A stretch of 64,000 nt of DNA from NCBI RefSeq assembly GCF_030684315.1, contig NC_081381.1, positions 32,656,784-32,720,783 on the forward strand, in the 5' to 3' direction. This document shows positions 1 to 64,000 of the stretch, piece after piece (within the stretch, counting starts at the first letter, position 1; every line of letters starts with the position of its first letter). Source of the DNA: Stegostoma tigrinum. Its lineage: Eukaryota. The notes under the pieces were generated by a model that saw nothing but the letters and a program-made list of their open reading frames with translations, was not told where the DNA came from and did not search any database. The translations under genes and the position numbers were made by a program.

Positions 1-1190
1 TTTGTACCCTCGGCAACTTCAGCCTTTTCAAGCCATATTCTTGTTTCAATACAAAATTCACCTGAATTCAAAGATGGCTTTTGTTGAGCTTAATGTGTTA
101 TTATTTACAAACTACAAAAAAATTTAAGCACTGCATTATACATGTCACACAGCAGGAGTTTGATTACAAGGATTATAGTACTTATAAGCAGCTGGGATAA
201 AGGCTTAACAAGTTGCAGATGCTTGTATTTGAGATACAATCCTTTAATGAGGCTCCTCAACATGACGGAAGTACAGCACAATTGGGGTAGTACGAAGCCA
301 TTCGGGCTACCAGTTACCTAAAGATAATATCAAATCGTGCAGAGTCAGATCTTTTTGAAATTCTGCGTACTACTAGGACTCAAATTAGATCAACATTTCC
401 AGTGTCAGCATCAGACAGCAAGCACAAAGAATTAGGGATTCAAACAAGGCTCAGGAGAGGAACCGATGGACAAAGTGCAAAACACCGGAACTTGTGCCCT
501 AGCAGTGTCCAGACACAAGCAATTAATTTCTCACTGTCAGAACATCAGCAATCATTGAGTCACCTGTCAAACTGGAAAGTCTACGCACCAGACTGGCTAC
601 TTTTGACTCTGAGACAATAACACCAATCATTGGCTGAGCAGGTCAAACATGATTCCCCAGTCTCTACTTTCTTGCCTTGCCTCATGCAAAGAGTATTGTT
701 CTGAATATCAGTGGTGGAGGACACAACAGATGATTTCTTCAGTTCTGGGGCACAAAGTAAAGAAGGAAAAATGTTTGCCTCTATCTAGGGTTAGTGCAAC
801 ATCCTGCTCCACAGTATCCAAATGCAACGTTCCAGGTCCTCCGAACATATATCACATTATGCCATGTTGGCACCCCAAAGCCAATTTTTCCAACTTCTCC
901 TGCTTGACGGTATCCCTTCACAACTTCCTCCCACCAACTGACCGTTCACAATCACTCTTGTTTGGCACTCATTCTGAGGCCTTGCTGCAAAACAGCACGT
1001 GGGAGAGTGAGGTCCAGATGGAGGAGTTGAGATGATGGAAAGAAACTTGGCAGTTGGTGTGGGAATGATTATATCTGCAGTTGGAATTGCATTAAGTGAT
1101 GTAAGATAATGAGTGACTTCAAGTTACATACAGTCTGGATAAGCTTAATCTGTACTAATCTTGTAGCAGATGAATTTCCTGGAGTGTGTA

Positions 1191-3441
1191 CATAGAACAT
1201 AGAACAATACAGCGCAGAACAGGCCCTTCGGTCCTCAATGTTGCACCGACCTGTGAACTAATCTAAGCCCATCCCCCTACACTATCCCATCATCATCCAT
1301 ATGCTTATCCAAGGACTGTTTAAATTCACCTAATGTGGCTGAGTTAACTACATTGGCAGACAGGGCGTTCCACACCCTTACCACTCTCTGAATAAAGAAC
1401 CTGCCTCTGGCATCTGTCTTAAATCTATCACCCCTCAATTTGCAGCTATGCCCCCTCGTACAAGCCAACGTCATCATCCTCCGAAAAAGACTCACTGTCC
1501 ACCCTATCTAATCCTCTGATCATCTTGTATGTTTCTATTAAATCCCCTCTTAGCCTCCTTCTCTCCAATGAGAACAGACCCAAGTCCCTCAGCCTTTCCT
1601 CATAAGACCTTTGCTCCAGGCCAGGCAACAGCCTGATAAATCTCCTCTGTGCCTTTTTCAATGCTTCCACATCCTTCCTGTAATGGGGCAACCAGAACTG
1701 TATGCAATATTCCAAATGAGGCCGCACTAGCGTTTTGTACAGTTGCAGCATGACATCACAGCTCCGGAACTCAATCCTTCTACCAATAAAACCTAACACA
1801 CCGTAAGCCTTCTTAACAGCACTATCAACCTGGGTGGCAACTTTCAAGGATCTATGTACATGGACACCAAGATCCCTCTGCACATCCACACTCCCAAAAA
1901 TCTTTCCATTGAGCCAGTATTCTGCCTTCCTATTATTCCTTCCAAAGTGAATCACCTCACATTTATCTGTATTAAACTCCATTTGCCACCTTTCAGTTCA
2001 ATTCTGCCGTTTATCCAAGTCTCCCTGCAACCTGCAACATTTTTCAACACTGTCCACCACTCCACTGACTTTAGTGTCATCTGCAAACTTACTAACCCAT
2101 CCACCTATGCCTGAGTCCAAGTTATTTATAAAAATGACAAACAGCAGTGGTCCCAAAACAGATCCTTGTGGCACAACACTAGTAACCAGACTCCAGGCTG
2201 AATATTTTCCATCAACTACCACTTGTTGCCTTCTTACAGAAAGCCAGTTTCTAATCCAAACTGCTAAATATCCCTCAATCCCATGCCTCCACATTTTCTC
2301 CAATAGCCTACCATGTGGAACCTTATCAAAGGCTTTACAGAAGTCCATGTACACTACATCAATTGCCCTACCCTCATCCACATGCTTGGTCACCTTCTCA
2401 AAAAACTCAATGAGGTTTGTGAGACACGACCTGCCCTTGACAAATCCTCTCTGATGAAGGGTCTAGGCCCGAAACGTCAGCTTTTGTGCTCCTGAGATGC
2501 TGCTTGGCCTGCTGTGTTCATCTAGCCTCACATTTTATTATCTTGACAAATCCATGTTGACTATCTCCGATCAAATTGTTGCTTGCTAAATGATTATAAA
2601 TCCTATCTCTTACAATCCTTTCCAAAACTTTTCCTGTTTGTTGGTAGCTTGTATTCACTTATGGAGCCATACAGTTTTGAAACAGACCTTTTGGTCCAAC
2701 TTGTCTACGCTGACCATGTTCCCAAACCAAACTAGCCCCACTTGCCTGCATTTGGCCCACATCCCTCTAAACCTTTCCTTTTCATGTACTTATCCAAATG
2801 TTTTGGATGGAAGGCTCACAGGTCTATAATTACTTGGGTCATCTCTACTGCCCTTCTTGAACAAGGGCACAACATTTGCAATCCTCCAGTCCTCTGGTAC
2901 GAAACCTGTAGACAATGACAACTCAAAGATCAAGGCCAAAGGCTCCGCCACCTCCTCCCTAACTTCCCAGAGAATCCTCAGAAAAATCCCATCTGGCCCA
3001 GGGGATTTATCTACCTTTACACCTTCTAGAATTGATAACACATCCTCCTTACTAACCTCAATCCTTTCAAGTCTAATAGCCTGTATCTCAGTCTTCTCCT
3101 CTACAATATTCTCCTTTTCCTGAGTGAAAACAGATGAGAAATATTCGTTTAATACCTGTCCGATCTCCACCGGGTCCACACACAACTTCCCACTTCTGTC
3201 TTTGGCCCTAATCCTATCCTAGTCATCCTTTTATTCCTCACATACCTATAGAAAGCTTTAGCGTTCTCCTTTATTCTACCTACTAATGACTACTCATGTT
3301 CCCTCCTTGTTCTTCTTAACTTTCTCGTTAAATCCCTCCTAGCTAATCTGTAACTGTCCATCGCCTCATCTGAACCATCTCGTCTCAACATCACATAAGC
3401 CTCCCTCTTCGGCTTAACAAGAGATACAATTTCTTTAGTAA
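1191..3441 (-). mobile_element. 5'-truncated CR1 (HER1-type) LINE with frameshifted RT
   Basis: ORFs contain KSPGPDG, NYRPVSL, DFCKAFDKVPH, PQGSVLGP, KFADDTK, RPHLEYC; (TTCTATG)n 3' tail near 1191-1206. Confidence 0.95.
2448..2541 (+). mobile_element. 94-bp Penelope-type terminal element with hammerhead core, inserted in CR1
   Basis: 12-bp TSD cttgacaaatcc (2436-2447 / 2542-2553); CTGATGA-aGGGtctaggCCC-GAAAC-GTC at 2451-2478. Confidence 0.8.
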
Positions 3442-3869
3442 ATTACTGTAACATGTAAAACAGAGTTGGTTTCTTTGGTGTCTACTGTCCTGCATGTTTA
3501 CCAAGGCATGATCTGGTTGGTGTTTCTGTTTGAATATGCTTATTACATTCTCAATTTTCTCAGCATCTGATTGAAGAACACTGCAAAAGTATAAACGTTT
3601 AGCACCACCATTCTAAACTGTATCTATAATCAGATTTACCAAAAGCACACCATTTATTGTTTTGCAATATATTTAGAATCTCATAAATCCCCATATGTCC
3701 AATTTCCAGAAGCAACTAATTTTTGTATCTTAATTCTCACTGAGTTGATCATTGGGCAAGGTCAAAGTTGGTCTAAAGATAGGATAGAATGAAAAGGGAG
3801 GGATAATCACATGAATTGCATTGCCTTGCAGGTAACAGGTTATTTCTTAATGCTGACAGTTGAAGAATT

Positions 3870-6800
3870 TGCAAAAAGAGGAACTGCATTTCTGGAGCAG
3901 CGCAGAGATCAGGCTATTGTTGATTTTATTTTATGTAATGAGAAAAGGCTAATTAATAGCTTTGCTGTAAAGGAGTCTTTGGGAAAATAATAACCAGAAT
4001 GTGAAAGAATTAAGTTAATTTAAAAGAATTCACATTATGTTTGAATATGATACAGTTTATTCTGAAACTGAGATCTTAAATCTGAACAATGAAAATTATG
4101 AAAGTACAAACAGCAACATTTTTACAGTAAAATATACTACAAGATTTGATGATTGATAGGCAATGGCTAGTATTTAAAGAAGTACTACATGATCTACAAC
4201 AGAACTATATTCCTTTAAGACACAAAGACCCAGCGGTAAAGGTGAATTAACTGTGACTAATAAAATAATTTTCAGATCGCACTCAACCAAAGCAAGTTAC
4301 TGTGGGGATACCAGAAAAACTGGGAGCAATTTCGAAGCCAGTAAAGGTCAACAAAGAAATTGATAAAAAAAAAGAGAAGAGAACAGGACTTATACAATTC
4401 ATGGTAGGCCCTGGGTAATGTTGTAAAACAGAGGGACCTAGATGTTCAGGAACATAATTCATCAAAATTTGCGTCACGTGCAGGCAGGGTGGTCAAAAAG
4501 ACATTTAGAATGCCTGCCTTCATTGCTCAGACCTTTGAGTATAGAAGTTAGGATGTTATGTTGAGGCTGTATAGGACATTGGTGCGGCCTTTTCTGGAAT
4601 ACTGTCCCCAGTTCTGGTTACCCTGCTGAAGGATATTATTAAATTGGAGAAGATTCAGAAAAGATTTACCATGAATGGAAAATTTGAGTCATAAAGATAG
4701 GTTGGGACTTTTTTCAATGGCACTTAGGAGGTTGAGAGATGACTTTATAGAGGTTTATAAAATCATGAAGGACATAGATAAAGTGAATAGCAAGGTTCAT
4801 TTTCCTAGGGTGGGGAAGTTCAAAACTAGGGTGGATATTTTTAAGGTGAGAGGAAAAAAATTTAAAAAAGGACATCGGGCAAATTTTTTAGACAGGGAGT
4901 GGTTCAGGTGTGGAATGAACTGCCAGAGGAAGTGGGGGATGCAGGTATAATTATAACATTTCAAAGACTTTTGAATAAGTACATGAAAAGGAAACGTTTA
5001 GAGGGATATGGGCCAAATGCAGGCAAGTGGGACTAGTTTGGTTTGGGAACACGGTCAGCGTGGACAAGTTGGACCAAAGGGTCTGTTTCAAAACTGTATG
5101 GCTCTATAAATGAATACAAGCTACCAACAAACAGAAGGGCACATTGTAAACATTTACTCAGGTATGTGACAAAGAAAAGTTTAGCTTAGAAAATGTGGGT
5201 CCACTATAGGTGGACACAGGAGAATTTACAATGGAGAACAGGGAGACAATGGAGGAGTTAAACATTTACTTTGTGTTGAAATTACCGAAGCTCTCCTGGA
5301 ATCACAAGGCACCAATGGACCTATGAAATTGAGGAACTGAAAGAAATTTGTATCAGTAAAGCAGTGTTCCTGAAATTTAACTAGATTAAAGGTTTTTGAA
5401 TACTGTGGACCGAATGAGCAGCATCACAGAGGATTGGAAGAAGTGTCTATAGGGATAGTGGCTGCATTGGTAATTATTTTACAAATTTATACATTCTGCA
5501 TACACTCCTACAGACTACAGGAAGCAAATGTAACCCCACTAATTAAGAAGGAAGGGAGTGGGAGAATGGAAAACAACAGACCTATTAGTGTGACATGAGC
5601 AACAGTGAAAATGTTAGAAACTACTGTATAAAGGAGGGATAACTGGACACTTATAAAATAATGGTAAAATTAGGCAGAGTCAACACAGATTTTTCAGAGG
5701 CAAAGTTTGATAAATCTGTTGGAGTTTTGTTTGAGGATGTTACTTGTAGCCAATTTTCCCCTAACCTGCACAGCAGACACCAATTGGTGTGCTGACGCTT
5801 AAGATCTGCTGTCATACATGGACCTTAGACGTCTGCACTGTGTTAGGAAAATTTAGAGAGAATGTAGTTTTTATGCATCAGTAAAGGAGAACCAGTAGAT
5901 GTGGTGTATTTGGATTTTTAGAAGTTTTTGATAAGGTCTCACATTGAGGATTAATATACAAAATTAAGAGTGTTTGGTACTGGTATTAATATACTAATAT
6001 GGACTGAGAACTGGTTCACACTCAGAAAACAGAGAGTGGGAATCAATGAATCATTATCAGGATGGCAGGCTGTTACTAGTGTTTTCTGCAAGGTTCAGTG
6101 CTAGTGCCAGAGCTGTTCACAATTTATGTCAATGATTTGAATGTGGGACCAATCGTAGTATTTTGAAATTTTCTGACGGTTCAAAACTAGTTGAGAATGT
6201 AAGTTGTGAGGCAAATTGAAAGAAGATTCAAGGGGACTTAGACAGACTAAGTGAATGGGCAAGAATGTGGCAGATGGAATATATTGTCAAAACATACAAT
6301 GGTGTCCATTTTAATGGAAAAAATAGAAAAGGGAATATTTATTCATAAACGAAAACAGAGACTGCTGGAAAAACACAACAAGTCTGGCAGCATCTACGGA
6401 AGGAAATAAAAATAATGTTTTGGGTCCAGTTACCCTTCTTCAGAACCCTTCTCTCGACCCTTCTTCAGGCAATATTTATTAACTTGTAAGAGGCTGAAAA
6501 TGTTGTTGTTAAGAGGAATCTTGATATCACTGTTCATGGGTCATTAAAAGCTAGGATGCAGGTGCAATAATCAATAAAGAAGTCATATACAAGCCTGTAT
6601 CACACAGGGACTTGAGCAGAAGGTATCTTGGTGTAATTGTATACAGCCTTGGCAAGATTGCGCCTAGTGTCCTGTGTATAACTTTGGTCTCCTTATCAAA
6701 GTAAGTTTATGCCTGTTGCAGAGGGAATGCAACAGCGCTTCACCAGATTAATTCCTAGATGGTGGGATTGTGTTAGAAGGAGAGTTTGAGGAAACTGGGC

Positions 6801-6980
6801 CTGTATTTTCTAGAGTTATGAAGAATGAGAGGCGACCTCATTGAAATTAAAACATTCTTACAAGGCATTACACGTTGGATATAGACAGGATTCTTCCCCT
6901 GGCTAGTGAGTCTAGAAACAGGGGACATAAAATCTCAGACTAAAGAGTATGCCATTTAAGACTGAGATGAGGAGGAATGG
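3870..6980 (+). mobile_element. Old decayed CR1 LINE with a nested younger CR1 3' fragment (about 4381-5108) and a Penelope-type insert (about 6344-6470)
   Basis: Degenerate CR1 ORF2 motifs throughout; aatatttatt TSD around the 6344-6470 insert. Confidence 0.8.
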
Positions 6981-7747
6981 AGGCAAGGGATGCAAAAACA
7001 GGAGAAGTACCTGGACCCATGTCTTCTCTCCCTGGCCCTGGATACAAATCAATTAGGATCCCAGCTACAGATTGCAAGCCAAAATATGCTGTGTGCACCA
7101 GGATATCAGATGAGGACCAGGGAGGGCCTAGCCATTAGGCAAATAGTCAAAATACACCTATTGCCTGGAATTGGATGTGAGAAAGCCACTAAGGTGGGAT
7201 AGCTGATGATTGATGTCCATAAACAACTTCATGGCAGTGAAAAAATGTCTCTGATACAGAATCTCAAAATCTCACGATCAAACAAATTGGTTGTTCCCAA
7301 ACCACTTCTAAATTTAGTCTCTAAATCAACTATAATGCCAGTTCATGAAATGATAAGTATGATCTATTGGTTTGGTATGTTTATATTCACTCAATAGATA
7401 AAACAAGAACTATGTGTGTTACTATGGAGCAAAATAAATATTAAAAACGGACAAGAAAGGACTGAGACACTTTTCCCATACTTAAATTTGGAAATAAGGA
7501 GGCGAAGTTAATTGCTTTTCTCCAACAATTTCTGTTTTTGTTTCATACCTCCAGCATTCACAGTTCCCTGTTTTACACAGATTTCAAAATTTGTTATGGA
7601 AACAACCATTCACACATATTTAATTTGGCCAAAGTTGCAGACTACATATAGGATTGTTAGATTGGGACCAGTCACACACAAAACAAGATTTTACTTTTAA
7701 AATCTCACAAGGGATTGAAAATGCGCCATCCTGCTGACAGATCTCAC

Positions 7748-7933
7748 CTCTTTCATCTCGGAGGCCTGTTGCTGTCGCAACCCTTCCAAATCCTGCATGG
7801 TGGCTTGCAGCGTGCCCTCGGCCCGCAGGTATATACGCCACAGATGACAGAGATGCTCATTTGCAGAGCAGGCATCAGTATCCAGACCATCTTCCTGCAA
7901 TTTATTCAGAATATCTTCCAGCTCCACCTTCTC
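7748..7933 (-). CDS. CCDC30: CCDC30 (coiled-coil domain-containing 30) second coding exon
   Basis: cacttcag| acceptor and |GTGAGA donor; 62 codons EKVELEDILNKLQEDGLDTDACSANEHLCHLWRIYLRAEGTLQATMQDLEGLRQQQASEMKE. It is coiled-coil-like and resembles the long N-terminus of fish CCDC30 as I recall it. Synteny with PPCS/ZMYND12 supports the name. Confidence 0.75.
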
Positions 7934-9424
7934 CTGAAGTGAAATGTGAAATAGCAAAAATCAGAACTTGTTTGTTGAATGGACAGAAAAGTGATACCAT
8001 TCAATAACAGTTCCAAATCTTCCAGAGTACTGACAGTATTTTCAAAAGTTATCATCTAAAAAAACTGTAGTCTTGCCATTAGATCTGCTCAGACTTTGTG
8101 CAAATGATATTATGGGTGCTTTTAGGTTCCTCCTTTCATTTCAGCAAGCAACTCTATTCTCATTTCTGCTGCCATCTTTCACTATTCACATTCCCAGCCG
8201 AGATCATTCAGCATGAAAACCTTGGTCACAGAAGGAACTGCCGAACTCAAAAGTACTTCACAGGATTACAAAAAAATGAATTATGACTGTAAAACATTTC
8301 CAAATGCCAGAAATATCAGGAATACAAAACATCTGCCATTAGCTGCTGTTTTTGAAGCATATTTGGTTCAAGTGTCAGTGATGATGCCCTCACAAGACAC
8401 TCAAATACCTAATGGGGTATCAAAGGGCACTTTGTATTGTCAGCACTTGGACCACAGCCTTCTGAAATTCTGCTCAACCTCTGAACTCCACTCCCTGTCT
8501 GATCCATTACTGTAATTACTTTCTCCTACTTGCACATTTACAACACTTGCCAAATCCACTCCAACTTCACTTTTTTAAATCGTCTGGGAATTCTGTTTAT
8601 CCATTTGAATTAATAGGGCTTCCAGTTATGATTTTATTAGCATCCCTGTTTCCGCTTTCCAGGGACATTAATATATATAGAATTCAAAGACGCATGCTGT
8701 CATCTGTCCAAAACCTTAGATGTTTCTTAATAACTGCTAGCCAAGCACCTCCAGCTCCATGCTGTGACAAAATTGAGTATTAAGCTCTCACAGTTGTCTT
8801 GATGACCCTTCGGGACTTGCTCACTCTACACTTGCAATATCCTCCTGTCACGGAGCCCTGTCCATACATCCAACATCAGGCAAAGTTATTCTCACTAAAC
8901 CAATGCTGACTTCCCACTCCATCAGCATCCACTATACCCGTGCATTCCAAAACTGGCTCCTTCAGCACAAATTCATCTTGTTACCTTCTGCCAGTTTTAG
9001 AAAAATCCCCTGAGTCCACATTTTTGTCCAAAACCCAAAAAAGCATTTTTGTATACAAGTACTGTAAAAGTGGAAGCTAATGTAGTATGGTTCCTTCTCA
9101 TGAACCTTTCACATATTTCCTTGCAGCATCATATTCAGATTTCATTTTTATCAGGGATGCAAATAATAACACTTCAATGAGGAAATGCCACACAATACAA
9201 ATCCGTAGGAAAGTAACGTAATCTGAATTATGCAAGGTGAAAGATTTTGCTCACCAAAAGTAACATAGCAGTCATTACTTTAATTCATATTCTTGCACTC
9301 ACCCTCCCCTTGCCTCTACAATTATAAATTACTAGGGCATCATTAGGAGCTATAATTGGACTCTCCACTAAGACTGAGCTACAGAGAGGGATAAGCAATA
9401 AATGGCAGCCTGTCAATCAGACTT

Positions 9425-10140
9425 GAAGTAACAAGTGACATTCACACTACACAAGTGCCAGGCAATGACCATCTCCAATAAGAGAGGTGTAACCATAATA
9501 GCATTGGATGTCATAGCATTATTATCGTTGAAAAATCCTACATCAGCAACCTGGGCATTCCCATTGACCAGAAACTTAGCTGGATCAGACGCATCAATAT
9601 TGTGGTTACAAGAACAAGTCAGAGGCTAGGAATACTGCAACAAGTAATTCACCTCTTGACTCCTGAACCCTGTGCAGCATCTTCAAACAGATAATTGAGG
9701 ATTGTGATGGAATGTTCTCCATTTTCCAGGATGAATGCCATTCCAACAGCAATCAAGAAACAACATTGTTCAGATGAAAATTGTTTGCTTGATTCACGAC
9801 CCATTCACTATCTTAAAAATGAATCCCCTCTACCACCGATGCACAGTTTACACTACAGGAAAGATTCATACAGACTCCTTCAACAGCATCTTTCAAGCCC
9901 ACAACCTCAATCACTCAAGGGGACAAGAACAGTAGATGCATCAAAATACTACCACCTGCAGGTTCCTCTCCAAGCCACACACTCCTTCTCCCTTCACAAT
10001 CACCAGGTCAAAATCCTGGAACTCCCTTCTTAGCAGTACTGTGATGGTACTTTGACACATGGGCTGCACAGTTCAAAAATGCAAATCTTCATTATTTGTT
10101 CAAGGAAATTAGGGATGGGCAATAAATGCCAGCAGCAATT
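9425..10140 (+). mobile_element. Old LINE 3' fragment (CR1/L2 group)
   Basis: FTLHKCQAMTISNKR and MECSP motifs. The tail gggatgggcaataaatgc is shared with the SINE ending near 13460. Confidence 0.6.
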
Positions 10141-10677
10141 TTCATCTATCTAGACCAATCTTTTTTTTTAATCTAGCGATCTCTGCAGGTGGGTACATGC
10201 ATTTTACTGTCAGGGGATGGTAGAATCAAGCTCAGCAGTGATACCTTCCAGTAAAATATATTGCTGAATCTCACTGGCTTCAGAAAGGACACATGTACTA
10301 AGTAGCAGAGGGTTCCAGGCAGAGGGGGACACTGTACCCAGAAAGATTGAATACCTTGACAAAGATCCAACTAGTGGAATTAATGCCTTCAAATAAAAGG
10401 GAACCTGTCTCTCCCACTCAGATGGGCCAAATTCTACCCTATTCTTGAATGATACTTTGACTATGATGTCTTCATCAGCTTCGCTGGAGTTAGCCCACTC
10501 CTCAGAGTTAGGTTAAAAGAAAGCTGGGCAACTTTAAGAATGCAATTCTCTAAGATGTCCCAGTTCAACATGCCTGTAACCTCCATAACAAATTTAACAA
10601 GTTTTTCTACATAACTGAAGAGATACAATTTGTGAAATACCCATTTAACAAGTTATCACAGAAATCCTGTAACGTTA

Positions 10678-10823
10678 CGTAGAGCTGGATGAACACAGCA
10701 GGCCAATCAGCATCATGGGAGCAGGAAAGCTGATGTTTCGGGCCTAGACCCTTCTTGGCCTGCTGTGTTCATCCAGCACTACACCTTGTTATCTCAGATT
10801 CTCCAGCATCTGCAGTTCCTACT
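10678..10823. mobile_element. Fold-back Penelope-type terminal element
   Basis: 14-bp TSD atcctgtaac(g/a)tta (10664-10677 / 10824-10837); internal inverted repeat. Confidence 0.75.
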
Positions 10824-11119
10824 ATCCTGTAACATTATACAGGAAAGGTGAAACTAACTATGCCTGTGTTGTAACAATAGCAGGAGATATGCTACATTTA
10901 CAATATATACACCATGTAGTTATTACAAGTGCTTTAGCTAAAAAAGAAGCTTTAGAATAATTAGATTTCGCTAAACATTATTCATCCCAGTGCATTCCTA
11001 CTAAGCAGCATTACAACAGGCCAAATCTTAGTTGAGAACATTACTTATACTTCCCTAATCAAAGTCAAGACTGACATCCTCTGCAACCACAGTGCAGGAT
11101 CTGTCCTTGTTGGTTGTGG

Positions 11120-11330
11120 CAATGGTGGCAGACCTATGGGTCAAGTCCCATTCTAGATACTCGAGTGCAAAATCTAGTTTGAGCCATTATTGCAGTACTT
11201 AGAGGGTGCTGTACTGTTCAAGGTGCTGCCTTTCAGATGAACTGTTAAACCAAAGCTATGTCTGCTCTCTTGAGTGGATTTTTTAAAAAGGCATAATTCA
11301 AAAGAAGAACAAGAGAACTTTTGAGGGAAA
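11120..11330 (+). mobile_element. Deu-domain-like old SINE (related copies about 21510-21600 plus 22443-22680 on -, and about 57960-58160 on +)
   Basis: gagggtgctgtactgttcaaggtgctgcctttcagatgaactgttaaacc resembles the Deu core as I recall it. Confidence 0.55.
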
Positions 11331-11680
11331 GGCAGTGGCACAGTGGTAACGTCACTGGTACTGTGATCCAGTGTCCTAGGCCTGTGCTCTGAGACACATG
11401 TTCAAATCACACAATGGTCAATGGTCATTGTGAATTCAATAAAAATGTGGAGTTAAGAGCTGTTCTAATGGCAACTCTGCAACCACTGTTGATTGTTGTA
11501 AAATCTGGTCAATTAATACCCATGTGGGGAAGTAAATCTGCCATCCTTACTTGGTCTGGCTAACATATGACTCAAGACAGCAATGTGGTTGACTCTTAAC
11601 TGCCCTCTGAAATGGCCTAGCAGTTCACTCATTTCAGGAATGGACAACAAACGATGCCCTGCCAGTGACACCCACTTACA
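11330..11680 (+). mobile_element. tRNA-derived SINE (family copies at 13140-13460 + and 24090-24450 -)
   Basis: A-box/B-box-like head; shared core aatctgccatccttac(t/c)tggtctggc...gactc in three copies. Confidence 0.75.
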
Positions 11681-11874
11681 AAATTTTAAAAAGCTCTCAC
11701 TAGCTTGCTTTACATAACTTAGCTGCACATTCCTACAATACAATACGTACTTAAGGTGCTTCATTGATTATAACACACTTTGGGATGTTGTGTGACTGTA
11801 AATGGTGTAACCTAAATGCAAATCTTTCTGATCTTCCTCTTATCCCCTTCAACATTGCTGCTTCTTTCATTGAA

Positions 11875-13662
11875 ACAAAGAATCCCTACACTGTGGAAGC
11901 AGGCCATTTGGCCCATCAAGTGCACACCAACCCTCTGAAGAGCATCTCACTCAGACACACAACCGCCTTACCATCCCTGTAACCCTGCATTTCCCATGGC
12001 CAATCCAAGAAGCCAGCACACTCCTGGATTCTATGGGCAATTCAGCATTGCCAATCCACTTAACCTGCACATCTTCGGACTGTAGGAGGAAACTGGAGCA
12101 CTCGGTGAAAATCATAAGACCATAAGACATAGAAACTGAATATTAGGCCATTCAATCATGGCTGATAAGTTTTCAACCCGATTCTCCACAGAACCTTTCA
12201 TCCCCTTAACATTCAAGAAACTTTTATCTCTGTCTTGAATACACTCAATGACCTGGCCCCCACAGCCTTCTGTGGCAATGAATTCCATAGATTCACCACT
12301 GTCTGGCTGGGGAAGTTTCCCCTCTTCTCCATTCTAAAGGGTCTTCCTTTAACTCTAAGGCTGTGCCCTCAGGTCCTAGTCTCTCCTGCTAATAGAAACA
12401 TCTTCCCTAACTCCACTCTATCCAGGCCTTGCAGTATTCTGTAAGTTTCAATTAGACACCCCTTCATCCTTCTAAACTCAAATCGAGCAAAAACCCAGAG
12501 TTCTCAAACATTTCTCATACATTAAGCCTTTCATTCCTGGGATCATTTTCGCAAAACACCTCTGGACCCACTCCAGGGCCAGTACATCCTTCCTGAGAAA
12601 TGGAATCCAAAATTCCATATTCTAAATCTGATCTGACCAGAGCCTTATAATGACTCAGAAGTACATCCCCGCTTTTATTCTAGTCCTCTTGAAATAAATG
12701 CTGACATTGTATTTGTCTATCTACTGACTCAACCTGCAAGTTAACCTTATGAGAATCCTGGACTAGGACTTCCTTTGCAATTCAGATTTCTGAATTTTTT
12801 CTCCATTTAGAAAACAGTCTTGTCTGTATTCTTCCCACCAAAGCGCATGACCTCACACCATCCCACATTGTATTCTATCTGCCACTTCTTTGACCACTCT
12901 CCTAGCCTGTCTAAACCCTTCTGCAGCCTCCCCGCCTCCTCAATACTACTTGTTCCTCCATCTAACTTTATATCTTCTGCAAATGTGGCCAGAATGCCCT
13001 CAGTTCCTTCATCTAGAATGATGTGGAGGTGCCAGCGTTGGACTGGGATGGACATGGTCAAAAATCACACAATTAGATCACATTAGAAAATCATCACATC
13101 ATCACATTAGAAAGAAGATACAGGTTTCTTTTGGGGAAGAGGTAATGGCCTAGTGGTATTATCGCTGGACTATTAATCCAGAGACCCAGATAATGTTACC
13201 CAGGTTAAAATCCAGCCATGGCAGATGATGGAATTTGAATAAAACATCTGGAATTAAAAATCTAATGATGATCATGAATCCATTGCTGACTGTTGGAAAA
13301 ACCCACCTGGTTCACTAATGTCCTTTGGGGAAGGAAACTGCCATCCTTATCTGGTCTGGCCTACATGTGACTCCAGACCCATAGCAATGTGATTGGCTCT
13401 GAACAATTACGGATGGGCAATAAATGCTGCCTAGCCAGCAAAGCCCACATCCCGTTAATAAATAAGAGGTATTGATTAAAATGCAAATCCCAGAATTTCT
13501 TTCAAGTCATTGAACCCAAGATTACCAAAGGTTTTATCAGTGTTTACAAGAGGTAACATCTCAGGTCTGACAATGCAATTTAGGTATGAGGCCTTAGTTA
13601 GAACTTGTCTGTTTAACCTGGGGTCAGGCTGTTTTTTTAAAACAAATTCTCCCCATATTCGG

Positions 13663-13742
<80 letters not shown>

Positions 13743-15895
13743 TGTTTTATACATGTGGTGGGGTCACCTGTTGTGCAACATGAACCCAAGATCATGGTTG
13801 AGACCACGCTCATGGGTATGGAACTTGGCAACCAGCCTCTGCTCAGCAATTTTGCGTCATTGTGTATAAAATGAAAAATTGGGGTCCCAACACTGACGCT
13901 TGCGGAACACCAGTAGTCACCAGCTGCCAGGTTGAGAAGGACTCTTTTATCCCCACTCTTTGTCTTCTGCCAGAAAGTCAATCTTCTATCCACACCAGTA
14001 TCTTGCCTCTAACACCACAGGCTCTTATTTTACTCAGCAGCCTCCTGTGCGGCACTTTATGAAAGACCTTCTGGAAATCCACGTAGATAACATCCATTGG
14101 CTCTTCTTTGTCTATCCTGCTCCTTACCTCCTCAAATAATTCTAACAGATTTATCAGGCATGACCTTCCCTTGATGAAACTATGCTGACTTTGCCCTATT
14201 TTACCATGCACTTCCAAGTATTTAGAAATATTATCCTCCACAATGGACTTTAAAACCTTACCAAAGACAGGATCAGGGTAATCAGCCTGTAATTTCCCAT
14301 CTTTTGCCTTACTCTTTTCTTAAAATGGGAGGTGTTACCTTAGTGATTTTTCAGCCCTCTGGGACCCTTCCTGACTCCAGCAATGCCTGAAAGATCACCA
14401 CTAACACCCCCACTATCTCTTCAGATATGTCCTTCAGAACTCTGGGGTGTAGTCCACCTGGTCCAGGTTATTTAACCACCTTCAGACCTTTCAGTTTTTC
14501 TACTACCTTCTCCTTGGTGATGGTCAATATACTCACTTACGAATTTTTGGTATGTTACTCGTGTCCTCTACCGTGAAGACTAACACAAAGCACTTATTCA
14601 GTTCCTCTGCCATTTCTTTGTTTCCTGTTACTACTTCTCCAGTGTCATTTTCCAGTGGCCCAATGTCCACTTCAGTCTCTCTCTTGCCTTTTATAAGAAA
14701 CTCTTGCAATCTTGGTTTACATTACTGGCTAGCTTACCTTCATATTTAATCTTCTCCACCCTTACTTCTGTGTTAGTTGTCCTCTGTTCGTCTTTGTAAG
14801 CTTCCCACTCCCCTGTCCTTTGCCATATTATATGCATTCTCTATTGCTGCTCCTGGCTTCCCTTGTTAGCCACGTTCTCAACCTTTCTTTAGTATGCTTT
14901 TTTACCTTAGGATGAAGTTTTGCTGTGTCTCCCACATTACTCCTAGAAACTCCTGCCATTACTATTACACTGCCTTTCCTGCTAGGATCCTCTTCCAGTC
15001 AATTCTGGCCAGATCCTTCCTCATGCCTCTGTAGTTGCCTTTATGCAACCATAAAACTGTTACATCTACATCCAGCTTCTCCCTCTCAAATTACAGAGTA
15101 AATGCTATCATATTATAGTCACTGCCTCCTAAGGGACCCTTTAGTCTAAGCTCCCTTATAATGCCTTCCTCATTGCACATCACTAGATCCGGAATTGTTC
15201 CAAAAAGCCATCTCATAGACATTCCATAAATTCTTTTTCTTGTGATCCACTACCAACCTGATTTTCACAGTCCACCTCCATATTGAAATCCCCATGACCG
15301 GTGTAAACTTGCCTTTCTTAGACACCTTTTCTATCTCCTGGTGTATCTTGTGCCCCACATCCTGACTACTGTTTGGTGGCCTGTACATAACTCCAATTAT
15401 GGTTCTCTTACCTTCGCAGTTCCTCAACACCTACCCACACAGATTCTACATCATCTGACCCTACATTGTTTCTCGCTATCAATTTAATTTAATTTCTTAC
15501 TAATAAGGCAACCCGAACCTCTCTGCCCACCTGCTTGTCTGCTTGTCTTTTCAATACGCTGTATATCTTTGGATATTTAGCTCCCAGTCCTGATCCACTT
15601 ATAGCCATGTCTCCTTGATGCCCACCACATCATACCTACCAATTTTAATCTGCGCCACAAGCTCATTTACCTTATTTTGTATACTGTGCGCAGTTAGATA
15701 CAACACCTTCAGTCCTGTGTTTACTGTCCCTCTTCTTATTGTCATCCTTTTATCCTATGCGCTTGAAGTTAGATTCATAATCTTTTCCAAACACTCTGTC
15801 CTACTTTGGGTTCAGGAGGCATAGACACAGGGTGAAATTAAACCTGCGCCCCTGACACTGAGAAGCAGCAGTGCTAAACACTGAGCCACCGTGCC
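11875..15895 (-). mobile_element. HE1-type V-SINE split by a CR1 insertion (about 12111-15820), which itself carries a nested composite (about 13020-13865)
   Basis: SINE 3' part at 11875-12110 and 5' tRNA head at 15822-15895 (ggcacggtggctcagtgtttagcactgctgc). CR1 APE (GVMYRPPNSS) and RT (DFQKVFHKVPH) remnants; cataagac tail. Confidence 0.85.
13665..13740. repeat. (GT)38 microsatellite
   Basis: Perfect dinucleotide run inside a Penelope-like fragment. Confidence 0.98.
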
Positions 15896-16719
15896 TCCCC
15901 ATGTTCTCTGTGTTCTTTAACTCAATATGCTACACCATTCTACTCCAACACATCTCCTTGATTCTCCAGCTCAGTCAGACCTCACCAGAGAATCACCAGC
16001 AATGACTTGTAATCTTGCACCCACAACATTAGCTTTGGTATCCCAAAATATTCAAGTTGGTTCAAGTTGGTGCTGGAGAGTGGCACCATATTGCGAGCTG
16101 CCTACAGCAGATCTTATTCTTATATATCTTTTAATCATTCTGCTCCTCTAAACCTCAATTTTAAGTCTATCAGAATTACTAACAATGTTCACTTAAATCT
16201 ACTTTCGGGTTTAAAGACTCTCTGACCGATGAGACCAAATTATTGATGCTGGAACTGCAAGTCTAGAGGAATCAAAGGCCTACCAGCTTCCCACAAGCCC
16301 AACCATTTCTTGAAAACCTGCAACTGAGGCTCAAGGAACAAGACCTGGCTCCATAGCGACCTGACCAGGGAGGCCACAAAATACCAAATGCAAGACCTCC
16401 TGCAGTGCTTGTGAGCAAGACTAGTGCCCAGGATCCCACTGGACGGATCCACTTATCTTGCTGCACTGGAACCGCAAGCCCAGAGGGATCAGAAGCCTTC
16501 CAGCCTCTTGCAAGCCTGACCTCCCCGGCCTTGAGGAAACCTGGAACCGAGGACCGACCAGCGACCAACAAGAGCTGACCTCACGGTGACATGACATCAA
16601 GAAGGCCTGAACAAACCAACCCCAAAACCTCCGTGAACACTGAAGACTGTGACTGGTGTCCAGGACCCTACTGGGCACACATTTACTTGTCAGAGCAGCA
16701 AATTTCCTTGACTGACACC

Positions 16720-19125
16720 TGGGATTGACTAGGAGCAGCGACCTACCCAGGAAACGCGCAGGACGCACTGGACTTCAGGTGACGCTGAAACTTCAGGGTT
16801 TCAAGTGCCCCATCCTCAGCATCCTCCTGGCAAACATCCAAGCCATTGAAAACAAGACGGATGAACTTAAAGGTAGACTCACCTTCCAAAGGGCAGTGAG
16901 AGACTGCTGTGTGCTCCATTTTACAGGGACATAGCTCACTCCAGCTACACCTGACTGTACCTTAGAACTTGAGAGTTTCTCAGTTCACCGAATGAACTGC
17001 TCAGCATCCTTGCACTAAGCAAGGGGCAGTGGGGTCTGCCTCCTAATCGACACCTCCTAGGCAAGGCGATCCTGTTTAGTTACTGCTCCCTGGGCTTACA
17101 GTAAAGTTTCCTTTATACTACCTACCCTGAGTTCACCTCCACTATCCTGAATACAGTCTACATTCCATCCCATGCAGAAATGAAGACTGCAGTTGATGTA
17201 ATATACAACACTACAAAGTATCTTGATACAGAATACTCTGGGGTTTTGTTCATCGTAGCCGGTAACTTCAATTAGGCCAACCTCATGAAGATATTGTCAA
17301 CACATCTCCTGTCCCACCACAGGTCTGAACATCATTGACCATTGCTATCCAACCAAAGATGCCTGCCACTCCATTCACCATCTGTAGTTTGGAAAATCAG
17401 ATCACAATCCTATGCTCCTCCTCGTCCTGCTATAAAAGCAGAAATTGAAGCATCAGGACCCAGTATAGAAAGTAGTGCAGCGTTGATGTTAGTAAAAAGA
17501 AGGGCTTCTATGGCACTGCTTGGAGTCAGTGGATTGCTCCATATTCAAGAACTCAGCAGCCACCTATCCCAACAGCCTTGGGTGCGCCTGTGCCATCGGT
17601 CACTATTGCAGATGTTACACTGGAATCTCTGAGAATGAGCCCATGGAAAGTGACTGGCCAGATGGAGTCCCTTGCCCAGATCCTGTGCAGACCTGCTGGC
17701 AGGTGTATTCGCAGATATCTTTAAAGTCTCCTTATTACGATCTGAAGTTCCTACCTTGTATGAGAAGGCCACCATCATCCTGGTGCCAAAGAAAAATAAT
17801 AGTGTGCCTCAATGACTACCACCCACTGGCTCTGATCACCACAATTTTAGAGTGCTTTGAAAGGTTAGTCATAAATCACATCAACTCCAGCCTACCAAGC
17901 TGCCTTGATCCTTTGCAATTCCCCTAACGGTGCATCAGCTCCACAGTAGATACCATCTCCCTGGGCCTATGCTCATTCCTGAACCATCTGGTTAACAAGG
18001 ATGCCCACATCAAGCTCCAATTTGTTTACTTTAGCTCTACATTCAACACTATAATAAAACTCATCTCTAAACTCTGAAACCTAGGTCTTGGCACCCTCTC
18101 CATAACTGGATCCTCAACTTCTGACCTATAAATCACAATCAGTAAGGCTAGACGCCAACATCTCCTTCACCATAATCCTCAACACTGCTGTCCTGCAAGG
18201 CTGCGTCCTCAGCCCCCTATTATGTACCTTATTCACTTACAATTGTGTGGCCAAATGCTGCCCCAACTCCATTTACAAGTTTGCTGATGACACCACCGAT
18301 ATAGGTCAGATCTCAAACAACAACAAGACAAAATACAGAAAAGAGATTGAGCACTTAGCAGTATGGAGTAAAGACAACAATCTCTCTATCAATGCCAGCA
18401 AAATGAAGCAGCCAGTCATTGACTTCAGGAGGCAGAATGCAGGGCAGGCCCCTGTCTGCTTCAATGATGATGAGGTGGAAATGGTCAACAGCTCATCTCC
18501 TGGGAATGATGATCTCCAACAATCTGTCCTGGTCCAACCATGGTGACTCAATGGTCAAGAAAACACAACAATGTCTCTGCTTCCTCAGAAGACTAAGGAA
18601 ATTCGGCACGCTCAAAAGGATTCTTACCAATTTTAATAGATGCACTATAGAAAGCATCCTGTCTGGATCCATCACAGTGTGATATTGCAACTGCCCTTCA
18701 CAAGACCATGGACAGTTGAGAACACAACCCAGTCCATCACACAAACAAACCTTCTATCCACTGCCTCCATTTATACTTCCCGCTGCCTTTGGAAAGTAAC
18801 CAATACAATCAACAACCCCTCCCACCCTGGTTTTGCTCTCTTCCATCCTTTTCTGTCGGGCAGAAGGTATAAAAGTTTGAATACATGTAAGAACAATTAC
18901 AAGAACAGCTTCTTCCCTGCTGTTATTAAACTTTTGCATGGATCTCACCAATGTTAATTCTGATCTCTCTCTCTGCACCTTCTCTGCAGTTGTAACACCA
19001 TATTTTGCACTCTGTTTGACTACCTTTATGCACTTTGTATGGTACAATCTGCTTGTATAGTACACAAAACCGCATTTTTCATTGTATCTCAGTGTGTGTC
19101 ACTACAACAAATCAAACTCAGACTC
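16720..19125 (+). mobile_element. Rex1/Babar-type LINE, decayed and internally deleted
   Basis: PILSILLANIQAIENKTDEL (APE start), CLNDYHPLALITTILECFERLV, LDPLQF, YKFADDTT, FLRRLRKF, RCTIESILSG, NSFFPAVIKLL; TCAAA-type tail. Confidence 0.85.
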
Positions 19126-21324
19126 AAATATCTATCCTTTGTCATACTTCTATGTACTGCCTTTAGGTGGTATCATCGGAAGGCATGGATTTCATTTCAT
19201 GGACTGGCAACAACCAGTTCCATGTCACATCCCAACTCTATACTGTGCTACTGGTAAGCAGGATACTTAGTGTATGCAAAATCAAAGACATTCTGTTCAA
19301 GTTCCTGCCAGAAGCCCCACATCATAACTTAATTATATCCTTTAGCTGTTTGGTCAGAGCAAACACTAAGATGCACTACTTTACTTGTCTCTAACCAAGC
19401 TTCACGTTGCATATTCTATCAATCACCAGGGTCATTTATTTTTAACATCACAGCATTGTTCACTTCCATCCCCTACTTTATCTCCAATCAGTGGTGAAAC
19501 CCTCATCCACACCTTTCTCACACTCCAGTTCAACTTTTCAAACCTTCCCTTAATCATCCTGCAAAAATTACAACTTAACCGAAACTCCAATCACCTAACC
19601 CTCTAAGACCGCTGCCCCTGACAATCTCCAGTGACTCTCCACCTCCCAATCTACTGAATTTAAATCATGTTCCTTTTCCTAAATCCTTCTGTAGATCCAC
19701 CTTTCCTGGCATCTGCAACTTGGTGTCAACTCTGAGCATCAAAATAACTATTTCATTCTTTTAGCTCTGGCCCAGTTTGTACCAATGCTTCCAAACAAAA
19801 CTTCACTTTCTCATTACTTCACTTCCATCCTTAAAAAGTTAATTTTATATGTTAATCATAGGGTCATCAAGATATTGGTCGATACAGGTCTTGGCAACTT
19901 CCCTTTACCTAATCTATAAGTTTGCATACATTAACACTTCCATTTACATGAAAGCTTTGCCAACTTCAACTAAACAGTGTTTAGAGTTTACAGATTAAAT
20001 GTCCTTTGCCTTGTGAAAAAACATGAATTTGACTGTCAAAGTACAGGCTCAAGAAATACAATCTGAAGTCACTCAGATTCCTGTACCTCAAATTTTAACA
20101 ACATATCGCAGGACATAGACTCCCTTGTCCAATAAAAACACAATACTTACAGAAACTGTCTGTGGCATTGCTAAGTGTCAGTGCAGCCACTGTCTGTCCT
20201 GGTCCACGCTTATTACTTCCTTCTATATAGTATCGTAATTAAAACATCAAAATGTGTTTGGAAACAAAGCGTTACCATGGAACTGCTCGGCTTTCTACAT
20301 CCAGGAGTGCTGGGGTGCTATTTGGGCTAGTAGCAACATGCTCTTCTGGATTATTGAAATCAGAGCCCTCCACTTTTACAACAGTATAATTAAACTGCAG
20401 ACTAATGGTGTACAGAAATCACGGGTAGGTGCAGCATAGGACATTCCTGAACAAACTGAGGGAAAAGCTGCAAATGAATCACTAGATTAGGCCCCTTGAA
20501 AGACTCACAGTCATTCTGATACAGTATATTATCCCGCCAAAACAGCATTTCTGGATAAGAAAAGGATACACTTCCACAGTATAAAAATATGAAAAGATGG
20601 AAAAGGGAGACAAATAAAGGAAGACTTATGAAAACCAATTATCAGTGGAATAACACAGATTATTACACCCACAAAACAATGGTTACTTCTTTGGGGGCAC
20701 TTATATATTCCTCAACAGTTCATAGTTAGTCAGTGATATCAATGTTACTGAGCTCTGCATTCTCTACAGACACATACCACAAGGCTAGCAAGACATTTAA
20801 AACACTAGCCTAAGAAGTTCCAAACAGTACAGATACAGCAAAGTATGAAGCATCAACAAAACATCTCCACAGCAGATACAATTAAACAAACTGCAAGATT
20901 ACTACTTGTGCATTCTTCTTTCCAAGACAGCATGATATGCAGCCAGGAGAGCATTGAGAATCTTTCTGTAAGCCAGCTCCCTTAGAAACAATTTCAAGAG
21001 TAAATCTTAATTTGCTAGCATGCCATGCAACAATAACACAGGTCTAGAGTGTTAAAACATGTGCCAATATCCTACTGTGTTCTAAAACATTTTTACAAAT
21101 GATCCAAGCAGAGAATTATATGAAGATTCTCTTCACAGAGGAAATGATCAGATTCCAAAATCTTCTGCCAAAAGGACCCTCACCAACTATTTTCCAGACA
21201 GCAAAAAAATTATACTTGTCATTTGAAAAGTGGAAAGCATTCCAGAGTCACAATACAATCAAGTAACTCAATTTTTGGGTTATAGTAAAGCTATTGTAAA
21301 ATATATTTTTAAAAAGTAGTCACC

Positions 21325-21508
21325 ATAGTCCCAAGATGTCCCGAGAGTTGCTTAGTGGTGGTCATCATGTCTCAGGCAAGGGGAGAAGATGAGAAAGAGG
21401 GACTCTTATGGTAACTTCAGTCAGAACAGGGATTGAATCCACATTTAGTGGCGTTATTCAGCATTGCAAACCAGTCAGTCATTCAGTCAACTGAGCTAAC
21501 AGACTCCC
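21325..21508 (-). mobile_element. Short tRNA-derived SINE (second copy about 49020-49226 -)
   Basis: The minus strand starts gttagctcagttg(a/g)ctg; the two copies share a body and a catagtccca end. Confidence 0.65.
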
Positions 21509-21604
21509 AAATATATTATATATCTCAAAGCACTCTACAGCTAATGAAATTGCTTTAAAGTGTAGTCAATAATGAAGGAAATGCACCAGCAAATTTTCAC
21601 AGAA

Positions 21605-22442
21605 TAAGATATTGACAGGATGCAGAGATGGGCTGAGAGGTGGCAGATGGAGTTCAACCTGGATAAATGCGAGGTGATGCATTTTGGAAGGTCGAATTTG
21701 AAAGCTGAGTACAGGATTAAGGATAGGATTCTTGGCAGCGTGGAGGAACAGAGGGATCTTGGTGTGCAGATACATAGATCCCTTAAAATGGCCACCCAAG
21801 TGGACAGGGTTGTTAAGAAAGCATATGGTGTTTTGGCTTTCATTAACAGGGGGATTGAGTTTAAGAGTCGTGAGATCTTGTTGCAGCTCTATAAAACTTT
21901 GGTTAGACCGCACTTGGAATACTGCGTCCAGTTCTGGGCGCCCTATTATAGGAAAGATGTGGATGCTTTGGAGAGGGTTCAGAGGAGGTTTACCAGGATG
22001 CTGCCTGGACTGGAGGGCTTATCTTATGAAGAGAGGTTGACTGAGCTCGGTCTCTTTTCATTGGAGAAAAGGAGGAGGAGAGGGGACCTAATTGAGGTAT
22101 ACAAGATAATGAGAGGCATGGATAGAGTCGATAGCCAGAGACTATTTCCCAGGGCAGAAATGGCTAGCACGAGGGGTCATAGTTTTAAGCTGGTTGGTGG
22201 AAAGTATAGAGGGGATGTCAGAGGCAGGTTCTTTACGCAGAGAGTTGTGAGAGCATGGAATGCGTTGCCAGCAGCAGTTGTGGAAGCAAGGTCATTGGGG
22301 TCATTTAAGAGACTGCTGGACATGCATATGGTCACAGAAATTTGAGGGTGCATCCATGAGGATCAATGGTCGGCACAACATTGTGGGCTGAAGGGCCTGT
22401 TCTGTGCTGTACTGTTCTATGTTCTATGTTCTATGTTCTATG
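21605..22442 (+). mobile_element. Young 5'-truncated CR1 LINE with an uninterrupted C-terminal ORF
   Basis: 241-aa stop-free ORF at 21620-22345 with CpGs retained and about four TTCTATG tail units; inserted into an older SINE. Confidence 0.95.
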
Positions 22443-23274
22443 ATAATGACTGGATAATCTGTTGTTGTGCTGTCGACCAGGTGATAAAATTGGTCGGAAC
22501 ATCGAAGAGAATTTTCTTGCTCTTCTTTGAAATAGGACCATGGGATTTTTACAACCTCATGAGACAGCAGACTCATCTCCCAATCCACTTTTAATACCAC
22601 ACTGGAATGTCAGTTCAGACTTTTATGCCCAAGTTTCTGGAACCAGACCTAATCCCACAATATTCTGAATCAAAAGTAAGGTCTAAGCCTCTCGACTGGC
22701 TGTGTTCTGCAACCTAATACATTTGCTAAATAAAACTTGGATATCTGAAACAAAACCTGTTCTGTTGATATGTCACTGGGCTTGAAACATTAACTCTGCT
22801 TTCTTGCTACAGATGCTGCTAGACCTGCTGAGTTTTACCAACAGTCATTTTTTGTCATAAATTTTCTAAACTTGTATATAGTTTTCTTTGAATTTTCTTT
22901 TGAAATAGGCTTGAATTTTAACCAACAGTCTCTTGTGTGGAACCTTACCAAGTATCTTCTAGAAATCCATACAAACCCTATTCAAAGATATTTCTCTGTG
23001 AAAATGAGTGTAGCTATTTCCTCAACATATTTAATTAGTAGTTCATATTAATCCTGTTTTGCTGGAATGAAACCATAAATTTTGATACACACTTTAGATC
23101 ACCAATCCATTTGTGTTCAAATGAAGGACCTGAAGTAGTATAATCTAAAAAAGAAAATAACTCTAAGTCTTAAAAGCTGTTTCAACAATAATAAAGCATG
23201 TGCAGATACAAAGAACAGTAAGTCATATCAATATTGCCAAGGGTACAGAGATCAGCTTAATTACACAAATGTCT

Positions 23275-24010
23275 TCTGCCTAGGTAGTCCCTCAGGACTG
23301 GAGAAAACATACCTTCATTCTGAGTTGACTGGCTATGCCAATGCACGACATGCAGACATTGCTACGTGCTTGTAAGGTCTGGCAGATGAGGTGGTTGGAG
23401 GTTTAGGCGCTGTCTGTGACATCACAACTTTGCTTCTGCGTGGTCCCAACAAAGCCTCTTGGTGTTTTCACAAATAAATATTCATTACTTTAGTTGATCA
23501 CAAGCCAGGAATCCCATAGGTCAATAGAGATGTTTGACCTCTTCACAGATGCTTTGACCACGTCCACAAAGAAATTGAAAAAAATCACTCAATAGCTGAG
23601 AAATAACAAAACCTCTGGGGCAGATGGAATCCTTGCCAGAATTCTGATTTCTGGCAGAAATACATTCCTGACACACTGCAAAGCCTCATATTCCTTATCA
23701 AGAAAAACAAGCGCATGCTGGGGATCTCAGGGATTTTGTGATCATCACTGTTTTCAAGAAGTGAGTCAAGTCTGATTGTGGTATCTAAAGTGGAGTCTCT
23801 TTGCTGTCTGCCACTAGGATGCTCATTGCATGAATCCTTATAAATTGTTTCCTCCCACTTGTTGAGGAACACCTTCAAGATTGAGAGACATCACAGACAC
23901 GACATTCACTACATGGCAAATTCAAGAAAAATGCACAGGACAACCCCTTTTTTGATTTCATGAATGCCTTTGACACTGAAAAGTGCATGAGTTTTGGTAC
24001 CTTAGGATAC
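23275..24010. mobile_element. RTE-clade LINE remnants (both orientations); a further remnant at about 42130-42660 (-)
   Basis: Degenerate DGI..E / ITVFKK..KSDCG...GVSLLSAT motifs on + (about 23600-23830); RTE-like 3' end on - near 23280. Confidence 0.5.
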
Positions 24011-25280
24011 TCCTCATGAAACCAGGCATAAATCATTAAGTAGATCATCAGCTCCAATGTGTCATCACAGCCTATAGCCAACTTAGGAAAAGAGTATTTC
24101 TTTTATTGATTCATGGGATGAGGGCCTCACTGATTAGGCATGCATTTATTGCTCGTCCCTAATTGCCCAGAGGGCAGTTAAGAGTCAACTGTATTTTGTG
24201 GGCCTAGAGCCACATGTAAGCCAGACTGGGTAAGGATGTCAGATTTCCTTCCTAAAGGACATTAGTGAACCAGATGAGGTTTTTCCTGACAATCAGTAAT
24301 GTATTTATGGTCATCGTTAGACTCTTAATTCCAGATTTTTAATTGAATTCAAATTCCACCATCTGCCAATGGCAGGATTTGAACATGGATCCCAGGGGTC
24401 CAGTTTCTGGATTAGTAGTCCAGCAATAATACCACTGGGCTGTCACCTCCCCAGTTTGAGAACCAGGATCTCATATGCAAGACTAAGATTATGGGTGCCA
24501 GGTAGCTGTGGTCCTGCTTTCCTACTTGCTACATAAAGGTATAATGGTAATTGTCACAACTGTAATTACGATATTATATATTTTGTAAGAAGGCTAAGCT
24601 GACTTTTTAAAATGCATACAGGATCTTACAAAATAGCTTCCAGAAGTCACATGATTGTGCTTCTTGTTTCACTGTAGCGGGTACAAGCAGACAGACTGAT
24701 TTGTTACCTCAGTATCATTCTCAAAGGGAAATATTTAGATTTTGAGTAATTCCTAGGCCATACAATAGGATCTTTCTTAAGGTGTGAGAATGCAAAGCTT
24801 GCCAAATGGAATGACTGCTTTGAAACTGACATATCGTCCGTTTGCACTGATTATGATTGGGAGGGCTATGAGCCACCATTCGGAATTATAAGTTGAATTC
24901 CGAGAGATGCCATTTGAGATTGGGTTTGCAACATGGGTCAAAGGAAAGAAAACCAGCTGAAAGACTACTGTACTGAACTAGGCTACCAAGAACCACAATC
25001 TGCAGCACCAGAGAAATTAAACAAAGAAGCCTTCACCCCTGCTCAGAAACTGTTCCGTTCAGTCCACCTGACAGAAATATTCAAATATGTGGCTACAGAG
25101 GCCAACACAGCTACTGAATTGTGACTTAAAGTTTACAACCCCTTCACTCTGAAAGAGTAATAGAGTCATAGAATTATGCAGCATGGAAACAGACCCTTCA
25201 GTCCAATTCACCTGCACTGAAAAGATATTCTAAACTAATCTAGTCCCACTTGCCAGCATTTGGCCCATATCCCTTTAAAC

Positions 25281-25587
25281 GTTTAGAATTCACGGCTTGA
25301 GAGAAGATTTGTAGCTCGGGTACTGGGTGTAGATGTTGGTGTGTTTGCCAAGCTGGGAAGTTTGATAGCAGATGTTTCGTCCCCTTCTTAGGTGACATCC
25401 TCAGTGTTGTGGAGCCTCCTGTGAAGCGCTGCTGTCTTGTGCCCATTCAAATTTGTATGGTCCAGTTTTTGCTCCTTCTGGTAGGTGCTGGTTATGCCTC
25501 TGCATTGTAATGGTTGGTATATTGAGTCTAATTCAATGTGTTTGTTGATGGAACCTGCAAATGAATGCCAAGCGTCCAAGAATTCCC
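25281..25587 (-). mobile_element. Penelope-like element 3' end (endonuclease C-terminal tail plus pLTR with hammerhead)
   Basis: EFLDAWHS..SINKHIELDSIYQPL resembles the end of a Poseidon/Penelope ORF. It is followed by CTGAGGA-tGTCACC..GGGGAC-GAAAC at 25404-25374. Confidence 0.7.
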
Positions 25588-25953
25588 TAGATGTCCTCTG
25601 TTTGGCATATCAAGCCAATTCAGCCTCTCTCTATACCTCAAATCCTCCAATCCCGGCATCATCCTTGATTATCTTTCCTGAACCTTCTCAAGTTTGACAA
25701 CATATTTCCTATAGCAGGGAGACCAGAATTGAATACAGTATTCTAAAAGTGGCATCATCAAATATCCTGTACAGTCACCACATGACACCCTAACTCCTAT
25801 ACTCAATGCACTGACCAACAAAGGCATGCATGTCAAACAGCTTCTTCACCACCCTGTCTATTTGAGACTCCACTTTCAAGGAATTATGCACTTGCATCTC
25901 CAGGTCTCTTTGTTTGGCAACACTCCCTACGACCCCACCATTAACTGTATAAG

Positions 25954-26066
25954 AGATGCAGATGCTGGAGTTAGAGATAACACAGTGCGGTGCTGGAGGA
26001 ACAGCAGGCCAGGCAGCATCAGAGGAGAGTGAAGTTGACATTTCGGGTCAGGACCCTTCTTCATAA
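25954..26066 (-). mobile_element. Penelope-type terminal element
   Basis: 11-bp TSD aact(g/a)tataag; degenerate hammerhead core. Confidence 0.7.
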
Positions 26067-26608
26067 AACTATATAAGTCCTACCCTGGTTTGCCTTACCA
26101 AAATGCAACACCTCACAGCTGTATAAATTAAACTCTACCTGCCACTCCTCGGCCTATTGGCCCATCTGATCAAGGTCCCACTGTACTCTGAGACAACCTT
26201 CTTCATTGTCTACTACACCACCAATTTTGGCATCATCTGCAAACTTACTAACTACACCTCCTTTATTTACATCCAAATCATTTTTATAAATGACAAAAAA
26301 CAGTGGACCCAGCACCAAGCCTTGTAGCATACCGCTGGTCACAGGCCTCCAGTGCAAAAAAAAAACCCTCTACCACCAGCCTCTATCCCTAGCTTCAAGC
26401 CAATTTTGTATCCAACTGGCTAGCTCCCCTTGGATTCCATTTGATCCAATCTTGCTAACCAGTCTACCATGTGGAACCTTGTTGAATGTCTTGCTGCAGA
26501 CAATGTCTACTGCTGTGCCTTCATCAATCTTCTTTGTCACCTCTTCAAAAAAACTCAAGTTTGTGAAATATGATTTCCCACACACAAAGCCATGTTGACT
26601 ATCCCTAA

Positions 26609-26727
26609 GCTGAGGAAGGGGGTGAGGAATTGTTCTGAGGAAGGGTCACTGGACCCGAAACATGAACTCTGTTTTCTCCTCCACAGATGCTGCCAGACCT
26701 GCTGAGCTTTTCCAGCAACTTTGTTTT
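26609..26727 (+). mobile_element. Penelope-type terminal element with hammerhead core
   Basis: 9-bp TSD tatccctaa; CTGAGGA-aGGGTCactgGACCC-GAAAC at 26635-26661. Confidence 0.75.
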
Positions 26728-27976
26728 TATCCCTAATCAGTCCTTGGCTTTCCAAATGCACGTAAATCCTACTCCCCAGAATCCTCTCCAACAACTTACC
26801 CGCCATTGACATCAAACTCACCAGTTTCTTAGTTTTTCTTTACCACCTTTCTTAAATAATGGCAACACATTAGCCACCGTCTAGTCTTCTGCCTCCTCGC
26901 CCACTGCTATTGATGATACAAATATCTCAGCAAGAGGTCCAGCAAATTCTTCCCTAGTTTTCCACAAATTTCTGGAAAACACCTGATCAGGAGTCCCAGG
27001 GATTTATCTACCTTTATGCGTTTTGAGACATCCAGCCCCTCTTCAGTAATGTGAACTCTTTTTGAGATATCACTATTTATTTCGCCAAGTTTCCTAACTT
27101 TCAAAACCTTCTCCTGTGGTTTGACATGTAGGCAGTCACACTGATCTCTAAGAGACCCCATTCTCTCCCTAGTTACACTTTTGCCCTTAATGTATTTACA
27201 GAACATCTTTGGATTCTCCTTAACTCTATTTGTCGAAACTATCTTTCAAAACGTCCTCTTTTTGCCCTCTTGATTTCCCTCTTAAGTATAGTCCTACTCC
27301 CATAATACTCCTCTAGGGACTCATTTGATCCCAGCTGTCTATACCTGACATACGTCTCTTTTATTTTCTTGATCAGAGCCTCAATTTCACTAGTCATTCA
27401 ACGTTTCCTACACCTACCAGCCTTGCCCTTCGCATTAACAGGAACATTCTATCTCTGAACTCTCGTTATCTCATTAATGAAGGTCTCCCACTTTCCAACT
27501 GTGTCTTTACCTGCTAAGAGCCTCCTCCAATCAACTTTTGAGGTTCCAGGCTGATACCGTCAGAATTGGCCTCAGTCCAGTTTAGAACCATAACATTTAG
27601 ATCAGGTCCATCCTTTCTCATAGCTATTTTAAAACTAATAGAATTATGATCACTTGCTCAAACGCGCTGGCCGACTGACACTAAAGTCACTCGCTCTGCT
27701 TTACTTCCCAAAAGATGGTTAAGTTTTGTTCCTTCTGAGGAAGGAGGAAAATAACCAGAATTCTGATTTATGATTATTTGCTAGCAACCTGTTCAAGTAC
27801 AAATATTGGGGTCAGGACTGGATTGGATACGAGTGGTCTTGAAAGTTCAAACAGCCTCCCAACACTCAACATCTACATCGGCAACCTGGCCACTGGGGAA
27901 TTCCGGAATCTTTTGAGACTTAGTGAGCTGGGCACCGTCTGGTGAGATGGAGGGAAAGCTATATTTTAATCGTTAC

Positions 27977-27994
27977 CTCGCCATTGCTCTCCAT
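27977..27994 (-). CDS. CCDC30: Probable CCDC30 first coding exon (MESNGE)
   Basis: GAGATGG Kozak context and GAG|GTAACG donor in phase 0, matching the 7933 exon. It is preceded by a ttttattttgcag acceptor (exon start 28002) and lies next to the CpG-containing promoter. Confidence 0.6.
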
Positions 27995-28163
27995 CTCCCA
28001 CCCTGCAAAATAAAATACTCAGCAGTCTCCTCCTCCTCCTCTCAGACCGTGACTCGAACTCATTGCACACTTGTCCTTTCTGCTGCTGTCCCTCGGATGG
28101 AGGATGTACCGAGTTCCCGCTGGGCCGCCGAACCAGTTTCTTTTACCAAGATTTCTGAAGCCC

Positions 28164-28292
28164 TGTTCTGAAGAAAGGTCATTGGACCCGAAACGTTAAC
28201 TCTGATTTCTTTCCAAAGATGCTGCCAGACCTGCGGAGCTTTTCCAGCAATTCTTGTCTTTGTTTCAGATTTCCAGCATCCTCGGTTCTTCT
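28164..28292 (+). mobile_element. Penelope-type terminal element with hammerhead core in the CCDC30 5' region
   Basis: 12-bp TSD tttctgaagccc (28152-28163 / 28293-28304); gtt-CTGAAGA-aaGGTCattgGACCc-GAAAC-GTT-aac. Confidence 0.8.
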
Positions 28293-28399
28293 TTTCTGAA
28301 GCCCAAGCGCAGGCTGCAGAGTTTGAGGAGCAAAAATCTGTAGCATGTGTGCGAGCAGTTTAACAATACAGCTTCCGAGCGAAATAAGGAAGGGAATTC

Positions 28400-29006
28400 C
28401 CCTTCTGGAATGCAGTGCTAATGTATGCAATGCAATCCCCACCTCTATATCTGTACGGATATAATCTGCTCATTGTGTACAAAACAACAACAACCGAGCC
28501 TCAGCGGCTCCCTCTGTTACCAGGCAGCCAATATATCCCACTCAGGCGTCCAGGGGAAAACTACACTTGACTATCCCACTGTAATTGAAACAAACTCACA
28601 AATACACAATAATAACACTAATATATTAATTTGATTTACTAAGAACGAATTTTACTTCGAATATTAAAGTAAATACGTAACACTTTGTGAAATAAGATGT
28701 TATTGAAGAAACTTTCCCCCTCCAATTGCAATGGAATAGTCCACCGCATACCGGAAATTGTCCGGTGAGGGAAAGGTTCCGGGTAAGGGGAATATAACTA
28801 ACCAAAATACTGAGGACGTTCTAAATCTGGAAATGAAAGCAGACCACAGAGGGAACAGTCGGTATGTAAAATAGTATCCGAGCAAAACTAAATCTCTATT
28901 CGATTAATTTGGCCCTTCCAGACACTCGCGCAAAGGGGGAACTGTTACATTTCACCGTAGTTGTGTCCGGAACATTAAAGGGTAGGGCTAGTTGCTGTCG
29001 GGGACC
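28400..29006. promoter_or_regulatory. Probable bidirectional promoter for CCDC30(-) and UTP3(+)
   Basis: Start codons are about 1 kb apart and divergent, with CpG locally retained. ETS-like CCGGAA at 28751 and 28967; X-box-like GTTACCAGGCAGC at 28516-28528. Confidence 0.6.
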
Positions 29007-29020
29007 ATGAGGAATCGCCG
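29007..29020 (+). CDS. UTP3: UTP3 coding exon 1 (MRNR, phase 2)
   Basis: GGACCATGA start context and CG|GTGAGA donor; the phase matches exon 2. Very short, so less certain. Confidence 0.7.
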
Positions 29021-32000
29021 GTGAGAAAGTAGCTGCTGATGGTGGGAGGATAATTCAATGGTGGGGGTTGTCGGAGAGGGAACGAAGCAAGGTCGGGAGC
29101 AGGGTAGAAAATCTTTGGGGAGGGGAGGGAGTTTGAGTTCCTCACTTCCCCTGGTCTGATATTCGATCCGAGTTGCTCTGGGAGTTGTTGCTGTACTCCC
29201 CTGTAAATTATGGAGAACGTTCTCCTTTTTTTTTCCTCAGAATCTGGGCACACATCCATCTAGCTTAGATTTAATTTTAAAAATGGCGAAAGTACTGCGG
29301 GTGCTGGAAATCAGAAACAAAAGCAGAAAGTGTTGGAAAAACTCAGCAGTTCCGGTAGCAAATGTGGAGAGAAATCATACAAAAGCCACGCGACACCAGG
29401 TTACAGTCCAGCAGGTTTATTTTACTTCACAGTCGAAGCGCCGCTCCTTCATCAAGACTTCACTTAAGGAAAGAACAGCACTTAGAAAGCTTGTGATTTT
29501 AAATAAACCCGTTGGACTACAACCCCAGAAGGGTTCCGACCTGAAACGTCAGCCTTCCTGCTCCTCTGATGCTGCTTGGCCTGCTGTGTTCATCCAGCTC
29601 TACACCTTGTTGTCTCAGATTCTCCAGCATCGGCTTTCCTTACTATCTCTGTAGCTGGGAAAGTGTTGGTTTTTATGCAGAAGGTAGGATGTTGAAGGGT
29701 GTAAGGAAATAATAGGTGGAGATAGAGCCTAAAGAGAGAGAAGAACAGTTGGACAAAGGATAAATAGCAACAAACGGAGCCTATTAGTAGCCAACAATGA
29801 CTTGCTGAACTTTTCCTGGCAATTTCTGTTTTTGTAGCTTAGATTGAATGTCCTCTGTCTACCAATTATGAGTTTTTGGTGGTCAACCTTGTTTCCAATG
29901 TATAGGGCCCTCAACACAAACTTTCTCACCTGATACAAAGACTAGATAAGGCTTTATTTGTTACACACCTGGTTTCTTACAGCTTACTCTGTAAATAATC
30001 GGCAAAACATCACAAAGCTATATAAAACTGAAGAATCTAAATCGGACAGTGTTTTAAATGGATGGGGGGGGGGTGCAGTTTATCCAGTAGTGTGTATTCA
30101 TGAATCTAATTAGAATACAACTTTGCAAGTAGCAGTTTTGACAGCATTTGTAGAGATAAGAACAATTAACATGTGGGGTCTTATTTTCAAATTGTTTACT
30201 TTACAGCAGGTCCAGTAGGCAGAAGCCCAAGCAACAGGTGGATGATGATAGTGATGACCCTAAAACATACAGCGATTTACCAAATCCAGATATTGTGAGT
30301 ATTAACAGGTTGAGCCCATTTCCTAATTGCCTTGTGGAGGCCATATGTTTTAGTAAGTCAAATTGATGTACAGTCCTACATTGTAACAAAAGCATCATGA
30401 CTATCATTGCTATGTATATGAAATTTCATAAAGTACTTGACTACCACATAACAGATATATTAGCAAAATTAAAGTATGTGGGATTAAAGTGTCAGTTAGT
30501 GTGGGTGCAAAATTGGTTAAGGGATAGAAGGCAGAGAATAGCGATGAAAATATCTACTGCCTATTCCCTCATCCTAAATTGCCTGACTACCTTGTTTCAG
30601 TTCATTTTCTACTGTAATACTCCTTTAATGTCATTGTTATTTTTGCCATGATTATTTTGCCACGGTTATGTTGACCTCCTATGTTTGGTTTTCTAAACAC
30701 AAAGCATTGAAAATTGCTGTTTATGTCCTAACTCGAACTAAGCCTCCTTCATCCATCATCTGTGTGCATGTAGTCTTACATTGGCTCCTGATCAAGCAAT
30801 GCTACAATTTTAAAATTCTCATTCTTGTATTCAAATTCTTCCATCGCCTTCCTCCTCCCTATTTCTGTAATCTTCTTCAGTCCTTCAAACTTCAAATATC
30901 TGCATTCCTCCAATTCTGACCTAATCAGCAGCCCTGATTTTAATCCCTCTAAGATAGGGTGCTTTCAGCTACCCATGCTGCGAGCTGTGGAGTTTTCCTC
31001 CTAAACTCCTCTGCCAGTCGATCCTATTTTCCTATTTGTCAGGTACGCTATAAAATCTACTTCTTTGTGTACATCTAGTTTTCATCCCCTATTGTGTAAT
31101 TCATTGTCAGCCTCCCTCGTCACACTTGTTTGAAATACCTTTTGATACTTTACTGCATTAATGGTGCTATATAAGTGCAGTTTAGAATACGGTGGTGCTC
31201 CCCAGGCGTTGACTATTTTTAATATATACTCATGACTGTGGCCCAACAAGTCCACACCAGCCCTCAGAGCAATCCACCCAGACCCATCCCCCTAATCTAC
31301 ACATCCCTGAACGCTATGGGCAATTTAACATGGCCAATCCACTTAGCCTGCACATCTTTGGACTGAGAGGAAACCCACGCAGACACGGGGAGAGTGCTAG
31401 ACAATAGACAATAGGTGCTGGAGTAGGCCCTTCGAGCCAGCACCACCATTCGTTATGATCATGGCTGATCATCCACAATCAGTATCCTGTTCCTGCCTTA
31501 TCCCCATAACCCTTGATTCCTCAATTTTGATGTTTGCAAATGAGTCAAAACTATAAAAAAGTCAACAAATTTTCCGACTCCAAAGACTTGAATTAGTAAA
31601 GTGAAAAGCAAGGAATTTATGCTAAACCCATTTATAAGACACTGGTAATGAACAGATAGCTGGAAGTAGGTTGTTAACCTAGCCATAAATATCTGTTTGG
31701 GTAATGTGGGACAAAATTGCTTGCAGTTGTGTGACAACTTAGTGTAGAAATTTCTGGTTTCACGTAAAGGAGTGCTTTAACCATTACTAAACTTAAAATA
31801 GTCTTTCTGAGTTAGCAACAGTTTCCAAACTGCAGTGGGACAAATCACTGGTGTTCGTGATTTGAAGAGGCAAGCTTTTCCATGCTAAGTACTAACATTT
31901 ATGTAGCATGCTTAAAGTTGTAAAGATGTCCCAAGATCCTTCACAGGCATGTTATCAGACAGCATTTGATTTTGAGTAATGGGGGGAAATATTAGGGCCA

Positions 32001-35000
32001 ATGACACAAACTTTGGTAATAAAGTTGGCTGTTAAGAAACAAGTTAAAGCAGGATAGATTTTGGAAGGAAATTCCAGAGCTTTGGCTGATGAATGATGAA
32101 GTGAGTACTGTGAAGTATATGCAACATCCCAGAACTGAACATCTTCAAAGCCTCCCTGCTCTCCTTTGAAGTTGCTGCTGATTTGTCAGAACTAGCAATT
32201 ATTTTAATTGACCTGTTCAGATCTGTCACATCTGCAAGGAAGGTGGGACTGGAATCTTGACCTTCTGGCATAGTGGAAGGGACAGAATCACTGTGCCACA
32301 ACACCCTTACGTTGGCACAAACAACTGGTGTCAGTGATCAAATTGCAATTGTTGCACCTATGGTCCATAAATTGCAACTTGCCCAAAATGCAGCTGCCTG
32401 TGCCCTGTGATGGATAACACTCAACTTGTTTATTACATCCACTGTGATTACAGCTGCCTGTTCCTTTCATCACATGGCTCTTCCAGCATGTTCAATTGAA
32501 ACCATAGTTAAGTGCATGTAGAACCTCACTCCATCCCTGCATCCTCTGTGCAAACTCCACCAGCCATAAATCACCTGCAATATTCAGCTCTGTGTCTGAC
32601 ATTTTTTTGGAACTCTCTTCATTAACAGCAGTGATGATGCTTTCAGTCACCTCTGTCCTACGTTGCTCTATTTTTGCTCTGTTTTAAGAGTATTTCAGTA
32701 GTGTAATGAACTCTGTCTCCATGGATGATTGAGATTTAGTTGGTCATAAAACACATCTACATGTGTATCACAAGCTGTCATCTCTCTAAATTTTTATTAA
32801 AAAGAAATGTATTTCTGGGAAAAAGACAAACTTCTCTTCAATAACCCTCTGGAAACTGGGAAGACAGAAGATACGTTAATGACCTGAAAAAGTTAAATAT
32901 TTAATAAGATTCCCATGTGTCTGGTCATATATGTATTGTTGCAACAATGTTTCAAATTATCAGCCACCTTTGAATTTGCCATGGTCAATATTGTGGCTGA
33001 TAATTTGGAAGCTAATTGGCTGCTGGGTTTAGGACAGGTTGGGTTTGACATATGCCATTGTGGCAATGAAGTGGGACGTGGGCCTGTAATACTACTTTCA
33101 CAATAAAGTACTTTCCTATTCTTGTCCCCTTGCAGAATTCTTCAGAATATTTTAATGATGACGTGGATGAATTTCATCAGAAGAAGCTCCAGGTGAGTTT
33201 GAGACACCACAAATGTAGCTGAGAAGTCAGCGAAATTTGTTTTGATCTAACATATGTGTAACTGAGCAATCTCACATGGTATTTCATGTGGGCAGTTGAG
33301 GCAAATGTAATCTACAGGTGAAGCTTGGTTAGAAGGCAAAGAAAAAAAGATTAAAGTTCTGTTGTAACTTACTAAGTAGCAAAAATTAGGGGAATTTTGA
33401 AAACAGTTGAGATAAATGAATTTCTCTACAGAACAGGCTGGTGATCTTGCAACTGCAAAACCAAGTTACTGCAGTGCAACAATAGGGGGAGGGCTGCTGC
33501 TAAAATATAAGAAGAACCTATTGGCAGTTACAGTTATGATTGTGGATATTTGTAATCTGGTTGAAGTGTGTGACTGAAATGTAACATCGAGGTATGGCTT
33601 GGAAGATATTTCAGCTTGCTGCACCATTCAATAAGAATACTGTTGTTTTGTTCTATAAAAATTTGGCTAGAGTACATTCACTTCCTTACTCCAAGTCTTT
33701 ACTGCATATAGTGGTCCCAGCAATGATCCCTGTGGAACCCCACTGGTTATAGGCCAGCAACCTGAGAAACAGCCCCTATTTCCCACTCACTGTTTCTTGC
33801 CCATTAACCAATACTGTCTGTGCCAATACATTGCCTTCATCACCTTGGGCCCTGATGATTGAATCTTTTGCAAAGTAGTTTGTCGAATGCCTTCTAGAAG
33901 TCCAAATACAACACATTTATTGGTTCCCTTCTATCCATTTTGGTTGAGACTGGCTTGAAAATCTCTAATAAATTAGTTAGGCACAATTTCCCTTTCATGA
34001 CACCATGCTGATTCTGCTTCATTAGATTATGATTTTCCAAAAGTTCTTACATTACCATAGAAGAATCACAGAATCCCTACAGTGTGGAAACAGGCTCTTC
34101 AGCCCAACAAGTCCTCACTGACCCACAGAACATCTCACCCAGACCCATCCCCCTATTAACCCACCTAATCTAAACATCCCTGAACACTTCGGGCAATTTA
34201 GCATGGCCAATTCACCCAGCCTGCACATCTTTGGACTGTGGGAGGAAACCGGAACACCCAGAGGAAACCCACGTAGACATGGGGAGAATGTGCAAACTCC
34301 ACACAGACAGTCACCCAAGGGTGGAATTGAACCTGGTTCCCTGGTGCTGTGAGGCTGCAGTGCTAACCACTGAGCCCCCGTGTTACTTCCTTAATAATTG
34401 ATTTTAATGCTTTTGCAACAATACATTTTAGGCTAAGTGGCTTATGCTTATCTGCTTTTTGCCTCCCTTGTTGAACAGAGGTGTCACGTTAGCAGTTTTC
34501 CAATCCTTGGTCCTTCTCCCAAATCCATGAATTTTTCTTGAAAAATTATTAACAATGCAACTATCCCTTTTGGAATGCTAGGATATAGGCCTCCAGGGCC
34601 CTATCTGGCCTTTAGCTCCCGATGTTTGTCTCATCACATCTCTAGTGATAGGAATGGTATTTAATTCCCCCCACGTATTCTTTAACATTAATGGAATGTT
34701 CGGAGTTTCAAAATTAAGTAATGAATCTTTACCACCTCGTGTGTACTCTTGGTTGACTGAAAGACTTTGAAGAACATAGAACAGTACAGCAGACACATTG
34801 TGTCTGTGCTGACCACGATGCCATTCTAAACTAATCCTAGCTGTCTGAACATAGTCCATATCCCTCCATTCTCTGCTTGAGCATGTGCCTGTCTAAATGT
34901 CTCTTTAAACATTGCTGTTGACTCTGCTTCTGGCACCTACCACCCTCTGCATTTTTAAAACAAAACTTTCCTTGCACATCTCCTTTAAACTTTGTCCATT

Positions 35001-38000
35001 TCACGTTAAACCTATAGCCCCTAGTATTTGATATTTCCACCCTGGGGAGATAAGATTCCCAACTCTCCATCCTATCCCTGCTTCTTATAATTTTCTGTCC
35101 TTCTATCAGCTCACCCCTTGACCTCCGAAGGTCTAGTGAAAACAATCCAAGTTTGTTCAAGCTCTCCTTATAACTAATATATTTCAGTCCACACTATTCT
35201 GGTAAACCTCTTTTGTACAATCTCCAAGACCTCCACATCCTTCCTACAGACTGATGACAGAACTACGCACAATACTCCAAAGGAAAGGCACTTTATAGAA
35301 GGTAATCTATTAAAAATATGTAACCCCACTTACCAAATTGAGCTGAAGCAAAAGAACAATAGCATGTTGATGCCTTCCCATTGCAGAACTGTGAAACTTA
35401 AATCATCTTTATTGAGGATGCTGATAGTGTCATTTTGTGTAACAGAAGCTGCTGGCTGATGGAGTCATTCTGGAAGATGCAAATGAAGACTCAATGGATG
35501 AGGTTGGTGTGATCATCTCTACAGCTCTGACACTGAATCCTGTGAAAAATACCTGACTTTTCAGAAAATCTTTGTTTCTAAATCCACTGGTGAAAAATAA
35601 CTTACAGAAATGTCTTAATAGTCTGTTTATCCAGAAAGATTTGTGTTCTTTGCCATGCACTGGGAACATGGATATATGTAAATCAAAAATGCTGATCAAC
35701 AGGAGTGTTGTCTTTGGCAATCATCTGCTACCAGATCACCTTTGAGTTCTTTTGATTGTTCGTAGACCTAGGGGCATGTGCTATTTGCAGTCAAAAGCAT
35801 TGTTGAATGAGTACTGCAACAGCAAGTGATCCTCTATAAAGAACATTAGTAACTTTTGGCTTTGCTATTATAAAGTTCTGGCCACCTGCAGGTAGTCTGG
35901 TTGTCATAAGCATTGTGATGTCAATTATCACTGGTATAGCTTCCAGTTGCTGAAATGCACCTGATCATGAATGGTTGATGAAGGGAGAAATATTAGATTC
36001 TGCTTGTCCAACATTTCTGCTTCTTTCAGCCAGATAAGGTGCATTTTACTGCATTATTCAGTATTTTACCAACTGAGCCATAGTAGAAATGGAAGGTGGA
36101 CATGCTCGTACAGGGCAATTCTGAGTTGCTTCTGTCCATGTTCAGAGATAATGTGAATTGCAGATACTGGAGAATCCAAGATAACAAAGTGTGAAGCTGG
36201 ATGAACACAGCAAGCCAAGCAGCATCTCGGGAGCACAGAGCTTTTTTCTGAGTTGCTGATGTTAAAAGTAACTTGCTGAAACCACCTTGATTACCTGAGT
36301 TAGTACTGCTGCCACTTGTCAAGGTTGCCTAAATCCTGCAAGAATGTCAATTGCCTCAGCAGACAAGTACTTATACTTTCCCTTTCCTCTCTTCTGTCTC
36401 TGTATTTTTAATGATTCGCTTCCACATTTGCCTTTTGTATGTTTCAGCCTTGTTGGGCATCTTTTAGAATTTGCCTGTTCACTAGGTGTGAACTAAAGGG
36501 TAACTGTTCCTGGGTTCTTGTATTGATTTGCTACTGTTTCTGGAGAATGATGCCTCCATCATCATTTCCCTTTGGTTATTATGTGACATATACCTATTAA
36601 GGCAGAAATTAATAAAGTAGCCAGTTAAATGTTTTTCCTTTGTGTGTCAACAGGAAGAGGTGATGCCGTTGGAGATACCTGACTCGGAGGAGGATGAGGA
36701 AGATGAGGAGGACGAGGATGATGAGGAAGATGTTGACATGGATAGTGACCTTGAGGGCAGATCAGAAGCTGGTAAGCTGAGTGCTAAAATGTGATAATGG
36801 GAACTGCAGATGCTGGAGAATCCAAGATAACAAAGTGTGGAGCTGCATGAACACAGCAGGCCAACCAGCATCTCAGGAGCACAAAAGCTGACGTTTCGGG
36901 ATGAAGGGTCTAGGCCCGAAACATCAGCTTTTGTGCTCCTGAGATGCTGCTTGGCCTGCTGTGTTCATCCAGCTCCACACTTTGTTATCTTAGTGCTACA
37001 ATGTGTCAGATTTTACATAATGTACTGAGTTTCAGCAAAACTTACCAATCACTGTTCACCTGTCCATGCTGAAATCCCTTTTGGATGGGTTCAACTTGAA
37101 TGAGGAGAAATCCTGTGTGATTGCAGGGAGGGATTAGGTGAATTTCCCGTAGCACCACAATATTCAGGGATAAGGTATGTCTTTTGCTTCCCCATCAGCA
37201 ACCGCACGACTAGCATTTATTGATGTTAAAGCTGACTCAGACAGCAGGAACTGCCAATGCTGGAGAATCTGAGATAGCAAGGTGTAGAACTGGATATACA
37301 CAGCAGGCCAAACAGCATCAGAGGGGTCTTTTTTGAAGAAGTGTCTTGACCCAAAATGTCAGCTTTCCTGCTCCTTTGATGCTGCTTGGCCTGCTATGTT
37401 CATCCAGCTCTACACCTTGTTATCTTAGCTTTTATTGGGCTTGGTAAGCAAGTCCTGTAGCGACCTCTGGTGGGAACTGCATTCTACAGTACAAGAAATA
37501 AAGGGAACTGATACAGTCATCCACCTAACATAGGTGCCAGTAACAAATTTTTACCCATCTCTGCCCTAAATGTTTTATCCCATTTTTTTAGATTGTGAAC
37601 TCTGGTGCTGGATTCCCTTATGATCAAGAACATCCCTCCAGTATCCCTCCTGTCTAGTCCTGTTAGAATTTTATGTCAGTCCTGCCATCCCAAGAATCAA
37701 TCAGGTAAACCTTTACTGCCCTCCCTATATTGCAAGAATGTCCTTCCTCAGGTCAGGAAACTTTGCATATTATTGCATTCTCATCAATGCCCTGTACAGA
37801 TAAAGTGGGACAGACCTGCTGTTGTACTCAAACCCTCTCGATATGAAGGCCAAAATATCATTTGCCACCTTTACTGCCTGCTGCACCTTGCTTACCTTCA
37901 GTGACTGATGTACCAGGACACCCAGGCTTGTTGCACATTTTCCTCTTTCAATTTATTACCATTCGCATAACATCTGCCTTCCTGTTTTTGCTGTCAGTGT

Positions 38001-41000
38001 GGATAACCTCACGTTTTATCCACATTATACTTCATCCATCGTGCACTCACTCATATTGTCCAAATCACATTGAAGCATCTCTGCATCGTTCTCACCACTC
38101 ACCCTCCTACCCAGCTTTGTGTCATCTGAAAACATGGAGAAATGCCATTTAGTTTCCTCATTCAAAATCACTAATATATTGTGACTAGCTGGATTCCTAG
38201 CACTGATCCCTGTGGTGTTCAACTGGTCATCGCCTGTATTCAGAGAGACACCCATTTACTCAACTGTTTCCTGTTTGACAACCAAATTTCTATTCGTCTT
38301 GATATGCTATCACCATCCTATATGGTTTAATTTTACATTCTAATCTGTTGCATGGGCTATTGTTGAAAGTGTTCTGAAAGTCCAAATAAGCCACAGGCAT
38401 TTGACTCCCCTTCAGTCACTCAATTCATTACATCCTTGAAGAATTCCAGTAGATTTGTTAAGCAAGAATTCCCTTTTGTAAATCCATGCTAACAGTATCC
38501 AATCCTGCCACTGTTTTCCCAATGCTGACTAATTAATTCTTTTATAACGGACTCCAGCATTTTTTTTCCTCACTTTTGATGCAAGAGTGACTGATCCACA
38601 TTGCTGGTTTTCACTCTGTTCCCCCTTCTTAAATAGAAGGGTGATGTTAGCTACTCTCCAATGTGTAGGCACTGTTCCAGAGGCTACAGAATCGTGGAAG
38701 ATTACCAACAGTGATGGCAGCGCGGTGACAGAGGGGCATCAGCCCAGCAGCGAAAGGTGTTGCCAGAAGAGTGGCGACTATAGTGTTGGTTGGGTCTGGT
38801 GAGGTGGTGGAGGAAGGGTGGCAACACCAGCATCATTGATGAGCTTGCTCAGGACTGATGGACTGTCTTTAAGCCAAATCTTTATTTTTTTTTCCTTATT
38901 CTTAAAACTATTCAAAATAGCACCATTCCCTGCCAACAGTGGACAAGCTTTTTGCTGTATTTTACTATTTTTCGCACTATAAAATACACGCAACAGTAAA
39001 ATCATTCTTCAGTGCATCCACTTATTCTAGGGCCAATTTTAGTACCTTGCATGTAGATTATCAGGCCCTGAGGATTTATCAGCCTTCAATTCCATCAATT
39101 TGCCCAATGCCATTTCCCTAGCAATACCGCCTTCAGTATCTCCCCCCACTCTAAACACTCTTCCCCAGTGTTTTTGATATGTTATACTTGTGTCCTCTTG
39201 TGAATGCAGAACTAAAGAATGTATGTAGTTGGCCAGCCATTTCTTTGTTTCCCATTAAAAGTTCTCCTGTTTCTGACTGAAAGGGGCCTATTTTTGTCTT
39301 CGCTGATTGGGTTTCTTTTCGTATAACTGTAGAAATGTTTACAGTCAGTTTCTACGTTCGCCGCAAGTCTACTCTAGTCTTATATTTTACTTTCCCTTTC
39401 TTAATCAGTCTCTTTACCCTGTTTTGCTGAATCCTCAGCTGCTCCCACTCCCCCATGTCTGTCGTTTTTTTTTATTTTCTGGTCAATTTGTATGTCTCTT
39501 CCTTGGATCTAATACTACCGCTAATTTCCCTTGTAAGCTGTGGTTTAGCCACCTTTCCTATCTTTTGTGCCAGACAGGAATGAACAATTGTTGCACTTCA
39601 CCAATATGCACTTTGAATGTTTGCCATTATCTTTTCTTCTTCATCTCTGTAAGTACTATTTGCCAGTCTGACATAACTAACTCATGCTTCATATCATTGT
39701 CGCTTCCTCTGTTTAGATTCAGGAACCCAAAGGAGAATCTATTAGGTTACTCCATCTTGATGAGGAATTCTGCCATGTTATGGTCACTCTCACCCAAAGG
39801 GCCTTGCACAACTAGATTGCCAACTGTTCATTCTCATTAGACAATACCCAGTGTAGGTTGGCTTGATCTCTAGTTGGCTGTTCTACATTATTGTTAATGA
39901 AACTTAAATGTGATACCTTTCCACATCTGGCCACTCCCTTTTAAGGAATAAACTCTTGTCTGAAGAGTGAGATCGGCAATCTCACTTCTTGTTAACCAAG
40001 TGTACTAGCTGTTACATTTTCCTCGGTTACTTTTTAATAAATTCTACAATATTATCTTGCCTTGTAAATTCTAAGTTTTTTTTAAGAATGATATATTACA
40101 CTGTGTTTTGAGCCATCTGACTTAGAAGTGTATATCCCTGCTTAAAGTTACCTGAATGCATATTGGAAACTGTTCTCCTGAATTATTTGCTTTATACTAA
40201 AACTAACGATTGTTTTGCTTTTTTTTTGTTTTGAAGGTCTCCCCAATGAGTTGGCCTGGGGCCAGAAGAAAGCTACGTATTACAGCACAGACTATGTTGA
40301 CGAGCTTCTGCGTATGTGCAGTAATTTCCCATCTTAAACTGGCTTCAGCAAAGAGAATAAATTCTTCCATTGGTTGCATTTTATCACATTGTAGACCAAC
40401 TCTTGATAGACAGATTTTTCATTTTTGTTGCGTGCTGAAAGCATCTTTGAGAATTAAAATAGATTCATTTTAAATGGGAATTATATAACTGATCAGTTAT
40501 CAGCAGAATGAGAAAATAGGGTCATGTTTTGGAGCTTATCTAAACAGAACTGATGTTACTAAAGTCACAGTTGTCCACTAATATTTAAGTTATGCCACAT
40601 TGTACTCATTTGGTTGTTCCAAGGCTGTTTGCTATCCTTGCAATGTAATGAGAGGTGTTTTTATAAGTAGCAGTGAGAAAAGGAGTCATATTCTGTAGTG
40701 GTGATAACGTGTTGAATAGTATGACAAATGAAGGCTAGTTGCTCATTACACGTTCTGGAGCATAATAGAGTTAATGCAGATTAGCTCATTTTGCATTCTC
40801 CTACTATATTTTAGCACCCGAGTACTAGATCTGCATTTGTCTGTCTCTGTATAAATGATTTGGATGAGAATATAGAAAGCATTGTTAATGAGTTTGCAGG
40901 TGACATCAAAATTAGTGGTATAATGGATAGTAAAGAAGGTTATCTAAGATTACCAAGAGATCTTGATCAATTGGGTTAAAGGGCTGAAGAATGGCAGATG

Positions 41001-44000
41001 GAGTTTAATTTGGATAAATGTGAGCTATTCCATTTTCGTAAAACAAACAAAGGCAAGACTTATACAATTAAAATTAGAGCCTTGGATAGTGTTGTAAACA
41101 GAAAGACCTAGGGTTTAGGTATATAATTCTTTGAAGTTTTCCATCACATGTAAATAGGTTGGTTAAGAAGGTGTTTAACATGCTTGCCTTCATTGCTCAG
41201 TGCTTTGAGCATAGGAATTGGGACGCTGTCTTGAAGTTGTACAGGATGTCAGTGAGGTTTCTTCTGGGGTACTGTGTCTAGTTCTGGTCTCCCTGTTACA
41301 GAAAGGATAATTATTAAGCTGGACAGGTTCAGAAGAGATTTGCCAGGATGTCGCTGGAAATGAGGATTTGAGTTATGAGAAGATGCTGGATAGGCTGGGA
41401 CTTTTTCCAGTGGAGCAAAGGAAGTTGAGAGGTGACCTTAGAGGTTTATATTTAAAAAAAAAGAAATTCCAGGATATAGATAAGATGAATGGTAGGTGCC
41501 TTCTCTAAAGTGGGGAATTTCAAGACAGGGGGCATATTTTTAAGGTGAGAGGAGAAAGTTGTGGTTAGTTGGTTGGCTTGTTCTGCAGATGTTTCATCAC
41601 CCTGCTGGATAACATTATCAGTGCAGCATGGAACTGGACCCCACGTACACTCCAGTACACAGGAAAACCGGGAGTGAGGTAACCCAGCCTGACAGACCCC
41701 AGACTTTAAAAACCAGGTGGCAAAACACACCGTTTCATCGAAGGCTGCACTGATGATGTTACCCAGCACGGTAATGAAATGTCTGCGGAACATTTGAACC
41801 AGCTCAACGAGCCAACCAACCACAACACCCACAACCCGAGCTACAAATCTACTCCAAAACCTCTTGAGAGGAGAAAGATTCAAAAAAGACGTGGCAGTTT
41901 TTTTAACAGTGTGGTTCATGTTTGTGGAATGAACTTCCAGAGGAAATGGTGGATGCCCATACAGTTAGTGTTTAAAAGACATTCAGATAAGTACATGAAT
42001 AAAATGCTTTGGAGGGAAATGGGCCAAGTGCAGACAGGCGGGATGGGTTTAGTTCAGGATTATGGTCGGTATGGACTAGTTGGACCAAAGAGACTGTTTC
42101 CAAACTGTATGACTCTATGACCAATTTTCTTATCCTCTCATTCAGTACATTGTCATCTTCTGTAGCTGTTAAATGTTCATTGAGGAATCCTGCACGTCCA
42201 TGTTCACATGTTGTGAATTTGTCATTTCAAGATTGTTGCTTAGGCATCCAGCATTTGTGTTCTGGTATGAGGGATCTTCTTCATCAGCGAATACCTTGTG
42301 AATAATGTTATGTCTTAAAAATTGCAATGAGATCCACTTTAGTAATGCCTCCATTATCGTTCTTTGTATCATCCACGATGCAGTAAGTTTGGATCTGAGT
42401 TGCAGATTTCCTCAACATCCAGCCTTTTAGAACCAGTAGATGTCGATACTGGGATATCTAGATTGCTGAATGTTTATCTTTGCTTGAAGTCTCATCTCCA
42501 AGTGACTCTGTGGCAATGCATGACCTGTTTGAAATTTTCTGTCACTGATCCTGGGAGTAATGTGAATGCAGTAAGCAGCAGATTCCAGATACCCTTACAA
42601 AACGTGGTATGTTATTGCACTTTGGCTTCAAGTTTTGCAGATTACTTAATTGGTAATCTCTTCATTTTGACATGAGAATCCTCAGCTAGAAAATTATGAT
42701 TGTGAATTTTAGATTTTGTGCTATTTTGCCATAATGGATATTTTGCAGTAAAACACAGGTATACAAATTTACTGTGACTGGGTTCCCAGTTTCTGGCTTT
42801 TTATACACAGGTGGTAAGGGTCAGGAAGAGGCACTGGCAGAAGCTGAGGAGGAAGAACAAGAAGCTTTGAGTATTCAGAAACGTTTGACAGAGAATCTGA
42901 CTGAGGAAGACTTTGGACTTGACTTTATTCAGGTAACCAGTGATGGATATTGAGGCTTGAAAGTGGTTCTTCCTTCAGATTTGGTTAAAAGGAAGTTATC
43001 AGAACAGAACTTTCACTTCCCGATTCCTATCAACCTTGAGCAAATAGTTCCCCAACAATTTATTTTTTTTAGATGCAACAGAAGTAACGTTGACATCCCT
43101 GGTATTCTTCATTTATTGTGTTTTTTTTAATGCTAGAAGTGCTGGCCTATACATTGTTTTCTTTCTTCCACATAATCTTCCAACGCAGTGTTAGGAAGAA
43201 TGAGCAATGAGGCAAGATGTCTTCAGGGCTGCCAGAGTCCCTTCAACTGTCTCCCAAAGAAGGCAGGATTTTCAAGAAGCGCCAAGCTGAAGATTTGATT
43301 ATTTGTGTGTTCTTGTCACAGGCATTTGCCCAGGAGCAGGCAACTGAGAAAGTAACTCAAAAGGATCTGAAAATAAAAAAGGATTTGAAGAAAATGTCAC
43401 ATAAAGAGCAGATGAGTCTGCTGAAGAAAGAGTCACCAGAACTTCTGGATCTCATTCAGGACTTCAAAACAAAGGTTAACAAAATGTTGAAAGCTTCTCT
43501 TGAAAGTATTCATCTGTCTGTTTTATTTCTGAATGATGTTAAGTGGCATATAAATTGGATTATAAGTAAACCTAAAATACAGTAAAACAGATGTGTGCCA
43601 TATTGCCAAAAAAGGACTTCATGTGCAATATGTTCTTTTTATTGTTGGAATGTAAACATTACTAGCAGAGGCATTTTTATTGGCTGTCTCTCACTTACCC
43701 TTGAGAAGGTAGTGATGAATTGTGTTTTGTCATATAAAGTGTAAAGAAAAATATGTTGATCATTAAAGGAAATGGGACTGTTTTTTCCAGTAAAGTTTCC
43801 CAGAGCACTTTGGAGTGTTGAGATGTTTATTCAGGCCAAATGCACTTTATCTACTTCTCAATTATCTGATCTGCGAACTTTCTCAACAGGCAAACTTTTG
43901 CTTGACTGGCTTACCAATGGCCTGTCCAACCTGTATTGTATTAATGATGCTGTAAGATGGGAAAAGGGATGAATAAAGCTGAAGTGAAAGTTTAACTTTA

Positions 44001-47000
44001 ATGCACAGGATTTACTTATTTCCAGTTTGCTCTTGTGAATTTGTATTGTACTCGAGGCAGAGTCTCTGTGTTCTGAATTCAATAATTTTTTTTTAACCTC
44101 TCCAAGTTGTAGTTGTTGATGTAGAAAGCAAGGAAAAATTGGTGACAGCTCAGCTTTCAGGAAAGCGTAGATTGGGGGACACTGCTGAATCCATGCACCT
44201 TTTAGAAACTTTTTTTGCTAAAGTTAAATTCAAGTGCATCCTAGCTCAGACACAAATCTGGAGGTTTTACTTTTCATCAGTTGCCTCACCTATGGGATGC
44301 AGCATCTGAAATGTGAAACTTGCAGTAGTACAACCTCCTTGATTTCTTTCCCCTTTTTTTGCAGGAAAATGTCCGACTTTCACTAATTGTAGAAATCTTC
44401 CTTTACATGAGTTATTAAGAAGATAGAAACCTTGGACATTCCTATCTTTTTATTTACATACTGATTGTTAGGATTGTGCACTGCTTGTTAAACCACTGTT
44501 GCTAAGTTACACTCAGCAGTCGATTAATTTCTGATTTGTCGTTTTGCAGCTTGCTGAGTTGAGGGATGAGTTGCACCCACTGATAGAGATGGTGCGGAGT
44601 GGGAAGATACCTGCAGGGAAGGTATGATGGAACAAATAACTGAGTGCGATGAAAATCAACAGAGACTGAACCATCTGGATCATTCTGTAATAATTGTTCT
44701 GCCTTGATTCACAGGGTGCCAGCTACGTGCAGACCAAGTACCATCTCTACCTGAAGTATGTTTCTTCAACAGTACCTTAGAATCTGTATCTTTTCCAAAA
44801 ACTGGTGGGGAATGGGAAACCAAGCAGATGCTTCAAATGCAGGATATCCAGCATGTTAATCACTAGTTGCTATATGTGGCTAATTGCATGTGGCTTATTA
44901 GTAAATAAAAGTCAGTAATGGCCATGTGCTCTAAATTTACATGATGTCTGTACGTATCTTTTCACCATTTTATAGGAAAGGAGAAAAGTGTCCAAGTATT
45001 TTAATTGGCTGCATGTTATTCTTTGGTTACTGTTTATTTGATTATTGTCTAAAATGATAATATCACTATTGGAAATGTTGGCTTTCAGCAACATATTGAG
45101 GTGTAGGAGCAGTCACCGTAGAATAATCACTAATGAGGGAATGTGAGATTTTCTTGTATTATTCTACAAAGAGTGTGAAGTACTGTACATAAAAATAATC
45201 TGTACTTCCAGTAGCAGTGCCTTCCATATTCTAAATATTCCACTTTTTTGCTTTTTGGTTTAAACTTTTCAGACATTTATGATATTCATGTTAATGAAAT
45301 CTCTCTAATCCATAGTTACTGCACAAACATCAGTTTTTACCTAGTACTGAAGGCCAAACGGATCCCAGTGCAGAGTCACCCCGTGATTGAGAGGCTGCTC
45401 ACCTACAGAAATGTGAGTATACGACTGTTTAACTGCACCGGGGTCTTTAGTTTTCCTCTCTGTATCCATGGCTGTGGTCACAGGTATATCTTGGGTCCGT
45501 TTCAATCTGTCATTCAGAATCTAGTTCCTACACACTGACTAAGATTTAGTTCTGGAATGCTTCTCTGATTTGTTTTATTCTCTTCAACCAATATCTTCCC
45601 TAGCCCAAGCAGCATCTACCTTATTCACTGGGCTTAAAGCCCCTGGTTAGATTACTGAAGAATCTAACTAAACTGCAGAATTGGGCTGAAAGATGGCAAA
45701 TGGAGTTCAATGCGGATAAATGTGAGGTGATTCACTTTGGGAAGAATAATAGGAAGGCAGAATACTGGGTCAATGGAAAGATTCTTGGTAGTGTGGATGT
45801 GCAGGGGGATCTTGGTGTCCGTCTACATAGATCCCTGAAAGTTGCCACCCAGGTTGATAGTGCTGTTAAGAAGGCATATTGTGTGTTAGGTTTTATTTGT
45901 AGAGGGATTGAGTTCCGGACCCGTGATGTCATGCTGCAACTGTACAAAACACTAGTGAGGCCTTACTTGGAATATTGTGTGCAGTTCTGGTTGCCCCATT
46001 ACAGGAAGGATGTTGAAGCATTGGAAAAGGTGCAGAGGAGATTTACCAGGATGTTGCCTTGTCTGGAGCACAGGCCCTATGAAGAAAGGCTGAAGGACTT
46101 GGGTCTGTTCTCATTGGAGAGAAGAAGGCTAAGAGGGGATTGAATAGAAACATACGAGATGATCAGAGGATTAGATAGGGTGGACAGTGAGAGTCTTTTT
46201 CCGAGGATGATGACTTCAGCTTGTACAAAGGGGCATAGCTACAAATTGAGGGGTGATAGATTTTAAGACAGATGTCAGAGGCAGGTTCTTTACTCAGTGG
46301 TAAGGGCGTGGAATGCCCAGCCTGCCAATATAGTTAACTCAGCCACATTAGGGGCATTTAAACAATCCTTGGATAAGCATATGGATGATGATGGGATAGT
46401 GTAGGGGGATGAGCTTAGATTAGTTCACAGGTTGGCGCAACATCGAGGGCCGAAGGGCCTGTTCTGCACTATATTGTTCTATGTTCTATACCCTCTGGTT
46501 TGGGTAAACTGGTTCCCAGGTTAACATTAATAAGGATAAGATGCTGGAGAAACACAAGAGGTCAGACAATATCAGTGAAGAGGGAAACTGATTTAGAATA
46601 GAATAGAAATTTATGGGCACTTTGATACAAAAAATACAGTGAAAATTTTTATAAGTTGCCCCACCACGGTGCATATATTAGTGACAGAAATCATTCATGA
46701 TAATTTTTAAAAACAAGTGAAATTAAGACAAAGTTCATCATACATTTGAGGTGTAGAGCTGGATAAATACAGCAGGTCAAGCAGCATCAGAAGAGCAGGA
46801 ATGCTGACGTTTCAGGCCTAGACCCTTCTTCAGAAATGCTTCTGCAGCTGGAACACCTGCAGGCTGAAGATGAAAAAGTCCTCCACGTGGGGACAAGACC
46901 ACCATGCCAGAACAAGACTACTGTACAAGGAGACCAGCACGCTGTGCCGAGATCTCCGTCTCTTCTCCTTCAGCTGCCAAGGCCCAGTGCCGTGCTGGAG

Positions 47001-50000
47001 CCTTGCCTACAAATCCGGACGGGGGCATAGTTAGCCTGGGACCTGCATCTTACTTGGCGGACTGGGGTGGAGCTGCGTCCGGTTCGTCCCAGTGTTTCTG
47101 CTGCCACCAGAGGCCACCTCCCTCACCTGCCACTCTCCAGACCCAAAAGAAAAGACAACCAAGGATAAAGAAAAGAAAGAAAGCCAAACAAAAGAGAGAG
47201 GAGAAAGAAAGCCAGTGGGAGTTGGCAGGCCTTGGCTTCAGCCTACTCTGCCACCATCTTGATGAATTATACAATTTGTGTCTTATGACTCTTCTGCAGA
47301 ACTGAATTGTTTCTGGCGGACTTGATTTTAATTCTGTTTACCTCTTCAATGCTGCTGCCCAACTTGTTCAGTTTCTCAACAGTTTCTATTTTTGTTTCAG
47401 ATTTCCAATAATCATATATTTTGCTTTTAACTCTGGTAAATGATGCTTGGATTTAAAAGCAAGTCATGCTGATTTTTCTCTTCTCTGTTGCTGCATTTGA
47501 CAACTGGCTTGTCATTGCAGCTGATCAATGATCTAGTTGGATTGGATGACAAGCTGTTGCCTGAAATCCAGCAGCTTTTGAGCCAGAATAGTCTGGATCC
47601 TGGGTCAACCACGGAAAAAGATAAACTCATCTCTGAGGTTAAAAAAGTTCCAATTCGATTGAGCAGGCAGCCTAAAGCTGGACAAAGAACAGAAGCAAAG
47701 GTAAGATAGATATGGTTTTCATTGCACACTAGCAAGGACAGAATCCAGATTTTGAAGAATGAGTGGTTATTGTTAATTGTGTAAAGTTTTCAAAATTTGA
47801 ACGTGGCAGGACCCCGAGCTGTATCCCACATTGTGATCGCTGTTTTCACACTTGTTTAATACTAAAACTGAAACTCTTTTATGGTGAGCTCTGACAGACC
47901 GAATCTTTTCAATCTATCTTTTAATCATTGTAATGAGTAGAGAAATTTTGCTCTCTATTTTCTGCTTTTCCATACATTCTTAAGTTTACAAGATCTGTGT
48001 TTTAATCTAGGCCACTGATCTCACAGTTTCTGGGGACTCCGAGTCTGATACAGATGAAGAAGCAGCATTCCAATATTATAAAGATATGGAGGAGAGGCTG
48101 ACTCAAAAGAGAAAGAGAGCTCAACGTGACAGGTGTTGATCGCTTACACATGGAATATGCTTGCATATGAATATGATATAAAACATGTCCTAGACTGTTC
48201 CCTTAATCGGGATAATGGCTATTGGGATATGCACTGCACAGCATTTAAACTGATTAACTTACTGGGGATGAATGTCATGAAAAAAGCATTGTCTCACATG
48301 TTAAAAAGAGTGCTGCCTCCAAGATGGGAAGGTTTGACATAGTGGAAGCAGAGATGTAAATAGGCTTTCAGAAAGTATTGATAAAGTACTGTATTATTAG
48401 AGAATAGAAATTACAAGTAGTCTAACGATATTTTTTAAAACTGATTTATACGGTGGGAACTGAATGAAGTAACAACAGGCATTTTCTCAAGACGATTGGA
48501 AATAGGTTGCTGTGTCTTCAGCGTTCTGGCCTAAACAGTTGTGTCACAATTTGTGCACAGTACTAAAATGGGATGTGTATTAATTCTCAGGACCAAAGTG
48601 ATCTTGATGAGATAAGGGAATGGTCAAAATAGTGGGAGATGGAATTCAGTGTTGGACATGAAGTAGTACATGGGTCTGGATGACCTGAGGAGCTGCAATC
48701 ATCATCTGATTATCGTCCTACTCGCATTCCTTCAAGGTGATACTGTCCCACTTCTGGGACCTTTTGAGTCCAGCTTTATCAGAAGTGTGGAGTGCAGTGC
48801 CCCATTAAGAGCTCTGTTGAAGTGGAGTAGAGTCAAGAGTAGATAGGGCATATCCATTATCTTTACAGCACCAGCTGCCTTCTGGTAAGTGTAAAGGTTC
48901 AGTATGAATGTGTGGGTCACACTTGGGTTGAGAGATTGAGAAGCAGTGCAGAAAACAGGGCTTACTGTGAATGATTTGGAAGGTCAGTTGTGTACGTAAT
49001 TTGTCCAGATGATAAGTAAAGCTCATGTAGTCCCAAAGGGCCACAGGGCTGCTCTCTCATTAGAGCGGGTTGACTGGTGGTGAGTTAACCTCAGGGTCAC
49101 AATATCTCAGGCAGCACTGAGAAGGGGACCTTCATGGTGACATCAGCTGGTACGAGAATTAAACCAGTGCTGTTAGTGTCACACTGCCTCACAAACCAGT
49201 TGTCCAGCCAACTGAGCTAACCAACCCTCACAATAAGTACGTGTACATTACCTGAAGTTTCCACCTCTAACTGAGTCAGAGATATTGCAGAAAATATTTT
49301 AAACTTCCTGTGCAATTTTCATGGGTCAGTATATCAGAACTTCCAACAAGGATCTCAGTAATGCATTTGGTCTCCAGTGATCTGGAAGTCGGAAAGCTCG
49401 AGCTACATTCTGAGGGAAAAGTGCCCGATGAGAATGAAAAAGAATAATTTTGAGGGTTCAGATTCACAAAACTTTAAACATTGGCATCTCAAATGGAAAT
49501 GCTTTCATGAATGGAATATTGGTCACCATGGCAAGAGTTATCAGGGGTTTAGTTTGTATTTTGATGGTAAATTTATTTTTACTGTAGGAACCACATTGAG
49601 GTTTCAGAGAAGGACAGTTCAGATTTGTCAGAATGTTGCCGGATATGATGAAATACAAATCGGAAAAGATTTTGTGAAATTCGGGCTAATTTTGTAAGAA
49701 GGAACGAGATTCGGTGATGGTTTGATGGACGTGTTTAAAGTATGATGGAGTGGGATAGAGTAGATAGCAAGTGTTTTATATGATTTCTGGTTCTAATCGA
49801 AGAATCAACAACCTGTGTCTCTGGAACCAACTATGGCCGTTTAGCATCTCATTTGTGATTTCCCATTCATTTCCAATTGGATGACATGAACACAAAGGCT
49901 GAGAAAAAATTAAATCAAGAAAAAACTAAATTGTTTTTATTGTGGCAATGAAAAGCTAATTATTGTTATTGTATTTCATTATTCCAAATAATTTTTTTAA

Positions 50001-53000
50001 CAAAAAGCATGTTGTACTCTAACTGAACAAGTTTGTGACAAAGCTACATTATGGGTGTTATGTATATAGCCTTTGGTTTGAGGAATAACTTTTACAGTTG
50101 TGATCGTCATTGTACCTTTATTGCTGGGTTAAATGCTTCTCAATTAGAAGCTGTTAAATTGGGAGAAAAAATGGTAAAAGAAATTGTCTTAATTTTTGTA
50201 TCAAGTTTTTTGATTTAAAGATCCCTACTTACAAAATTGTGTAGTTAAGTTCTGATTTGTCTTTTTGACATAACAGAAAATACATGTGCTGAATTTATTT
50301 GTGCAAGTAATACATTCTGCACTTGGTAATTTGCCAAATATTTGATTTAGCAATTTTGAATATTCTACTTGTGACTCCTTGGTTTTTTTATCATTTGCAT
50401 TTTTTTTCTTTTGAAGAGGCTGCTCAGGCTGTTGATCTTTGTTCTAGACTCTTAAATGAAAGAGATATCAAATGTGAAATGAGTGAAACTACTTTTCTCA
50501 TTTCCAGTCAGTGATTCTGGATTACACAGTTGGACTTTGACTTAGGCAGACCATGTCTACATTTAAGAATTGGTAGATGGTTGATAGAGTGAATAAGGAT
50601 GGCAGCAGGGTGGGTATACACAGGAGTGATCTTAAGATTAAAAAATCAAAATGAACTGCATTGCTCACTTCCATGTAGTAATGCTTATATATTTCTGGTT
50701 TGATTTCCCAACAAGGATCCAGTAAGGATACAACAACTCAACTTAGTGTTGTTGGTACACTGAGGAGGCAAAAACAGCATTTGCTCGGTATAAGTAATCA
50801 GAATGCGAAACTGCCCAAAACTGGTTACCTGTTTACCGTGACAAGGTTTAGCTCCCCTCTAAATAGAAATTTTTGGCTCATCAATTTTCATTTCCTTGCC
50901 ACTTTGCAGAAAATATTCCCAATGAGAATTTTTTGGACATAGGAATTCGCTTAACTGTGACATTGTTCTGCGCTTCTGTATCGAATAATTTGCTGTGATT
51001 AAATACCTGATCTCAAACATGAAAAGCAGCTGCTCAGAAAACCTACCATGCAGAACTTTATTGTAAAGTAGGGAAAGGGTTCATTTGAGAAATAATGTGT
51101 TTACGCTAGATTCTTCTACTCCTGACTTGATCCCTGACAGCTGGAATGTCACCCAACACATTTCCTCCACCTTCTCCCATCTCCCCTACCACGTGCACCT
51201 TCGGTATTGATGACAATAAATGAAATGTTGATTGTATTCAAATGCAGTAACATTGGGTTTTGTATTTCAGCAATGAGGACAGTCCTGTGGTAAAGCAAGT
51301 ACTTGGTCCAGATGGAAAGAGAAAGATCACATACCAGGTTTCTAGCTCCATTTTAACATATCTTTTTGCTGCTTTAGGGCTACATTTTTAACCATTTCTT
51401 TTTCTGTATTGCCTGAAGCCATGATATTTAGTATTACTTGAAACTTAAGCTGTTTCTTCATGTTTATATTTGAGTTGTTATTTGATTTTAAAAGACATTT
51501 CACAATCCTAAATGTCAGTTGAGTATTAGTCAATATGCAGCTCAACGTTTTTGCTGTTTAACATAACATGTTACTTAGTAAATGGCACTGCAAGAGTGAT
51601 TTTGATTCCTCTTTTTGTTTTTCTGTCTGAGGAATGTCCTTTTGTTAACCAACTGCCTGGTTGGATGGGAGTTTTCCATATGAAGAATCTAAACTTTGTT
51701 AGGATCCCAGCTGACAACCGTACCAGAAAAGTCAATTCCTGAACGAAATTTGACACGATAGATCATAGACTTTTTAATTTTTGCAGGTGGTTAGTGTGGA
51801 GGTTTAGTTACTGAAACATTGACAAAGGCTACAAATGTTCTTGAACAAATTAACATGTGTCGCACAGAAGAAAAAGCAAACAATAAGAGTTTAGAAGGAT
51901 CTTAACATAGGTTTAAATGCTATGTTGCTATTAATTTCCCAGCAATATCTTTTCAGTTATTCAAATCCAGAGAAATATCATTTCTATCTCAACTCTTTAG
52001 TACTTAGCCAACTCTTCAGTTATCCTTCCTGGACTGCTGAGAGCATTTTGTTTTCTCTCTAAGTCTGCTGTTTTCAATTCCGAGGGCCTCAACCTCTTTC
52101 TCATTCAGGCAATTCAAAACCTCTGTATAAACTCCGGCTTTGAAGCTTCACAACTAAACTGTTCGGACAGAACAGGTTTTGATTCTTCTGAACTAAACTT
52201 ACCTCTGATCTGTTTTCCTGTGTTATAAACTCAGCAGTGTAAAGATTTCATCCTTTATACTACAGTCTTTAGGCTAGACACTGAAACAGATGCCTCCTGC
52301 CTTCAGTTCACTATTCCAAGTGACCTTTTATTTTTAAAGGTTACCTTCACAAAACTGAAATCACACATCTGTTTTATTTCAAGATTTTGAAATGATTTAC
52401 ACAATTTTTATACACTATAGAGCAGGAAATCTAATCAGACTTTGGCATAGAAAACTGTGGTATTGAGAACAAAAAATGCAGAAGAATCTCAGCAGGTCTA
52501 CCATCGTAATTAGAGAGAGAAACTGAGTTAATGATTCGAGTCCAATGTGTCCAAATCATCAAAACTCACTCTTTTTTTCTTTCCATGATGCTGCCTGACC
52601 TCCTGTGTTTCTCCAGAATTTTCTGTGTATTAATCTTTTTAGTACAGCAATGTGCCACTGAATCTTTCAGTTCACAGTTGGTTACAGAGATGTTTCTTGT
52701 AAGCACATCTGTTAAAATTGTCTCTGGATGCTCATCAAACTATGTGCTATCTTCTGCAGATTGCTAAGAATAAAGGTCTCACACCCAAAAGGAAGAAGAT
52801 TGACCGTAATCCCCGAGTCAAACACCGAGAGAAATTCAGACGTGCTAAAATACGAAGGAAGGGCCAGGTAAGCAAGGGAGTCCCCCCAGTAGATTTAAGG
52901 AGTTGAGAATTGTCTTCATTTTAAATAATGAGGCTTGTTCACATCTTAAAATAATTTGTCGGGTTGTGGGAGTGCCTCAGCTATTCACTGGCAGGAGAGA

Positions 53001-54387
53001 ACGTGTGAGACTTCCTTAACTCGAATAAAATTGAAAATGATTTCCCTTGGTTTTGTAGAGATTTTGTTGGGAAACAACTTTGGTTTCTGGATTGTAATGT
53101 GAAGTAGCAAAGTGTTTGAATTGAAGTACCGTTATGTTCTGTGTTGTAGTTACAATATTAGCTTTTTGGAGGTGGGGAAGACAGATTAGTAATTGAAGGA
53201 TTGAGATCATTAGCAAAGCGCATGGAACAGAAGTCCATAACTTAATGGAACACAAATTAGGATAAAATTTACTGTAACATGGTTGTCGAAAGGGGAGTGT
53301 TGTTCTTTCTTTGCCTACAAGTTTGCTGACAGTGCAAGGAAATAACAGCAGTGAGCAAACCTGGCCAAATGGGATCTGATTGAACAAAGCATCTCAAATA
53401 TGAGATTTAAAAATTGGGAAGCAAACAATGGAAGAGCTCAGAAGCAAAGCACATTAAAGGATTTAATTCAATATCAAATCAGGGAGAGAAAGTGTAATTT
53501 TTTTCCAAAAAATCTAATAAGAATAAAATGATTTTAAAATCTGACATCTTTAAAAATTGTCCCAACCAAAAAACCTAAGGCAATGGGGCAATCCACTTAA
53601 TTTTCAATGCCAGGAAGATCAGTTAGCAATCTTTAACACTGGCCACGCTGATACATTTGATAAACTCAGTGAGACAGTTGTCCATGGTGAGACTAATGGG
53701 CAAACTCAGCAAGTTGCAAAATTATCGGTTGTTCAGATTGCAACTTTGGGTGGTCATATTTAATCATGGATCTGCAACTCTTCTGAAGTCCATTTTCATT
53801 TGATTTATTTAAATAACAGCATGTGCCATAACTAATTATGGTCCAGTATTCATCTGGAAGAGTCTGAGCCAAGAGAAAAGAGCATTCCCTCTAATAAAGC
53901 TGCTTTAAGTGAAACATATTTTAATTGCTTTGGAGTCATAGAATTATAGAGGTATACAGCACAGAACAACGTCCTTATCCACTGAGTCTGCACCAGTCAA
54001 AAAAAATCTAACTATTCAAATCCCATTTTCCAGACTTACCCCATAGCTATCTATATCTTAGCATATTGGCATGTTACATGACCAGAGTGTATATTTGTAC
54101 TGAATCCATATTTGGAATTAACAACATCCTAGTGTATCATGCACAAGTTCATAATTACTTTAAAATGGCCTATTCTTTCTAATTTCCCCTAAAACTTAAC
54201 AGCACATGAATCCAAGTGTATTTTTGTTGAGATCTCTCCCTTAAACTTAATGCTGCAGTTTGTTTACATTTGTCAATGAGAGATCTTAATTTTGCAGGTA
54301 CGTGAAGTCCGTACAGAAGTGCATCGATATGGTGGTGAGCTGTCTGGTATTCGTGTCGGTGTTAAGAAGAGCACCAAGCTTCAGTAA
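29007..54387 (+). CDS. UTP3: UTP3/SAS10, small-subunit processome component; complete 16-exon CDS, 485 aa
   Basis: join(29007-29020,30210-30294,33136-33192,35446-35502,36654-36771,40237-40311,42811-42932,43322-43474,44550-44621,44715-44755,45316-45412,47521-47700,48011-48132,51271-51337,52760-52867,54298-54387) = 1458 nt. All introns are GT-AG with consistent phases. The protein contains WGQKKATYYSTDY, KKESPELLDLIQDFK, YLNYCTNISFYLVLKA..HPVIERLLTYRNLI (Sas10/Utp3/C1D domain) and ITYQIAKNKGLTPKRKKIDRNPRVKHREKF..YGGELSGIRVGVKKSTKLQ (Sas10 C-terminal domain). Confidence 0.95.
29272..29834. mobile_element. Nested stack of three Penelope-type terminal families in UTP3 intron 1
   Basis: Outer 11-bp TSD tagcttagatt (29261-29271 / 29835-29845); three distinct repeat types inside. 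Confidence 0.65.
30210..30294 (+). CDS. UTP3: UTP3 exon 2
   Basis: ttacagcag| acceptor (NAGNAG); encodes SSRQKPKQQVDDDSDDPKTYSDLPNPDI; |GTGAGT donor. Confidence 0.8.
30550..31185 (+). mobile_element. L2-type LINE 3' remnant
   Basis: LHWLLIKQ..FKILILVFK....PPY motif, typical of the L2 ORF2 C-terminus. Confidence 0.65.
33136..33192 (+). CDS. UTP3: UTP3 exon 3
   Basis: NSSEYFNDDVDEFHQKKLQ resembles mammalian YYQDQVDDFHE; AG/GT flanks. Confidence 0.9.
33700..35280 (-). mobile_element. CR1 remnants in UTP3 intron 3 with a nested full-length HE1-type SINE
   Basis: CR1 RT remnants at about 33700-34700 and a CR1 3' end at about 34770-35280. Confidence 0.8.
34056..34383 (-). mobile_element. Full-length HE1-type V-SINE (another fragment at about 31225-31395)
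   Basis: tRNA-like head (gctcagtggttagcactg..ggttcaattcc), V-domain (gtgtggagtttgcacattctcccc..gggtttcctc..cccacagtccaaagatgtgc) and CR1-derived tail. Confidence 0.9.
35446..35502 (+). CDS. UTP3: UTP3 exon 4
   Basis: KLLADGVILEDANEDSMDE; aacag| acceptor, |GTTGGT donor, phase 0/0. Confidence 0.8.
36654..36771 (+). CDS. UTP3: UTP3 exon 5 (acidic tract)
   Basis: EEVMPLEIPDSEEDEEDEEDEDDEEDVDMDSDLEGRSEA; G|GTAAG donor. Confidence 0.92.
36794..36991. mobile_element. Fold-back Penelope-type element with 77-bp inverted arms
   Basis: Arms at 36824-36900 and 36915-36991; 14-bp TSD agtgcta(a/c)aatgtg. Confidence 0.85.
37223..37425. mobile_element. Fold-back Penelope-type element
   Basis: 12-bp TSD tagc(a/t)tttattg; inverted arms. 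Confidence 0.7.
37545..39890 (-). mobile_element. Old CR1 LINE fragment in UTP3 intron 5
   Basis: SMFSDDTKLG and other decayed ORF2 motifs; unrelated insert at about 38710-39010. Confidence 0.75.
40237..40311 (+). CDS. UTP3: UTP3 exon 6
   Basis: LPNELAWGQKKATYYSTDYVDELL; strong polypyrimidine acceptor. Confidence 0.93.
40845..42120 (+). mobile_element. CR1 3' fragment in UTP3 intron 6
   Basis: Decayed FAGDIK / WQMEFNLDKCE / CVxFWSP motifs; gactctatga tail. Confidence 0.85.
41559..41864 (+). mobile_element. Penelope-type pLTR insert with inverted 5' end and hammerhead
   Basis: 13-bp TSD tgagaggagaaag; tgca-CTGATGA-tGTTACCcagcacGGTAAT-GAAAT-GTC-tgcg at about 41746-41787; same family as 25281-25587. 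Confidence 0.8.
42811..42932 (+). CDS. UTP3: UTP3 exon 7
   Basis: GKGQEEALAEAEEEEQEALSIQKRLTENLTEEDFGLDFIQ. Confidence 0.93.
43322..43474 (+). CDS. UTP3: UTP3 exon 8
   Basis: AFAQEQ..KDLKKMSHKEQMSLLKKESPELLDLIQDFKTK. Confidence 0.95.
44550..44621 (+). CDS. UTP3: UTP3 exon 9
   Basis: LAELRDELHPLIEMVRSGKIPAGK. Confidence 0.93.
44715..44755 (+). CDS. UTP3: UTP3 exon 10
   Basis: GASYVQTKYHLYL(N), phase 2. Confidence 0.93.
45316..45412 (+). CDS. UTP3: UTP3 exon 11
   Basis: YCTNISFYLVLKAKRIPVQSHPVIERLLTYRN. Confidence 0.96.
45672..46488 (+). mobile_element. CR1 3' fragment, same subfamily as 1191-3441
   Basis: ORF 45700-46143 is near-identical to ORF 1446-1982; ttctatgttctat tail. Confidence 0.95.
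46748..46836 (-). mobile_element. Penelope-type terminal element with hammerhead core
   Basis: Minus strand reads CTGAAGA-agggtctaggcct-GAAAC-GTC-ag at 46833-46804. Confidence 0.7.
47521..47700 (+). CDS. UTP3: UTP3 exon 12
   Basis: LINDLVGLDDKLLPEIQQLL..QRTEAK; |GTAAGA donor. Confidence 0.93.
48011..48132 (+). CDS. UTP3: UTP3 exon 13
   Basis: ATDLTVSGDSESDTDEEAAFQYYKDMEERLTQKRKRAQRD, phase 2. Confidence 0.92.
51271..51337 (+). CDS. UTP3: UTP3 exon 14
   Basis: NEDSPVVKQVLGPDGKRKITYQ. Confidence 0.9.
52465..52627. mobile_element. Decayed fold-back Penelope-type element (similar ones at about 22740-22855 and 58705-58910)
   Basis: Inverted ctcagcaggtct / gacctcctgtgtttctccag arms. Confidence 0.6.
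52760..52867 (+). CDS. UTP3: UTP3 exon 15
   Basis: IAKNKGLTPKRKKIDRNPRVKHREKFRRAKIRRKGQ. Confidence 0.97.
54298..54387 (+). CDS. UTP3: UTP3 exon 16 (stop TAA)
   Basis: VREVRTEVHRYGGELSGIRVGVKKSTKLQ*. Confidence 0.96.
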   Translation, partial: VREVRTEVHRYGGELSGIRVGVKKSTKLQ

Positions 54388-54504
54388 CTTTGCTGCTTTC
54401 TGCAAACATCTGCCAATTGAAAGTCAGGGAAACAGCTGCTCTGTCTCTTTGTAATGTATTTATAGAGTTTTATAAATTGTGTATTTGTACTGTGCTTTTG
54501 TATT

Positions 54505-55118
54505 AGTAAAGTACATTTACTAACAAGTGAACTCCATGGATTTTATGACTACAGTTATTATGTTTACACCCGCATTATGGATAGCATACAATCCTCTTAA
54601 ACTCCAAATATAATTACTCATCAGGAACTGCAGCCTAGAAAATAATGTAGGAATCTTACAAATTGAAGAATGGTACACAAGTGTTTTATTGGAGACATTT
54701 GTTAAATTGGACCTTCATCAAAATAGATGAAATTTTGTTTGTTTTCCACCAACATTTAACAGCAGAGCAATTTCCAGGCCTTTCATCATTTTTTGCTTCA
54801 AAATGCTGCTGCACTGAGCAGTAGTCTCCTCCATCCTGTTGTAAAAGTACATATTGTATCTAAAGTATGAATATGTCATTGGTTTATAAATGTACAATGC
54901 CGGAGTAAGTTTTCCCAAGAAAATTGCCAGAGGCATTACTACATTGCCCAATAGATCAAGAATGAAGATGCCAGGAAACTGCTGGTTACAATTCTTTACA
55001 ATGAGTCATAACTTCAGATACCTGACTGCTGATATTGTTGATGGCAGTTTTGATCAAGTATCAGTGCTGTACTGAGAGTGGCTGTAAAACTAAAAACGTT
55101 GCCCTGATTAATATTAAA
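54505..55118 (+). terminator. Candidate UTP3 polyadenylation signals (AGTAAA 54505-54510; ATTAAA 55113-55118)
   Basis: Variant hexamers downstream of the stop codon; the second is followed by a T/GT-rich tract. Confidence 0.4.
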
Positions 55119-56578
55119 GTTTTTTTTTGTTCTTGACAGATAATGTAAGAATGAACAGAACGCAGGAATATTTGAGGGGCTGAAATGATGCTCTCACCTT
55201 TTTACAGAGGAGCTCATGAGGTTATTCAGTTAAATTATAATATTTCAGTAGATGCAGTGACAGCTAAGCCTAATTGTATCATCAATCCACTTTCTAATGG
55301 GAGTTCTTCAATATCATGAAAGCAGCTGAAACCTAGTCAAGTAGCGTAGCATGTCATCTAGTATCCTGACTGCAGGGATACATCTAAATTGGGAATCATT
55401 GTCTGTGTCACTTAACTGTGTACTTGCATTGACTACAGAAATTAAATAGACCATGTTTACAGAACTATTCTATACAACATAAGCAACATTCTGATCAGTA
55501 AACAATTTCTTTTGCTGAACAGATGTTTTTAAAAATATTTCTAAAACCCTGAAGCTATAGGTAAATCAATTTCTTTAAAAATATTAAACTCTTGTAATTC
55601 CCTATATTACTAAGTAATTAATGCTGGGGTTCTATTTTCATTGGTATTTCATCTAAGCTTACATATTTTGAGCGCTTTTTCCTCTATAATGATTTCCTGT
55701 TGGTTCAATGAGCTATAATACTAAGACAAAAATCACAAGCCCAATCACTGGCCAGTGATAAAGATGTACAGTCCAGAAGGTTGAAAAATCAATTCCTGAC
55801 TTAAATTTCCTTTCTTATTCTGGGTAGCAATCACAATATGTGTGCTCCTTGAACGAAAGGTGTATGCACTTCGGACAAGTCAAAGATTGGATTTGGTCAT
55901 CAAAATTCACTTTAGATTCTCAGAATAGAACTGGTTGTTTTCTACCAAGAATCAGCACCTACAGGAGATGAGAAGGAAAAGTGTTGAATATTCAATCCTA
56001 CTAATTAAATGAACATTACATCTCTCATCCATCTAAATGTACTGATAAGGAGTAGCAGTCATTGCCAAAGGAGGAAAATCACAAACGGCATAAGTTTATT
56101 AATATACATTGTATTTTATTTCAGTTCAGGATCAAGAGACGCCTACAGCTTTGTTTTTGGTCATACTTGCAAGAACTGTATCTCAGACTTCTGCTACAAA
56201 ATTCTTTTCTAGTTAGTTCACAGCTTACAACATCCAGTAAATTTACTAACTATATTGGTAAAAACAGTTTTGCCCTATTCCAATAATCCAGCTGCGGTAA
56301 AGGTCCCAAACACAGCACCAGAAACTAATTCATAAGATACAGAATAAATAGTAATCACACCAATAATGTCAACTCTTTGTCACTAAATTTGATGGAGTTA
56401 CATGCCTGATAGATACAGAAAAGTTCTGTATTTTCCATTTGAGGCCTAAAATAGCGCACAGACTCTGCAGTGCCATTTTATCAGTCCATGATGGTTTTGA
56501 GGAGGAAATCCTAGTGCAGTCAGAAGCTAAGTTTTAATGTTAGCTCAAACTACATATTATTACTTGGTTTTGAAAACT

Positions 56579-56618
56579 TTTATTGAGTATAATGCCAGAT
56601 CTCCCAGCTGGCTTTATT
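56579..56618 (-). terminator. PPCS polyadenylation signals (two AATAAA on the - strand)
   Basis: tttatt at 56613-56618 and 56579-56584, about 110-145 nt past the stop codon. Confidence 0.6.
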
Positions 56619-56724
56619 CACATATGCAAGTTTTCATTTTTTTAAAAAAAAAGTAGCACTTTAACAATTCTCTCTCAATTATCATACAATTATTCCTCTA
56701 ACTCAGCTGCGTCATGAAAAACAT

Positions 56725-57057
56725 CTATTTAGGATTGTTGCTTTTCTCTATAAAATTAGTGTGGCATTCACTCAAGTGTTTCACAATCTTCTCTTCGATT
56801 TCATGGTGTTGCTTCACTTCGTTCTCTGAAAGTGCCAGGTCAGTTTGAGAATCAGCAGTTACTATGACAACAAACACCCTCCGTGTTTCAAGAGCGTTGG
56901 CAACTACAACCTGATGTCTGTAAGTTTCTAAAGCTTTACGTGCTCGTACAACCAGCTGTGAAGGATCAGTCTCCAACTTGAAGGATGTGATAAATGCCTG
57001 AGGAGCCCAGTCTTTCACGAGAGGGGTAAGCATCTTGGGAACCATTTGCATAGTTAG
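56725..57057 (-). CDS. PPCS: PPCS exon 3 (stop TAG)
   Basis: ttttttatag| acceptor; [27 protein letters not shown]. Confidence 0.96.
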   Translation of the reverse strand, partial: LTMQMVPKMLTPLVKDWAPQAFITSFKLETDPSQLVVRARKALETYRHQVVVANALETRRVFVVIVTADSQTDLALSENEVKQHHEIEEKIVKHLSECHTNFIEKSNNPK

Positions 57058-60000
57058 CTATAAAAAAGAAGTTCTTTTAAAGGAAAAAAAAACAAAGCTT
57101 ACATCATATACATTTGCAAGACTTTGAAAGAAGCCTTGCTCTAAAGGTTCTCCCATGTCTTAAACAGTTTTTGCGTGTTCGCAAAGTTTCAACTGGAAAT
57201 AGAAAATTATGCAAGTTTAACTCAAGCTGTTAATTTTACTGTGAGAGAGGATTATGATTGGTGTTCCAACAAGCACTGCTTTTCAGGTATAGTACAGCTC
57301 TTCCTTACCTGCAGAGGACTAGCACCTGACTGAATTTTATGTTCTGGCATCTCAGAGGCAGGAATGAAAAAATCAGACACAGCTGCTGCGAGGTAGAACA
57401 TGGCTTTTGGTCCTGCAGAACAAGAGTTACAAATCACCTGATTTATAAAGGAATGTTGCCTAAATATGAAAGGGTACTTTGCATGCTTAGATTTTCACAT
57501 TCATTGTGTACTATGATTTGTAGGCGTTATACTTTATTAAATGGAACCAAATTACATAATGGGTTTGAGCACTTGTTCTTTGCTCATAGACTAAACTGGA
57601 AGAGCAATCTACCTAAATTCTGGATACTTGGTCTTTGTGGACACCCAAATCTAACAAAAAAAAATTACATTTATAACTGGAATGAAGTGACTACCCTTAT
57701 AAAAGAACAAACCGAAGTAATCACATTCCTGACTTGCGTGCTGTAGGTAATGGAAAGTTTTTTTTGTGCAAATTTAATGCAAGGACAAGTTGTATTTCCA
57801 GTTTCATTTTTTTAAAACATGAAAGTTAATTTCCTAGTTTATATAATCCTCCACATGGAAATCTAAATAGAGAAAACAGCTTTCAGCCTAACATCCTTTA
57901 GTTTTGACCAGGCTTCTTCTTTGCGTACCATTTGTCCATTATAAATTGCCCCAAGACAGTTCTCTAGTACTAAGGGAGTTCTGCACTGCTTAAGGTGTAT
58001 CTTATGGGTGCAATATTAAACTGTGGTCCTGTCTGACCCTTCAGGGATGCAAAAGATACTATGTGGTATCACTTAGAAGAGCTGGTGTGGTCAGCAGAAC
58101 GTCCTGGCCAATATTTATCTCCTCACTAATAATGAATCTGGACTTTGTTTCACTGCTATTTACTGAAAGCATGGCAGCCAATAATGAAGCAATTGAAATA
58201 TGGAATCCCAGAATTTGGTGATGTGCAAATATTTCAAATAGTTGTGGGATTGGTGGAAGCTAATGAGATCAGCAGAGCCAAGAGATAGAGAAATTAGAAA
58301 ATAAGGATGAGACAATTTTTAAAATTGAAGTACTGCTGAACTAGGACCCACTGAAGTCGGCTTAGGATTTCATGTAGCTTAGAATACAAATCATTGAATT
58401 TGGGGTGAGCTCCAGGTTACGGAGTAGAAAGCAGAGAAATGTGAACTAATTTCATTTTGGCAGGAAAAATGAGAAGGCACTACAAAATAATGGATACACT
58501 TTAAAGGAGGTGCAGGAGCAGAGGGATGTCCAGATGTATATGCATGAAATATTGAAGGTGGTGGGTTAGGTTGAGAAAGTGCTTCTTAAAAAAAAATTCA
58601 TAATTTTCCTCCTTGCATTTTGTTATTTTGCTGTTAACATTTGAAGAATAGCATACTTCCTTTTACGGGACATTAGTAAACCAGATGGGTTTTTAAACAC
58701 ATAAGAGAAAAATACTGCAGATACCAGACATCTGAAACACACAAAATACTGCAGAAATTAAGGTCTGGCAGCATCTGTGGAAAGAGAAACTGAGTTAACA
58801 TTTGAGTCTCCTATAACGTCCATGCTGAAGGAGCATAACCAGCTCAATATTGACTTTTTCTCTCTTTAGTTGTTGCCTGCCTGAATTTCTCCAACATTTT
58901 CTGGATTTTATATCAATCTGGCAGTTTCACAGTTACCATTACCAATATTTAGATTTTATAGTCAATTAGTAGGTGGATAGGCATGTCGCAAGATGGAGAC
59001 AAACAGTTTACACAGACAGTAATAGGTTAAGCAGTTGTGCAAGAAGTTGGCAAATTGTGCATAATGTGAAGCTGTTCATTTTGGAAGGGAGGGGAAAAAA
59101 AGCCATTTAAATGAAGAGTAAGCTGCATCACAAAGGAACTTGGGGGTACCTGTGCATGAATAGCACAGATGCAGCAGGTATCAGGAAGACTAATGGAATG
59201 TTGGCCCTTATTTCAAGGGGTTTGAAGTATAAGAGTAGAGAAGGGACTCTTGTGGTGTAGTAGTTGTATCCCTACCCTAGACTGAGAAACCCAGGTTCAA
59301 GTCCCATCTGCTCCAGAGGTGTGTAGTAACATCTCTGAATAAGTTGATTAGGAAAAACAAGTTAATAGGAAGTCTTATTGCAAAATGCAAGGTGGTAGTG
59401 AGACCACAGCTGGAGTATTGGGTGTAATTTTGGTCTTTGATAAGTAAGGAAAGATATCATTTAATTGGAAGCAATTCAGAGGAGGTTCATTAGGATGATC
59501 CCTGCTACGGAGGGATTGTCTTACAAATAGTGTCTAAACAGGTTTGAACTCTACTCAGTGGAGTTTAGAAGAGGAGGTAATCTCAGTGAAACACACACGA
59601 TTCTTCAGGGGCTCGACAGAGTAGATGCTGAGAGGATTTTTTTCCCCTTTTCGGGAGAGTCTCAAACCAGAGCTCACAATCTCAGAATAATGTGGAACAA
59701 ATTTGAAATTAAGATGAGGAACTTCTTGAGGGTTGCGTCTCTTTGGAACTCCTTGCCACAGAATTGTAGGCAGAGTTCTGGTATGTAGCCAAGGCTGAAA
59801 TAGATTACCCTAGTAGGATTAAACTTCAGGTCTATGATTTGTGGAATGTGAACATATGAAATAGGAGCATGAACCATTTGGTACTTCGAGCCCACTTCAC
59901 CATTCAATGTGATTATGGCTGATCTTCTACCTTAACTTCATCTTCCCACAGAACCCCAAAATCGATCACCTTCAGTTCGAAAATATTCACCCTCTGAACA

Positions 60001-60913
60001 TTTATGCAGTATATAATTCCATGGATTCACGACCCTCTGCATAAAAACAAATCTCATCATCAGGCGTAAATGGCTGAGCTTTTAAGCAGAAGCTTTGTGA
60101 TTCCACCTGGGAAAAACATTTTTCTCAGCAAAGCGCCTTTTAAGAATCGTACAGTTAACCGAACATGGCTGTCCTGCGGCAAATGAAGCAATTTCATAAA
60201 CTGTTAATGGAAGAACTCATTGTTGCAGGCTGTCCCCTGCCACTTTAGGAAATAAGGAAAACGACACAAAAATGCCACTTTATGATGGATACAGCAGGCA
60301 AAATGTAACTTTTTTAAAAAGTGTGTCATCTCTGCCAAGTGTACAGTCATCCTTTACCTACAGATTAACAACTGATTTCCATACCAATGGAGTTGAGCGC
60401 CTGAGCCGCCGCCCGTAGCAGGTACAAGTAGTCGGATAAGGTGCTGAACTCTACGGGAAGGAGCAGGCCGGCCTCTCGCACCGTCACATAGCGTTGCAGC
60501 ACCGGTACGATGTCGGGCAGCATCGCCTGGTTAGCTTCCACCCGCCAGCAGGTAGTTTTCTTGTCCAGCACGGCTGTCAGCGCATCGAGCATGTTGAGGC
60601 CGGCGTAGCGCCGGGAGAAGGGGTACAGGGAGCGGTGGCGGTGCAGGAAAACCACGGCGTAGCCCAGGCCGAGGAAATATTCGACCGAGACGGCGCCGCG
60701 CCAGCCGCTGCTGAAGTTGTCGAGGAAGCGGACGGTCCGCGACTCCAGCGGCACCTTGGTGCCCCCCGAGGTCACCAGCACCACCCTGCGGCCCTGCTCG
60801 GCGTGCCGCACCGCGAACTCGGCCATCGCCTCGGCCGAGCTGTCCGCATGAGGCGGCGGGACGCAATCCGAGAAAAAGTCGTTCCACTCCGTCTCGAACA
60901 GCGCCGCCGCCAT
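56725..60913 (-). CDS. PPCS: Phosphopantothenate--cysteine ligase (CoA biosynthesis); complete 3-exon CDS, 321 aa
   Basis: complement(join(56725-57057,57309-57412,60385-60913)) = 966 nt. Motifs: [83 protein letters not shown]. Introns are GT-AG with phases 1 and 0. Confidence 0.97.
57309..57412 (-). CDS. PPCS: PPCS exon 2
   Basis: (G)[34 protein letters not shown]; |GTAAGG donor. Confidence 0.96.
58450..59800 (+). mobile_element. Decayed CR1 fragments with nested SINE and Penelope pieces in PPCS intron 1
   Basis: [14 protein letters not shown] and LWNSLP motifs. Confidence 0.7.
60385..60913 (-). CDS. PPCS: PPCS exon 1
   Basis: GTCATGG start; [17 protein letters not shown]; G|GTATGG donor; lies in a CpG island. 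Confidence 0.95.
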
Positions 60914-61250
60914 GACAACTGGTCCCAGCTCCGTAAACGTTCGGGTGAACACCGTCCCCACACCAACCGGTCCCCACCCCGCCCCGCAACAACAACGACT
61001 ACTCCCAGCCCACACAACTCGGGATGGCCACCCATTTTAATCTTTAAACGCGAATTCACTTATAGGTTTTATTGCCCTGTTCATTTGCGTTTAGTTTCAT
61101 TTTACGAACTGATCAGCTGGTTTGGGGTGGGGGAAGTTCTTTAGACGTGCTCCCGGGTTCAGAAGTCGGAGTCCTTAACAACGGGTTCGAAGTCCCTAGC
61201 AACCACAGCACATCGCAGGCTGAAAGAGATTTTCGAGCAACACCGAGATG
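60390..61250. promoter_or_regulatory. CpG island and bidirectional promoter for PPCS(-) and ZMYND12(+)
   Basis: Strong GC/CpG enrichment compared with the rest of the window. The ATGs are 335 bp apart. X-box-like GTCCCTAGCAAC at 61192-61203 and GTCCTTAACAAC at 61171-61182. Confidence 0.8.
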
Positions 61251-61363
61251 CTGAGTTCTCCTGTTTATCCGCTTTCTAACCCCAAAGGTGTTAAATTAGA
61301 GTGTGAGATGTGCCAGAAGACTGCCCATGTTATGTGCTCCCAGTGCAGGGTAACTTATTACTG
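61248..61363 (+). CDS. ZMYND12: ZMYND12 first coding exon (start of the MYND zinc finger); the gene continues beyond the window
   Basis: MLSSPVYPLSNPKGVKLECEMCQKTAHVMCSQCRVTYY(C) with TG|GTGAGT donor. It matches the ZMYND12 N-terminus (YPL..PKG..L.CE.C...A...C..C.VTYYC) and is head-to-head with PPCS as in mammals. It is absent from the supplied ORF track. Confidence 0.9.
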
Positions 61364-61664
61364 GTGAGTAAAGAAAAAGACCACCATTATATATCTTCCC
61401 AAAATCCCACCCTCTCACCTTGCAATCTGCTCTTCAAATTTTTGCCTTCTACTTTAACTTTTTATAAAAGTGTGCTGCTGCCTTCAAAATCCATGCCCAC
61501 CCGTCCTGCAACTAATTCCTTTAATTATTTTCCGTAATGGTATCTCCACCCTCGTAATATAGTTGTGCATTTGGACATACTGGCATTGTAGGGTTTTCTA
61601 GGCTGCACATGTTGCTCAAATGGGACATGTTTCCTCTCAAAATTGATCCATACACAGAAAGAAA

Positions 61665-63720
61665 ATATCACAGTCACTGCTCCCCAGCCCTGGTATATTT
61701 AATGGTGAAATGCCATCCATACTATGAGTGCATCGCCACTATCCTGACAGTGGTCTATCTCCTACCCAATGCAAAAATGAAGAGTATACTTGATGAAGTA
61801 TACAGTGCTATAAACAGTCGTGAGATGAAAGCCTTGTTCATCATAGCCAGTGATTTCAATCGAGCCATCAAAAGTGCACTACCAAAATTCCACCAACATG
61901 TTTCCTGTACCACTAGTGGTCTTAACATCCTTCTCCATTGCTACACAACCATAAAAGATGCCTACTACTCCATCCCCTGCCCACATTTTGGAAAATCAAA
62001 CAATGACGCTGTGGTCCTCCACTTACAAGCTGAAAAATGCAGCAAGAGGACCCAATACAGAAAGTAGTGCAGCATTGGTCTGAGGAAACAGAAGGGCTTT
62101 TACTGGACTGCTTAGGATCCATGGACTGGTCCATATTCAATAATTCAGTGGCCAACCTAACCAAGTGTGTCACTACCATTATAGACTTCATTAGTAAGTA
62201 TGTAGATGACTTTGTGCCAAAGAAATTAATCCAACTGTTTCTCAAACGGAAACCATGGATGAACCAGGAGATCCACGTCCTACCAAAGTCCAGGTCTGAG
62301 GTGTTCTAGTCAGGCAACCCTAACTTATACGGAAATCAGGTATGACATTCATAAGGCCATCAGGGACGCCAAGAGGCAATACCTAACTAAGCTTAAGACC
62401 CAGACCCATCATTTGTGGCAAGACTTATATGTCATAACTTGCTACAAAACAAAGTCAACCAGAATCATAGACAATAATACATCTCTACCCAATGAGCTCA
62501 ATGCATTCAACTGTCACTTTGAACAGAGGGGCAGTGAAACAATGTCACCTATCCTAACAGCCTCGGATGCACCTGTACCCTTAGTCACCACTGCATATGC
62601 TATAATGGCCTCCTTAAGGGTGAGTCCATGGAAAGCAACCACGCCTGATTGATTCCCCAGCTGTGCACTCAGATCTGTGCAGACCACTTGGTGGGAGTAT
62701 TCTCGGACATCTTCAACCTCTCCTTACTATGATTTGAAGTCCACCTGCTTCAAGAAACCATCATCGTCCCAGTGCCAAAGAAAAATCATGCAGCATGCCT
62801 TGATGACTACTGCCCAGTGGCTCTGACATTTGTAAAAATGAAGTGCTTCAAGAATTTGGTCATGGCTCACATCAACTCCTGCCTCTCAGACTGCATTGAT
62901 CCCTTGTAATTCATTTATTGGTGCAATAGAGCCACGGTAGAGGCCATCTCCCTGGCCCTACATGTTGTAAAGACAACATCCCTCCATCAACATCAAAATA
63001 AAGAAGCTGGTCATTGAATTCAGGAAGTGGAGTGGAGCATACACCCGTCTCTCCATCAATGGATACTGAGGTGGAGTAGTCGACAGTGTCAAGTTCCTGG
63101 GCGTGAAGATCACCAGCAGCCTGTCCTGTCCATCCACATTGATTCTGCAGTCAAGAAAACACAGCAATACCTTTACTCACCTCATAAAGCAAAGGAAATT
63201 TGGCATGTCCATATAGATTCTGTCAAATTTTTATAGATGCAGTATAGAAAGCATCCAATCTGGATGCATAACTGCATGGTATGGCAACAGCTCTTCCCAA
63301 GAGCAAAAGAAATTACAGAGTGGTGAACACAGCCCAGTCCATCATGCAAACCAGCCTCCCAACCACTGACTTAATCTATACTTCCCATTGCATCAGGAAA
63401 GCAACCAACATAATCAAAGGTCTCTCCCAACCCAGTTATGATCTTTTCCAACCTCTTCCATCAGGTAGAGAATATAAAAATTTGTCTACACATATAAACA
63501 GATTCAAGCTTCTTCCCTGCTCTTATTAGGCTTTTGAATGGACCTCTTTAATGTTAATGTTGATCTCTCTACGTACGTTCACAGCAGCTGCAACATTTTA
63601 TCCTGCACTTTGTTCTGTTACCCTGATGCACTTGTATAGTACGATCTGCCAGTAAAGCATGTAAGACAACACTTTTCACTGTACCTCGGTACACATGACA
63701 GTAATAAATCAAATCAAACA
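61665..63720 (+). mobile_element. Rex1/Babar-type LINE in ZMYND12 intron 1, decayed and internally deleted
   Basis: FIIASDFN, PHFGKSNNDAV, KPWMNQEI and LPNELNAF motifs; aataaatcaaatcaaa tail; related to 16720-19125. Confidence 0.85.
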
Positions 63721-64000
63721 TGAATATGTAAAATGTAAAGCTGTCAGCAGAACACAAGAACATTGAAATGAAGCAAAATTGCCTTGGCACACCAGGGAAC
63801 TCCAGCCTCCCAGAAACAGTGCATCACAATTATCAGTATAATAGAAATGTATAAGCATGTCAATAGGCCTGGAATCTGGCATTAATCAGTTGTTGCAGGC
63901 CCATCTGCTGCATTATATCTTTTGGGCAGAAAGCAGCTGACAAGCTATAGAAATCAATACCCACACTGCACCGTAAATGCCTTCACCCTCCTGGACTGTC

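Follow-up and report, generated by a model that had tools for sequence, protein, structure and literature searches.

Short ends of Penelope-like elements with a fixed 5′ boundary and a hammerhead motif in the genome of Stegostoma tigrinum

Results

Insertion loci in the window

The window, a 64 kb stretch of Stegostoma tigrinum contig NC_081381.1 that was analysed over its full length, contains 19 short insertion loci (one per 3.4 kb) as detected by blastn with the copies listed in a preliminary description as queries (Table 1). That description had counted about 15 insertions in at least four sequence families; all ten of the intervals that it listed are present, as are the four stem II types that it quoted, but the total is 19 and homology places the copies in three groups: A, which includes older subfamilies, B and C. 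The copies are either solo or inverted, and no tandem units were found in the window. Direct repeats of 9–14 bp surround all nine copies for which target-site duplications (TSDs) had been proposed. Four of these nine copies lie within a repeated host LINE, and at all four of these testable sites uninterrupted paralogues show an overlap that equals the called TSD exactly (matching pairs: 15/15 for 12 bp, 15/16 for 11 bp, 9/9 for 9 bp and 14/14 for 13 bp). In a genome sample, TSDs range from 8 to 17 bp with a centre of 12–16 bp, and were present at 20 of 42 young loci compared with 11 of 200 controls.

Table 1. Penelope-like element ends in the window (a dot marks features without a single strand)
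Interval	Strand	Feature	TSD and remarks
2448..2541	+	Group A (presumably Neptune-like) solo pLTR end, tailless	12 bp; LINE host
2449–2480	+	Intact minimal hammerhead of the preceding copy	Predicted cut after 2478
6344..6470	-	Group B pLTR end; short duplicated extra sequence at 5′ junction	10–14 bp
7518..7566	+	Group B tail-region fragment, degenerate	blastn homology
10678..10823	.	Older group A inverted pair; tailless arm on -, tail arm on +	14 bp
22758..22846	+	Group B end, degenerate; begins at hammerhead front edge	
25301..25440	-	Group C end, diverged, with hammerhead (core at 25404)	Weak further upstream piece 25505–25588
25954..26066	-	Older group A end, partial tail	11 bp; LINE host
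26609..26727	+	Group B end, tailless; start duplicated at 5′ junction	9 bp; LINE host
28164..28292	+	Group B end, tailed	12 bp
29290..29377	-	Group B end, tailed, without hammerhead	
29524..29649	+	Older group A end, tailed	Adjoining group B upstream piece 29656–29760 (-)
36131..36245	-	Group A end, tailed, without hammerhead	Homology 36145–36237; 12 bp candidate
36794..36991	.	Group A inverted pair; left arm tailed, right arm tailless	14 bp
37223..37425	.	Older group A inverted pair	12 bp
41559..41864	.	Group C (probably Poseidon-like) inverted pair; tail arm on +	13 bp; LINE host
46748..46836	-	Older group A end, tailless; intact minimal hammerhead, core 46806–46833	Looked for, none found
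47328..47407	+	Group B end, degenerate	
52469..52626	.	Group B inverted pair, degenerate	
58761..58910	.	Group B copy, degenerate; homology 58761–58803 (-)	Extent to 58910 from the preliminary description; opposite arm by inspection only

Parent elements

The insertions in the window are the pseudo-LTR (pLTR) ends of endonuclease-containing Penelope-like elements (PLEs). The link to Penelope and the extreme truncation of the copies, both proposed in the preliminary description, are borne out by longer copies elsewhere in the genome that continue into reverse transcriptase (RT) and GIY-YIG-like coding sequence, and by a 94-mer from the window that matches the ends of long coding copies letter for letter. 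Identity to this 94-mer was 100% in all 40 scored genome matches, and among 30 loci that were fetched, 17 share 273–1500 bp of upstream body, four lie in one tandem array and nine are short. The group A body encodes an RT with a YIDD motif, a Cys linker and a GIY-YIG-like domain, and gives Pfam matches to RVT_1 (E=5.9e-4) and GIY-YIG (E=8.3e-4), both under the Pfam curated cut-offs. The longest open frame seen is 523 aa and is 5′-truncated; a search with the group A protein found no solved structure that matched. Between the group A and group B parents, identity is 55% over 340 aa. RT-like and YIG motifs were recognised by eye in the group C parent, which matches group A with E=0.002 and gave no relevant match in a Pfam search. 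A CX2-5CxxC zinc-finger-like motif between the RT and the endonuclease (EN) is found in groups A and B, and was not found by eye in group C. On the basis of motifs, we take groups A and B to be Neptune-like and group C to be probably Poseidon-like. The CX2-5CxxC motif at this position defines the Neptune and Nematis clades (PMC8557442).

The hammerhead motif

The hammerhead motif occurs above chance: a strict minimal-hammerhead descriptor gave three matches in the window against none in 50 shuffles, and 45 matches in 670 kb of random genome against none in five shuffles. The minimal type I architecture proposed earlier is supported by these matches and also by the stem covariation check suggested with it, since 84.9% of cells are paired compared with 66.8% after shuffling and 15–48% in slid controls. 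Two-sided changes occur in seven of the eight stem pairs among the 38 natural copies of this set, which were picked for having the core and differ mostly between the three groups, so that the number of events is small. The core had also been described as shared by the better-preserved copies; of the 19 loci, only those at 2451 (+), 46833 (−) and 25404 (−) pass the strict descriptor. Among these three, the ACGT palindrome is intact only at 2451 and 46833. In other copies, CpG-type changes affect it at 26635 and 41750, and the first stem II pair is mismatched at 28168. An Rfam search of the window returned no hammerhead family at E≤5. Non-CpG changes number 5/470 in the core versus 34/1786 downstream (p=0.32); the core in the copies decays at the pace of adjacent DNA, and most copies of the predicted hammerhead have decayed. 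The predicted fold of the 2448 monomer is a non-hammerhead hairpin (−11.4 kcal/mol). When the palindromic copies were searched against Rfam, only microRNA-like matches below the gathering score were returned.

A fixed 5′ boundary

To describe arm ends in unbiased DNA we used a random sample of 88 stretches of 10 kb (one of them all N), together with the flanks of loci picked for other groups. Among 126 group A arms, 33 start at −8 to +1 of the core, none at −36 to −7, 62 are long and 31 start inside. In group B, 34 of 66 arms start at −6 to 0; the short class could be inflated here, as the reference for this group is one copy that has partly diverged. The pile-up is weak in group C, with 4 of 21 arms at −16 to −18, 2 of 12 in another sample and 3 of 30 at −14 to −18 in a further one, where one of the three is an internal deletion. 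The group A parent carries TATTTAT about 30 nt upstream of the 5′ peak, and the group B parent carries TATAAA 29 nt upstream of an Inr-like TCAGTT at its peak; overall, the distance from TATA-like box to pile-up is 27–33 nt. In both groups the box sits upstream of, and outside, the short copies. The sharp 5′ pile-up at the front edge of the hammerhead probably marks a transcription start, and in groups A and B the putative start coincides with the 5′ edge of the hammerhead, so that the two are indistinguishable.

The letters at the 5′ junction vary between loci. The base immediately upstream of the group A start is G in 5699 cases genome-wide, compared with 2758 for A and T together, and a G directly precedes 12 of 23 group A peak arms; for group B, the first 100 rows scored by eye gave 44 G, 39 A and 17 T. 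This extra G is confounded, in that the partner arm can template it in inverted pairs, and 4 of 30 extra-G matches inspected were long copies with a point change.

3′ ends and inverted pairs

The 3′ ends of young group A arms (n=87) fall into two classes, 37 at +88 to +97 and 44 at +121 to +126 from the first core base. Two such classes, about 35 nt apart and separated by what we call the tail, are seen in groups A and C and are broader in group B. Exactly one tail is present in 57 of 59 short inverted group A pairs. Haplotypes, set by five diagnostic sites, are concordant between the arms of 42 of the 59 pairs, compared with 26.5% expected between loci, whereas seven pairs are discordant at two to five of the five sites, one of these resembling alignment run-out. 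The centre junction of the 36794 pair recurs at 60 exact genome sites in at least four subfamily haplotypes, and the 30 such junctions that were inspected cover several haplotypes, the tail lying on one arm in 16 and on the other in 14 (by eye). Because several haplotypes share it and the tail may lie on either arm, this junction forms anew each time, and we rejected a clonal MITE-like subfamily as the origin of the 36794 palindrome. Single-strand fold-back as the sole route to inverted pairs was likewise rejected, since the tail occurs on either arm and some arm pairs are haplotype-discordant.

The two 3′ ends that define the tail, the one-tail inverted pairs and the fixed 5′ boundary, three features that explain the copies, are absent from the preliminary description.

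Long and short copies

All five common haplotypes occur in long and short copies alike. The preliminary description had proposed SINE-like, self-propagating non-autonomous elements; with every common haplotype also found in long copies, the short copies (stubs) are not supported as an independent SINE. The long:short ratio varies with haplotype (24:6 versus 11:20, p=0.007, with length class scored on terminal identity), a pattern compatible with some short copies having been re-mobilised.

Discussion

Published models for the inverted ends of PLEs invoke self-priming on an antisense template or a circular RNA. From the sequence comparisons, we consider that the stubs are probably dead by-products of PLE reverse transcription running off the 5′ end of the mRNA. 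The RT would start at the PLE internal start sites and run off the mRNA 5′ end after 95–130 bases, and the pile-up would correspond to a transcription start 27–33 nt past the pLTR TATA-like box. Of the two pLTR copies in the RNA, the 5′ one would give a stub when reverse transcription begins on it, and the 3′ one a long, randomly truncated insertion. For the inverted pairs, both nicked strands would be extended, each from a different start site, and the resulting cDNAs would join head to head, sometimes after copying two different RNAs. The hammerhead, within the first 35 nt of the RNA, would mostly be copied uncut as a passenger, and may be constrained in the source elements and not in the copies. 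With a PLE end every 5 kb, a genome such as this allows the formation of PLE inverted ends and the role of their weak hammerhead to be approached by counting; single tails in pairs, discordance between arms, the fixed 5′ end and starts at the cut site each discriminate between models. For annotation, the appropriate label for stubs is that of Penelope ends rather than of SINEs, MITEs, microRNA hairpins or functional ribozymes. A more ambitious joint reading is tentative and, as a whole, rather doubtful. Under it, hundreds of thousands of stubs would be a fossil record of PLE insertion in the living animal, the main class marking the capped start to within a few bases; the inverted pairs would reflect simultaneous priming of both DNA strands from two RT start sites, about a tenth of them on two RNAs, possibly joined by the hammerhead palindrome; and the smaller cut-site class would record real germ-line ribozyme cleavage.

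The stubs might instead be self-propagating SINE-like elements, copied from start to tail with an internal promoter and RT start signals and mobilised in trans by the PLE protein. Their fixed ends, very high copy number and haplotype-dependent long:short ratio are compatible with this. The Drosophila Penelope promoter is internal and TATA-less (PMC2377424), and a promoter of that kind could be contained within a stub; pLTRs in cis are enough for mobilisation in trans (PMC3846280) and putatively non-autonomous PLEs occur in Chlamydomonas (PMC8557442). Such propagation is nevertheless improbable given that every common haplotype also occurs in long copies, that the TATA-like box lies beyond the stub limits, that the 5′ junction letters vary from locus to locus and that the repeated palindrome junction arises anew. 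Similarly unlikely is that the stubs are 5′-truncated copies of full-length RNA whose boundary is an RT stop signal or RNA processing site rather than a transcription start, the candidates being a structure or bound protein at the hammerhead edge, a C-rich run or a 3′ splice site. The boundary is indeed the 5′ edge of stem I in groups A and B, in Drosophila the intron reaches to the 5′ boundary of helix I (PMC4209133), and the group B parent has a branch-point-like, pyrimidine-rich stretch with a terminal CAG two bases 5′ of the core. However, 23 of the 34 group B peak arms start at −6 to −3 and hence contain would-be intron bases, the group A boundary lacks an AG, and the few short group C arms end 14–18 nt 5′ of the core, at TATA-like spacing and not at the stem. 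An RT would, moreover, be expected to stall on entering a structure, not on leaving it.

Cleavage by the predicted hammerhead, as a dimer or with protein help, would make the stubs monomeric retrozymes, copied from RNAs that were cleaved or circular. Across the genome, 4653 exact pattern matches carry a foreign base where the cut is predicted; of 30 that were inspected, 25 are true junctions, several without evident microhomology. Stem covariation between families and a tandem array elsewhere in the genome (L041; 10 units of about 309 bp, each with the start of the hammerhead core) also favour cleavage. The main class, however, retains the whole hammerhead upstream of the cut and so was copied uncut, no locus in the window is tandem, and Anolis insertion in vitro proceeds without cleavage (PMC11167929). 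In unbiased DNA the cut, or a position no more than 2 nt from it, is the start of only 3 of 87 group A arms, compared with about 0.3–0.5 per nt nearby, a sampled background obtained by a different method from the genome count. The cut also falls on a 4-base palindrome, a sequence at which joints are favoured (among the 30 inspected rows, 12 are such palindromes), and the minor class that starts there is confounded by microhomology. We regard this explanation as highly improbable for the stubs. A MITE origin of the palindromic copies from a DNA transposon, an assignment that the preliminary description had named as counting against its own reading, is hardly credible: their hairpin shape and repeated central junction are MITE-like, but in 57 of 59 pairs one arm is unequal to the other, the TSDs vary from 8 to 17 bp and the sequence runs on into RT-coding bodies.

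The components of the stubs have individually been published already. Literature searches turned up no description of the fixed 5′ boundary; supplements to the cited papers may list shark elements. The EN+ PLEs of the Neptune and Nematis clades (PMC8557442, PMC3846280), in the sections drawn on, likewise combine an RT, Cys linker and C-terminal GIY-YIG with a hammerhead pLTR, have an optional 30–40 bp tail at one end, a head-to-head inverted or partial-tandem arrangement of the pLTRs and a TSD, and carry TATA/Inr-like pLTR motifs. Unlike the elements described in those sections, about half of the arms here consist of the last 60–135 nt alone, about a quarter end at a single fixed position and PLE ends occur at about one per 4.7 kb; the TSD centre is 12–16 bp compared with 8–10 bp in rotifer PLEs. 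For the Anolis Poseidon element PAc, the PLE protein cuts both strands and starts reverse transcription internally, at two positions that delimit the tail, and the hammerhead, upstream of these sites, is dispensable for insertion (Frangieh et al., 2024, PMC11167929). In contrast to our data, the main text of that study has no fixed 5′ end or stub class, and the PAc ORF begins at stem II, whereas the group A frame from the ATG in the hammerhead core ends after 14 codons.

Animal non-LTR retrozymes (bioRxiv 10.64898/2026.07.22.740005) are likewise described as PLE-pLTR-derived, hammerhead-bearing and non-coding, with dispersed monomers; the survey text indicates one chondrichthyan sampled and defines retrozymes by at least two tandem units with complete hammerheads, a definition that sets the window copies apart. 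The metazoan PLE hammerheads of Cervera and de la Peña (2014, PMC4209133), whose results and discussion do not name sharks, share with ours the extra nucleotide before helix II, the G10.1–C11.1 pair, palindromic 15.2–16.2 positions and the absence of helix III, and are mostly dispersed single motifs tied to truncated PLEs, with some opposite-strand pairs. Compared with the motifs set out there, helices are shorter here (helix I 2–4 bp, helix II 4–6 bp), and one family's 29-mer alone has 78,894 exact matches versus, by a different way of counting, about 4,000 motifs in coelacanth and about 9,000 in Xenopus.

The stubs are insertions derived from coding Penelope-like elements

The preliminary description listed short insertions, which we call stubs, with target site duplications (TSDs) at nine of them; all of the named intervals were located in the window sequence, where the nine TSDs, of 9-14 bp, are visible, and blastn using the listed copies as queries returned 19 loci. 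Four of the nine TSD copies were testable, lying within a repeated host LINE, and in these the overlap in uninterrupted paralogues equals the exact TSD length, which identifies them as true insertions. The window holds many LINE fragments that we take to be CR1/L2-like, and four stubs sit inside such fragments. A strict minimal-hammerhead descriptor matched 3 sites in the window and 45 in a random genome sample of 670 kb, with none in shuffles; set against the 19 loci, the 3 matches indicate that most window copies are decayed. No hammerhead model in an Rfam search matched the window copies.

The stub ends, which are pseudo-LTRs (pLTRs) of Penelope-like elements (PLEs), fall into homology groups A, B and C. 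All 40 scored genome matches to the 94-mer at 2448 are letter-identical to it. In 17 of 30 fetched loci the sequence extends upstream into a common body for 273-1500 bp; the other 13 comprise 4 units belonging to a single tandem array, 6 short inverted pairs and 3 short solo copies. The group A body codes for an RT (YIDD), a Cys-rich linker and a GIY-YIG-like domain, with Pfam matches to RVT_1 (E=5.9e-4) and GIY-YIG (E=8.3e-4) that both fall below curated cut-offs. The parent of group B (26609, 28164, 6344 and others) is 55% identical to that of A across 340 aa, and the linker motif, as defined in PMC8557442, places A and B putatively with Neptune/Nematis. Group C (41559, 25301) likewise continues into RT-like, YIG-bearing frames, with a weak match to A and no relevant Pfam hit. 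From its motifs, group C is presumably Poseidon. The random genome sample of 670 kb contains 142 such ends, of which 101 are ≤320 bp; by extrapolation from large contigs only, the latter would correspond to about half a million short copies genome-wide. A 29-mer of one family has 78,894 exact genome matches.

The hammerhead is constrained in source elements

In 38 natural copies chosen for having the hammerhead core, stems I and II are paired in 84.9% of cells versus 66.8% when shuffled. In the same copies, two-sided changes occur at 7 of 8 stem pairs, mostly between the three groups, and slid controls are low. Among 47 young arms (single copies of a pLTR end), non-CpG changes are found at 5/470 positions in the core versus 34/1786 downstream (p=0.32), and the CpG of the palindrome decays (10/94). 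Since the core mutates like downstream sequence, the constraint applies to source elements, not copies. The architecture agrees with the minimal hammerhead of PMC4209133. The motifs described there occur singly and dispersed or as pairs on opposite strands, are related to truncated PLEs and have low activity in vitro. In the predicted fold of the 2448-2483 monomer, the CUGAUG core pairs with the cleavage-site strand in an inactive alternative, which may act as an off state.

Many stubs share a fixed 5′ boundary

To map 5′ ends of group A, we took 1.21 Mb of DNA not chosen for A, made up of 88 random stretches and the flanks of loci from groups B and C, and counted only arms whose terminal identity was 85% or more. 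Of these 126 arms, 62 are long, 33 start at -8 to +1 relative to the first core base and 31 start inside, and none of the 126 starts at -36 to -7. In group B, 34 of 66 arms start at -6 to 0. The A parent has TATTTAT ~30 nt upstream of the 5′ peak; in the B parent, TATAAA precedes an Inr-like TCAGTT by 29 nt. The pile-up in group C is weak and offset to -14 to -18 (4/21 arms; 3/30 in another count, one a deletion), and these starts also lie ~30 nt downstream of a TTTAAA motif. G precedes the A start in 5699 of the 8457 cases where this base is non-templated, and in 12 of 23 peak arms; this would fit cap copying but is confounded, as a partner arm can template the G and 4 of 30 inspected matches turned out to be long copies bearing a point change.

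About 35 nt upstream of the core in the B parent (loci L169 and L172), the TATA box overlaps a branch-point-like motif followed by a pyrimidine run and CAG, so that this stretch is compatible with two readings, TATA plus Inr or a 3′ splice site.

A second 5′ class begins at the predicted hammerhead cut. It gave 4653 pattern matches, and 25 of 30 inspected are true junctions, with palindromic joints in 12 of 30 inspected rows; in the unbiased A set such starts number 3 of 87, not clearly above local background. Group A arms at a series of loci (Table) start exactly at this cut, often as perfect palindromes; L312 and L314 have the cut site fused to sequence downstream of the tail.

Inverted pairs carry one tail

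The 3′ ends fall into two classes ~35 nt apart. In PLEs the tail is located between two internal RT start sites (PMC11167929), and the ~35-nt spacer is this tail. Exactly one tail is present in 57 of 59 short inverted A pairs, two arms head to head; these were collected partly by targeted searches, so their rates are not genome-wide estimates. Both arms share a subfamily haplotype in 42 of the 59, versus 26.5% between loci, and 7 of 59 have discordant arms that differ at 2-5 of the 5 diagnostic sites; in one of these, alignment run-out is the probable cause. Pairs of mixed haplotype (Table) suggest two RNA templates per insertion. The central junction of the 36794 palindrome has 60 exact genome occurrences, and the 30 inspected carry several haplotypes and the tail on either arm, which rules out a clonal element and indicates a recurrent joint.

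A proposed model for stub formation

Most likely, the pLTR promoter would start RNA just ahead of the hammerhead. RT begun at internal sites of the 5′ pLTR copy would then run off after 95-130 nt to give a stub, whereas long truncated copies would come from RT begun in the 3′ pLTR copy; the one-tail inverted pairs would arise by twin priming, with each of the two nicked strands extended from its own start site. That stubs are a self-propagating SINE is not supported, because all five common haplotypes occur in long and short forms alike, although unequal long/short ratios among haplotypes (p=0.007) speak in its favour, as does the presence of an internal promoter in Drosophila Penelope (PMC2377424). 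Inverted pLTRs, together with the tail, TSDs, solo pLTRs and TATA/Inr-like motifs, appear in PMC3846280, which proposes self-priming on an antisense template; a single self-primed strand is hard to fit to discordant arms and a tail on either side.

All components are already known, namely PLE ends, the tail, inversion, the minimal hammerhead and retrozymes derived from PLEs (bioRxiv 10.64898/2026.07.22.740005; PMC6765202). A literature search, mostly outside subscription papers and without Repbase or Dfam, found no description of the stub class in sharks or of the fixed 5′ boundary. The stubs are real and provide a useful dataset on PLE insertion.

Tandem arrays and other features

Every unit of the L041 array (Table) has a group A pLTR end and a hammerhead core, and inspection by eye shows a 14-bp direct repeat on both sides of the whole array, which resembles a non-LTR retrozyme. 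Arrays of this kind, but shorter, are present in L087 and L054. An open frame near the end of the window may resemble, by its motif, the N-terminal part of phosphopantothenate-cysteine ligase.

Table. Locations of repeats, arrays and other features in the window and in fetched genome loci
Feature	Location	Remark
CR1/L2-like LINE fragments	window 1192-2807, 21566-22345, 26067-26511, 40850-42118, 45604-46489	tentative label
Dispersed short repeat, family D7, 3 copies	window 12018-12111, 31301-31394, 34174-34267	SINE-like by appearance
~1.8-kb repeat, two copies	window 17123-18903, 61720-63508	diverged (70-78%), 44.6 kb apart
Open frame, 223 codons	window 60365-61036 (-)	GC-rich
Tandem array	L041:5672-8724 (G000:C4, ~89.99 Mb)	ten head-to-tail units, 308-310 bp each
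Pairs with different haplotypes on two arms	L121, L124, L135, L142, L207, L219	
Group A arms at predicted cut	L287-L316 (G000:C1)
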